From Hemiscyllium ocellatum (lineage: Eukaryota): 64,000 nt of DNA. Positions 1 through 64,000 of the stretch are shown one piece after another (the stretch's first letter is position 1; each line of letters opens with the position of its first letter). The position numbers and the translations under genes are program-made. The notes under the pieces were generated by a model. It was given only the letters and a program-made list of their open reading frames with translations. It did no database searches and had not been told where the DNA came from. The DNA lies in NCBI RefSeq assembly GCF_020745735.1, contig NC_083426.1, positions 12,958,001 through 13,022,000 on the forward strand. The letters run 5' to 3'.

Positions 1-385
1 ACAAACCTTTTGGTCTAACCCGTCCATGCCGACCAGATATCCCAACCCAATCTAGTCCCACCTGCCAGCACCCAGCCCATTTTGCTCCAAATCCTTCCTA
101 TTCATATACCCACCCAGATGCCTCTTAAATGTTGCAATTGTACCAGCCACCACCACTTCCTCTGGCAGCTCATTCCATACACGTACCACCCTCTGCGTGA
201 AAACGTTGCCCCTTAGGTCTCTTTTGTATCTTCCCCTCTCACCCTAAACCTATGTCCTCTAGTTCTGGACCCATCTCCCCCCAACGGCAGGGAATAGACC
301 TTGTCTATTTATTCTATCCATGACCCTCATGATTTTATAAACCTTTATGAGGTCACCTCTCAACCTCCGGCGCCCCAAGGAAAAC
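1..385 (-). mobile_element. CR1/HER1 LINE 3' fragment
   Basis: Reverse complement of the RT C-terminus/3'UTR seen in the longer CR1 copies in this window. Confidence 0.75.
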
Positions 386-1433
386 CTTTCATATCTCTAC
401 TCATTCTCTATCCCAAGCTGAATCATTAAACATGGTAATGAATTAAAAGTCATCTGTCAACCCCATAATCCAGTTTCTATGAGGCTTATTTCTATCCATC
501 CACCTCGTTGTTTAATACACTATTGAGTTTCATATACAGTCATACAGCATAGAAGAGGCCCTTTAGCCTCTGACCTATCTGTACAGACCTATCTACACTA
601 ACCCCATTTCCCAGCTCTAGGCCCGTGACCTTGAATCTTATTACATTTCAAGCACTGAACCATATTCTTCACAAACTTTGAAATGTGGCATGTATCCCCA
701 AGAACAGATCATTTACAAGCATCTAATGAGCAATATCCTCGGGCTCTCCTCTCAGAAACACTGCTGTACCTTCCCTTTGATCTGAAATGGAATTAATACA
801 AGAAAAATCATTTCAGACTCGAAATGTTAACTCTGCTTCTCTCTCCACAGATGCTGCCAGACTGGCTGAATCTCTCCATATTCTCTGTGTTTGTTTCAGA
901 TTTCCAGCAACTGCAGGATTTTGATTTTTATTTAAGAACGTTGGTTGTTCTGTGATTTCTGCCCCATAGCCACTCTCAAATCAATGCAGCTCCTGTGTTG
1001 TCCCCTTAATCCTAGATCTTAAACTTTGCCAACAGGACTGTTATATTAAACAGTAACAAACATCTTCTGGAAGTTTATGCACATAAGAGCAACAGGATAA
1101 CTCTCATCAATTCCCTACATTACTTTATCAAAATTGAATTAAACAATTCAGTTCCTGCATTGGCTGAAGTTGCCATGAATTCCCTGCCTTCTCAGTCTTG
1201 CCCCTTTCCTGAGGATTGGTGACCCTCAGGTTAAACTTGCCCCTAGTCATCTCACTCTAATAGGAGAACAGTCCGCTGGGACTTTGACTGCTTTTAATAT
1301 AAAGCAAAGATTACAAAACACTAATTGATTCTGAACATGAACTTTGCATTCCAAATTATGATATATGAATGACTTGTGGTTTCCCAGACCTATCAAATCT
1401 GTAATGTTGCATGGCTGTCTATTGGCTCATCAG

Positions 1434-1627
1434 AGTCAAAAGATGTGGTGCTGGAAAAGCACAGCCGGTCGGGCAGCGTCCAAGGAGCAGGAGAGTCGAG
1501 GTTTCAAGCAAAAGCTCTTCATTGTCGACTCTCCTGCACCTGAGATTCTGCCTAATTGGCTGTGCTTTTCCAGCACCATGCATTTTAACTCTGATCTCCA
1601 GAATCTGAAATCCTCACTTTCTCCTAA
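1434..1627. mobile_element. Palindromic PLE-derived insertion with 11-bp TSD
   Basis: gctggaaaagcacagcc...ggctgtgcttttccagc inverted arms; TSD tggctcatcag at 1423-1433 and 1628-1638. Confidence 0.8.
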
Positions 1628-2559
1628 TGGCTCATCAGCACCTTCAATGCATCGCAGAGCATTGAGTCAATCAAACAGCAAGACTTCCCTCATCACACTC
1701 CAATGCAACATACCAATGACATGCAACTGATGGAGTGATACCATGCAATAACCCTGCTATGTTTTATTTCAAAGTAGCTCATATTCTTTAAGGATTGCTA
1801 CAGACTAATGCAGGGTAAATACTGTCAGAATATATATTGTTGTATACAAATATGTTTATCTATTGTAAACTATTTTTCTTGCACTGTGGCTGGGAGAAAC
1901 CAGGGCAAGAATTGTAATACTAAGTCCCCAAAGCCTGTGAGTTATAGTTATGGAGCAGGCATTTGCAGTCATGTTGAAAATCGAGAATGTAAAAATCGTT
2001 AAATAAACTCGACAATAACAGAAGTTCTCCCGCTGCTGCTTTTCAAAGGGTGAGATGCAGAGGAGATATGTAATTCTGAAGCAACGACTCCAGAAAGGGT
2101 CCACGTTTATACCCATTGCTGAATAAATGCATTGTTTCACACAGACTTTAATTGCCAGACTCTAAACCAGAGTCGGAAAGTATTTTTACATGTGGGGACA
2201 TATTTAAGATTTTCTTTCATGTGGGTCACCACTATAAAGTGACAAGCAGCAGAGCAAACTAATGAAATCTTCTCTGGCTAGCTTGGTAAAGAAGCAAAAC
2301 TAAAGGGAGGCAGGTGATGCTGTAAGTCCTGATCACCAGGGAAGAGGGAGAGATTCAGACTAGGCTATCGGACACTGGCCTTGCTTTTGCCTCCTGTGAT
2401 ACACATCCTGAGTTGGCCTTGACACATTTGAAAATGAGGGCTGGGGCATGATAATGTTCAGTCTGGAATTTTTCTTCTCTTCCCCAGCTTTGTTTATGGT
2501 CGGAGTGTGAGAAGGAGAGGGAGGTACTGGCTGTGTATCTGGCTCACTCAGTCTCAGGT

Positions 2560-2675
2560 TCACGCACTCTCTGTCACTCAATCTCTCACACCCTCACACA
2601 CACACTCATACTTTTCTCTCACTCTGTCTCAGCCAATTACACACGCACGCACACGCACACGCACACACACACATT
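2560..2675. repeat. CA/CACT-rich microsatellite
   Basis: acacgcacgcacacgcacacgcacacacac etc. Confidence 0.85.
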
Positions 2676-2689
2676 CACCCGTTCAGAGC

Positions 2690-3610
2690 CATAGAGATTT
2701 ACAGCATGGAAACAAGCCCTTCAGCCCAGTTATTCCATACTGTCCAATCTTCACAATTCATTCATTTGCCTGTGTTTGGTCCATATCCCTCCATACCTAT
2801 CCCATCCATGTACCTGTCCAAATGTTTCTTAAATGACGAAATTGTACTCGCCTCCACAACTCCTTGTGGCAGAGTTTAGATTAGAGTGGTGCTGGAAAAG
2901 CACAGCAGGTCAGGCAGCATCTGAGGAGCAGGAAAATCGATGTTTCGGGCAAAAGCCCTTCATCAGGAATGGCCTACTCCTTCTGGCAGTCCATTCTGAC
3001 ACCGTCTGTGTGAAAAAACTGCCCCTCTGGACACTTCTGTGTCTCTCCCCACTCACCTTCAACCTATGCCCTCTAGTTTTAGACTCCCCTTTCATTGGGA
3101 ATAGCTGTTAGCAATCTTCCCTATTATTGCCTCTCATGATTTGACAGGCCTCTATAAGGTCACCCCTCAGTCTCCTTTCCCTCCAGGGAAAGAAGTTCCA
3201 GCCTTTCCAGCCTCTCCTTCAAACTCAAACCTTCCAGCCCAGGTGCCATCACAATAAACCTTTTCTGCGCTCTTTCTAGTTTAATAGTATCCTTTCTACA
3301 TTAGGGCGAGCAGAACTGCATGCAATGCTCCAAATGTGGCCTCCTCAACATCTTGTACAGCTGCAACAAGACACCCCAATCCTAGTCTCAATGCTCTGAC
3401 TAATAAAAGCAAGCATGCTGAGAGCCTTTATCACTCCCCTGTCTACCTGTGACTCTAATCAAGGAGTTATGAACCTGTACCTCTAGATTTTGTTGTTCTA
3501 TAACACATGCAGAGGCCCTATCGTCGACTGTGTAAGTCCTTATCTGGTTTGACCTAAGAAAATTGCATTTATCTAAATTAAATTCCATCTGCAATTCCTC
3601 AGCCTATGGC
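2690..3610 (-). mobile_element. CR1/HER1 LINE 3' fragment interrupted by a PLE-derived piece (2878-2970)
   Basis: Minus-strand WQMEFNLDKC motif and CR1 3'UTR; inserted gctggaaaagcacagcagg...aaaagcccttcatcagg. Confidence 0.75.
2936..2966 (-). ncRNA. Minimal hammerhead ribozyme motif (family A) in PLE repeat
   Basis: Reverse complement reads CUGAUGA-aGGGC uuuu GCCC-GAAA-CAUC-gauuuucc. Confidence 0.7.
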
Positions 3611-3639
3611 CCAGTTGCTCAAGATCTCACCGCATTCCC

Positions 3640-4663
3640 AGATAACCTTCCCTCTCACTATCTTACCCATTCTCTTATTCCCTCACCCACCTAGATATTC
3701 TCTCACATTCCCTCGCACATACACACAAACACAATCGCTTTCTCCACATCACAGAATCACACTATCCCACTCTCTGACACATACACTCTTTCACATACGT
3801 ACACTCACTCATACCCTCTCATATGCACACTCTCTCACACACACATCCTCACATTCACACTCAGTCACAGTGACGTTCACATATTCTCACATTCACGCTC
3901 TCACTCACACATTCGCACTCACACACACTCTCTGACATTCACACTTTCATATTCACATGCTCTTGCATTTATTCACCTACTCACACCCGCTCTCTCACTC
4001 ACTCACACCCGCTCCCTCACTCACTCACACCCGCTCCCTCACTCACTCACACCCACTCCCTCATTCACTCACACCCGTGCTCTCACTCACTCACACCTGT
4101 GCCCTCACTAACACCCACTCCCTCACTCACTCACTCCCACTCCCTCATTCACTCACATCCACTCCCTCACTCACTCACACCCACTCCCTCACTCACTCAC
4201 ACCCACTCACTCACTCACACCCGCTCCCTCACTCACACCCATGCTCTCACTCACTCACACCCACTCCCTCATTCACTCACACCACTCTCTCATTCACTCA
4301 CACCCACTGCTTCACTCACTCACACCCATGCTCTCACTCACTCATACCCAGCACCCTCGCTCACAAACCCGTGCTCTCACTCACTCACGCCCACTCCCTC
4401 ATTCACTCATGCCCACTCCCTCACTCACTCACACCCACTCCCTCACTCACACACCAACGCTCTCACACACTCACACCCACTCCCTCATTCACTCACACCA
4501 CTTCCTCATTCACTCACGCCCACTCCCTCACTCACTCACACCCACGCCCACACTCACGCACACCCACTCCCTCACTCACACACACCCACTCCCTCACTCA
4601 CTCACTCCCACTCCCTCACTCACTCACACCAACTCCCTCCCTCACTCACACACACCCACTCCC
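3640..4663. repeat. ~1-kb complex (CACT/CACTCA/CACCCACTCCCT)n simple-sequence array
   Basis: Low-complexity C/A/T repeats producing His/Thr/Leu/Ser/Pro ORFs in all three + frames. Confidence 0.95.
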
Positions 4664-4689
4664 TGTTCTGTTTTTCAATTCAGGCCTAG

Positions 4690-5290
4690 TGGGACTGTTT
4701 TGCTGTCTCAGCTCCATATATCAGCAGCAACTACAGTGGCTTGCCGGCTGGATCCCAAAGAAATGTTAACCGTTTGGCCAAGGTTTTGTTTTGGGGTTTT
4801 GCTGTGGGCTGACCTAGAGTCCCTCTGTTCAGGATCTGCCCTGAGTGAGGCTGTGCAATTGCCTTTAGTCAATGGTGTCCCCCAAGCTCATTTGGACTGA
4901 CGAGTGTGTCCATTTCCATCGGTATAACCTATACTTCATATCCACCACTTGCTGCATTTTCCAATGATGAAGCCAGTTGTAGTGCCTGTTTGAAGACTTA
5001 GTTGGGTTTCAGCTAGCAGGCGCTTTTGCTCAGTTACAACATCAATCCTGCTATCAAACAATCTCTCAGCATCTCATTAAGGGTTAAACCAAAGTCATAT
5101 GCTTCTGCCAGTCATCTTAACCTCATCAAAAGTACCAACACAGATTCCTGTGGTTCTGAAATTGCTGAGTAAAACCAATAGTGTTTTCAGTGACACGACC
5201 ACGTGCCAACTGGAAAATTCTCAAACCAGCTTCCATTAATCTGCTTTCATGGGCATGAATACCATCGCAAGGAGCTCACGATGCTTAACA
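4690..5290 (-). mobile_element. Gypsy/Ty3 LTR retrotransposon gag remnant
   Basis: Minus translation SEPQESVLVLLMRLR*LAEAYDFGLTLNEMLRDCLIAG resembles the retrotransposon gag motif (GESV..F...L..LA..C.FG..L..MLRD.LV.G); in-frame stop. Confidence 0.65.
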
Positions 5291-5294
5291 GCAG

Positions 5295-5499
5295 GTTAAA
5301 AATCACACAACGCGAGGTTGTAGTCCAACAGGTTTATCTGGAAGCACTAGCTTTCGGAACGCTGCTCCTTCTGAATCACCTAATGAAGGAGCGGTGCTCC
5401 AAAAGCTAGTGCTTCCAAATAAACCTGTTTGACTATAACCTGGTATTGTGTGATTTTTAACTTTGTCCACCCAAGTTCAACATTAGCATCTCCAGATCA
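5295..5499. mobile_element. Palindromic PLE-derived insertion (family C) with degenerate hammerhead
   Basis: Inverted arms 5295-5461; near-perfect 12-bp TSD taacagcaggtt / taacaacaggtt; left arm reads GAAAGCUA on the minus strand. Confidence 0.75.
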
Positions 5500-6175
5500 T
5501 AACAACAGGTTCACATTCCACCCCTGAATAGCTTCCAGCAAAATGTGGTGGTGCCAATTTACCAAGGTGCCAGCTGATCTTAGGAAACGTGCCTGTATCC
5601 ACCTCAGACTGTGAAAACCCTGTTCCAAGTCTCTGCAACAGCTACGAGATCAAGCCCATTGATCACTATTTGTGCCATTAATTTCTGCATCTTATTATGA
5701 ATATTCTGCTCATTTAAACATGCCCTTAACTTGAACGCTTACCATGTTCCCTGACTTGCCCCAATTCACTGATGCAATACAACTGTTAAGCTAATGTGTC
5801 CCTTCCTGTTACGCACTGTCTATCTCGATCTGAATTGATATACAGCTCAAAGACCTTGGCTTTTCTCTAGAATTATAAATCCCACCCCATGACCACTCTC
5901 CCCATTACCTGCCAAGATAAAATCCCAATCTGTCTGCCACCTGTTGCTCAATTTGAGGTAAAATGCAATGAAATACATTGAAAAATTCAGTGCAATCACA
6001 TGGAAACTCTGAATCCTTCAATTCAACCTCTTCGCACCACTCTTCAAATCAGCAAAACTTCAAGCGATCTGAATCTGAATCACGCAGCCCCAGTACCTTA
6101 AAATATATGGTAGTTTCAAGTTGTAGGCCAGAAACTAAAGGAGAATTTCACAGAGCCTGCAAAGTAACCTTCCAG

Positions 6176-6378
6176 TGAAATACTCCACACGGGGCAGTAT
6201 CCCATCACCAAGTCACCCTTTATTTACATGTGAGGAGACCCGGACTTTAGTACGACCTCATTCAGAGTCAGGTGCCAAGGTAATGGTACAGCTGACACTC
6301 ACCGTTTTTTTTATCTGTCAGCCGGGGCTCCCTGATAGGATCAGATTAGCAGGCCCCACTCAGGGAACTCATATTCCA
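6176..6378 (-). mobile_element. LTR of a Gypsy-type element
   Basis: TG...CA termini (tgaaata...tattcca), internal AATAAA on the minus strand; lies upstream of the gag remnant in the same orientation; no TSD seen. Confidence 0.55.
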
Positions 6379-6434
6379 TAAGGTCCAGCTGCCTGACCTC
6401 AAAACAATCACTACAGGCAGGAGCTGCAATTTTG

Positions 6435-7815
6435 CTTTCTATGATGGTGGGGCGAAATTTGGAGATTAAGTCCGAACCATGTTATCGATGGGCCAGGCCT
6501 CATGCCATTCTGTGGCAGGCTTGTACTTTACATGTTAACGATCTAGGTGAAGGAACTGAGGGCATTCTGGCTACGTTTACAGATGATACAAAGATAGGTC
6601 GAGGGACAGGCAGCATTGAGGAGGCGGAGAGGCTGCAAAATGATTTGGACGGGTTCAGAGAGTAGGAAAAGAAGTGGCAGATGGAGTACAACACATGAAA
6701 GTGATAGGTTTAGATTACTTACAGTGTGGAAACAGGCCCTTCAGCCCAACAAGTCCACACCTACCCACCAAAGTGCAACCCACCCAGACCCATTCCTCTA
6801 CATTTACTCCTTCACCTAGCACTATGGGCAATTTAGCATGAACAATTCACCTCACCTGCACATTTTTGGATTGTGTGAGGAAACCGGAGCACCCGGAGGA
6901 AACCCACGCAGACACGGGGAGAATGTGCAAACTCCACACAGTCAGTCGCCTGAGGCGGGAATTGAACCTGGGTCTCTGGCGCTGTGAGGCAGCAGTGCTA
7001 ACCACTGTGCCACCATGCCACCTGTTATGCACCTTGGTAAGAAGTATAGAGGCATGGACTATTTTCTAAATGGGGAGAAAATTCAGAAGTCTGACATACA
7101 AAGAGACTTGGAAGTTTGAGTCCAGGACTCTGTCAAGGTAAACTTGCAGGGTGAATCAGTGGTTAGGAAGGCAAATGCAACGGTAGCATTTATTTTGAAT
7201 ATAAAATAATATTTTATATTCCAAGTATAAGATATACCTTTGAAGCTCTATAAGGCACTGGTCATGCCACATTTGGAGTATTGTGCTCAGTTTTGGGCCC
7301 AATATGTCAGGAAGGTTGGATTGGTCCTGCAGCATGTTCAGAGGAGGGTCACAAGATGGTCCCAGGAATGAAAAGCTTAACATGAGAGGAACGTTTGAGG
7401 ACTCTGGGTTTAATACTTGATGGAGTTTAGAAGGAATGGGGGTGGAGAGGGAAATCTAATCAACACATACAGAATGTGGAATGACCTGAACAAAGTAGAA
7501 TCTGGGAAGATGTTTCTATTGGTAGGAGAGAGTAGGACACGAGGGCACAGCCTTAGAGTAAAGGGAAGACCTTTTAGAACAGAGATAAGGAGAAACATTG
7601 TCAGATAAGGAGAAACATCTTCTGTGGAATTCATTGCTCCAGAAGGCTGTGGAGGTCATTATAGTTAAGACTGTAATAGATAGGTTCTTGAGTATCAAGT
7701 GGATCAAGGGTTACAGGGACAAAGCAGGAGAATGGAGTTGAGAAACTTATCCGCCATGATTAAATGGTGGAGCAGACTTGATGGGCTGAATGGCCTAATT
7801 CTGCTCCTCTGTCTT
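6435..7815 (+). mobile_element. CR1/HER1 LINE RT 3' fragment with nested SINE
   Basis: FTDDTKIG...RLQNDLD; continues after the SINE with HLEYC-like and RTRGHSLRVKGRPF motifs. Confidence 0.85.
6711..7022 (-). mobile_element. HE1-type tRNA-derived SINE
   Basis: Minus strand has pol III A box (tggcacagtggttag), B box (ggttcaattccc) and a CR1-like tail ending gtaagtaatcta. Confidence 0.9.
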
Positions 7816-8639
7816 ATGGTCTTACTTATAACAACTTGCATGCCATGAACATGCATTTTTGTAAGTACGTCTAGCCCTCAAGATCAAGTCAGCAGAGCCC
7901 AAGATGCTCAGCACACTTGGTCTACATAGATTGAAAGGAGCCATGTACAAGTTGCTTCCTACAATTATGTCTGTGGTTCATCAATTTTCCTGATTGAATG
8001 CTGTGGCACACAGGAAGGGTTCAGGAGAACACAGCTTCCATGGAGGTTCGATAATGGCGAGGATACGGGTCGGTGGTGGGGGTGAATGAGACGGACAGTG
8101 TTAAAGGCCATAACAGAGAAGAAAAGGGATCAAAGGGAGGACAGAGGTTGAAGTTAGGATGTGGGATGTTGTATATTCCTTATTTTCTAGAGGGTTGGTG
8201 ATGTATGAACTGCGCTCATTAGACTCTGTAGGACCAACCAGTTGCTTTTGCCAATCAATAAAGCTATCACTATTTGAACCTGCAAATGGTCTTTAATTGC
8301 AGTGAAGTAACACACAGGCCTGTGCCTGGTTCACAGGGAGCTCCTCAAAACCCAACCCTCATGAAACTCTCAAAGCCTTCTGAGGCCCCAGCCCAGCTCG
8401 AACCTGGCTTACAAAGGGTTACTTATAGCGAACATCAGTTAGGCATCCCTGGAGAGCAGCAACAGAGCAATTCAAGGCCATTTTCTAAATAGATACATTA
8501 TTAATTTTGCTGTTGACACATTGAAAATGAATTTTCACTGGCTTGAGCGTTGACTCTGCAGAGCCTACCGCAGAGGGGACCCCGAATAGCTGTGGTCTGC
8601 TGTGTACTGCACAATCCACTGTGCAACAGGGACGTCTTA

Positions 8640-8775
8640 CAGCAGGAGAAAGTGAGGACTGCAGATGGTGGAGAGTCCTGATGAAGGGCTTATGTCCGAA
8701 ACATCGAGTCTCCTGCTCCTTGAATGCTGCCTGACCTGCTGTGCTTTTCCAGTACTATCCTTTTTGACTTCGCAT
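8640..8775 (+). mobile_element. PLE-derived repeat with hammerhead motif (8678-8705)
   Basis: CUGAUGA-aGGGC uuau GUCC-GAAA-CAUC; stem I ggagagtc/gagtctcc pairs at 7 of 8. Confidence 0.7.
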
Positions 8776-9059
8776 CTTACAACAGGGCAAGCAGACAGAG
8801 CTCCACTCCTCCTCAGGTCAGACTGAGTTGTGTGAACTTGAGGAGGAAGCCATGAATTTGAATGAGTCCTAGACAAATGTACTGGACTATCAGGGTCAAC
8901 CTTATATTGGCACGATTTGCCCAAGAGTGAGGCACAACAACAAACACTACCTCTCTAATGCCTCTCTGGGATGTGAACCTATTCAAGCCATTCTATCACA
9001 CACAACCAAAAGTCTTTTACTTCTTCCTAAACTGAGGAGATTCTAAATCTCCTGGTTAA

Positions 9060-9345
9060 TTTTTTAAAAACTTTTTTTTTTGCTATTTTCCCCCAAACTA
9101 CTGCCTAACAGCGGTAGTGCTTATATTTTCTCCAACATCCATGTTGTATGTGTGCAGGTGTGAGACACAGTGAAAGACAACAGGTGTACAAATATTAATT
9201 CATTTCTCACCACCGGGAAGAAAGGAGACCCCAGAGTGGCTAGTAATAAGCAGTGCCCTTCACATCAAAGGGCAATGCTGCGTGATCAAAAAAGTGAAGG
9301 GGAGGGCAGGGACTAAATCAAAATAGAGTTGGAGGGGACCAAAAG
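9060..9345 (-). mobile_element. Unclassified interspersed repeat 3' end (possibly Tx1/L1-like) with terminal hairpin
   Basis: Homologous to 61770-61975 and 62260-62300; T-rich end (poly-A on minus); hairpin ctactgc-ctaaca-gcggtag at 9098-9117. Confidence 0.5.
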
Positions 9346-10510
9346 TGTCTTATTCCTAACACCAAATCATCTGAGGTACTTTTTATCCAATATCCACCAC
9401 CAACAATCACTCATGTTTCCAAATTATATTATCAAATTATGTGCAAAGTCTATTGAGGGCAATGCAATAACACTAAAGCTGAGGAAGTGAGGGGGAGGAT
9501 TAGATCAAAATGAAGTTGGAGGGAGAGTTAAAGCACTCCATCCCTGTGGTACATTAATTGCATAACATTAATTTTTCCTATTCAACCTGTTCAGAAATAC
9601 TATGACTCACCTCTGGAGCAGGTGAGGTATCTTAAACCCAGGTCTCCTGGCTTTGAGGTCGGGACACCATGACATCACCTTTAACCAATTATTTAATATT
9701 GATATTTTCTAGTCAACTGTTCAGAAATGTTATCACATGCCTCTGGGGCAAGTGGGGCTAGATCCAGGGATTTAGTTAATATTAGCTCTGGCACATACAT
9801 TGGTCACTTGTGCCAGCCTCTGTGAGTACAATCAGCTGAGAAAATCTGTAGGCAGGGCATTAGCCAACAGGTAAAGAGAGCTAAATTTGTTTATGTTGGA
9901 ATGCAACTTTATTCAAATTGGACAAAAGTTATTGGATTGCTTTAACTGAAAACTAAATAAATGAAATACTTGAGTTGGAATCCAAGGTCAGTGCAGTGTA
10001 ATGCAGTAACCCAGAAGATGGGAATATTCTGTTCCTGAGAACTGACATTTGGGGTTGTTGAATTTCCTGACTCATCCCTTGCCAGTCCACACAGCCATCT
10101 TGTGTGTTTAATATCCTGGTGTAAAAGAGGCATGATATCCTGACATAATGCATTTGGGATTAAAACATCTTTGTTTATGTTCTTTTCTCATTTTTCTACC
10201 TAAGAACCTGTACTGAAGTATCTGTACCTAGGTAATTTTGTAAGTGTAAGTGGCGACTTGTAAACTTTTCACTGTATTCATGTGAGTACATGTGACAATA
10301 AAGCTAATCCAATTCAAAACAACTTGTCATGATATACCAAGTTTGTCACTGTAAAGCTAATCGGAACAAATGTTTTCAGGACCTTCTTTAATACTATCAG
10401 ATCTTTCCAGGATAACAATCTTTTAAATGTAAAAACCAAACTACTCCAGAATCTGGAAATCAGAAACAAAATCAGAAGTTGTTGGAAAAACTCATCAAGT
10501 CTGTTTAATT

Positions 10511-10539
10511 CTGAAGAAGGGTCATTGACCTGAAACGTT
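10511..10539 (+). ncRNA. Minimal hammerhead ribozyme motif (family B)
   Basis: CUGAAGA-agGGUC auu GACC u-GAAA-CGUU; both catalytic boxes and the C-G next to the cleavage triplet are intact, stem I is weak. Confidence 0.65.
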
Positions 10540-10844
10540 AAGTCTGCTTTCTCTCCACAGATGCGGATGGACATGCTGAGTTTTTCCAGCAATTTCTGAT
10601 TTTTAAATTTAACTCTTGTGGTTTCATGTATTTAGGAGTTGCCAATTGCAACTCTTCACACTGGCTCTGGCCAATGTTTAACGGGGCAAACCTGAGAAGG
10701 TCTGGAGCACGAACATGAACATCAAGAGGAATATCTTGGCCTTTGCTTGGGTAAACTTTAATCTGATCAAGGTCAGAAATAGGGTTTCTGACTCTGATCA
10801 GTAGGTCTGGACTAATGTGTTATACTGTCTATTGGCCCACCCAT

Positions 10845-11530
10845 CTGCATTCCGCAGATACCATTCCCTCTGTGACTCCACGCGCACCCCCCTTCACCAA
10901 CCCACCCTCCACTCCGGGCACCTGCCCTTGCTACTGCGAGAAGTGCAAAAATTGTGCCCATATCTCCCCCTTCACCTCCGTCCAAGGCTCTAAAGGATCC
11001 TTCCCCATCAACAGAGATTTACTTGCACTTCCATACACATCATCCACAGTGGCCATTGTTCTCGATGTGGTCTCCTTTACATTGGGGAGACAGGATGCCA
11101 AATTGGGGAATATTTCAGAGAACATCTCTGGGACACATGCGCTAAACAACCCTATCATCCTGTGGCCGAACACTTTAACTCATCCCCCCAACTCCGCCAA
11201 GGACATGCCTCATCCACCACTAAACTCTAACCACCCAACGCCTAGAGGAAGAAAGCCTCATCTTCCACCTTGGGACCTCCAACCAAAGAGACTTATTGTC
11301 AATTCCACCAGTATCTCCCTACAGCAACCCCCCACCCCACCCCCACCCCTCCCCACACCCACCCACTACCATGTTTCTCTCCTCCTTAGGCCATCCCTAT
11401 TCCAGATGAAGAACGCATGCTCAAAACGTTGACTGTTCTGCTCCTCGGATGCTGCCTGACCGGCTGTGCTTTTCCAGCACCACACTTTTTAATTCTGATT
11501 TCCAGCATCTGCAGTCTTCACTTTCTCCTA
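10845..11530 (+). mobile_element. Penelope-like element 3' fragment encoding GIY-YIG endonuclease remnant plus pseudo-LTR
   Basis: Frameshifted CxxCxxC...CSRCGLLYIGETGCQIGEYFREHLWDT...PVAEHFNS, followed by a degenerate hammerhead and the gatgctgcctgacc...ccagcaccac tail. Confidence 0.85.
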
Positions 11531-12029
11531 ATAGATACATTTGTCTTACAAAAAATATACGCTTAGGCCTTTTCATGATAGATCCACCTTGAGAATCAAG
11601 GACATCCTGGAGTAATAGTGTTGCATAAGGCAAGATTTTGTTGACAGAACCTGCTGAGGGAATCAAAGACATGTTGGTTATCATTTTTCTACACAATCAA
11701 TCACGATTTAGTTGGGACAGAAAGGCTTTTCTTGTACCTATATGCAACAATTGTAAAATGTGTCTTAAAGAACAATGTCCACAATTTAAATGATTTAACG
11801 GCAGTTGTAGAGGTTATATGATTTTACCACAGCTTGCAATAGTCATTCTGTCACTAACAATTAAACAGTTGATCCAATTCTTCCAACAACACTAAGAAGG
11901 AAAACAATTAGTCTTTTATATAGCATCAGAGTGTTGTACCACGAATGTACTGGTACTTATTTATTCAAACTAGACATTTTGTTAAGTCTGAGGGTGTCAT
12001 AACTGAAAACTCTCCTTTCAGTCCTCATA

Positions 12030-12070
12030 TGTGGTAATTCTAAGCTCATGAGTGTTAAAGGGAAGGAAAT
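12030..12070 (+). promoter_or_regulatory. Candidate proximal promoter motifs of gene 1 (RUNX TGTGGT, Ets/PU.1-like GGAAGGAA)
   Basis: TGTGGT at 12030-12035 and aaagGGAAGGAAatga ~90-125 nt upstream of the ATG; short motifs, inference only. Confidence 0.3.
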
Positions 12071-12155
12071 GACTGGTTAGAGAGTTCATTCCAGAAGCAG
12101 GGCCACTGAAGTAAAGATCTGGGTGTGGAACGTGGAGCTGTAAAACATTAAAACA

Positions 12156-12195
12156 ATGAGTTTCACCCTCCTCTTGTCCATTGTTTTCCTATCAG
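12156..12195 (+). CDS. Gene 1 (CD300/pIgR-like inhibitory receptor) exon 1, signal peptide MSFTLLLSIVFLS
   Basis: ATG with A at -3 (aaacaATG), hydrophobic 13-codon leader, canonical donor tcag|GTAAGA, phase 1 matching the V exon. Confidence 0.85.
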
Positions 12196-14249
12196 GTAAG
12201 AAAGTCATGGTGTTTGGATTTTTGGGAGGTTTGGATATGTGTAGTTAGATTAGTCTGACTGATAAAGTATGATCAGCTGAAAATGTTGCAACATTGAGAG
12301 AGCTGCCAAGAAATGTATTCTACTTTCCAAAAGTGGTTTCTTTTTCAAAATCATCAATGATTGTCTTCAGAGAAAAAAGATTACCACATCTCCTATTTTA
12401 TGTACAAACAATACAATGAAATCTTAGTTTCACGAACTCAAATCTCTGCTTTATAACTTATTTACTATTAGTTGATTTAAACCAGGATGAGGTGAATTTT
12501 CTGACTGGACAGATTACTGCTTGTGCTGAATTAGTAATAATGCAACTTAAGAAGGGGTTTAAATTCTGTCGTTCAAAGCACTTTATATTGACTGACTTAT
12601 GCAATTGGTCATGAGGTTTTAGTTCATAGATCAGTCGACAGATACCAACCAAATTTGAATTAGAGCTTAATGCAAGGGGTTGTTTGAAATCATGATCAAT
12701 GTAGGGTGAATATTAAGTAAGATATTTTGTATTCATCACTTGAACATTCCAGTTCCTGTAACATACACCAGAACAAATCAAAGAAATAAAATATCTTGTT
12801 GTATTTTCGAATGTCTGTTAACGACATTGAGATTTTATTCTGGAACCTTTGAATAAACTTGCTTGGTGACAATGTTTAACATGGATATGAATCATTGCCT
12901 TTGGGAATCAATATGAATGTCTTAACTTATAAATTAATAAAACAGCTTTGTACTCATATTGACTAAAATTATTTAGCACTCGTGTGCTAAATAGATAAAA
13001 TCTTACAACTAATTGTTTGCATAAGTTACAAGTCTCTGACTTTTTATTTGTAGCTATTATTGATTTATTTAGCTCAGGTTTAAATTACAATGGATAACAG
13101 ACCACATTTGTTTATATATTTTACCACTAATAAACAGAGGACTCATTTAGTTCCACTTACATTGTTTTTCTGACTAGAGAATGATTCTATATTCCTCCGA
13201 TCCTAAAACCATCCCTAACCTAACCCTCCACACCACCACACCGAAACCAATCCTTCCAGGATGGTATTTGAAGACTTCTGCCAGACATAGAGTTGTTAGT
13301 TATGCAAAACAAAACTCCTATTAGATATATTGAGCTGATATCTTTCTCTGCCCACACTTATAAGCAAGTTGGGAAGCCCCCATCACCAGAAAATATAAAA
13401 TTAAGAAATGATGCACAGATATATTGTGCCTCCTTTCTCCATTATTCCTAGAAATTTCATTTCAATGTAAATGGGATCAATTCTACTGTACTTTAAAGAA
13501 CTAGGGCTCTGCAGAGCCAATGTATGTAAAGTTGGGACCATTTCAAGAGCCATTAACATTGAGAGTTATGTCAAAACACATAGAGACACTGTTCTGTCCT
13601 TTAGTTATGGAAGATTATAACAATATGAAAATTGATGCAAAAATATTGAATAAATTATTCTTTATACATTAAAGCTTTATATATTAAATTGTACTGATTG
13701 TCTCAATATGTTTGGCTAATAATGTGAACAAATGTCAAAGTTGGTTACAAAAGCAGTTTCACTTCTTGTTTCTTGAGCTCAATGTGACAAAATATGAGAA
13801 TGGCTAAGAAGAAACAAACTGTTCTGTGAATGCACCGCAATCTTATTTTGGTTCATTTAAACTGTGTCCAGACTCATGACAGGCAAAGCGTTCTAGGTGC
13901 AATCTGTGAGAAGACTGGAGCCAGCTCCATCTGTCCCAGCTCTGAATTTCTTGCTCCCCAGAACCAAGTCACTCATTCTAGAGCTGCCTCTGTTCCATCT
14001 CTGCCACTGAATTCTGCATCTGCTGTGTCAGTGCCATGACCTTCTTTGCGGTAAAATAATTCCAGTTCTACTTTTCTACATGCCTGAAGCTTTAGTGCTG
14101 CTCCATTACATCGCAGCAATATAAAGTGCCACATATCAGCTTGTCTGCAAAGATAAGGCCAACGAAATGAAAGTTTGGCAGCACCAGTGCTGAGCAGTTG
14201 AGTAACATGACATGCAGCAGTGCCAGTGGTGAACAGTCCCATCTCAGGC

Positions 14250-15130
14250 TGCAGGCTATGATATGCTAGGGTTCCCCATTGCTCGGCAATTAGACCACTG
14301 CTGTTCTTAATCCATATTAATGACCCAGGGCACAATTTTAAAATGTGCCGATGACACAACATACAGACACACTCAGAATTGTGAAGATGACAGTGATAGA
14401 CAACAAGAAGGCATTCACAATGGAATGGGCAGGCGGGTGTCATATGAAATTTAATACAGAAAAGTGTGAAGGGATTTGTTTTGGTATGAGGACTGCAGCG
14501 ACCATTGTTGACTATGGCAAGATAGGTTGTGGAACTGATTATTAGATGTTACAGAATCCTGGGCTTTACAAATAAATGAATAGTGTACTAAAGCAAGGGA
14601 GCTATGGTGAACCCGTTATAAAATATTAGTTCAGAATCAATTGGAGTGCCATGTCCAAATCTGGGAGTCTCACTTTAGGAAGGCTGCAAAGACATTTGAG
14701 GTGGTGCAGAAAAAATGAAAAAGAATAATTCCAAAGATGAATATCTATAGTAATGTGGACATGTTGGTATTGTTGTCTTTTAAGGAGTTTGAGAAGAGAT
14801 TAGGTAGAGATACAATCAAAAACATGAGGGATGTTAACAGCGTAGCTACAGAAAAACTGGACACTTTGGCACAGGAGCTGAGAACCATGAAGCATCAAAT
14901 TAATGCGAATGGCAAAAGAACCAAAGGTGACATGATGTAAAGCTGTTTTACAGCTTGTGATCAGAATCTGGATTGCACTGCCTGAGAACATAAAACAGGC
15001 ATGTCCAATCATAGCTTTGCCAAAGATCATTACCTGAAAAGAAATGAATTGCTGGACCATAAGGAAAGTGCAGTAGAGTTAAGCGCTGGGAAGCAATGAG
15101 CTAAATGGTCTCCTTTTGAGCAATGCATTC
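14250..15130 (+). mobile_element. Old, degenerate CR1 LINE RT/3' fragment (intron 1 of gene 1)
   Basis: Decayed ADDT / KFNTEKCE / QLECHVQ motifs. Confidence 0.6.
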
Positions 15131-15891
15131 TATGATTTAGTGAAGGTTCTGAAATCTCACATTGTAAATCTAAAGTGACAATGGATTGGAGATCAAGATT
15201 TGGAAGGTTAAGAGGATGAACTTTGGGGCCATTTGATTTGCTGCTCCTAGTACATTTTAGAATTATACTGAAGTAACAACAGGATCAATCTCACATTGAG
15301 GAACTATCATGCACTGAATGATACACCCAATTCACTTGGAATGTTTCTCTATCACAGTAACTCTTCCTTCAACCCTGGGGGCAAACTTTACTCTCTCACC
15401 ACTTTACCCATGCATTGTTCCATTCTCAAAATGTATGGGTTTACTGTAATACAGTCAAGCTTCACACCCCTGCTCCCAAATGTATGTTCCCTGTTGAGGT
15501 CTCATATGTCTGTATTGGACATGTTCACAACTCTAGACCCTTCAACTTCAATTAGTCTTAGAGCATGATATTGGATGCCATATCAAGTCTGTCCTCATAG
15601 ATTCTAAGTTGGCCCTTCATGGATTCTAACTTGGTAAGGGCATGGAGTGCCCTACCTGCTAACATAGTTAACTCAGCAGCATTAGGGAGATTTAAACAAT
15701 CTTTGGATAAGCATATACAGTGAGGTAGCAACAATGAGGAAGGACAATGAAGGAGACAGCCAGTATGAATGAAGGAGAGGAAAAATAATGTGGAACTCAA
15801 AAGAGAAGGGTATATCAATGTTAATGTACTTTTGTTTCTGCGAAGCGTAAAATATAATGTTTTAAAGTTTACTATGTTTTCACATTTACAG

Positions 15892-16227
15892 TTACGCACG
15901 CTTCAATTAGTGGACCAGGAGATAAAAGTGGACGCGTGGGAGAATCTGTCACAATCCAATGCAGTTTTGACACATATTTTAGAAATTATCAGAAGTACTG
16001 GTGCAAAGGCTACTACAAGAGAAGCTGTACTGTTTTGGTACAAACTAATAGCCCTGAAAAGAAAAGTCATGATGGCAGAATAAAAATTACAGTTGATAAT
16101 GCAAAAGGACAACTTACAGTACATATGGACCAGATAACGAAAAGTGATAAAGGATGGTACTGGTGTGGAATAGATAGACCTAACGTTCTGGATCCATTAA
16201 CTCCCATACAACTTAAAGTTCTTGAAG
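15892..16227 (+). CDS. Gene 1 exon 2, Ig V-set domain of CD300/pIgR/FcmuR type
   Basis: Acceptor tttcacatttacAG|, donor gaag|GTAAGG, 336 nt phase 1-1. Translation (V)THASISGPGDKSGRVGESVTIQC...QKYWCKGYYKRSC...DKGWYWCGIDRPNVLDPLTPIQLKVLE has the B-F cysteines plus the extra C-C' pair (KYWC-x7-C) typical of the family. Confidence 0.95.
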
Positions 16228-16527
16228 GTAAGGCACAAATATGTGTTTATTTGCTGCATATTCAATGACATATTTTTGTTCAGCGTAGGTTTATATAATT
16301 TGATGTATAAATTTGTTACATATTTTGCAAAATCTCTGCGATCCTGATTTATCAGTAAAGTGTTAAAATTATAGTTTGATTATGAGTCAAACAGGACAAC
16401 ATTACAAAACCATGTACTGCGTTTTGATCGTTCTAATCAAAATTTCATTCACTAAACATGTACCTTGGCACAGATAACGTGAAGCTATTAATGACCAAAT
16501 AATACTTTTATACATCATTTTGAACAG

Positions 16528-16564
16528 GTCGAAAGGATTATACTAAGGACAAGGAAAGACTAAG
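16528..16564 (+). CDS. Gene 1 exon 3, short stalk (G)RKDYTKDKERL(R)
   Basis: ttttgaacAG| acceptor, taag|GTAAAT donor; 37 nt, phase 1 to 2, exactly the bridge needed between the V exon and the TM exon. Confidence 0.85.
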
Positions 16565-16617
16565 GTAAATGACCAATTTATTTGAGCAGTGCATCTTGTA
16601 GATGGTACAAATAAAAA

Positions 16618-16790
16618 ACAGAAACTGCTGGAGAAACTCAGCAGATCTGGCAGCATCTGTGAAGAAAAAGCATAGTTAATGCTCAGACCTGAAACATTAG
16701 CTCTATTTTCTGTCCATAGATGCTGCCAGACTAGCTGAGTTTCTCCAGCAATTTCCGTTTTAGCTTGTTTCAGATCTCCAGCATCCATAG
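16618..16790. mobile_element. Palindromic PLE-derived repeat (family B)
   Basis: gctggagaaactcagcagatctggcagcatct ... agatgctgccagactagctgagtttctccagc inverted arms. Confidence 0.7.
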
Positions 16791-18482
16791 TTATTTAGCA
16801 TGTTGTAAGTGGTATACTCTACTGCCAATATGCGCTAGTGGTGGAGGGAGGGAATCATTGAGGTTATGGATGAGGTGCCAGTATGCAAGCTGTTTTCTCC
16901 TAGATGTGTCGAGACACTGCTGTATTACTTGTGTGATCTGCATCTATCTAGGCAAATGAATAATGTTCCATCATACTCCTGACTGGTGCCTTGTCCAGGT
17001 TAGGTTCTGGTCAATGGTAATGCCAAGGAATGATGATAAAATTGATAATACATAAATAGAAGATATCCCATTTTCAGCAGTTTAGTTAAATTCATGCACA
17101 GCTTCATTAAGGAAAAGACATTTTTTTTCCATCATACAATCTCTCTGTCCTATAGAATTCCATTGTGTTACTTAAAGCAATAATGCCTCAGTAATACATA
17201 AGGTAGATTTTAGTTGGTTTTGTGTGCAATGCTGGTTTCAGTATCAATATAATTACGTATGTGTGAGATTAACCATTTGTTCTAGACAGTCTTCTGTTAT
17301 GTATAGGGTGTAGCAAAGAAAGTGAAATTATGTCTCTTTTCTTGTCATAATTTTACAGTAAATTCTACTTCTAAGTTTAGATCTAAATTGAGACAGATGT
17401 GACGCTGTACAGAAGAAGGTCACCTGGCCTCTTGTTTTTATGTTGTTGACAACTGGTTTTTGTCCAACCATCTACACAGTTGCCTCTTTACGATTCTGCA
17501 TTTCTGATAAAGAACATTGTGTATATATTGGAAATGAAAATAATAAATTGGAATTCAATGTGCAGTGCCAACCCAAGTTTTCAATATGTGCTTCAAATAA
17601 ACAAAGCTCTTTGCTAGGAGCATGAATTCATTAGAACTATCCCCATCAGGAGAAAGGTAAAGTCACCATTGCCTACTACTCAGTCATTAGAAACAGACAG
17701 CTGGTGGTGGTTAAACCTGAGGATCACTTTCCCTCAGACAAGGGGAGATATTGAGAAGGAGAGTCCTTCATGGCAACCTCAGCCAATGACAGGAATTGAA
17801 CCCATGCCATTGACATCAGTACGTTGAAAGACTAGCTGTCCAGTCAGCTGAACTAAACCAAACAGCATTCCCTAGGACTAAACAGCAATGTGATTTAACC
17901 TATTACAATATCCTCAAATAACACCACTACATCAAACTAAGTTTGCATTTAAATAGCATCTCTAAAGTAACAAAGTGTCCCAGCATCCTTTGAGTCAACA
18001 TTATCAACCTAAATGTGACTTTGAGGAACATAAAAAAGATATTAGCAGAGCTGACCAGGAGGTTAGTCAGAGAGATTGGAGACACTGAGTAGCCAGATTA
18101 TAAAGAATGTAAATACCTTGGAAGGCCCTCAGAGAGATTGCAGAGATATAAAGGTATGATACTATAGAAAGAGTTGAAAACAAGGATGAGTATTTAAAAA
18201 GAAACCAGCAAAATAACTTACAGAATTACATATCTTAAAAGTACATTGTTAACCAATATCTACTACAATTTTAAAATTAGGAGCTTTAAGGAAATGTAGC
18301 CTTCCCACTATACTTTTAATTCAGCATTTTAGAAGTCAACCAAACTCTAGAACTGAAAATAAACCGTTTTCCAAAAAACATTTATAATATTCACCATAAC
18401 TCTCCTTAACAACACAACAACACAGTTTGAAATGGGAAGATAATTTTGTGGTTTAACAGATATGTGTTGATCTAGTTGATTT

Positions 18483-18789
18483 GGGATGGCACAGTGGCAC
18501 AGTGATTAGCACTGCTGCCTCACAGCGCCAGAGACCCAGGTTCAATTCCTGCCTCAGGTGACTGACTGTGTGGAGTTTGCACATTCTCCCTGTGTCTGCA
18601 TGAGCACCCTCCAAGTGCTCTGGTTTCCTCCTACAACCCAAAAATGTGCAGGTTAGGTGAATTGGCCTTGATAAATTGCCTGTAGTGTTAGGTGTAGGGG
18701 AATGGGTCTGGGTGGGTTGCACCTCGGTGGGTCAGTGTGGACTTGTTGGGCCGAAGGGCCTGTTTCCACACTATAAGTAATCTAATCTA
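18483..18789 (+). mobile_element. HE1-type SINE, full length
   Basis: A box, B box gggttcaattcc, tail gtaatctaatct, short atctagt duplication at the flanks. Confidence 0.9.
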
Positions 18790-20629
18790 GTATATTCCCC
18801 TGGTTGCTAATCGATCTAATACTCATGTAATCAATGCTTTCCTCTGCATGGTCTGGGAGTAACCACATGTGCCTGCCAACTGTGATTCACTGCTATTCTG
18901 TTTGTACAATGGTTAAGCGACAAAGTAATGTGGCTTAAAGCTCTTGTCTTACAAATACAGAAGAAAGTCCATACTGGGGCTTGCCTGATACTTACCAGAA
19001 TTAGTTAAGTACTGTTCAGTAAATGTACTGTTAGTTTAAATAGTCTGCAAATTATGTTATGTAGCCTGGAGTTGAGTTGAGGGACATGGGATTTGCTGGA
19101 CAAAAGAAAGAGCGAGATTCACTACTCTCTACTATTTTGACAATCGCACACTGTAATGGTAATGGAGTTACTGACCAGTTCTAGCATTCATTCTCCATCA
19201 GTTATCACTGGTGATGACGAGTAGCAAATCCCCAAGTATTGGGATATTGAACCATTCTCTTTGAGTTAATGTTAGAAAAGTTAATGTTGAGAGCTACTGA
19301 GTAATGCTGCATTTTCCAAACATTACTGAAATCAAACTATTTGTAAAATAGAGGGATTTATTTTTCATTGATGTGGTTCAGTTTTGTACACACTGAATGA
19401 TGAGACCAAAAATACACTTAAATTTTGGTAAATTAAAAAAATTTTTCAGAAAAGAGTTATGCTGTTTGTCTGATACTTCCTCTTTTCACTTACTAAGAGT
19501 AGACTGGCACGAATTTTAATTCATTAGTCATCAGGAAATAATGCAACATAATTAGAATTTTTAAAAATAGGAGTCAAGAGGAAGTAGCAGAAAAGCTGAT
19601 GGTCGGAATGTTCAACAAGACAAATAGTCGTTTAATGGTTTATACAAATTGGCATTCATAACAACAACATTTTATATTGATGTAGTACCTTCAATGTAGT
19701 AAAGTTGCCATAGTCCCAAAGGACCAGAGGTCTGTTCTCTCGTCAGAGATGACTAATGGTGGTTTAACCTGAGGGGCACCATGCCTCAGACAAGGGGAAA
19801 GATTGAGAATGAGGAGTTTTATGGTCCCTCATGTGATATGTAAAATATTTCCGGGCATTTAAGAGGAGTATTAACAGAGCCATAGTTTGAGATACAAGCA
19901 TTATTCATGTATATTATGTGGGTGCTGCTGTCTGGACCAGAATTTATTACCCATCCCTCGTTATCTTAAAGAAGATGGGGTGAGCTGCGTTCTTGAATCA
20001 CTGCAGTTCATATGCAGTATGAGGACCACAATGTCCATATGGAGGGGATTCCAGATTTTGACACAGCAATAATTAGGGAACAACAACACATTTCCAAGTA
20101 AAATGAGTGCCTCAAAGGGGAATTATGAAATATAGATTACGTGGCAACTTGAAGGTGAAGAGCAGTAGAGTTACAAAGAATTTTAATATTAAAGCCAAGC
20201 TCAATGTTATATTACCCAAGTTAGTTCTAGTGTTAATTACAATTAAGATATTTATTTCACCAGACACAGAGTAAAATAATTCCAAGAATTAGACAATGAC
20301 AAAATTGAAATAGAAAATGCTGGGAAACACTCAGCAGGTCAGGCAAAATCAATGGAAAGAGAAACAGAATTAATCTTTCAGGTGATTGAGCTTTCATCAG
20401 TTGATGAACAACGATCTGTTGTTAAACTGAAATAGTTGAATTAATACAGTGACATTAGATAATAGTCCACTCCATAACCCTAGCTTTAATATTAAACTTC
20501 TCTGAAAGACTTAGCAGGTATTGAAAAATGTTGCACTGTTCTACATTATTATCTGTTATGGTAAATGTGTGGATGATTACATTTGTCCTTAAACTCATAT
20601 CATTTCTCTCTGCTTTTACACAAACCAAG

Positions 20630-20730
20630 ACTTTTCCTAACGTTGGGAATAATCTTCGGAATTCTGATGGTAATGTTTCTTGGACTTGTGATCCTAATTG
20701 TCAAAAAAATAAGGAAATACAAAGCTGATG
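20630..20730 (+). CDS. Gene 1 exon 4, transmembrane LFLTLGIIFGILMVMFLGLVILIV-KKIRKYKAD
   Basis: Long AG-free pyrimidine tract ending ccaAG|, donor gatg|GTAAGT; 101 nt phase 2 to 1; 24 uncharged residues followed by a basic stop-transfer cluster. Confidence 0.9.
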
Positions 20731-23700
20731 GTAAGTGCTAAAATAAAATCAATTTCCATACAAAATAAACTTGTCTCTCAAACAAACTAAGCAAAAAAAC
20801 GTCCTGATGTGGAACAAATTTTAATAATTGTGTCTTGATTTACTATGGAGATCGTACCTACATCTGCACTTCAACAGAACGTGCATTTTTGTCAGGACAG
20901 AAATCTCCTTGTATTTACATTTCAACCTGGCACCAAGTTCAGTGAAGCACAGAGCCAAAAATGACGGTACTTCCTTTATCTCTTTGGAAGAATAGGAACT
21001 CTGTTGCAGCGCCCATTCACGACAATATAATGGTGACAGGATTGCCAGTAACATTGTGGCAATTTGTATGTAGTGCATAGCAACATGTTTTGTTTCTTGC
21101 TGATAATTCTAGAGTGTTTGGGAGTCATTTTAGCAACACAAGAGGTGATTTTATTTCTTAATTAAAAGGACCACTTGTTTGTATTTTCTTTATTTGTTGT
21201 GAGCTGAGAAGCAAAGTCATGTCCAGTTTGGTACTGGATGAAGAACTGAGACAATTATAATTTCTCAAACAAGTATGAAAAGCCAGATGTATGAATGAGC
21301 TATCAAATAACCCTTTTGTAAATAGAACTATCATTATTGAGTCAGCTGATAATAATCACATGCAGAATTGCAATTAAATTATCCAATTGTTATAGTCTTG
21401 AGTTAGATTCATTTAGAATAATTGAATAAGGCAGATATTCCTCAATCTCAAAGATGTATAAAAAACAAAAAGCGATTCTGTTTCTACAGCATTCTCAGAA
21501 CATCCTGAGAAACTTCATAACCACTGAATTGCATATAAAATGTTGTTACTGTAGTTAAGTAGGCCTAGGTAATATTAAAGCTAAGCTCAATGTTATATTA
21601 CCCAAGTTAGTTCTAGTGTTAATTACAATTAAAATATTACCCAAGTTAGTTCTAGTGGTTCAAGAACACAGCTCACCTAGGCAAGGACCTGCAAACTGCA
21701 AATTAAACAAATGACCAGGTAACGGTGATAATTATTAAAGAAGTCAGCTCACAAGTGTAAATCACACATATCGGTCATTTGTTGATGACATAAAGTGCTG
21801 GAGAAACTCAGCAGATCTGGACATATTTGTGGAGAAAGAACCAGTTAACAATTTGAGTCCAACAAGATTCTTCATGTCAACTCAAATCCTTCCAGGGAAG
21901 AGTCACACCAGATTCAAAATATTAACTCTGTTTCTTTCTATATGGATACTTTCCAGACCTGCTGAGTTTCTCTAGCACTTTCCAATGGTATTTCAGATGT
22001 CTAGCATTTGCAGTGGTCTCCTTCTATATTTAATGTATTGACAGCACTATGTTGCCATGGGGCAGCCTTTGAGTTTAATTATTTAATGCTCTGGGTGAAG
22101 ATTTGGACTGGTGCAATGCGCAATCTAAATGTTTGCAGTTGATTAAAGAGAATTTATGTTCTGTCAAATATTCTTCCAACCATCGGAAGGCTTTAATTAA
22201 AAAAAAGTATCTTAATCCATCAACTGTATTTGCCAAGGAAACAGCTGGGAGAAGGTTGAAACATGACAGACATAACATTGGAGAATAAGGAACTAAATGC
22301 AACTGCAAATAAGTGATGGTTCAGCTTACACTGACTTCAGGTTCTGGCTTTCAAAATGAAGGTGAGATTGTATGAGGTGGTCAGGAAATGGCTACAACTT
22401 GCTTTGATTAGCTTTGTAGTGTGTCTGCAAGGAGCTGGTAGAAGGTTATAAAATGAAGCCTACAATTTAACTTATGAGAAACTTGTGTATTGTAAGGTTT
22501 GTATTTATATCTGTCAGCTTTTTCTAGGAGTTGGTAGTCTACATGCAGACCTATCAGATGATACCATCAGTTTTTTTTATCCTGGTTTACTGTGTTTTGT
22601 ATGAGCTCTCTAATAGTTCAGATGGGTGGCCAACTCCCTTGTCTTATTCAGTAGGGGCAATATCCAAGTAGTGAGTGAGACCAAGTATCATTTGCAGATG
22701 TGGAAAGGAACATGTATTTTTCTATTAAGAAAGAGAAAAAAAACAAAGAGTTAGAAGCAGGCAGGCAGGCAGCATAATAATTGTTTAATCATTTAATCAT
22801 GTTTTATGCCCATAGTACTAACTGCACATTGAAATGGAATAGAATAGCCTTTATTGTCATAGCAGACAGGAGAGTATCAGGCTGTGGCTATCTGTACATG
22901 GACTATCCAATCATCCCTGCTTGTTCCTTATTACTAAAGAAGGCTCTTCAATTCCTTATGAACTATAACACTCCTTTATTGATAGCTGTATGTAGTAGGA
23001 TCTCAAATACAGCTCTCTAATGTAGCATGAAGACCTCTCTTTTCACACACTCATTCTACACTGGTGCCTTCAATCCTACAGATACTTGAACCATGTGCTC
23101 AGTTATTTCATGTTTTACACAATTCTCATTGTTTCTCCACTTGACAAGTATCTCTACTTGGTCTACTTTATTCCAGTAGTTTAAAATCTGGTTGAAGATT
23201 TGTAGCTCGGGTATCCGTTGTTCCCTAGCCAGGGAACGAAACGTTTGCAGCAAAAACTTCCAGCTCCAGTAGTTTATTCTTAATTGTTTACATTGTATTT
23301 GCAATCATCAACATTATTATTAATTTTCACTATAATCACATGTCTCCCCACCCTCTCAAAGTCCAAATCTCATAGGGCACAGCAATCTGGAACTCTCGGT
23401 TGCAAACCCAATCTTTTTTACTTGAGTTCAACACTAAGGTGATCATGCTGGACCACATCTGTAATAGTTTCATTACTCTGTACTCTCTCTGATGAAGTAT
23501 AAATGTGGCTGTCCCACAGCTTAAAATAACTATATTTGGTCTCACTTCTTCACTCAAGTAAGATTAATGTGTTCCTGTTCCTCCTCATAATACAGGATTG
23601 TGATTCTGAAGAAAGGTCTCTGGACTCAAAATACTAACTCTGCTTTCTCTCTACAGATGCTGCCAGACTTGCTGATTTTCTACAGCAATTTCTGTTTTTA

Positions 23701-24194
23701 TTTAATATTTCTCTGATGACAATGCCTTCTGACTTTCTTTTCTTTAACCAGACTTTTTGCCCCGGCTTTAAGACTGACCAGGTTTTCACCCTGTTGCTCT
23801 TTGCTGTCATTTTTCTCTAGTTGGTTAACCTCTTGTGTTCTTCAGGTGATTATATTTGGTCTGGGATTGTGTTCTAAAGTTAGTACAGTTTTAATGACTC
23901 CCCAATAACAATTCCAGTACTGAATAACAATTGTTCAGTAGGTAGATTATTGATCAGTAAGGGTATCAAGGGTTTGGGGAGAGGGCAGGAAAGTGGATGT
24001 TAGGATGTTGGATCAGCCATGATCCTATTGAATGGTGGAGCAGGCTTCATGGCCTATACTAACTTTCCAGCTCAGCGAGCCAACCTACATCCAGAACCTC
24101 AACCTGAGCTACAAATCTCAAAACTCACTAAGGCCTATTCTTTTTTCTTGTGGTTTTAATGGTGTTGTTCTCATATTGAGTAGAGTTAATTTTT

Positions 24195-24378
24195 AGCTGG
24201 AAATGTGTTGCTGGTCAAAGCACAGCCAGCCAGGCAGCATCTCAGGAATAGGGAATTCGACGTTTCGACCACTTATGCTCGAATTCCCTATTCCTGAGAT
24301 GCTGCCTGGCCTGCTGTGCTTTGACCAGCAACACATTTTCAGCTGTGATCTCCAGCATCTGCAGACCTCATTTTTTAC
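24195..24378. mobile_element. Palindromic PLE-derived insertion with 15-bp TSD
   Basis: 66-bp arms (24195-24260 / 24279-24344, ~3 mismatches); perfect TSD tagagttaattttta at 24181-24195 and 24379-24393. Confidence 0.85.
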
Positions 24379-24399
24379 TAGAGTTAATTTTTAATCATG

Positions 24400-25260
24400 A
24401 TTCTTGTATATGAGTGACTTCACAGCCTTAACTGATCTTTCGGTCTCTCCCTTTGATGAAGAATGGAGTGGAGAACTTGTCAGCTGGTTGATGTCTGTCT
24501 CCAAAGTAAACCACCAAATCGAGGTCCATTGTCTAACATGGATAATCCACAAAACCATGTAACATAAAGGAATCCTTTGAGGTTTCTTGTCTTCCTTGGA
24601 TTCACCATAATGCCTTGTTCTTGGATAATCTGGCTTAGAAATGTAAATAATGTTACAGGCAATTGGAATTTCTCATTTATGATGTTGCGTTTAATACACC
24701 TCTGACCATGTCCATTCTTTATGTCACCATACTCTAGGATGTCATTCAAATCCCTTCCACAATTATAGATTTTGCTCTTTGGAAAATCTTTGGCATAGAG
24801 TAGATCCTAAACAGCTGATGTTTGAAGCAATACTATCCAAAAGATATAACAAATAAAGCCAGCAATTTTGACTCTTGCTGTCATATAGTTTTGTGAAAAC
24901 TTTGCTTGCTCCCAATTTTGCACAGTTGAAATTGACAGAATAAATGGGATGAGGTTTCCTCCTAACTCCTTTGTTTAAATGAGCGTGAATGACAGACAAT
25001 CTTAATTCGCTATTTGTCTTGGAATGGTTACTAGTCCTGCACACCTTTGTGTCAGTTTTGTCACTGCCAATGTGACCCCACTTTCAATCATACTGTCAAA
25101 CTGACATTCCACTTTTCTGATCAGAGGATGTGGAATTTTGCTGAAAGAGTACAGAATAAAATGAATAGGTTTGGAAGTTCCTGCTGAAATTCCTTCCCAT
25201 TTCCATTCTGAAGTAATGTAACCACACCAAAACAACTAAGACAACAGCATGCGATTTTAC
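24400..25260 (-). mobile_element. Gypsy pol remnant (RT and integrase fragments)
   Basis: IPHPLIRKVECQFDSMIESGVTLAVTKL and HLNKGVRRKPHPIYSV...AKLGASKVFTKL (RT-like); DNGPRF and TSSPLHSSSKGETERSVKAVKSLI (integrase core-like); many stops and deletions. Confidence 0.75.
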
Positions 25261-25416
25261 TTAGTAATGGGGTACTCTGATTCCTCTGTATATACACACG
25301 TATATCAAGTTTATTGACATTTTATCCTCTATGATTAAGCTTCATGTCAACTTGCCCTTGCACCCAAAGATCTAGGATTCCGGGATCTTGGATGTTTTAT
25401 ACTTGGATTAATTTGC

Positions 25417-25542
25417 CTGATGAAGGGTTTTTGCCCGAAACATCGATTTTCCTGCTCCTCGGATGCTGCCTGACCTGTTGTGCTTTTCCAGCACCTCTCT
25501 GATCTAAACTCTGGTTTCCAGCATCTGCAGTCCTCACTTTTG
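25417..25542 (+). mobile_element. PLE-derived repeat with hammerhead motif (25417-25444)
   Basis: CUGAUGA-aGGGU uuuu GCCC-GAAA-CAUC-gauuuucc. Confidence 0.7.
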
Positions 25543-25771
25543 ACTACTTAATTTGCACAGGTGTCAACCATGGCAACTGTCCATGAGTATTGACATGGTT
25601 GCTCCTGTGTAAAGTTTGGTTTCCTTTTTAAACACATCCAACCTTTCACTAATGGACCAGAATACTTTTGATTCTCTCTTTAACTTTTCCTGGAATATTG
25701 TCTTCAACTTTTGTTCTTTAACTTTGATCTGCTAAACTTTTTCTTTGTTGCATGACTTCCATTCTTCTGGG

Positions 25772-27982
25772 ACAAAGAACAAAGAACAAAGAAAATTTAC
25801 AGCCCAGGAACAGGCCCTGTGGCCCTCCAAGCCTGAGCAGATCCAAATCCACTGTCTAAACCTGTCGCCCAATTCCTCAGCATTTGTATCCCTCTGCTCC
25901 CCACCTACTCATGCATCTGTCCAGATGCATCTTAAATGAATCTACCGTGCCTGCCTCTACTACCTCTGCTGGCAACACATTCCAGACACCCACCAGCCTC
26001 TATGTGAAATACTTGCCACGTGTATCCACCTTAAACTTTCCACCTCTCACCTTGAAAGTATGACCTCTCGTTACTGAATCCTTAATCCTGGGAAAAAGCT
26101 TATCTCTATCTACCCTGTCTATACCCTTCATGATTTTGGAGACTTCAATCAGGTTCCTGCTCAATCTACTTATTTCTAATGGAATCAAACCTAACCTACT
26201 TAACCCTTTCTTCATAACTAGCACCTTCCATACCAGGCAACATCCTCGTAAACCTTCTCTGCACCCTCTCCAAAGTGTCCACATCCTTTTGCTAATGTGG
26301 TGACCACAACTGTACACAGTATTCTAAATGCAGCTGAACCAATGTCGTGTACAATTGTAACATGACTTGCCAGCTCTTATACTCAATACCCCGTCCGATG
26401 AAGGCAAGCATACTATATGCTGTCTTGACCACTCTATCAACCTGTGCAGCAACCTTCAGGGTACAATGGACCTGAACTCCCAGATCTCTCTGCCCATCAA
26501 CTTTTCCCAAGGCCCTTCTGTTCACTGTATAATTTGCCCTAGAATTAGTCTTGCCTAAAGGCATCACCTCACATTTGCCTGGATTGAACTCCATCTGCCA
26601 CTTCTCTGCCCAACTCTCCAGTCTATCTATATCCTCCTGTATTCTTTGACAGTCCCTTATGCTTTCTGCTACTCCACCAATCTTTGTGTCATCTGCAAAC
26701 TTGCTGATCATTTATGGATATTACAAACAACAGTGGCCCCAACACTGACCCCTGTGGAACACCACTGGTCACCTTTCTCCATTTCAAGAAACTCCCTTCA
26801 ACTACTACTCTCTGTCTCCTGTTGCTCAACCAGTTCTTTATCCATCTAGCTAGAACTCCCTGCACACCATGTGACTTGTCTTTCTCTATTAGTTTACCAT
26901 GGGGACCCTTATCAAATGCCTTACTAAAGTCCATGTATCTACATCAACAGCCCTCCCTTCATTTATCAACTTGGTCACTTCCTCAAAGAACTCTATTAAG
27001 TTGGTAAGGCACGATCTCCCCCACACGAAACCATGTTGCCTATCACTGATAAGCCCATTCCTTTCTAAATATAAATCGATCCTATCCCTCAGTACTTTCT
27101 CCAGCAACTTTCCCACCTCTGACGTCAGCCTCAATGGTCTGTAGTTACCTGGAATATCCCTACTATCCTTCTTGTACAGGGGGACAACATGAGCAACCCT
27201 CCAGTCCTCTGGCACCTCACCTGTATTTAAGGATGCTACAAAGATATCTGTCAGGGCCCCAGCTATTTCCTCTCTCGCCTACCTCAGCAACCTGGGATAG
27301 ATCCCATCCGGTCCTGGGGATTTGTCCACCTTAATAACCTCTAGCCTACCCAACACAAATTCCCTACTTATGTCAACGTGATCCAGACTAATCAAACTTC
27401 TATCTCTAATTTCAACATTCATCATGTTCCTCTCCTCAGTGAATACTTATGCAAAGTAATCATTCGGAATCTCACCTATTCTTTCAGGTTCGACACACAG
27501 CCTTCCTTCGTTATCCTTTAGTGGAGCAATCCTTTCTCTAGTTACCCGCTTGCTTCTTATATAAGAACAAAATACTTTGGGATTCTCCTTAATTCTGCTC
27601 CCTAAAGCTATTTCATGACCCCTTTTAGCCCGCTTGATTCCTCATTTAAGACTTGTCCTACTCATCTGATATTCCTCCAGGGCCCATTCTGTTCTTAGCT
27701 AATTAGACCTTATGTAAGCTTGCCTTTTCCTTTTGGCTCGTTGTACAACTTCTTCTGTCATCCATAGTTCACGAATCTTGCCTTTCCTATCCTTCCTTCA
27801 ACGGGACATGCCTATCCTGCACTATCTTTAACTATCTTTGAAAGTCTCCTATATATCAAATGTGGACTTCCCTTCAAATAGCTGTGTCCAATCCACATTT
27901 CCCAGTTCCTGCCTAATTTTGATATAATTGGTCTTGGCCTAGTTTAGTACTCTTCCCTTAGGACCATTCTCATCTTCGTCTA
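25772..27982 (-). mobile_element. CR1/HER1 LINE, 5'-truncated, nested inside the Gypsy remnant
   Basis: Frameshifted RT: PEDWRVAHVVPLYKK, YRPLRLTS, DFSKAFDK, SGVPQGSVLGPLLF, KFADDTKIGG, HLEYCVQLWSPH; (ttctttg)n tail on the minus strand. Confidence 0.95.
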
Positions 27983-27999
27983 CGAAATGTGAAAATGTT

Positions 28000-28720
28000 C
28001 CTTATTGCAGGACTTTTACTTTGATTCTGAAGTGGTGATGGTGCTGTGAGCTGTTACTGAATTGGCCACATGAATACCCCACAGACATTCTTTGCACTTG
28101 TGAGTCTGTTTAAAGTCACATCTTGTGCAACCTAACATGGCCAATGATGTTGATTCCCGCTCTTTTGACATTTTGACACTATCTTCCATAACAGGATGAA
28201 TCACTGATGTTTCCTCTCAGTTTTAGGTAACTTTGGTTTTTGCCTGCATTGCAAATTGGATTGTTTGTTCCAATCTTAAATCCTTCTTGGAATAAAGAAA
28301 CTCTGATCATTTCTCTTTCCTGACACCAACTACTATATTGTCTCTAATTAATCTATCTTTCAAAATCCTGTATACATAGCATCTTTCCAAAATGTATACA
28401 TCTGTTATAAGGTTGCTACTGATTCTCCCAAACATTGAAATCACTGATTAATTTTCTTCAGTCCCATCATTTTTTGTGTGGGAAAAGTACACATAAATGC
28501 TTTAATGAATGCGTCAAATTGGGTCGTGCTTTTCTTACGTCATATAAAAATATGGTAACCTTTAGGCATTACTGCATTGTGTGTAAGGCTGAAGCCCAGT
28601 CTATTGCACAGAAGCTGTTGCTTCAAGAGGACCCACTTCAGGCCTGCATGTTTTCCATGTTACTAAGTAGACAAGGTAATCGAAAGCTCTCTATCAGAGC
28701 TGTCATCCCTACCTACTGTT
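28000..28720 (-). mobile_element. Gypsy gag remnant with degenerate zinc knuckle
   Basis: GESVAT..TDVY.L, DRLIRDNIVVGVRKEK*SEFLYSKKDLRLEQTIQFA, and CTRC...HKCKEC...H. Confidence 0.7.
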
Positions 28721-30239
28721 ATAGTTGACTCACCTGGATGAACACCTGGTTCTTTTCTTTATTACTGTTAAAGAATTCCAATTATGTGGTTTTGCACTTC
28801 AGAATACTGTCAGTTCGTAGTTATGATGTGGAGGAGCTGGTGTTGAACTGGGGTGGACAAAGTTCAAAATCACACAACACCAGGTTGTCGTCCAACAGGT
28901 TTATTTGGAAGGAGAAAGTGAGGACTGCAGATGCTGGAGATCAGAATCGTGAGTGTGGTGCTGGAAAACACAGCAGGTCAGGCAGAGTCCAAGGAGCAAG
29001 AGAATCGACATTTCGTGCACAAGCTTGGTATCTCTTGCAAACAGTTTTAACCTTGAATCTTTGTTCTGGAGGATTTTTCCCCCGTTGTAACTTTACTTTA
29101 TGTTGGAATTTCAAGCCAACACGGTTACATGCACATTGAGATACTAGTCTGGAGTATCTAAGGCACACTGTAGCCTCTCAGACTGCTTTCTCCTTATCTC
29201 CAAAGAGAGTCTTCAACTCCTTATTTACTGTAAAACTCCTTAGTTTCCATCTGTACACAGTATGTTCTGAAATAGAGCTCTCTCCACATCCTCATTCATC
29301 ATTCTTGCTGATGTCAGAGTCATTTCATCAGTGATATTATTTTGATTTATACGACCGTCATGACAACAGCGAGGGAAATGTGAGACAGCCTCATGGTGAA
29401 AGGAAAAGGACACAAAACAAACAAAATGAGAGTGATGAAATAGAAAGAATGAAGACTGCAGAAAATGTCCCAGCTGTGCAATGCCTGTTTGTTTTCATGG
29501 CACAATAACTAGAAATGATTTGTGCACAATTGCGTTAACACAGTAACACTCGGCCTGCTGCACAGCCACACCATTTTAGAGGAAACATGGACTGGAGAAA
29601 ATCATTTCAAATCACCAACAGGAGGTAGCAACTTGTCACCCATTTCAGAAAGCATGTAGTTTGCATTTCTGTTGATTGGAAATTGATTAATTTCAATAAC
29701 AAGGAACAAATTTTTCCAATGGGAATGTTCTAAATTTAGCCTTGGAAGATAGCAGAGACAAGCCTATAGAAAAGCTAAAGCTCATGAGAAATATAATACA
29801 GTATGTTAATGTAAACAGAAAAAGTTAAACACTTTATCAAGAGCTAAAGACAAAAATAATTGTATTTAGTTTTACATTAGTGAACAGTGATTAAACAGTG
29901 AAGCAGGATTTATTATAAAATTCAATACAACTGCCTGACATAGCTCGGCAGTATTTTACCCAGCAACAAGTAACTAATATAAACCAGTTTTACATTCCAG
30001 TTTTCTTATATAATTAATTATGAAACAGCGGTTTAATTTTTTTTCTGCAACTTATGAAGTATGTACTCAATACTTTTCCAAAATTGCCTCATTACTCTCG
30101 CCTATCCTAATGTATTGTCTAATGTTGAATTAGGAAATCAAAAAGAGCAATTCAGTTTTAAGAAGCAGCATTTAATAAAAGTTGAAAATAGTTCTTCCTT
30201 CTGTTTTATTCATGATTTTTATGTTTGCATTTTTTTTAG

Positions 30240-30295
30240 ATAACAGAGAGAAGGAAACAACAATAGAAAATTCTATCCCAAAGTCAAACTCCGTG
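30240..30295 (+). CDS. Gene 1 exon 5, cytoplasmic (D)NREKETTIENSIPKSNSV
   Basis: tttttttAG| acceptor, cgtg|GTAAGG donor; 56 nt phase 1 to 0, links the TM exon to the terminal exon in frame. Confidence 0.8.
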
Positions 30296-31314
30296 GTAAG
30301 GCTACAACTTGTTGACAATGCTTTAATACTTGTGTGTTTTAATACTTGTGGAATCCATTGGCCTATGAAGTGATGTAAGGACACGATAGATATGCATGCT
30401 TTATGTATTCATCTGAAAGTCCTTCAAACCAGATATTTCAGAAGTCACGTTTAGAAACATTTCTACACACAGTCTTTGGGAAAAATTTAGAAATCTCAGC
30501 CAACAGCAGTTAATGCTAGTTCAATAGTTTATTATTAAATATGAAATTTTGCTAGATTTTTTTGGACCAAAGGAATAAAAGGAGTGACAGCAAAGTTGAG
30601 TACACAGGGAAAGTTTGCAGATCTAGGCCTGAATTTTATACTCATTTTACATGGTAGATGAGTGTGGCCCTTGCCCACATAATGGTTTTACCAGTATCCT
30701 AATGAAGGGCTTTTGCCTGAAACGTTGAATTTCCTGCTCCTCGGATGCTGCCTGACCTGCTGTGTTTTTCCAGCACCACTCTGATCTAAACTTTTACCAG
30801 AATCAGGGAAGGCACTGCACAAGTTGCTAGTCCAGTAGTTGTTCCCTTATTAAATGAAACATATTGATATATTGAAGGCAATTCAGGGAAGGCTCACGAG
30901 GATGATCCCCAGTATGGAGGGATTGTCTTATGGCTAAACAGCTTGTGACTCCAGTCACTGGAGTTGAGAAGAATGAGAGGTGATCTCATTGAAACATCTG
31001 GGATTCTTAAGGGACGTGACAGGGTAAATACTAAGAGAATGATTCTCCTCAGCATAGAATCTCTACAGAGGTGGAGGCCATTCTGCCCATCAAGTCTGCA
31101 CCTATCCTCCAAAGAGCATCCCACTCAGATCAACGCCACCCACCCTGTCCTTGCACCCCATATTTACCATGATTGTTCCACCTAGCCTGCACATCCCTGG
31201 CTCCTAGGGCAATTTAGCATGACCAATCCACCTAACCAACACATCTTCAGTTCTTTACTACAGGCCCCCAACACATCTTTACTACAGGCCCCCCAATAGC
31301 AGCAGGAAGATTGA

Positions 31315-33903
31315 AGAAAGCATAGGTCAGCAGATTTTGGAAAAGTGTGAATGTAGTAGGGTTGTTGTAATGGGTGACTTTAACTTTCCCAATATTGATT
31401 GGAACCTCCTTTGAGCAGATGGTTTGGAAGGAGCTGTTTTTGTAAGGTGTATTCAGGGGGGTTTCCTAACTCAGTACTTTGACAGGCCGACGAGGGGAGA
31501 GGCCATTTTGGATTTGGTGCTCGGCAATGAGCCGGGGCAGGTGTCAGATCTTCTGGTGGGAGAGCATTTTGGTGATAGTGACCACAACTGCCTCACATTC
31601 TACATAGCTATGGAGAAGGAGAGAAGCAGGCACAATGAGAGGATATTTAATTGGGGAAAAGGAAACTATGATACTATCAGATGTGAGTTGGGAAGCATGG
31701 ACTGGGAGCAATTGTTCCATGGAAAGGGCACAATAGATATGTGGAAACTGTTTAAGGAACAGTTGTTGCAAGTGATGCACAAATGTGTTCCTCTGAGACA
31801 GGCAAGAAGGGGTAAGATAAAGGAACCTTGGATGACGAGAGCAGAGGAGCTTCTCGTCAAAAGAAAGCTTATGTAAGGTGGAGGAAGCAAGGGTCTTGCT
31901 CAGCTCTAGAGGATTACAGGCAGGCGAGGAAGGAGCTCAAAATTGGTCTGAAGAGAGTCAGGAGAGGGCACTAAAAGGCTTGGCAGGAAGGATTAGGGAG
32001 AATCCAAAGGCATTTTACACATATGTGAGGAATAAGAGAATGATCAAAGAAAGAGTGGGGCCAATCAGGGATAGCATAGGGAACTTGTGTATAGAGTCTG
32101 AGGAGGTAGGGGAAGCCCTAAATGAGTTTTTTGCTTCTGTCTGTACTAAAGAAAAGGACCTTGTAGTGAACGAAACCACTGAGGAGCAGGTAAGCATGCT
32201 GGAACAGATAGAGTTTGAGGAAGCTGATGTGTTGAAAATTGACAAACATTAAGATTGACAAGTCACCAGGGCCAGACCAGATTTGTTCTCGGCTGCTTTG
32301 GGAAGTGAGAAATGTGATTGCTTCGCAACTTGCGAAGATCTTTGCATCCTCGCTCTCCACCGGAGTCGTACCTGAGGACTGGAGGGAGGCAAATGTAATT
32401 TCTCTCTTCAAGAAAGGAAATAGGGAAACCTCTGGCAATTATAGACCAGTCAGTCTCACGTCTGTAGTCTGCAAGGTGTTAGAAAGGATTCTGAGGGATA
32501 GGATTTATGACCATCTGGAAGAGCATGGCTTGATTAAAGGCAGTCAGTACGGCTTTGTGAGGGGCAGGTCATGCCTCACAAATCTTATTGAGTTCTTTGA
32601 GGATGTTACTAGATAAGTTGATGAGGGTCAAGCAGTGGATGTGGTGTATATGGACTTCAGCAAGGCATTTGATAAGATTCCCCATGGTAGGCTCATTCAG
32701 AAGGTCAAGAGGAATGAGATACAGAGAAATTTAGCTGTCTGGATACAGAATTGGCTGGTCAACAGAAGACAGCAACTGGTAGTGGAAGGAAGATATTCTG
32801 CCTGGAAGTCAGTGGTGGTCCACAGGGCTCTGTCCTTGGGCCTCTACGGTTTGTAAATTTTATTAATGACTTGATGAGGGGATTGAAGGTTGGGTTAGTA
32901 AGTTTGCAGACGACACAAAGTTTGGAGGAGTCGTTGACAATATAGAGCGCTGTTGTAGGCTGCAGCGGGACATTGACAGGATGCAGCGATGGACTGAGAG
33001 GTGGCAGATGGAGTTCAATCTGGATAAATGCAAAGTGATGCATTTTGGAAGGTCGAACTTGAAAGTTGAGTACAGGATTACTCAAGAAGAAGTCCTGAAG
33101 AAGGGCTCATGCCCGAAACATCGATTCTCCTGCTCTTTGGATGCTGCCTGACCTGCTGCGCTTTTCCAGCAACACATTTTCAGTACAGAATTAAAGACAG
33201 GATTCTTGGCGGTGTGGAAGAACAGCGGGATGTTGGTGTGCAGGTACATAGATCCCTTAAAATTGCCACCCAGGTGGACAGGGTTGTTAAGAAAGCATAT
33301 GGTGTTTTGGCTTTCATTGACAGGGGGACTGACTTAAGAGCCATGAGATCCTGTTGCAGCTATATAAAACTTTGGTTAGACCGCACTTGGAATACTGCAT
33401 CCAGTTCTGGTCGCCCTATTATAGGAAAGATGTGGATGCTTTGGAGAGGGTTCAGAGGAGGTTTACCAGGATGCTGCCTGGACTGGAGGGCTTATCTTAT
33501 GACGAGAGGTGGACTGAGCTCGGACTTTTTTCATTGGAAAAAAGGAAGCGAGGAGACTTAATTGAGGTGTACAAGATAATGAGAGGCATAGATAGAGTTG
33601 ATAGCCAGAAACTTTTTCCCAGGGCAGAAATGGCTAACACGAGGGGTCATAGTTTTAAGCTGTTTGGCGGAAAGTATAGAGGGGATGTCAGAGGCAGGTT
33701 CTTTATGCAGAGAGTTGTGAGAGCATGGAATGCGTTTCCAGCAGCAGTTGTGGAAGCGAGGTCATTGGGGATATTTAAGAGACTGCTGGACATGTATATG
33801 GTCACAGAACTTTGAGGGTGCATTCATGAGGATCAATGGTCGGCACAACATCATGGGCTGAAGGGCCTGTTCTGTGCTGTACTGTTCTATGTTCTATGTT
33901 CTA
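31315..33903 (+). mobile_element. CR1/HER1 LINE (endonuclease C-terminus + RT), degenerate
   Basis: GDFNFPNIDW, ILDLVLGNEPGQV, DSDHN, PEDWREANV, DFSKAFDKIPH, HLEYCIQFWSPY; (ttctatg)n tail; PLE piece inserted at ~33077-33180. Confidence 0.95.
33095..33122 (+). ncRNA. Minimal hammerhead motif (family A) in PLE piece nested in CR1
   Basis: CUGAAGA-aGGGC ucau GCCC-GAAA-CAUC; insertion flanked by gtacaggatta / gtacagaatta. Confidence 0.7.
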
Positions 33904-33954
33904 CCTCTGGACTGTGGGAGGAAACTGGAGTTCCCGATGGAAACCCATGCAGAC

Positions 33955-33978
33955 GGGGGGGGGGGGGGGGGGGGGGGG
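33955..33978. repeat. Poly-G run
   Basis: ~24 consecutive G inside a SINE fragment. Confidence 0.9.
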
Positions 33979-35317
33979 ACGTGCAAACACCACGCAGTTA
34001 TCCAAGACTGGAGTAGAACCCAGATCAATGGCACTGTGAGGCAGCTGTGATAGCCATGGTGCTACTGTCCTGCTGAGAACCAGGGGGCATAGTCACAGAA
34101 TAAATGGGGGTGAATTTAAGACTGAGATCTTCTGTCAGAGGGTTGTGAGTCTTTAGAACGACTTGGTGCAGAAAGCAGTGGGGGCAGAGTACTTGTGTAT
34201 ATGTAAGACTAAAATAGATCGATTCTTGATCAGTCGGGGAATCAAGAGTTATGGAGAAAGGGCTGGAAAGTGGACATGAGGAATGTTAGATCAGCAATGA
34301 TGATTTTGAATGGTGCAGCAGGCTTGAATGGCCTCTTCCTATTTCGTATGGTGTTAAGGTTTTAATAGAGTACCTTAAATGGACAACTGGTAAAAATGTA
34401 GCATAGCCAAAGCAGGAAACTAGGAGGGGTGGGTAAAAAAACAGTAAAAATGACAGTAATATTTGGAAATGAATGTACCAGCCCTACCAGACTTCCATTT
34501 TGAAACATGCAACATGCGTTGACTAGTGCACATCACTTACCAGTTTCATTAGTCTTTACTTCTAGATGGCAATTAATACCCATTAAAAGGCCTCATCCCA
34601 TTGCTGTCTGGATTTACCCATGGGTGCACAGCAGGGACCAGCAGGCATTTTCTCCCTGGCTGGGTATTGGCAGGCAGGGAGTATCCCTCAAATAAAAGTG
34701 AATTACAATAGAAATCTGAAATGGGCACAGATAATGCTGGAGAAACTCAGTAAGTCTGGCAACACCTGTCGAGAAAGAAACAAAGGCTCCTCCTCAGACC
34801 CTCACAAGCTCGCGAATGGGGTGGGGGGGGGGGGCATCCACTCTAATACTGCTTCAGGACTTTCTCTAATGCTGCTCTGGGTCACAAACTGCTGAAAACT
34901 CCTGGACACATGGTAGAAATATTATCAGGAAAATACAACTGCTGCTTGTCAACTTACTCCCTTGATATAGAGAGTCCTGCAGGTAGAATGGTGATTTGTA
35001 AGAATAGTGAAAACTCTATCTCTTCTCCACCTTAGAACTCTCAACTCCAAGATTCCTCCCTCTTTTTCTGATGCTTACCTGTTGTGCATGTTTCCAAGCT
35101 AGGCCTGATCTAGGTTCTGAAGCTTAGGCCTCTTCTTAGTTGGAAACAACTTTGAAAGGGAGATATATGGCCTGTAAATATGCAACCAGATCAATTGCTA
35201 AGATATCTTTATGGAGTCAAACAACTAAAGCAAGGCCCTTCAACCCATTGAATTCTCAAATTTTAAACCGTGAAGGAAGCCATGCCAATTCTGGTCATTC
35301 TAATCAAACCTTTGCAA

Positions 35318-37140
35318 CATGTAGGTCAGGAAGGCAAAAACAGGACATGAGATAGCTTTGGCAATAGAGTTGAGGAGAATCCAAAAAGATTCTAGAAGTA
35401 CATTAAGGGCAAAAGAGTAACTAAGGAGACAAAAGGCCCCATAAATATCAAAGTGGCCTCCTATGTGTGGAACCACAGGATATGGTTGAGATGTTAAACA
35501 AATATCTTGCATCAGTATTTAATGTGCAGAAGGACACGGAAACTGGGAACTTGGGAAAATAAATAGTGATGTCTTGAAAAGTGTTCATATTACAGAAGAG
35601 GAGATGCAGGAGGTCGTAAAACATGCAAAGGTAGATAAATTCCTAGGAACTGATCAGGTTTCCCAGAACTTTGTGGGAAGCTAGGGCAGAGATTGCTGGG
35701 CCCCTTGCTGAGATATTTATATCATCAATATCCATGGGTGAGGTACCAGAAGACTGGAGGTTGACTAATGTGGTGCCATTATTTAAGAAAGGCTGCAAGG
35801 AAAATTCAGGGAACTATAGACCAGTGAGCCTTACATCAATGGTGGGTTAGTTGTTGGAGGTGATTCCAAGGGATAGAATTCACATGGACTTGGAAAGGCA
35901 AAGACTGATTAGGGATAGTCATTGTGGCTTTGTGTGTGGTAAATTATGTCTCACCAACTTGGTTGAGTTTCTCAAAGAGGGTGACAAAGAAGATTGATGA
36001 AGATGGTAAACATTGTCTATAGAGACTTCAACAAAGTGTTCAACAAGATTCCACATGGTAGACTGGTAAGCAAGGTTAGATCACATGGGATCCAGGAGGT
36101 GTTATCCAATTGGATACAAAAATGGCTTGAAGGTAAGAGAGGGTTGCTTTTTGGACTGGAGGCTTGTGACCAGCAGTGAGCCATAAAGATTGGTGCTGGC
36201 TTCACTGCTTTTTGTCATTTATATATTTGATTTGGATAAGAATATTAAGGTATGGTTCATAAGCTTGCAGATGATATGAAAATAGATGGTGTAATAGACA
36301 GTGAAGAAGTTTATCTCAGAGTACAATTGGACATTGATCAGACAGGCCAATGGGCTGAGGTGTGGCAGATGGAATTTAATTTAGATAAATGCGAGGTGTG
36401 ACATTATGGTAAGGCAAATTCAGGCAGGACTTATACGGCTAACGGTAGGGCCCTAGGGAGTGTTGCCGACCAAGGAGACCCAGGGGTGCAGATGCTTATT
36501 TCCTTGAAAGTGGAGTCACAGGTAGACAGGGTGGTGAAGGAGTTGTTTGCCATGCTTGCCCTCATTGGTCATAATATTAGTAGAGGAGTTGTGATGTCAT
36601 GTTGCAGCTGTACAAGACATTGGTGAGGCTGTTTTTTTGAAAACCTCATACAACTCTGGTTGCCCTTTAATAAGAAAGATGTTGTTAAAGTTGAGAGGGT
36701 GCAGAAAAGATTTATAAGGATGTTGCCAGGAATGGACAGTTTGAGTTACAAGGAGAGGATGGGGTTATTTTTCCTTGAGCATCAGATGCTGAAAGGTAAC
36801 CATATAGAGGTTTATAAAATCATGTCAGGCATGGATAGGATAAATAACCAAAGTCTTTTTCCCCGGGGTAGGGGAGTCCAAAACTAGAAGGCATAAGTTT
36901 AAGGTGAGAGGGGGAAAGATTTTAAAAAGGATGTGAGGGATAACTTTTTCACGTGAGTGCATGCATGGAATGACCTGGCAAAGGAAATACAACTATAATA
37001 TTTAAAAGGTATCAGGATGAATATGTATGAAAGGTTTTAATGGGATATAGGCCAAATGCTGGCAAATGGGTGGAGGTCAGATTGAGATGTCTGACTGGTG
37101 CTGACAAGTTGGATGGAAAAGTAGGGTCTGTTTTCATGCT
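35318..37140 (+). mobile_element. Degenerate CR1/HER1 LINE RT region
   Basis: PEDWRL.NVVPLFKK, DFNKVFNKIPHGRL, KLADD, RVQKRFIRMLPG remnants. Confidence 0.9.
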
Positions 37141-37572
37141 GCATAAATCTATGACTTGAACTCTGACTCCTGGTCCAGAGGCAGGGCATTACCACTGCAC
37201 CACAAGGTCCTAACAATAGGCAGTAACTGATAATTTTCCTCATATGTGGATGCCCAAACTTTAACATGGTTTCTGCCCATTCTTTGAACCAGGGACTCTC
37301 TTCATGCAAAGCAACCATGATGGCCACTTGTTCAGGAACCCTTGATATAATAGCAGCACTGGAATGGTTAATATTCTTTCTAAAGACAAAGTTAATAATT
37401 AACACAAGGAGCAGTTTCTTTGCCTATTTACTGATAAGAGTTTCACAGCGAGCACCTTTTTTAAACTAAAAAAGTGCTAATTTATACCTGACCTTTCCAT
37501 TTATGTGTTTTTATGATGAATTGACTCATTCCTTCACTCTCCTCTATCATATCACAAACACTTTATCTTCAG

Positions 37573-37764
37573 TTATCAAAGGAGTTGGAAGAAGGAGTTA
37601 CGTATGCCACGGTGACGATTCAGCCCAATAATCACCCTCAAGAGGACTCTGCTGCTCACGAGAAGGTGAAAACCTCCAACAGTCAGGAAGCAATCAAGCC
37701 ATCTGTGGCCGAGCCTCCTACTTCAGAACCAATAGAGTATTCGACAATTGTATTCAAAAAGTAA
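37573..37764 (+). CDS. Gene 1 exon 6 (terminal), cytoplasmic tail with two ITIMs (VTYATV, IEYSTI)
   Basis: ctttatcttcAG| acceptor; LSKELEEGVTYATVTIQ...EPIEYSTIVFKK* open to TAA at 37762-37764; both motifs fit (I/V/L/S)xYxx(I/V/L). Confidence 0.9.
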   Translation, partial: LSKELEEGVTYATVTIQPNNHPQEDSAAHEKVKTSNSQEAIKPSVAEPPTSEPIEYSTIVFKK

Positions 37765-38390
37765 TGTTCTTCCAACATGACATCTGCAAGCTACTTTCCA
37801 CCCATTTTCTGAAAAGCGATATTCCTATGAATTGTAAATTGTTCCTTCAGGTATGAGTATAAATTGCCTTATCGTGTCCAATTAGTGCATACTGGAATAA
37901 TCCCAGGCAATATTCCTGAACTTTTCCGATACTTGCCAATGGCATGAATCCTTCCCCTCAGATGACCTTTGTGCTTCACTATCTACCTTAGTTCCTCAAG
38001 TTGGAGGGTTGTTTGGAGGGGGGGGGGGAGGGGGGGTTGGGGGGTTGGGGGGAGGGGAGTGAGCTAGTGGGTGAATCATTGCCCAGGGCAAGGAAGCAGA
38101 ATATTAAATTTAGAATTAGGAATTTCTGAGCTCATGCTCTTTTCTTTCATTTCTTTTCAAGGAACCAGTTCTTTAAATGAAGTAGGGGCTGTGGGGATAG
38201 AAAACTGGACCTATATCTCCCAAAAGGGTATTGAAGTAGGGGTCAATCCAAACACTCACATTTGAGACTGATAGTTTTTTTATTCAGAAAAGATATAAAG
38301 GTGTAATTTTGTCCTGACTCACATGCAGGCAAATGAATATTCTTTGAAATGTTTAACAATTTAGCGTAAAAAGCATTGTTGTGAACTGAT

Positions 38391-38396
38391 AATAAA
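38391..38396 (+). terminator. Candidate polyadenylation signal of gene 1
   Basis: First canonical AATAAA I found downstream of the stop codon (~630 nt). Confidence 0.4.
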
Positions 38397-39428
38397 TATG
38401 AAGAATCAGGTTAGTTCCTTATAATGTTTTAATCAGGGGAAGTATGGGAAGTTAATGGAGCTAAGATACAGTTCAGCCATGATTCAATTGAATGGCACAG
38501 CAGGTTAGAGGGATTAAATGGCCTATCATGTTCCTCTAAACACATAACCATGATCTGCGTGCCTGCTGAACTTAACCAGCAATGTTCCCTCGAAACTGTC
38601 TGAGCATATGGCTGCAGAGAAATCTCAAAGGGCTGCATTCTACATTGAAAAATGAGAGAGAGCCAATCCCAAGGCAGTTATCCTCACTCCGGTAAAATGC
38701 TGGCCATTTTTTCAAAGCCAGGAGAAAACACAAAAAAGGGCAAGTCCTCTTACATTAGTGACGAATGGATGTGTGAACCACAGATGTTGATGGGCTAAAC
38801 TTATACTCTTATATCCCATGACTGTGATATTCCGACACATACAGCACTGGAACAAGGCAAGTTATTGTACACAACTGGAATTTCTTCCTTACTATTCACT
38901 ATGTCGGGGTAAAATAATACAAAGGTGATCCTTGAAGTTTTTAACAATTCTGTGTGAAGTGTGAAGTGAAAGTGAATAATTCTTTCTGTAGCAATTCATA
39001 CAAAATTATTGCTGTCAAACAGCGTTATTCACGATAATTCACTATTATCATGTAATATCATTAAAACTACTGCTGGTGCGCGTCTGATTTTATGTAATGC
39101 TGATGGCATGTAACAAATAGACTCCTCTTATCAACGTTACATTTTGTTTTGAAGATACTGAGTGTTGACCATTATTTAACACTCAATAATATTGCATGAC
39201 TAGAAGTAGTGCTAATGCCATTCCAGAATATTACAGTTGGAACTGACTGATGTTAACTTCACTCTAGAGTAGTGTGATTGGAACTGACTGATGTTGAAAT
39301 CACTCTCGAATGGTGCAGTTAGGACTGACTGATGTTGAAACTATTCTCGAGTAGTATAATTGCGATTGACTGATGTTAACTTTACACTAGAGTGGTGTAA
39401 TATGAACTGAGTGATGTTACCATTACTG

Positions 39429-39695
39429 TAAAAATCACACAACACCAGGATATAGTCCAAAAGGTTAATTCTAAAGTACAAGCTTTCAGACCACAGCTCC
39501 TTCCTCATTCCCACTGCCCCACTATAAATTGCTATAAATTTTGTGACTTATGATCCTGGTCCACAGCTACCTGATGAAGGAGTAGCGCTCCAAAATCTTC
39601 TACCTCCGAATAACCTGTTGGACTACAACCTGGTATTGTGTGATTTTTAACTTTGTCCACCCCAGTCCAACATTGGCACCTCCACATCATGGCTA
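39429..39695. mobile_element. PLE-derived palindromic element (family C) inserted in the minisatellite
   Basis: aaaaatcacacaacaccagg...cctggtattgtgtgattttt; CUGAUGA at 39571 with G12 mutated; taccattact duplicated at the flanks. Confidence 0.75.
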
Positions 39696-39757
39696 CCATT
39701 ACTCTAGAGTAGTGCAATCAGGACTGAGTGATGTTATCATTCCTCTAGAATGGTGTA

Positions 39758-39918
39758 CAGAGGAACCTCGATTATTTGAATGTCAATCATCCCAATTTCA
39801 GATTATCCAAACAAGATCTCAAGGTCCCGAAGCTTGGGTAAACTGTATTATCCAAACATTCAATTATCCAAACAAAATACTCCCTGCCTAAGTTGTTCCG
39901 ATAATCGAGGTTCCTCTG
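39758..39918. mobile_element. Tc1/mariner-superfamily (pogo/Tigger-like) MITE, 161 bp
   Basis: Perfect 18-bp TIRs cagaggaacctcgattat / ataatcgaggttcctctg and TA target duplication. Confidence 0.9.
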
Positions 39919-42854
39919 TAATTGGGGCAGAGTTAACCACAGTCTAGAACGGTGTAATATGAACTGGATGATGTTAATTTTACTCCAGAATGGGACTGAG
40001 TGATGATAAAAACCACTCTGGATTTCTGCAACTGGGACTAAATTATGTTAACATTACCCTCGGTTATTGCAACTGGAACTGACTGATGTTGAATCCACTT
40101 TGGATTTGCACAATTAGGACTGACTGATGTTTAACGTTATTCATAAATATTTTAACTGGGGCTAAGTAATGTTAACATCATTCTTGATTGCTGAAATTGG
40201 GAATCCCACCAAATATCAGAAAAAGATCATTGGATGGATTCCTGTGACAACAGTGAAATTCCAGTATCAATATTCTTGCCACACCAGCACCATTCCCATT
40301 TGTAAAACTTTATTTTAGACTCGATGACATTGATTTTTCTGATGTAAAGTTTTGCTCAGTTTGTGCTGTAAATCCACATCTGAATGGGGAAAAAAAATGG
40401 ATTAATTGATACTTTGATCATAACAGACATCTGTGAGACAAAATCTTGAACATTCATGAAATATTTGTTTTCCTGAACCATTATTTAAAGAATCATAAGA
40501 ATATGAACTTTGTTAGCGCATTAAGTGACTCAGACAAATAATCTGGGTGCCTTTAAGGAAATGTTAGACAAAGGAATGATGCAAAAAAGGGGATAGAGGC
40601 CTGTGTCAATAAGGTGAAATGCAACTAATCAGAGTGGGATGAGATTCACATGGAGTGAAACTGCCTGTTTTGGTTTCTAAACTCTAAGCAATACTAACAG
40701 ATTCATTGGCAAAATCAAAATTCTAATTCACACATGATTATTTTTTAACATTAAACAATATTTTCCAGATTAGTTTTAAGGTGTAAACCCTGAAAAATGT
40801 AACAAAGTTAAATTTTCTTAACTTATTTAGGGTAGAAAATCAATTTCCCCACAATTCAACATCATATACTGTGCATATACATCTGTGTATTTATATATTT
40901 AAGGCAGTAACCAAGAAGGATTACCTTTGAGTAAGGTTAGTGATTAGTCCTGGCAACAACTGATGAAGATGCCAAAGGCTTGAATTTTGCAACAGTAATG
41001 CTGGCAAATCTGTCAGCTTCCTGCATTGGTACTGCCTAGAAATGTGCAACAATTTTGGAGTCCACACATGCACAGAGTAACACAGAAATCAAGAAATCAT
41101 TGCTAATGATTCTATGCTTCTCCATGAGATGTGCTGTTTATCTGCCCCAGTGTGTAATCTCTCAGTTATCGGCTAAATGAGATGTTGGCCTCTCTGTAAA
41201 AACCTAACTAAGTTACATCTAGTTCTGTGAGAAGTAACTGGGTTTTAAACAAGGGTATTGACATTGTAATTCTTACTAAATACCATCACTGGCCCTTTTA
41301 AAGCCAATTTTAAATTTGTGGAAAGTCAAATTTTCAGTAGACAACAAATGATAGCTTTAAGATTTAAATGTCACTATTATAAAAATCTATCAAAATCCAA
41401 TATTAATAATTTATTTCACTGTCTAAACATTTGAAATAAAAATTAAGTGGTTTAGTGCTTTTAATTTCCTGGGTTTCTATGTGTGAGAATACATCTATAT
41501 GATTGGCTGACCTGACAAAGGGCTTTTGCCCGAAACGTCAATTCTCCTGCTCTTCGGATGCTGCCTGACCTGCTGTGCTTTTCCAGTACCACACTCTCAA
41601 CTCAAATCTCCAGCATCTGCAGTCCTAGTTCGCCATGTCTACTCTGCTTTCTGACACTGCTGTTGTATTCTTGGAGATTCCTTTGACCTGAAGTCATGTT
41701 CAACTTGTCTTTGGGAAAGGGGAAGTCCACAATACAAAGCATGGGAATTTTTTTCTTCATGATTAACCAATGTCCGGTGGCATTACTTTGGGCTAGATTT
41801 AGAATTCAGTGGCAATGTCATTAACACGATGTCGCCATTTGGTATAATTGGAGTGTGTGCCAATATTCAAGAACCCATAGCCTACTGGCAGCTATAAGTC
41901 ACTACTAAATAGAATTTGCTTTTACTTTATTGTCTTGGTCCTTGCTGTCAACAATCCTTCATCCTACTGATATCAATAATTACTGAGCTGAACTTATTTC
42001 AAATCTTACATGTGACTGTAGTATTGCAAAAAATAAACAAGTATAGTTTCAAATACACAATCAGCTAGAGGCTGAGAATGAAGTGAATATTCATAATTTA
42101 TTATCCAGCAGTACTAAGGCTGAACATATTCTTCACCTTTAACTCTGATCATTTTAACAGGATGGATAAACAGGAGAATGATGTGAAATGGTAGAAATAT
42201 GCTATGGGAGATAATAAAGTGTGTGCTATACTGTCAAGTGTTTTGAAGTAATGAAAAATTGTTCCCAGATACATAAACAAAATTAAAGACTGCAACTGTA
42301 CAAATGGAAGTTTGGAGTTCTGTTTGTTTTGTCAATCTTAAAGCAGAACTGTATACAAATTCAAAGGATTTGCTTAGAAATGTCTTCTATAACAATTTAT
42401 GACTTTTGAAGTAAGATGGTTAAACTCAACAGACTTAGTAAGGCATAAACAATTTAGCAGATGTATTTACCGAGGTACTAATAGCACATTAATACATTTT
42501 TTATTTAAATATATAGTAGGTGAGGGATTGCTAACTCACAAATACCTGTTTCTTTACCATATTTATGTGATGACTTTATTACTTGTTGAAATTACTGTAT
42601 TGTTTCTTTATGACATTAAAACTTTACAAACACCTGCTCTGAGTGTGTGCCTTTTAACTTTACCTTCCAAGCAAATTGAGATGTAACAGCGATTCAGATT
42701 ATGCACAGACTCAAAGGCAGGCACTGGATGTGATTGGATCTGTGAAACATGGGCAACAGATGTAACTGAGCAAATATTAGAATATCACCTGATACGACAA
42801 AGTCTGAAACCACTAAAAACATGGCATGACATTTGCAGCAGTACCTTGTGTAAC

Positions 42855-42895
42855 AGATAACCTTGCAAAGGCTTTTGCGCAACCTATTGCAAACA
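42855..42895 (+). promoter_or_regulatory. Candidate promoter motifs of gene 2: perfect C/EBP palindrome TTGCGCAA, GATA (AGATAA)
   Basis: TTGCGCAA at 42875-42882, ~135 nt upstream of the ATG, flanked by two TTGCAAA half-site-like motifs; AGATAA at 42855-42860. Confidence 0.35.
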
Positions 42896-43016
42896 TTTCA
42901 TTATTGCTAAGTCCATGAATTCTGTCCATCAGATAGGAAGGAGATTACAGTTTCTGATTAAAACCAGACCGCGCATAGGGCATTCTGTCCACAGTATTGG
43001 CCAGACCTTTTCAATC

Positions 43017-43065
43017 ATGAAAATAATTGAATCTATTGTCATCCTAATTGCAGTTTCATTATCAG
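43017..43065 (+). CDS. Gene 2 (CD300/pIgR-like paralog) exon 1, signal peptide MKIIESIVILIAVSLS
   Basis: A at -3, hydrophobic leader, donor tcag|GTAAGC with the same ...atcag|gtaag ending as the gene 1 leader; phase 1. Confidence 0.8.
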
Positions 43066-44834
43066 GTAAGCAAACAAATAGACTGAATCCAAATTGGAAA
43101 TGTTACTTTATTAAATTCCTGTATTAAATGCTATTTGGATTTGACAGAGCATGTAATGTGTTATTGCCTGTAGCTAAATAGTGCTGTGTGCATAAAACTT
43201 GATGTTTATTTCTATAAAGTTTGATTTTCACAATACAGGAAGATATTCAGTACATATTCAGTAGATGGGAGAATATCATGCATATTAACAATTTGTTGTA
43301 GAAATGACAATAATATTGGAACATTAGTGATTAAGATGTAATGAGAGTTCTCACTCCAGAATTTGGTTCAGAATCCAGAATCTGGTTTCCAGCATCTGCA
43401 GTCATTGTTTTTACCCCAGAGTTCTCACTCAGGCTATTGCATTAATAATTTGTTAAAATAACTTTGAGAATGTGGTCAGCATTTGCCAATTGCAATTCAT
43501 TTCACAGAATTGTCACAGTGCAGATGGGGGCTTTTTTCTGGCTTTCTCGCCAAGGATGTCTGTGCCTTTTATCTGTCAGCTTTATTCAGCATGTCACTTA
43601 GTTTTTCTGTGAAAAGTCTAATTAATGTGGTCATTATAAACTTTCTAAATCACCTACTGTTAAATCAAAAAGTCTTCTCATCTAATTTTTTTAATGGTCT
43701 CTGCTTTCAAAGATTCTGCTGGTCCTTCCCGTTTCAGGAGGGATTGTAGGGGTTTTGAACGCAGCGCTTGATATGGTTCCATGGTATTTGACTGCTACGG
43801 GAGCAGGAAAATTTGGAATTTGGGTCAGGTCTTGTTGCTCCAGCTTTTGCCACATGAGTGGAAAGCTCTGAGGGTCATCGGACCCGAAACATTAACTCTG
43901 ATTTGTCTTCACAGATGTTGCTAGACCCGCTGAGCTTTTCCAGCAATCTCTGTTTTTGTTTGAGAGGAACATTGAAGTTTGTCAGGAGGGGCAGAGCATT
44001 GAGCAGATCCCATACCCGACCCTTCAAAGTGGGCTGTCTCAGACGAAGATGTGACTGGTAACATGAACACACCTTTTCCATTATTTTCCAAGCCCATGAC
44101 CTCCACCATTTTGGAGGACAAGACAGCAAAAGCAGGGGAACACCACTACCTGTACGTTCTTCTCCTAGTCACACATTATTCTGACTTGGAGCAGTGTTGC
44201 TGTTGCTTCAATGCTTCTAGGTCAAAATCCTGGACATTCCTTCCTAACCGCTCTGCATGTGTACCCCTGTGAACTGAGGCAGTTCAGGATGGCAGCTCAC
44301 CACCACTGTCTCAGTAGCAATTAGGGATGGGTAAGCAATGTGCTCCAGCAAGCTATATCTGCATCCCATCAAAGAATAATATAAAGAACCGCCTATCGAT
44401 GCTGCAACGTGTTATTTGAAGCAGAGCTGTTTTTCTGGAAGGTAGGGAAGAGAGTCATCTGTTGGGTAAAGCTGCTGCAAGGAAAAGTGGGAAAGGAGGC
44501 TACTCCTCAGATTTTACCTCCTGGGCCCAGGAATGTACTCTGCAGTTCAACAACAATGTCACAGTTTCCAGCCTTTCCTCCAATAAGATACCTCAACTGG
44601 GTTGATAGAGACACAGTACCCAACTGTTCTGTGTAGTGTTGCTGGCCCAGGGAATTCCAATGGTATCAAAGATATCACTAACAGGCTTTTGTTACAGTAG
44701 AGGAAAGAAACTGTATGTTTTCAGCCCCAGTGATCTGGTACACAAATGATCACTGATAAATACGCAAGCATTTAGCAAATGCCAATTAGCAATTTGATTT
44801 TAAATTGACTATATGCTTTAATAAAGTTCAAAAG

Positions 44835-45022
44835 TGTGATGCTGGAAAAGCACAGCCAGTCAGGCAGCATCCGAGGATCAAGAGAGTCAACATTTCGAGC
44901 TCTTCAACAGGAAACTTGAAATGTCAAGTCTCCTGTTCCTCGGATGTTGCTTGACCAGCTGTGATTTTCCAGCACCACACTTACTGACTCTGATCTCCAG
45001 TATCTGCAGTCTTCACTTTCTC
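44835..45022. mobile_element. Palindromic PLE-derived repeat (degenerate)
   Basis: gtgtgatgctggaaaagcacagcc ... gctgtgattttccagcaccacac inverted arms. Confidence 0.7.
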
Positions 45023-47558
45023 AGATATACTTTAATAGCACAAACAGAAACTATTACAGCCAACTTCCACACAAAAAAAAATTGTACTAGAAAGGAGCCA
45101 TTGTCCACAAAGGGCAATAGACATCTCTTTCCATTGGAGAGAAAAAAATTGGTTTTGCATGGTTAGGGTTGAGGAGACTGAAGGAATACATAATTAAGAT
45201 GTATAAAATTATTAGTGGCATTGATGTGGTGGACAGGAAGGAAATTTTCCTCTTGGCAGAAGGACCAATGACCTGGGGCATACATTTAAGGCATGGAGCA
45301 GGAGGTTCAAAGGGAATGTGAGGACTTTTTTTTCACCTAGAGGGTAGTGGGAAGTGAGAACTCACAGCCTGTAAAGGTAGTGGAAACAAAACCCTCATAT
45401 CATTTAAGAAGTATTTAGATCTGCACTTGTGATGCCAAGGCATACAAAACGATGAGCTAAATAGAATAAGAATAGTTTATGGCTTGTGCAGACCCAATGA
45501 GTTGAAGCAAATTCAGGAATTGCTGAAAAAACTCAGCAGGTTTGGCAGCATCTGTAGAGAGAAATCAGAGTCAATATTTCGGTTTTGGTGACACTTCTTC
45601 AGAATTGGAGTGGTTCTAAAGAAGGGTTACCGGACTTAAAAGGTTGACTCTGCTTTCTCTCCATAGATGCTGCCAGACTTGCTGAGGTTTTCCAGCAAGT
45701 TCTGATTTTTTTTCTCTCACTTTCAGCATCCACTGTTCTTTGGTGGGTTTCTTATTCGATGGGCTGAAAGGTCTTTTTCTGTACTGTAAATCTCTATGAC
45801 TCTACAAAGTCTTGAACTGCCACAGTCATTACAAGGATTGACAATGTACTGGACTGCATTCTGTTTGCATGGCCTACTGAGCTAACCTTCATCCCCACCC
45901 ATTGAAAACTAGAACTGAAGCTTCCACATGTACTACAACAACCTGCAGGGAAGAGAGCAGGACTCCATTCTGATGATATCTTTGACAGTACATTTTATTA
46001 AATTTGGCAACATCATAAATTTTGGATTCATCACCCAACTGTAGGTGCCTCGAGAAATTTTCCTTCGGTCTGGCAAACCTCATAGTGATGATCCTCCTAC
46101 AGTCATGAGGCATAGGAAATTCAAGTCATTGTCAATGTATGGCCATTTGTCTGAGACAAGGTGGTACTTGACCTGTTGTTTCCATAACTCTTCTTGTAAC
46201 TGTTGTGGTGTAAAGAGGGATTATCAAACTAACTTAGTGAGCTGTTAGAGAACAAGCTTCAAATAATGCCTATGTTAGTGGTGGAAAATATTGAACCCAA
46301 TGTTAGGGAACGGCAAAGTCATGATAATCCCATGAGGCTGCTTTCACATCAGAGAGAGACAACTCGTGGTGGGTTAACTTGAAGGTCCCCATGCCTCAGA
46401 CAAGGGGAGAGGTTGAAGAAGGATTGTCCTTCATGATAACCTGAACCAGTGACAGGTACTGAACCCACACTGTCTGAAGTACGCTGCACTGAAAACCAAC
46501 TATCCAGCCAATTGATCTAACTGAACCATGCACTAAGCAAGTTATCCCTTCCGTAGTATGGAGATTTCAAGACTAGGAAAGAGGGGAAAGATTTTAAAAA
46601 GACATGAGAGGCAATTTGTTTTTTACACTGAGGGTATATTGCACGTGGAATGAACTTCCTGAGGAAGTGGTGGATGTGGGTACAATTACAACATTTAAAG
46701 ACATTTGGATAAATGTTTGAAAAGGAAAGTTTGGAGGAATATAGGCCATGAGCAGACAGGTGGGATTAGTTTATGGACTGGTTGAACCAAAGGGTCTGTT
46801 TCTGTGCTGTATGACTCTATGACTCAAGGTCTCCATAATGTCAAACTTGTTGTGTTACATACCCTTTGAGCAACTAATGACAATTCCATCAGTTTCCTAT
46901 CAATCTGTAGAGTGTACAGAGGTCTTGAGGAGGTTAACAAGTGAACTACTTGTGCAATATACTCAGCCTTTGTCCTGCATTGGCGGCCACTCTGTCAAAA
47001 TGGATTGTAAAACTCCATTCTAATCAGTTGGATCACACATAGCTGAGTTTGTCAATAAATATGTAAGTTAGCTCACTGAGCTTGAATGTTTGTTTTCAGA
47101 TGGGGATGGGTATATGAATAGGAAGGGTTTGGAGGGATATGGGCCGGGTGCTGGCAGGTGGGACTAGATTGGGTTGGGATATCTGGTCGGCATGGACAGG
47201 TTGGACTGTTTCCATGCTGTACATCTCTATGACTATGATATGTTGCGTCACCATACTAGGTAACATCATCAGTGAGAGTCTCTGGTGAAGCACTGGTGGT
47301 ATGTCCTGCCTCTCTATTTATAGGTCTTGGTTTCTTAATGTCATTTCCAGTTCTCATTTTAAAGGGAATGTAGATAGGGTTAAAATTTACGTGTTTATTG
47401 ATGGAGTTCTGGTTAGAATGCCATGCTTCTAAGAATTCACATGCATGTCAGCATCCATCTTAAGAAACCAAGACCTATAAACAGAGAGGCGGGACATATC
47501 ACCAGCGCTTCACTGGACGCTCATAGAGTGCAGGAAATCCTCAAGGATGAAGGTGAAG

Positions 47559-49515
47559 ACCATAAGACATAGGAGTGAAAGTAAGGCCATTCGGCCCATC
47601 GAGTCCACTCCACCATTCAATCATGGCTGATGGGCATTTCAACTCCACTTACCCGCATTCTCCCCGCAGCCCTTAATTCCTTGTGACATCAAGAATTTAT
47701 CAATCTCTGCCTTGAAGACATTTAGCGTCCTGGCCTCCACTTCACTCTGCGGCAATGAATTCCACAGGTCCACTACTCTCTGGCTGAAGAAATGTCTCCG
47801 CATTTCTGTTCTGGAATTGACCCCCTCTAATTCTAAGGCTGTGTCCATGGGTCCTAGTCTCCTCGCCTAATGGAAACAATTTCCTAACATCCTCCCTTTC
47901 CAGGCCATGTATTATCTTGTAAGTTTCTATTAGATCTCCCCTTAATCTTCTAAACTCCAATGAATACAATCCCAGGATCCTCAGCCATTCCTCGTATGTT
48001 AGACCTACCATTCCAGGAATCACCTGTGTGAATCTCCGCTGGACACGCTCCAGTGCCAATATGTCTTTCCTGAGGTGTGGGGACCAAAACTGGACACAGT
48101 ACTCCAAATGGGGCCTAATCAGAGCTTTATAAAGTCTCAGTAGCACAACGGTGCTTTTATATTCCAACCCTCTTGAGATAAATGACAACATTGCATTCGC
48201 TTTCTTAATCACGGACTCAACTTGCATGTTTACCTTTAGAGAATTCTCGACTAGCACTCCCAGATCCCTTTGTACTTTGGCTTTACGAATTTTCTCACCA
48301 TTTAGAAAGTAGTCTACGCTTTTATTCTTTTTGCCAAAGTGCAAGATCTCGCATTTGCTCACATGGAATTCCATCAGCCATTTCCTGGACCACTCTCCCA
48401 AACTGTCTAGATCCTTCTGCAGTCTCCCCACTTCCTCAGTACTACCTGCCTGTCCACCTAATTTTGTATCATCGGCAAACTTCGTTAGAATGCCCCAGTC
48501 CCTTCATCCAGATCATTAATATATAACGTGAACAGCTGCGGCCCCAACACTGAACCTGTGGGACACCGCTTGTCACCGGCTGCCATTCCGAAAAAGAACC
48601 TTTTATCCCAACTCTCTGCCTTTTGTCAGACAGCCAATCCTCAATCCATACCAGTAGCTCACCTCGAACACCATGGGCCCTCACCTTGCTCAGCAGCCTC
48701 CCGTGTGGCACCTTATCAAAGGCCTTTTGGAAGTCTAGATAGACCACATGCACTGGGTTTCCCTGGTCTAACCTACTTGTCATCTCTTCAAAGAATTCCA
48801 ACAGGTTTGTCAGGCACAACCTCCCCTTACTAAATCCATGTTGACTTGTTCTAATCCAACCCTGCTCTTCCAAGAATTTAGAAACCTCATCCTTAATGAT
48901 GGATTCTAGAATTTTACCAACAACCGAGGTTCGGCTAATTGGCCTATAATTTTCCATCTTATGTCTCGATCCATTCTTGAACAAGGGGGTTACAACAGCA
49001 ATCTTCCAATCATCCGGGACTTTCCCTGATTCCAGTGACTTTTGAAAGATCTCAACCAACGCCTAAGCTATTTCCTCAGCCACCTCCCTCAGAATTCTAG
49101 GATGTAGCCCATTGGGGCCAGAAAATTTATCAATTTTAAGACCTATTAGCTTTTCTAGCACTTTCTCTTTTGTAATGGCAACCATAATCAACTCAGCCCC
49201 CTGACTCCCTTTAGTTGTTGGGATATTAATCATGTCTTCCACTGTGAAGACTGACACAAAGTACTTGTTAAGTTCTCCTGCTATTTCCTTATCTCCCATT
49301 ACTAGGCTTCCAGCATCAGTTTGAAGTGGCCCGATGTCTACTTTTGCCTGTCGTCTGTTTCTTATGTATTGAAAGAAACGTTTACTATCATTTCTAATAT
49401 TACTGGCTAGCCTACCTTCATATTTGATCCTCTCCTACTTTATTTCTCTCTTTGTTGCCCACTGTTTCTTTTTATAGCCTTCCCAAGCTTCTGATTTCCC
49501 ACTGCTCTTGGCCAC
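47559..49515 (-). mobile_element. CR1/HER1 LINE RT, relatively young, 5'-truncated
   Basis: ORFs 48469-49059 and 47742-48431: PDDWKIAVVTPLFK, DFQKAFDKVPHGRLL, SGVPQ, HLEYCVQFWSPHL. Confidence 0.95.
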
Positions 49516-49534
49516 TTTTTAGCATCTCTCATTT

Positions 49535-50425
49535 TGGTGGCATGTGAGAAGGATGCTAGGAGATTACAGGGTGACCTGGACAGGTTAGGTGAGTGGTCAG
49601 GTACATGGCAGATGCACTTGAATGTGGATAAATGTATGGTTATCCACTTTGGTGGCAAGAACAGGAAGGCAGATTACTACCTCAATGGAATCAATTTAGG
49701 TAAAAGGGGCAGGACAAAGAGATCTGATGTTCTTGTACACCAGTACAATGAAGGTAAGCAGGCAGGTACAGCAGGTAGTGAAGAAGGCTAATAGCATGCT
49801 GGCCTTCATAACAAGAGGGATTGAGTAAAGAAGCAAAGAGGTTCTTCTGCAGCTGTACAGGGCCCTGGTGAGACCACACCTGGTACAGTTCTGGTCTCCA
49901 AATTTGAGGAAAGACATTCTGGCTATTGAGGGAGTGCAGCGTAGGTTCACGAGGTCAATTCCTGGAATGGCGGGACTACCTTACACTGAAAGACTGGAGT
50001 GACTGGGCTTGTATACCCTTGAGTTTAGAAGACTGAGGGGGGATCTGATTGAGATGTATAAGATTATGAAAGGATTGGACACTCTGGAGAAGGAAACATG
50101 TTTCGCTGATGGGTGAGTGCCGAACCAGAGGACACAGCTTAAAAATACGGGGTAGACCATTTAGGACAGAGATGAGGAGAAACTTCTTCACTCAGAGAGT
50201 GGTGGCTGTGTGGAATGCTCTGCCCCAGAGGGCAATGGAGGCCCAGTCTCTGGATTCATTTAAGAAAGAGTTGGATAGAGCTCTCAAGGATAGTGAAATC
50301 AAGGGTTATGGAGATAAGGCAGGAACAGGATACTGATCAGCTAAGGATGATCAGCTAAGATCATATTGAATGGCGGTGCAGGCTCGAAGGGCAGAATGGC
50401 CTACTCCTGCACCTATTGTCTATTG
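49535..50425 (+). mobile_element. CR1/HER1 LINE 3' fragment, head-to-head with the preceding copy
   Basis: RLQGDLDRLGEW...WQMHLNVDKC, RTRGHSLKIRGRPF, ctattgtctattg tail. Confidence 0.9.
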
Positions 50426-53400
50426 ATGTTGCCTAGTATGGTGATGAAACATCTGAACACAAACCTTCAAGCTTATTGAGCTAAATTACGTACATATCAT
50501 CAACCTGAGCTACAAATCTTTTCAAAAAATGCTGAGTTTGTCAATGTCAGGGAGGTGGTCAGCACCTTCCTATTGGCAATGCTCCATATATGGTGCAAAT
50601 GTTAACCTACTGCTCATTCACCCAAACATGAATGTTTCTGAGATGCAGCTTTAGGTATCATCAAGGTGTTGTGAATAAACATTCCCAGTGTATGATGAAG
50701 AGAAGAGAGACTTATTTCTGACAAAGATAGGATCATTGGTCAGGATGGTTGGGCCATATATGCTTTCTTGGCAATTCCTCTGGAGTGGGGAAGATGATTG
50801 ACACAGAGTCCAAGAATAAGGGGAGAGAGAGAGAGAGAACCTGAAAGCAGCAGCATTGTACTCACAAGATGTACAATAATTCACCTCTAATTAGCATAAC
50901 CATTTTCTTTTGTCAAAATTGATTCTGGTTATCGGACAAATTTTCTTTTGTCCATCACTGACCAGTGTTTTCTAAGAAGCACTTGGTACTATATTTTCTG
51001 TAATGCTGCCCTGATGCCAGGTCCAGGACCCTGGCTATTCAGCTCTTGTGCTGATGTCTCGGTCTGGGTGTCACAAAGACAGGAGCGCATGGCATTGTAG
51101 GCATTCTTGTTACAGCTAACTTGTAAATGCTTTCCAATTTTATCATGGAAAGGGCCAATGAGTTGAAGAATTTACATCAAATTGGATGTTGATTTGATGG
51201 ATTTTTGTCAAGGAAGAGTTGGACCAGTTTCTGATCTTTAGGAAATAATAGCTTCTGTACAGACCAATTAGTCCAGGGTAGTCCCTGGACTAGATTTGAT
51301 CAGTAACAGGGCTTGCAGATCAATTGTGGTTTTGAGTGTAAAGCAGGAAGTATAAATTGTAAAATTTATGTAATCCCAATGATTTATTTATTTGGCATTC
51401 TACACCCTATTTCCAGTTATTAATACAGATAGTAAATTATTGAGATCCGAGGACAGATGCTTGTGACACTCCCTAGTTACATCTTTCCAATCTGAAAAAG
51501 ACTCCTTAATCCTGACTCTCTGCCTTCTATGTGTTCACCTATCCTCAGTCTATGCTAATACAATATCCCAATACTATGTGCTCCCATCTTGTGCAATAAC
51601 CTTTTATGTGGCATCTTTCAGAATGCCTTCTAGATATCCAAATACACTACATCCACTTTCATCAACATCCTCAAAGAACTCTAGCAAATTTGTCAAATGT
51701 AGGCTCCCTTTCACAGAATCATGTTAGCTCCGATTAACTGCATTCAATCTTTCTAAAAGTCCTGTTACTGGACAAGACATTGGCTGAGGCTCTGCCAAAT
51801 ATAAAACTTGGATCCCCATAATTGCCTCATTCACAGTCACACCCTTCTATCCATGATTACAGACTATATTTGATGTAATTAATCTAATCCTCTCTGTTGT
51901 GTTGCAGCATTCACATCTCACTTCATTGACTCTGAACCAAAGGCCTTGAGCAGCCAACATTTGTTGCAGGTAACACCAAAGCCCACCACTTCCCATATAC
52001 TACAGCTGCAACACAACCTATTCAGTCAAAACTATTCTATTTAACTAATATTAAGGTTAATCCTCAACCTAGAGGGACTGCCTGACGAGAAGACCAAAAT
52101 GTAGACTAAAACGTCAATATGTTTTTAAAACATCTGCAGTCTCCGATAATGAAACAGAAGATTCTAGAAATGCTCATTAGGTCTGACAGCGTTGATGGGA
52201 AGAGAAGCAGGAATGCTTCAGATTCTGAGTTAAAAAAACATTTCCCTGAAGTGGAAATTCCACTTCTCTTTCAAAAGAAGTTCCCCTAATTTTACTTCAG
52301 CATACCAGAATCCACAATATCCTCTTTTCAATTAGTTAGTATTAGTTAGCATTATTTCTAGCAGCAGAACACCATGGAATATGCAAATTAAGGCATTTCA
52401 CATGAAAACCCTTAGAATTTTCCTACAGCATTCACACTCACAGCCATGCTCACACATGATGAAAGTTGTTTGTTGGATTATTGCATATCTTTTATTTGTT
52501 GCAGTAGTTGGTACTCAACATGAACATAAAGGCAAGTGAAATATTTAAGATATTTTGATTTAAAGAAACAGATTAGAGGCTGAGAGAGACTCCCCATGAG
52601 CCTCCAGCTGAAAGAAAGGAAAGCAGAAAGTTAGGTTGCCACTTAAACTACTCTCAGAAACTCCGGCTCCAAACCTCGAAGAGATAGCTGTGAATGAGAA
52701 ATCAGTTGTAAGTAATTTTATTTTTTCTAGAATGTGGGCTGGTCATGCATGTTGCGAGAACCACAAATGAGCTGAGGGCATTATAGTTCAACATCTAAAA
52801 AAGGTCATAGTCAGTGGCCTATCGATAATGCTTTTTGCCCTGAGCTTAAACTATTGCGCAAAGGAAATATTTAAATGAAAAGTTGTTCTTCCTCTATTTA
52901 CTTTGTGATTTTCCATGACACAACCAAGATTAGATTTTTTTTAAAAATGTATAACTCACTGAAAAGAATAGTGAGGGGAACCAACATTTTGAAGAGGGGG
53001 CAGATCCAGGCTACTTGTTATCAAATGGAATTTTTAAAAAGTCAATGACCTTTGTGGGCCTGTTTAAAGTTCTGATTCATGGTCAGGAAATGGTCTGCCC
53101 AGAATTCAATACAAACATTTTGCAAGATAACAACAAACACTCTGCAAACAAGTGATTTATAAAATCAGCTTTTATGTACAGTATATACACAAATTGTTTG
53201 AAATGCTTATTAACTTGTATAGTTGGAAAATGAGCTGTCATTTATAAGAGCATTTTAGAACACCCTTTATCCACAGAACCTGCTGTATTGTTTTCAAAAT
53301 TCTGAGTTTGTGTTTTATTAGTTGTGCTTTTTGATATGTCATGAGTGACAGACTTACAATCCATTTTGTAAGTTGCTTAGTGGGGAGGAAGTGATAATGC

Positions 53401-54111
53401 AGTTCTGACGAAGGGTTAATTAACTTGAAAGGTGAATTCTGTTTCTCTCCATAGATGCTGCAGAATCTGCTGAGTTTCTCCAACAATTTCTGTTTTTGTT
53501 TCATTTTTTTTTATTGGTTACAAATAGACACAGTGACACCGTTACCTCTCAATGATTTGGAGATCAGATCGTTCAGACGTTTAGAGGGGGATGCAGAATG
53601 TAGGATCAACCCCTGTACTGAAATGGTAATTCATAAAGTGGAGTTGTACCCCTCAAACTAGTTGGAAACAATTTGTCTGTCTATTGGTTGAAGATGTCGA
53701 TGGTCCTTTGTTGAATATAGTTATTTGCCAGATATCAGAACGCAAGAATTACCTTTACTCATGCTTCCAATAGGTCTAAGCCTAGCTCCTCGTTTAATAG
53801 GAAAGGGTTATGGAGATAGAGATCCTTGGTGGATTGCCCGTGGCAATATCTTGACAAATCAGATTCTACCTGCTGGGTCTGATTATTGTCAGCGAAGATC
53901 AAAAATTTAACGGTTCCTACACTGCCCTGCCAACATGATCCAAGCAATCAGCACCCGCTCCTCTTACTGAGTAAATAGTTGTTCCCTTTCTAAATTTAGA
54001 AACTTGTGTCCCAGTCCTTCACTTTCATGTCTCCACTGTTTCACTTTTAAATTACCAAGCAATTACTTGTACAGTGCTTGCTAATAATTTGTAAGATACT
54101 ACTTTGAGATG

Positions 54112-54468
54112 ATAGAATCCCTACAAGATGGAAACAGGCCATTCAGTCCAACAAGTCTATATGAGCCTTCCTAAGAGTAGCCCACCCAGAACCATTCCCC
54201 TATATTTACTCCTGACTAATACACCTAACCTACACATCCCTGAAAACTACAAGCAATTTAGCATAGTCAATTCACCTAACCTGTAATCTTTGGATTGTGG
54301 GAAGAAAGCAGAGCACCTGAAAGAAACCCATGCATGCAGGAAGAGAATATGTAAGCTCCATACAGACAGACAGTCACCCGGGGCTGAAATCAAACCCAGG
54401 TCTGAAATCAAACCCAGGTCTTTGGTGACATAAGGCAGTATTGCGAACTACTGAGCCACCATGCCAAC
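54112..54468 (-). mobile_element. HE1-type SINE (degenerate)
   Basis: Same body as 6711-7022. Confidence 0.8.
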
Positions 54469-54949
54469 CTTCACCACTGTGCCGTTCTTATTGAAGGGTC
54501 TCACAGCTTGGGCAACAAATGATCGGTAAGCTCACATGAATAATAAATGTTCATGAAGCTTGCTGTTAATTTTCCATCAAGTTCAGCAAGGCAGTCATGC
54601 ATATCACTGCTACATATGTGACAAACATTTTTCTCTATTCAAAGTGGCATGATGTAGCCAAGAGCTGTCAAATAATGGGTAGAATCCTTGGTTTCCTATT
54701 GTCAGTGTACAGTTATCCATTAGAATCATAGAATCCAAGTGTGGGAGCAGGCCAATCAGCCCATCAAGGCTGCACTGATCCTTTATCAAGAATCCCACCC
54801 AGACCCATATCCCCTACCTGTTCCTGTAGCCATGCATTTCCCATAGCTAACCTACTTAACCTGCACATCCCTGAACAGTATGGGCCATTTAACATTACCA
54901 ATCCACCTAACCTGCACAACTTCGGATTGTGGGAGGAAATGATCAACTA

Positions 54950-55800
54950 AGAAGTAGCGAAGATTGCAGATGCTAGAGATCAGAGTCGAAAAGGGTGGCG
55001 CCGGAAAAGCACAACAGGTCAGGCAACATCCGACAAGCAGGAGAGTCAATGTTTCGAGCATGAGCTCTTCATCAGTTCTCCTGCTGAAGAACTCATGTCA
55101 TATCGTCAACTCTCCTCTGCAGATGCTGCCTGATCTGCTATGCTTTTCCAGCACGACACTTTTTGACTGTGGGAGGAAACCAAAGCATGTGGCAGGAACC
55201 CACACAGACACAGGCCTCCTCTACAGTGGGGAGACAGGCCGCCTACTTGCTGAACGTTTCAGAGAACACCTCTGGGACACCTGCACCAACCAACCCAAGT
55301 GCCCCATGGCTGAACACTAACTCCCCCTCCCACTCCACCAAGAACTTGCAGGCCCTTGGCCTCCTCCATCGCCAGACCATGGCAACACAATGCCTGGAGG
55401 AAGAGTGCCTCATCTTCCACCTAGGAACCCTCCAACCACAAGGGATAAATGCAGATTTCTCCAGCTTCATTTCCTCTCTCCCCACGTGATCTCGGTGTCA
55501 ATCCTCAAACTCAGCACCACCGCCTTGACCTTCAATCTTCTTCCTGACCCCTCCCCCCCCCACCCCCTCTCCAGCCAATCACACTCACCTTAACCTCCTT
55601 CCACCTATCGCCCCTCCCCCAAATCCCTCCTCCCCACCTTTTATCTTAGCCTGCTTGGCACACCCTCATTCCTGAAGAAGGGCTCATGCCCAAAACATCG
55701 ATTCTCCTGCTCCTTGGGTGCTGTCTGACCTGCTGCACTTTTCCAGCAACATTTTTCAGCTCTGATCTCCAACATTGCAGTCCTCAATTTCTCCCACAGG
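54950..55800 (+). mobile_element. Penelope-like element fragment with GIY-YIG remnant, inverted 5' pLTR pieces and 3' pLTR
   Basis: GLLYSGETGRLLAERFREHLWDTCTNQPKCPMAEH; hammerhead on the minus strand at ~55045-55075 (CUGAUGA-aGAGC ucau GCUC-GAAA-CAUU) and a G12-mutated core at 55672. Confidence 0.85.
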
Positions 55801-56198
55801 AAGAGTGTACCCCTGTACACCACCACACAGACAGTTGCCCAAGGGTGGAATCGTACCTGGGTTCCTGATACTGCAAGGCAGCAATGTTAACCACTGAGCC
55901 ACTGTGCTACATTACTTGAATGAGATTCATCTGTGTGTCATTCTGTTTCTATTATTTCACTTTGGCTTTACCTGTTTTTGGTTATTTCTCATTGCTGATC
56001 ACAAAAATTCCTGTATACTTCTTACCCTTTTTAGTTTTAATGAAGATGCCACATCCAAAAATATTCAGCTGCCTTTTTTGTCCACATATGCTCATGAACT
56101 GATAGACACATGAAAACGTTAGGATTAATCCTATCACTTTTGGGTGAACTTTTGTTTCGTCAAATATCAACACTGCTGAGCCAGTTTCATACCACTCA

Positions 56199-56385
56199 AG
56201 ATTAGAGTGGTGCTGGAAAAGCACAGCAGGTCAGGCAGCAGAGGAGCAGGAAGCTTGATATTTTGGACAAAAGCCCTTCATCAGGGCTTTTGCCCGAAAC
56301 GTCAATATTCCTGCTCCTCGGATGCTGCCTGACCTGCTGTGCTTTTCCAGCACCACTCTAATCTCCAGCATCTGCAGTACCCACC
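56199..56385. mobile_element. Palindromic PLE-derived repeat centred on the hammerhead
   Basis: ~75-bp inverted arms (56199-56364) meeting at cccttcatcaggg; the right arm keeps GGGC uuuu GCCC GAAA CGUC. Confidence 0.8.
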
Positions 56386-58668
56386 TCTACCTTTTATATC
56401 ACTCAGCAAATTACCACTTTTAAATAAAAGAAATTACATATAAGATCAGTAAAGTTTACTGTCAGTTTAAGTTTTAGTTTATTGGCTATCATGTTGCACA
56501 AGTAAAGGATCGAATTGCCTTGGGCAGAATGTAGAAGGAGATGGGTTGGTATTAGTTAAAGGAATCCTGACTCCTACCTGATGGAATTGGTCCAAAGCCT
56601 AATATCTTTTCTGTGACCTTATGTCTTTGGAGTAGGTCATTGAAGTGGGTCAGGAGGTTTGACCTCTCTACTGCAGAGCACAGCCTGGTGGAGGGGTGGA
56701 TGGGTGGTTGGATCACTTTAGAAAAATCAGGCAAGGTGGTAGTGGGTAAATATTTGAGAGACCAGCAAGAGCTATCATTCACTACTTCAACTGAAAAACA
56801 ACTTTTTCCAAATCCCCTTTCTTTCATTACTTTGAGTGGATTGCATCGTAAGACCACAAGGCATAGGAGCAGAAGTAGACCATTCAGCCCATCAATTCAG
56901 CTCTGCATTCAGAGAGATTGTGGCTGATCCTCAACTCCCCATTCCTGCCTTTTCCCCCATTAAATCAGTGATGGAGTCAAAAAGCTGCACATCTCAGCCT
57001 TGAATATACTTAATGACCCAGGCTCTACAGTAAAGAATTCCACAGATTCACAATCCTCAGTTCTGAAATGAGGAGGACCTTGTTCTAAGTGGGCCAACCC
57101 TTACTAAGATTGTGCCTTTTGGACCTGGAAGGGGACAGAGCCTGTCAAGTGCCTTAAGAACTTGCATATTTCAATAAAATCACCTTTTAGTTTTCTAAAC
57201 TCCACTGAGTATAACTGTTGCCTTACTCAGTTTTCCCCCCCTTCAGGCACCTATTCTATGCCAGAGATCAACTTAATGCCCTTATCTGGATGACCTCCAT
57301 TACCAGAATCTTTCTTCAGATTAATCCCTTCAGGAAGTGGTGGATGCCAGTATAATTATAATGTTTAAAAGACACTTGGATAAGTACATGAATAGGAAAG
57401 GTTTGGAGGGATGAGCCAGGAGCAGGCAGATAGGACTAGCTTAGTTTGGGATCTGTTTCCATGCTGTATGATGCCATGACTTTATGGTTCCTCAAAACCA
57501 AGGTAATTGTGTGACAATTGCACCACCTATTGAAAAAGTCTACAACTGCATTAGGGTCTCAGTGATTTCAAGTTTCTGGCAGTGTCCTGGACCATGCATT
57601 TCAGACCCTGAAAAAAAACCTATTTGTCAACAGGAGTTGAGACAAGTGTCCTTTTAATCCAGCAGCCGTCTTATCCACCCAAATGAAATGACAATTAGTC
57701 CCATTGAATAGCTCACCTATTCACTTTTCAAAACAAAATAGCCACCACGTTAACTGGTGGGGCAAAGGTGTGTTAGTTTTAAAAATGGTTTTACTTTTAC
57801 ATTTCTAAAAAGGAAAGAGAGGAGATCCTCTCCCTAAACATAACTACATTTATAAGGTTTTCAAACTGAACACTGCACAGAAGTAACATCCAGTGAAACT
57901 TGCAAATTATGCACGAGTCTGGCTGTTTTGAGATACACAGGAACAATGCTCCAGTACAACCATTGTTTAATACCTGGAAAGGAATACAAACTGACCACTT
58001 ACAAATTCAGCACGTAACAGGACCAGTTCAGCCAGACCAGAGAATTTCCACCATGCCCATTTAATCACACAAGAGTCTTGTCAAACCCATCACAGGTCAG
58101 ATTATAAAAACGCAGTTGCAAAATCAATCTGCTAGAACATATTATGGTACACCTCAAATCACATGTTAGACTTCCTTTATCCTCAGGTTCTGGACATCAC
58201 TTGTTATGGCAAGTGTTTAATACCCATCCCTAATTGCCCAGAGGGCAGTTAGGAGTTAGCAATATTCTTATGGCTCTGGAATTACATATAGTGGGCCAGA
58301 GCAGCTAAGGATGACAGATTTTCTTCCCTGAAGGACATTAGTCAACCAAATTATTTTCTTTCCAACAATGGAAATCATTAAACCCTTAATATCCAGATTC
58401 ATTATCGAATGAACTTTCACCAATGTGCCATAGAGGGACTTGAATGTGGGTCCCTGGAACATAAACTGAGTTTCTAGATTAACAGTCCAGTGATAATACC
58501 ACTAGGCTATTCGCTCCATATTAACTTGAATACAGATCTTCCAATACAATGGTAGGAACAATACCACTGTCCCACAAGATGCTCTAAGCCACATACCAAG
58601 TAGTTGTGACATTACACCAGCAGGTTTTTTCAAATCTTAACACAGCCCATTTCTTTCTGCCCTGACAG

Positions 58669-58998
58669 GATCATATGGAGTCATGGCACCAAACGAAGTG
58701 AACGGAAGGTTAGGAGGCTCCATCACTATCAACTGCCAGTACAACATAGCAAGCAACAGGGATTCCGAGAAGTATTGGTGTAAGGGAAAGTGGAGATTTT
58801 CATGCACTGTGTTGGCGTCCACTCAAAGAATACAGCAGGAAAGACCCAGTAGACTGTTCATTATGGACAATCAAACCAATGGGGTATTTTCAGTAACAAT
58901 GCAGCAATTATCACTGGAAGATGCAGGATGGTATTGGTGTGGGATAATAAAGGAGGGCACCGATGAAATGGCCGGTGTTAAATTCAATGTTCTCCAAG
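58669..58998 (+). CDS. Gene 2 exon 2, Ig V-set domain of CD300/pIgR type
   Basis: ttctttctgccctgacAG| acceptor, caag|GTAAGC donor, 330 nt phase 1-1; ITINC...EKYWCKGKWRFSC...EDAGWYWCGIIKEGTDEMAGVKFNVLQ; N-glycosylation sequon NQT. Confidence 0.95.
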
Positions 58999-59366
58999 GT
59001 AAGCCGAGTAATTAATAAGAGACCATAAGACACAGGAGCAGAAATTAGGCCATTCAGCCCATCGAGTCTGCTCTGCCATTCAATCATGACTATAAGTTTC
59101 TCAAGCCCATTCTCCCACTTTCTCCCTGTAACCCATCTGCTTCAGCTCTTAAAATAATGCTGAATGACCTGGTCTCCACAGCCTTCTGTGGCAATGAATT
59201 CCATAGATTCACCACTCACTGGCTGAAGTTTCTCATTATCTCCATTCTAAGGTCTTCCCTTTACTCTAAGGCTCCAGCCCGTTCATTGAGCATTTATTCA
59301 CTTCAAGCACATTGTAAGAATTCCAATAACTGAACAATTCACTGTTTCGCTTATCGGTTTAAACAG

Positions 59367-59397
59367 AAAAAGGTCCTTACATTTGTTCAATTAAAAG
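59367..59397 (+). CDS. Gene 2 probable stalk exon (E)KGPYICSIK(R)
   Basis: tttaaacAG| acceptor similar in sequence and position (~370 nt after V) to the gene 1 stalk acceptor; 31 nt gives phase 1 to 2 as in gene 1, but the donor (GTTTAA) is weak and an alternative donor lies at 59411. Confidence 0.45.
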
Positions 59398-62019
59398 GTT
59401 TAAAACAAGGGTAGAGAATGCTGGAGAAACTCAGCAAGTCTGGTGGCATCTGTGAAGAGAGAAACAGATTCTTCAGGAAAAAAAAAAGGATTTTTGGACT
59501 TCAATTGTATATGCAAGCTAAATTAATACCCCACGCATTTGAATGATGAGTGGAAAAATCAGATTAAAAATAGTGCTACATGATTAAAAAGCACATTACA
59601 GTCAGTACCAATGCAGAAAAAACCTTCCACAGAATTGAACTTTGAAAGATAAACAGGGAACACATTGGTGCGTGAGGAAGGGACAGGGTGAGAAGTGAAC
59701 ACAAGAATAACAATGTGCATAAAAGTTAGAGAAGTTACAGCAGGAAACATTCAGCCCATCATAAGTACACTGGCTCTCTGAATGAGCAGTTCATGTAGTA
59801 CCATTCCCTTGCATTCTTCCTTTCCAGATAATAATCCAACTCCTTCCTAAAAACCTCAATTGAACCTGGATCCAATATACTTTCAGGCATCCCATTCCTG
59901 TTCTTTCATGATGTATCAATATTTCTGTCTATATTCCCAATGCATTTTTCCCCCCAATGACCTTAAATCAGTGGCCCCTCATTCTCAGTCTCACCACAAG
60001 TGGGACAGATTTTCATTTACTCTGTCCAGAGTAATTTTGAACACCTCAAAATCTCCTCACTCACCATTCTCCAAGAAAACAGAGCTAAATTCTCAACTTT
60101 AAGTCCATAACTGAAGTTTTCATGCCTGAAGCCATTTTTATGGCTCTTTCTGCACTCTGGTAATGCATTCATGTAACGGTGGGGAAAAAAAAAGGATATT
60201 TATGGTTTGGTGTGGGAAGTGGAGTCAATTAAGCAATGCAATGTAATTGATGAAAGCTGTCAGAAACTGATGGGAAGTAACATACTCCAAGGAACCGCAC
60301 AAAGTCCAGAGACAGAAATAGAAGGAAGAATCTTACGAAACTGAGTTTGGGAAAATTTGGAAATTTGGTCAAATTCTCAAATACAGAGGGGGAAAGAGCA
60401 GAAGAAAGAAAAAGCAAAAAAAACTTTCAAACATATATTCATCTGACTTGGCTTGGACATTGGAGAAAGTGAGAACTGCAGATGCTGGAGGTTAGAGTCA
60501 ATTGTGCAGTGCTGGAAAAACACCACAGGTCAGACAGCATTGAGGAGCTGGTGAAATCGATGAAGGGCATGGGTAATATTACCCTGTCCACACAGGACAG
60601 CAATGTAGACAGCCTTCAGTCCCCATGCTGAAGCTGATATTTCTTGTAAAGGAATAATCAGCTGGCAGTTGTGTTGTAAAGTTTTTTTTAAAAAAGTACA
60701 AAATATAAATAGAGAGTGATGACCAAGAAAAGCCAAAATGGAAATGACATCTGTTTCCCTGTTCGGGAAGTTACAATACGAGTGTGTCATTTAGCTTAGA
60801 CCTGCCATTTTGTGATTTCCACTTATGGTTCTTCTTTCCTCTTCCACCAACTTATCAGCTGCAGATTGTTGTGACTTTATTTTGGTTATAAGTGAAGCAA
60901 GAGATCACCAAGATGGTTTAGTGTTCAAAGCAAAAGTAGTTCTGTAACTGTCCATGAGAAACAGGAACAGGAGTAGACCTTTCAGCCCCTGGAGTCAATA
61001 GGATTAGGGCTAATTAGATATTCCTCACAATCACTTTCCTATCTTTCTCCTACAACCCTTAATTCCCTCAAAACCAAGAAATTCTCAAATTTTAAGTGTA
61101 CACAAGTGCTCTGCTCCCACAGCTGTGCTAAGGAGTTTCCCAATCCAGAGAAGAGATTCCTCCTTATCTCAGGAAGGAATTGATATCCCCTTATTCTGCA
61201 ATGATTCATCTGGGCATAGACTCATGAGGAGAACATCTCAGCATTTACCCTATCAAGTGCCTTAAGAATTGTGTATATTTCCAAGTGAGATCATTTCTTT
61301 TAGACTGAGATGAATAGTGGCCCAAGCTATTTAGCCTTTGCTCACAAGACAGTCTCTCCATACCAGGGCTCACCCTAGTGAATCTTCTCTGAACTCCATT
61401 CAATGAATGAATACTGTTCCTTCAATAAAGGGAGGAAAACTGCTCCAGCTATAGTCGCACCAGCACCTTGTACAATTGCATTAAGACTACTCTACTCTTA
61501 TACTTCCCATAAATACTGTCTTCCTAGGTAAATTAAGAATTGTCAATTCTAGAAATCTGAAAAACTGGAAAGGCTGAAAATAGTCAGCTTCAGCAGCATC
61601 TGCATTAAAAAAAAAGAAAAAACTATTCAGATCTATGGCTTTAGAATTCTGGTGGTCTACCTGAAAAAAAAAAGCGAAAAAGGCCACTACCCCATCTCCT
61701 TACTTGTACACAGTACATTGCCTATGGCCAGCCAATTCCCTGAACGGAGGAGATTCAGGAACTATTTATTTTAAATTTTTTGGTTGTTTATTCCCTGCTT
61801 CCCCCACACAATTGCCTAACAGCAGTTATTTTGTGTGCAGATGTAAAGTGAAGAACAGGTACTAAATCTTTATTTATATTCCACCCTGTAGAAGAAAGGA
61901 AACACCTGAGTGGCCAGTGACAAGCACTGCCCTTCTTGAAAAGAAGAACGCTGCGTGACCAAGTGAGGGGGAGAATCTGCTGTTTCTTTTTATTCTAAAG
62001 TAACCATCTAAACATATTC

Positions 62020-62240
62020 CACTACCCTACTCTACATTTAACCCTGACTAATGAACCCAACTTTCCAATCCCTGGGCACAACATGGCCAATTCACCCAGC
62101 CTGCATATGTTTGGACTGTGAGGGAAGCAGAGCATGAAGAAACAGACATGGGGAGAACATGCAGACTCCACAGATGGTTACCTGAGGCTGGAAATGAACC
62201 CAAGTCCCCAGTACTAACCACTGAACCATCATGCTGTCCC
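62020..62240 (-). mobile_element. HE1-type SINE (degenerate)
   Basis: Reverse complement has gggacagcatgatggttcagtggttag head and the SINE body. Confidence 0.75.
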
Positions 62241-62244
62241 ATTA

Positions 62245-64000
62245 AGCTGTTTATTTTTTCAAATTACCCCACACTACTGCCTAACTGCAGTAGACTTAGT
62301 TTTAGTAAAGTTTGCCAACTGTTTGTATGCAAGAGACAAACATTTTTACAAGGGAGAGCAGCAAAACCAGGCCCCAAATCTTACCGGCCAGTTTACAGGA
62401 AAATGACAACAAACCCCCAATTTAAAGCATGAAAAGACAGCAATGACATATGTACATAAGACAATTCAGTTACATAGAAACCATGCATGCAATACAGACC
62501 CAGCAAGCCCCCATCCCTCCCACCTTCTGACCACTAAGGCAGCCCACCCCTACACCTTCCACATCTGTCCACCCCATGCCCCTTCCAGTTCTGTCTGCCC
62601 TGACCCTTTGGCCACCTCTGGGGGAGCCCACCCTAGTACCTGCCCAGGGCGACAGTGCTGAGGACAGCTACCTGCCTTCTGGCTCTATCTGCCCCTATAT
62701 ACCATTGGGTACTCACCCACCCCAATACACCATCTGGCCAGTGGGCTACCCTGACACCTTCCAGCCACCTCTAGGCTAGCCCATCCCCTTCCCCAGGGGG
62801 AAAACAGTGCAGGGTAGCCCACAAGCCTCCTGGCGCTCTGCTGTTGAGACCTTGCAACCACCTCTAGGACAGCCTGTCCCCATCACCCCTTCTCAGGAGG
62901 ACAGCACTCAGAATGGCTGACCCACCACCTGGCTCTTGGGGTGACTGGCATCAGGGTGACCTACCCACCATCTGGCTTTCAGGATGAGGGTGGAGCCTCC
63001 CAGCAGACCTGCCAGACCCAGGGACAGTGCAGGTGGTAGACCCAACAATATACAGTTAATTACCAAAAAATCCTTTGGCACTGTCCAAATGGAGTCTTCA
63101 AAATAGAGTTCATTCCCAGGAATGGAGTCCACTATTTTGGACAATGTGCCTCAAACTGGAGTCCACTCCTGAAGGCAGCAAATGCACACCCCACAGGTGC
63201 TCAGTCTCCATGGAGTCCTAACCCAGCCTTGGAAAACCAGGCCCACTCACAGGAACATAGCACATGTGCAGTTAACTCAGGGGTTTGGTCCACTCCTGAA
63301 GCAAAAGTCTTCTCCCAAACTCCAGGATGCAGCAAGTGCTCACCTCCCAGTGCACACAGGTGTTCAATCTTCAGAGGCCCAGTCCTAGGCCTCCCCACAG
63401 GAACAGCTCCTCTAGTAAAAAAATGTCTTCCACAAGGGCTCAGTCCAAACACCAAAAGCAGTGAGGATACATACAAACCAGAAAAGAGTCCAAGGGCTAA
63501 GCCCTACCACAAAATTAACATTCTCCTTTTTTGGGAAAAAAGAAGAGTAACAGGCTGTAACCAGCCAGTGAAACAACAATCCCCTAATAAGAACTGAGTT
63601 ACACCCGAAACTGTCACCTCACTAAAAAGGAATGCCAGTTAACAAACTGGCTAAATAATTCAGCCAGTTCAGGAATCAGGTTTCTCCCCTCCAAAGAAAA
63701 AAAGCTAACATACTGACTGTGGCACCAACCAGCACACAGTCTCTGAAACTGAGGGGTCTCCGAATCTCCTGTTTATAATATTTTAAAACAAGTTAAAAAC
63801 AGTTAACATCTACAGCTGTATACAACAGCAATTTTACAAGGGAGAGCAGCAAAGCCAGGCCCCAAACCCTACCGTTCAACCAGCTTACAGGGAGATGACA
63901 ACCTCAAATCCAAGTTGCACGTAAAAGACAGCAATGACATTTGTGCATGAGAATACTGTTACAGAAGTGCTGACAATACAGCAGCAGCAAGCCCCCATCC
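62245..64000 (-). mobile_element. Unclassified element(s) with diverged direct repeat (62344-62520 vs 63832-64000)
   Basis: ttttacaagggagagcagcaaa...cagcaagcccccatcc recurs 1488 bp apart; AATAAA and hairpin at the minus-strand 3' end (62250-62293). Confidence 0.5.

Follow-up and report, generated by a model that had tools for sequence, protein, structure and literature searches.

The window analysed, a 64,000-nucleotide stretch of Hemiscyllium ocellatum DNA, carries an intact CD300-like gene of six exons (Table 1). All exons are open, the introns are of the GT-AG type throughout (10 of 10 splice sites canonical), and the coding parts sum to 762 nt (40+336+37+101+56+192), which when joined translate without a stop into 253 aa. 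Intron phases calculated from the cumulative exon lengths are 1,1,2,1,0. Exon 1 ends in the donor CAG/gtaaga at 12195, followed by a phase-1 intron, and signal-peptide cleavage is predicted after ...VTHA; exon 2 lies between the acceptor ...tttacag and the donor GAAG/gtaagg. The initial annotation had proposed this gene structure, together with a leader, a four-cysteine V domain, a stalk of about 13 residues, an uncharged transmembrane helix and a tail carrying VTYATV and IEYSTI, and every one of these elements was found in the sequence.

Table 1. Features of the H. ocellatum CD300-like gene, in window positions
Feature	Position	Strand	Remarks
Exon 1, coding part (start codon and most of the signal peptide)	12156..12195	+	40 nt; ATG at 12156
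Exon 2 (V-set Ig domain)	15892..16227	+	336 nt; phase-1 introns on both sides
Exon 3 (stalk micro-exon, 13 charged residues, conserved DKERLR motif)	16528..16564	+	37 nt; next intron phase 2
Exon 4 (transmembrane helix and basic stop-transfer KKIRKYK)	20630..20730	+	101 nt; next intron phase 1
Transmembrane helix	about 20631-20702		residues 139-162; D, E, K and R absent
Exon 5 (cytoplasmic micro-exon, ENSIPKSNS motif)	30240..30295	+	56 nt; next intron phase 0
Exon 6, coding part (cytoplasmic tail, both ITIMs)	37573..37764	+	192 nt including TAA at 37762-37764
ITIM 1, VTYATV (Tyr201)	37597..37614	+	fits ITIM consensus
ITIM 2, IEYSTI (Tyr246), five residues from the C-terminus	37732..37749	+	fits ITIM consensus

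Between 16.2 and 37.6 kb the plus-strand frames contain just two 19-mers that are both hydrophobic and uncharged, and exon 4 holds one of them. For the two micro-exons, phase fit is weak evidence, because chance yields 105 phase-compatible open AG...GT segments for exon 3 and 816 for exon 5. The choice was singled out by homology: tblastn with orthologous proteins falls exactly on exons 3 and 5, and their DNA is 97-98% identical to that of the whale shark, compared with 87.5% for the V exon. The exon 5 motif is kept in 14 species.

Orthologues of the gene are already predicted in at least 10 other sharks and rays. Over the full length and without gaps, the 253-aa model is 80% identical to a whale shark RefSeq CMRF35-like protein and 69-70% identical to those of white shark, sevengill shark and sawfish; identity to the skate orthologues, which have one extra exon, is 53-56%. 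Several predictions are of 252 or 253 aa, and three of the 253-aa ones bear the name "CMRF35-like molecule 1". The RefSeq proteins under this name (whale, white and sevengill shark, sawfish, manta, electric ray and skates) belong to the same orthogroup and share exon layout and motifs; they measure 252-253 aa, or 276-279 aa with the extra exon, and are 53-80% identical to the H. ocellatum protein with gaps only at that exon. The additional exon, of 24 residues and alternatively used, occurs in rays and skates and is absent from the H. ocellatum gene. The same exon order and sizes were found in genomic DNA of whale shark (L001) and thorny skate (L002). A skate RNA contig of 1,276 nt (L003), with an uninterrupted ORF of 277 codons, joins the orthologous exons, including the exon 3 homologue, and its alignment with skate genomic DNA falls into seven blocks that correspond to the exons of the shark gene. 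We therefore consider it likely that the gene is the H. ocellatum orthologue of the "CMRF35-like molecule 1" of other sharks and rays, intact, probably transcribed and encoding a 253-aa type I receptor of the CD300 kind.

In the RefSeq models of the zebra shark and cloudy catshark the gene is fused with the one downstream of it, and two models from bamboo sharks are truncated. The worry that automated annotation could mis-build this gene was thus borne out in its relatives, with two species fused and a third truncated, and the gene serves as a caution about public annotation.

Selection was compared along the protein using the whale shark orthologue. Exon DNA identity was 92.5% for exon 1, 87.5% for the V exon, 97.3% for exon 3 and 97.9% for exon 5, and synonymous divergence was 0.18. 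The dN/dS ratio was 0.29 for the stalk and transmembrane helix, 0.32 for the tail and about 1.05 for the V domain. The latter value could reflect either diversifying pressure or relaxed constraint, and counts against a strictly invariant ligand surface.

Transcription in H. ocellatum was assessed from the share of sequence words present in two small runs (X1 and X2) whose RNA nature is a guess. Their share was 0.59 for 15800-16400, where exon alone would give about 0.54, and 0.43 for 37273-37872, where about 0.47 was expected; in DNA runs the share was 0.92-1.00. The gene is thus probably transcribed in H. ocellatum, to the extent that the two runs, only guessed to be RNA, are such, and orthology and the word shares suggest that its transcript would be spliced as modelled. 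That the gene is instead a silent or degenerating copy, kept open by chance, is very unlikely. Such a copy would fit the V-domain dN/dS of about 1, but it is hard to reconcile with six open exons, ten canonical splice sites, micro-exons 97-98% conserved against the synonymous divergence given above, a tail dN/dS of 0.3 and word shares of exon size in both probable RNA runs.

Besides the canonical cysteine pair, Cys37-Cys105, the V domain contains a second one, Cys51-x7-Cys59, as well as the motifs KYWC-x7-C and YWCG, and the four cysteines are invariant in 17 of 17 sequences. The V exon matches the Pfam V-set (E = 3e-15). In a sequence search of the PDB the domain matched CLM-1/CD300f (2.7e-20), CD300a (3e-15), pIgR D1 (6e-9), NKp44 (5e-9) and T-cell receptors (about 1e-7). 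An AlphaFold model of the domain had a pLDDT of 93, and its best structural match by Foldseek was mouse CD300lf (TM 0.89-0.92, rmsd 0.9 Å, 34-36% identity), with human CD300f also among the best. The top 10 solved structures were all CD300 members, as were the first 12, and 19 of the first 21, matches among Swiss-Prot models. Overall, CD300f was closest, followed by other CD300s, TMIGD3, pIgR D1 and Fc alpha/mu R, with T-cell receptor and antibody V domains far behind. These results uphold the earlier assignment to the CD300/pIgR family and place the V domain, by sequence and by fold, nearest CD300f. TREM and NKp44 structures ranked below CD300 and pIgR, and the uncharged transmembrane helix and 91-residue ITIM tail differ from the short tail and the charged, DAP12-coupling transmembrane residue of activating receptors of the TREM/NKp44 type.

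Mammalian CD300f (CLM-1/IREM-1/CD300LF) and the shark protein are both type I proteins with a single V domain bearing the extra C-x7-C disulfide, an uncharged transmembrane helix and ITIMs, and CD300f provides the closest solved structures to the shark model (TM 0.88-0.92, rmsd 0.9-1.2 Å, 32-36% identity). Mammalian CD300f has a long Ser/Thr/Pro-rich stalk, whereas that of the shark protein consists of 13 charged residues. The shark protein differs further from CD300f in lacking an N-glycosylation sequon in its ectodomain, in a CDR3 longer by one residue, and in a tail that contains only two tyrosine motifs and no YxxM.

The four-cysteine V-domain subtype is shared with the polymeric immunoglobulin receptor (pIgR), which has two V domains in teleosts and five in mammals. 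The gene might on this ground be taken for a pIgR, or the precursor of one, moving shark IgM across epithelia; multi-domain pIgR chains also gave the highest summed sequence scores, and pIgR D1 aligned to the model with a TM of about 0.8. However, the shark protein has a single V domain, with one V exon between leader and stalk, and a tail bearing ITIMs, unlike the two to five domains and transcytosis tail of pIgR. When single-domain scores are compared, CD300f is ahead of pIgR D1 by 11 orders of magnitude, and bird and teleost pIgR domains lie on the opposite side of the tree. We regard this reading as scarcely credible, and the single V domain and two-ITIM tail led us to reject pIgR identity. 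The remark in the initial annotation that cartilaginous fish have no accepted pIgR agrees with the literature (PMC4016189; PMC13337447). Because of its single V domain and ITIM tail, the CD300-like gene does not fill this gap and has no bearing on the missing shark pIgR.

Both ITIM tyrosines of the cytoplasmic tail are unchanged across 14 species; the first lies in a GVTYA core in 13 of 14 elasmobranch sequences (AVTYA in Rhinoraja). Together with the uncharged transmembrane helix, the conserved ITIMs support the view that the gene encodes a small inhibitory-type receptor of the CD300 family. By analogy with established ITIM biology, engagement of the V domain beside an activating receptor would lead Src-family kinases to phosphorylate Tyr201 and Tyr246, and the paired phosphotyrosines would recruit the tandem-SH2 phosphatases SHP-1/SHP-2, which would damp activation. 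A point against this is that the two tyrosines are 45 residues apart, a spacing that exceeds the approximately 25 residues of some tandem-SH2 ligands.

A dual function like that of mammalian CD300f, in which ITIM inhibition is combined with activation through adaptors of the Grb2/PI3K/SAP type, is improbable for the H. ocellatum protein. In five other species the C-terminal motif is TEYSTV, which matches the ITSM consensus, and most rays, white shark and sawshark have a third tyrosine that forms a Grb2-type motif, Y-x-N. H. ocellatum, on the other hand, has the plain ITIM IEYSTI, lacks YxxM and has AAHEKV where the Y-x-N tyrosine would lie; this tyrosine is missing from three orectolobiform sharks (H. 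ocellatum, zebra shark and whale shark) and from the sevengill shark.

The inhibitory-type receptor appears to have activating-type relatives. Its V domain is nearest to those of proteins, about 170 aa long, that have next to no tail and carry an Arg within the transmembrane helix; receptors built in this way couple to signalling adaptors. Such proteins from elephant shark, starry smooth-hound and electric ray form a sister clade in the V-domain tree (support 95/85). The thorny skate has a gene of this type 9.8 kb upstream in the same orientation, where an exon encodes such a helix; a synteny check covering the window and 10-kb flanks in two relatives found only further V-set genes. From these closest chondrichthyan relatives we infer that the gene may be the inhibitory partner in a paired-receptor system.

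As to the ligand, it may be suggested more tentatively that the receptor binds the head group of a membrane lipid, as CD300f does. The lipid-pocket residues of mouse CD300lf, including the Cys36-Cys44 bond whose spacing equals that of Cys51 and Cys59 in the shark, were taken from PMC6166816 (section 9). Tyr34, Cys36-Cys44, Arg42 and Trp89 are apparently kept in the shark, as probably are Asp98 and Met100, in a register set from Foldseek ranges and motifs, with the CDR3 part inferred rather than residue-aligned. The pocket differs in that Lys replaces Gln41, and the longer CDR3 loop is a further difference.

Among cartilaginous fish, skates are already known to have CD300/pIgR-like receptors, the MDIRs, which the account in PMC3031540, citing Cannon et al. 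(2006), presents as a multigene family with both activating and inhibitory members. Their Ig domains resemble those of CD300, TREM/TLT and pIgR, as the family is described there; the comparison with the shark gene was made with this description. No protein named MDIR occurred among the matches of our protein searches. With skate MDIRs published in 2006 and orthologues predicted in other elasmobranchs, the novelty originally claimed for the gene was overstated.

The single-copy, deeply conserved ITIM receptor and its Arg-transmembrane sister genes could also be the cartilaginous-fish counterparts of tetrapod TMIGD3, a CD300-like gene located at the adenosine A3 receptor locus, and not of the mammalian CD300 cluster; TMIGD3 would then go back to an ITIM receptor whose ITIMs disappeared in mammals. 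We put this forward as a possibility that is, on balance, doubtful. The best non-elasmobranch match of the full-length protein was a caecilian protein (P0162) with the same layout and the same two tail motifs (GVTYSTV and C-terminal TEYSTI). This protein shares 70 residues at 97% identity with a conspecific "adenosine receptor A1-like" model, and its top match was a marsupial TMIGD3 (47%), mammalian TMIGD3 being the group with which it clusters. The sawshark orthologue carries the name TMIGD3-like. Tetrapod TMIGD3 resembles the shark protein in its single CD300-like V domain, the KYWC[KR]GY[YF] motif and the CDR3 of equal length, the one-residue-longer form (R-x4-D-x-M/L) being found in mammalian TMIGD3, although the mammalian protein has a longer stalk and no ITIMs. 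TMIGD3 and the caecilian protein adjoin the shark clade in the V-domain tree, which was built without mammalian CD300A-H sequences. Nevertheless, support for this grouping is only 85/35, and the AU test retains two alternative trees, one in which all elasmobranch sequences form a clade that excludes TMIGD3 (p = 0.59) and one that joins TMIGD3 to the tetrapod CD300/pIgR-like group (p = 0.48). The GY[YF] motif is present in teleost pIgR D1 too, and tails of the VTYSTV type are frequent among teleost CD300/pIgR-like proteins. A tblastn search of the 64-kb window with the adenosine-receptor part from the caecilian gave nothing significant, and no adenosine-receptor exon was found there.

If the relationship to TMIGD3 is true, the little-understood gene at the TMIGD3/ADORA3 locus would descend from the ancient inhibitory half of a paired CD300-like system, and its lineage would have kept the ITIMs in a caecilian while the signalling tail was lost in mammals. 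The analysis provides a verified model for one member of the H. ocellatum CD300-like receptor cluster. The gene documents an inhibitory CD300f-like receptor that persists as one recognisable gene throughout sharks, rays and skates, with a fixed tail and a fast-evolving ligand-binding domain. Since it adjoins activating-type relatives, it is a handy starting point for the study of paired innate receptors at the base of the jawed vertebrates.

The ITIM gene, which encodes a CD300-like receptor with two ITIMs in its tail, was rebuilt from the sequence as six exons that join into a 762-nt frame of 253 codons and a stop, with intron phases 1, 1, 2, 1 and 0. A scan of the plus-strand frames from the V exon to the last exon revealed no more than two hydrophobic 19-mers free of charged residues; the transmembrane exon is marked by one of them. 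The initial annotation had stressed that the exon phases join without adjustment. They do join to 762 nt, but when all open AG...GT segments with the needed phases were enumerated, exon 3 had 105 candidates and exon 5 had 816; since so many fit by chance, phase fit is a weak argument for these exons and phase compatibility was discarded as proof of the two micro-exons. The six-exon gene itself was borne out by alignment of the model to orthologues and by tblastn of orthologous proteins on the window, which fell on exactly the six proposed exons. Pfam gave no match to the tail or to the transmembrane exon.

Features of the ITIM gene, of its product and of the surrounding window
Feature	Position	Strand	Remarks
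Exon 1	start codon 12156, end 12195	+	donor gtaaga
Exon 2 (V)	15892-16227	+	acceptor ...tttacag, donor gtaagg; KYWC-x7-Cys, then YWCG
Exon 3 (micro-exon, stalk)	16528-16564	+	best-looking of the phase-compatible candidates
Exon 4 (transmembrane)	20630-20730	+	uncharged hydrophobic 19-mer at 20631; the AG...GT segment around it has fitting phases
Exon 5 (micro-exon)	30240-30295	+	best-looking of the phase-compatible candidates
Exon 6 (tail)	37573 to TAA at 37762-37764	+	acceptor ...tcttcag; VTYATV, IEYSTI
Signal peptide	residues 1-17
V domain	residues 18-125		Cys37-Cys105 and additional Cys51-Cys59
Stalk			13 charged residues, without glycosylation sequon
Transmembrane helix	residues 139-162		uncharged
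Cytoplasmic tail			91 residues; ITIMs at Tyr201 and Tyr246
G-rich run	38010-38060		GGGGGG... with T and A interspersed; some 250 bp beyond the stop codon, probably in the 3' UTR or flank
Candidate AATAAA	38391-38396		downstream of the ITIM gene stop
Second receptor gene, leader exon region	42900-43067	+
Second receptor gene, V exon	58659-59000	+	CD300/pIgR type; KYWCKGKWRFSC, YWCG
Reverse-transcriptase ORF fragments (Pfam RVT_1)	26295-27215	-	intron 4
Reverse-transcriptase ORF fragments (Pfam RVT_1)	32239-32613	+	intron 5
Reverse-transcriptase ORF fragments (Pfam RVT_1)	48472-49059	-	intron of the neighbouring gene
Low-complexity stretch	~2500-4900	+	long; plus-strand frames read as repeated THSLTHSHPLPHSL-like units

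Orthologues were sought by searching the V exon against 1.8 billion representative proteins, which returned 2,493 matches. In its residues 1-253, a 638-aa zebra-shark model showed the stalk, transmembrane, exon-5 and tail sequences of the ITIM gene, also in this order. Using these 253 residues as query, three matches of exactly 253 aa named "CMRF35-like molecule 1" were found in whale shark, sevengill shark and white shark, together with 252-aa orthologues in manta and sawshark and forms of 276-279 aa in skates and one electric ray. The model aligned to the orthologues over its full length, with zero gaps against the 253-aa forms, and it was 80% identical to the whale-shark protein, 69-70% to those of white shark, sevengill shark and sawfish, and 53-56% to the skate forms; for the V domain, the highest identity was to a bamboo shark of the same family (82-88% over several comparisons). 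At the whale-shark genomic locus (L001) six exons of lengths identical to those in the window were present, and their translation reproduced the RefSeq protein exactly. DNA identity to whale shark was 97.3% and 97.9% in the micro-exons and 87.5% in the V exon, with a synonymous divergence of 0.18. The thorny-skate locus (L002) showed the same layout plus one additional exon. A 1,276-nt contig from a skate RNA sequencing run (L003) contained an uninterrupted 277-codon frame, and its alignment with the skate gene, 24 kb long, falls into seven blocks matching these exons, indicating that the skate orthologue is spliced as predicted. The extra exon of rays and skates encodes 24 cytoplasmic residues between the transmembrane exon and exon 5 (L002:28813-28885; L003:547-619) and occurs in some isoforms only (X1 versus X2 in sawfish and manta); no counterpart of it was found in the window.

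Transcription in this shark was assessed in two small runs of the same organism, of 150-250 million letters, whose status as RNA was guessed by the tool. The share of words recovered was 0.59 for 15800-16400 (about 0.54 expected if the exon alone were present) and 0.43 for 37273-37872 (about 0.47 expected), and genomic runs gave 0.92-1.00 for the same two stretches. Since runs of that size would not be expected to cover a shark genome by chance, transcripts of the ITIM gene are the likeliest source of these exon-sized shares.

Public annotation already predicts orthologues of the ITIM gene, and the concern that automated annotation could mis-build it proved justified in relatives. The zebra-shark model P0002 (XP_059509194.1) and the cloudy catshark model P0184 (XP_072338018.1), both named "polymeric immunoglobulin receptor-like" in RefSeq, fuse the orthologue (residues 1-253 or 1-257) with the multi-V gene that follows it. 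The two bamboo-shark models P0013 (180 aa) and P0155 (214 aa) are either truncated or missing exons.

The V domain matched the Pfam V-set family at 3e-15. In a search of PDB sequences with the protein, multi-domain pIgR chains occupied the top ranks; among single-domain matches only, the order was CLM-1/CD300f (2.7e-20), human CD300f (3e-16), CD300c and CD300a (3e-15), NKp44 (5e-9), pIgR D1 (6e-9), T-cell receptors (1e-7) and Fc mu R (1e-5). An AlphaFold model of the V domain built from 17 sequences had a pLDDT of 93, and the solved structures nearest to it were mouse CD300lf (TM 0.89-0.92, rmsd 0.9 A) and human CD300f, followed by pIgR D1, CD300a and TREM2. Among reviewed UniProt models, CD300 members were the first 12 matches and 19 of the first 21; TMIGD3 took ranks 13 and 21, and pIgR D1 and Fc alpha/mu R came after. 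Both the sequence and the structure rankings thus placed the V domain within the CD300/pIgR family, as proposed initially. Identity with pIgR itself was ruled out by the single domain and the ITIM tail, and the pIgR domains of birds and teleosts lay on the other side of the V-domain tree.

The relation of the ITIM gene to tetrapod TMIGD3 was examined by two protein searches and by motif tables, and also by three clade tests on a tree of 80 V domains. The best match outside elasmobranchs was a caecilian protein that has the layout of the shark protein and both of its tail motifs. It has exons in common with an adenosine-receptor model, and the protein nearest to it is marsupial TMIGD3; judging from the human TMIGD3/ADORA3 locus, we take it to be the TMIGD3 of that species. 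Mammalian TMIGD3 shares with the shark protein the motif KYWC[KR]GY[YF] and a longer CDR3 but, unlike it, carries no ITIMs. In the tree, TMIGD3 and the caecilian protein were sister to the shark clade. These resemblances would fit orthology of the ITIM gene to TMIGD3 rather than to the mammalian CD300 cluster. Support for the sister position was only 85/35, AU tests rejected neither alternative placement of TMIGD3, the GY[YF] motif was also found in teleost pIgR D1, and no adenosine-receptor exon was found in the window. Orthology to TMIGD3 is possible, though less likely than not. In whale shark and thorny skate, the flanks within 10 kb revealed further V-set genes only.

Conservation was compared over 14 elasmobranch sequences. 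The four cysteines, the DKERLR motif of the stalk, the transmembrane helix and the ENSIPKSNS motif of exon 5 were common to all; so were the first ITIM tyrosine, set in GVTYA (AVTYA in Rhinoraja), and an EYST motif five residues short of the C-terminus. Residue -2 of the second tyrosine varied (I, L, M or T) and the ITSM consensus therefore fits in five species; in this shark the second motif is a plain ITIM. A third tyrosine in a Y-x-N context was present in most rays, white shark and sawshark, and missing from this shark, zebra shark, whale shark and sevengill shark. Against whale shark, dN/dS was 0.29 for stalk and transmembrane helix and 0.32 for the tail, versus 1.05 for the V domain, the latter a pairwise value from 108 codons only (15892-16227 against L001:14768-15103). 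The putative ligand-binding half is thus changing fast while the predicted signalling half is constrained.

The V domains nearest to that of the ITIM gene (support 95/85) are those of one contig and of roughly 170-aa proteins found in elephant shark, starry smooth-hound and electric ray. These sister proteins (P0079, P0100, P0133 and P0144) have a single V domain, carry an arginine within the transmembrane helix and are nearly tailless, as would be expected of activating receptors that couple to adaptors. An arginine-transmembrane gene of this kind precedes the ITIM gene on the same strand in the thorny skate, its last exon (L002:152-244) being 9.8 kb upstream, which suggests a tandem activating/inhibitory pair. 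Because the ITIM tail is fixed and the sister proteins carry the transmembrane arginine, the best-supported mechanism is that the ITIM receptor would act as the inhibitory half of a paired receptor system. By analogy with established ITIM biology, ligand engagement would lead to phosphorylation of the ITIMs and recruitment of SHP-1/SHP-2.

In mouse CD300lf a phosphocholine head group sits between the CC' and CDR3 loops, in contact with Tyr34, the Cys36-Cys44 bond, Gln41, Arg42, Trp89, Asp98 and Met100 (PMC6166816). In a register deduced from Foldseek ranges and motifs and not from a residue-by-residue alignment, these positions are occupied in the shark protein by Tyr, the same disulfide, Lys, Arg, Trp and probably Asp and Leu; its CDR3 loop is one residue longer than that of CD300f. 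A lipid ligand for the shark V domain is possible.

A second receptor gene on the plus strand begins about 5 kb downstream. Its counterparts are multi-V "pIgR-like" genes of zebra shark, catshark and sevengill shark, to whose first V domain it is orthologous, and the rest of its exons appear to lie beyond the window; the same arrangement of the two genes was present in whale shark, where the cluster is near 10.74 Mb of NC_063356.1. In another such protein, the five-domain "pIgR-like" P0001 of Narcine bancroftii (XP_069798182.1), domain pairs were exactly identical (D1 = D3, D2 = D4), a sign either of very recent duplication within the gene or of an artefact of assembly or annotation. Decayed retrotransposon copies make up much of the intron length. 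The low-complexity stretch, probably a degenerate tandem repeat, coincides with strongly negative GC skew (-0.28 to -0.45).

Surveys report cartilaginous fish to be without pIgR and Fc receptors (PMC4016189; PMC13337447), in agreement with the initial statement that elasmobranchs are not known to have a clear-cut pIgR, and the ITIM gene leaves that unchanged. A passage of PMC3031540 citing Cannon et al. 2006 describes skate "modular domain immune-type receptors" as a multigene group, activating and inhibitory, that resembles CD300, TREM/TLT and pIgR. Our literature search found no paper on the orthogroup of the ITIM gene. The observation of the gene is confirmed and its initial interpretation supported; it adds one more member to a known kind of receptor. 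Its main new value lies in a verified gene model, an orthology that reaches deep, a V domain that evolves fast beside a fixed tail, and the question of its relation to TMIGD3.
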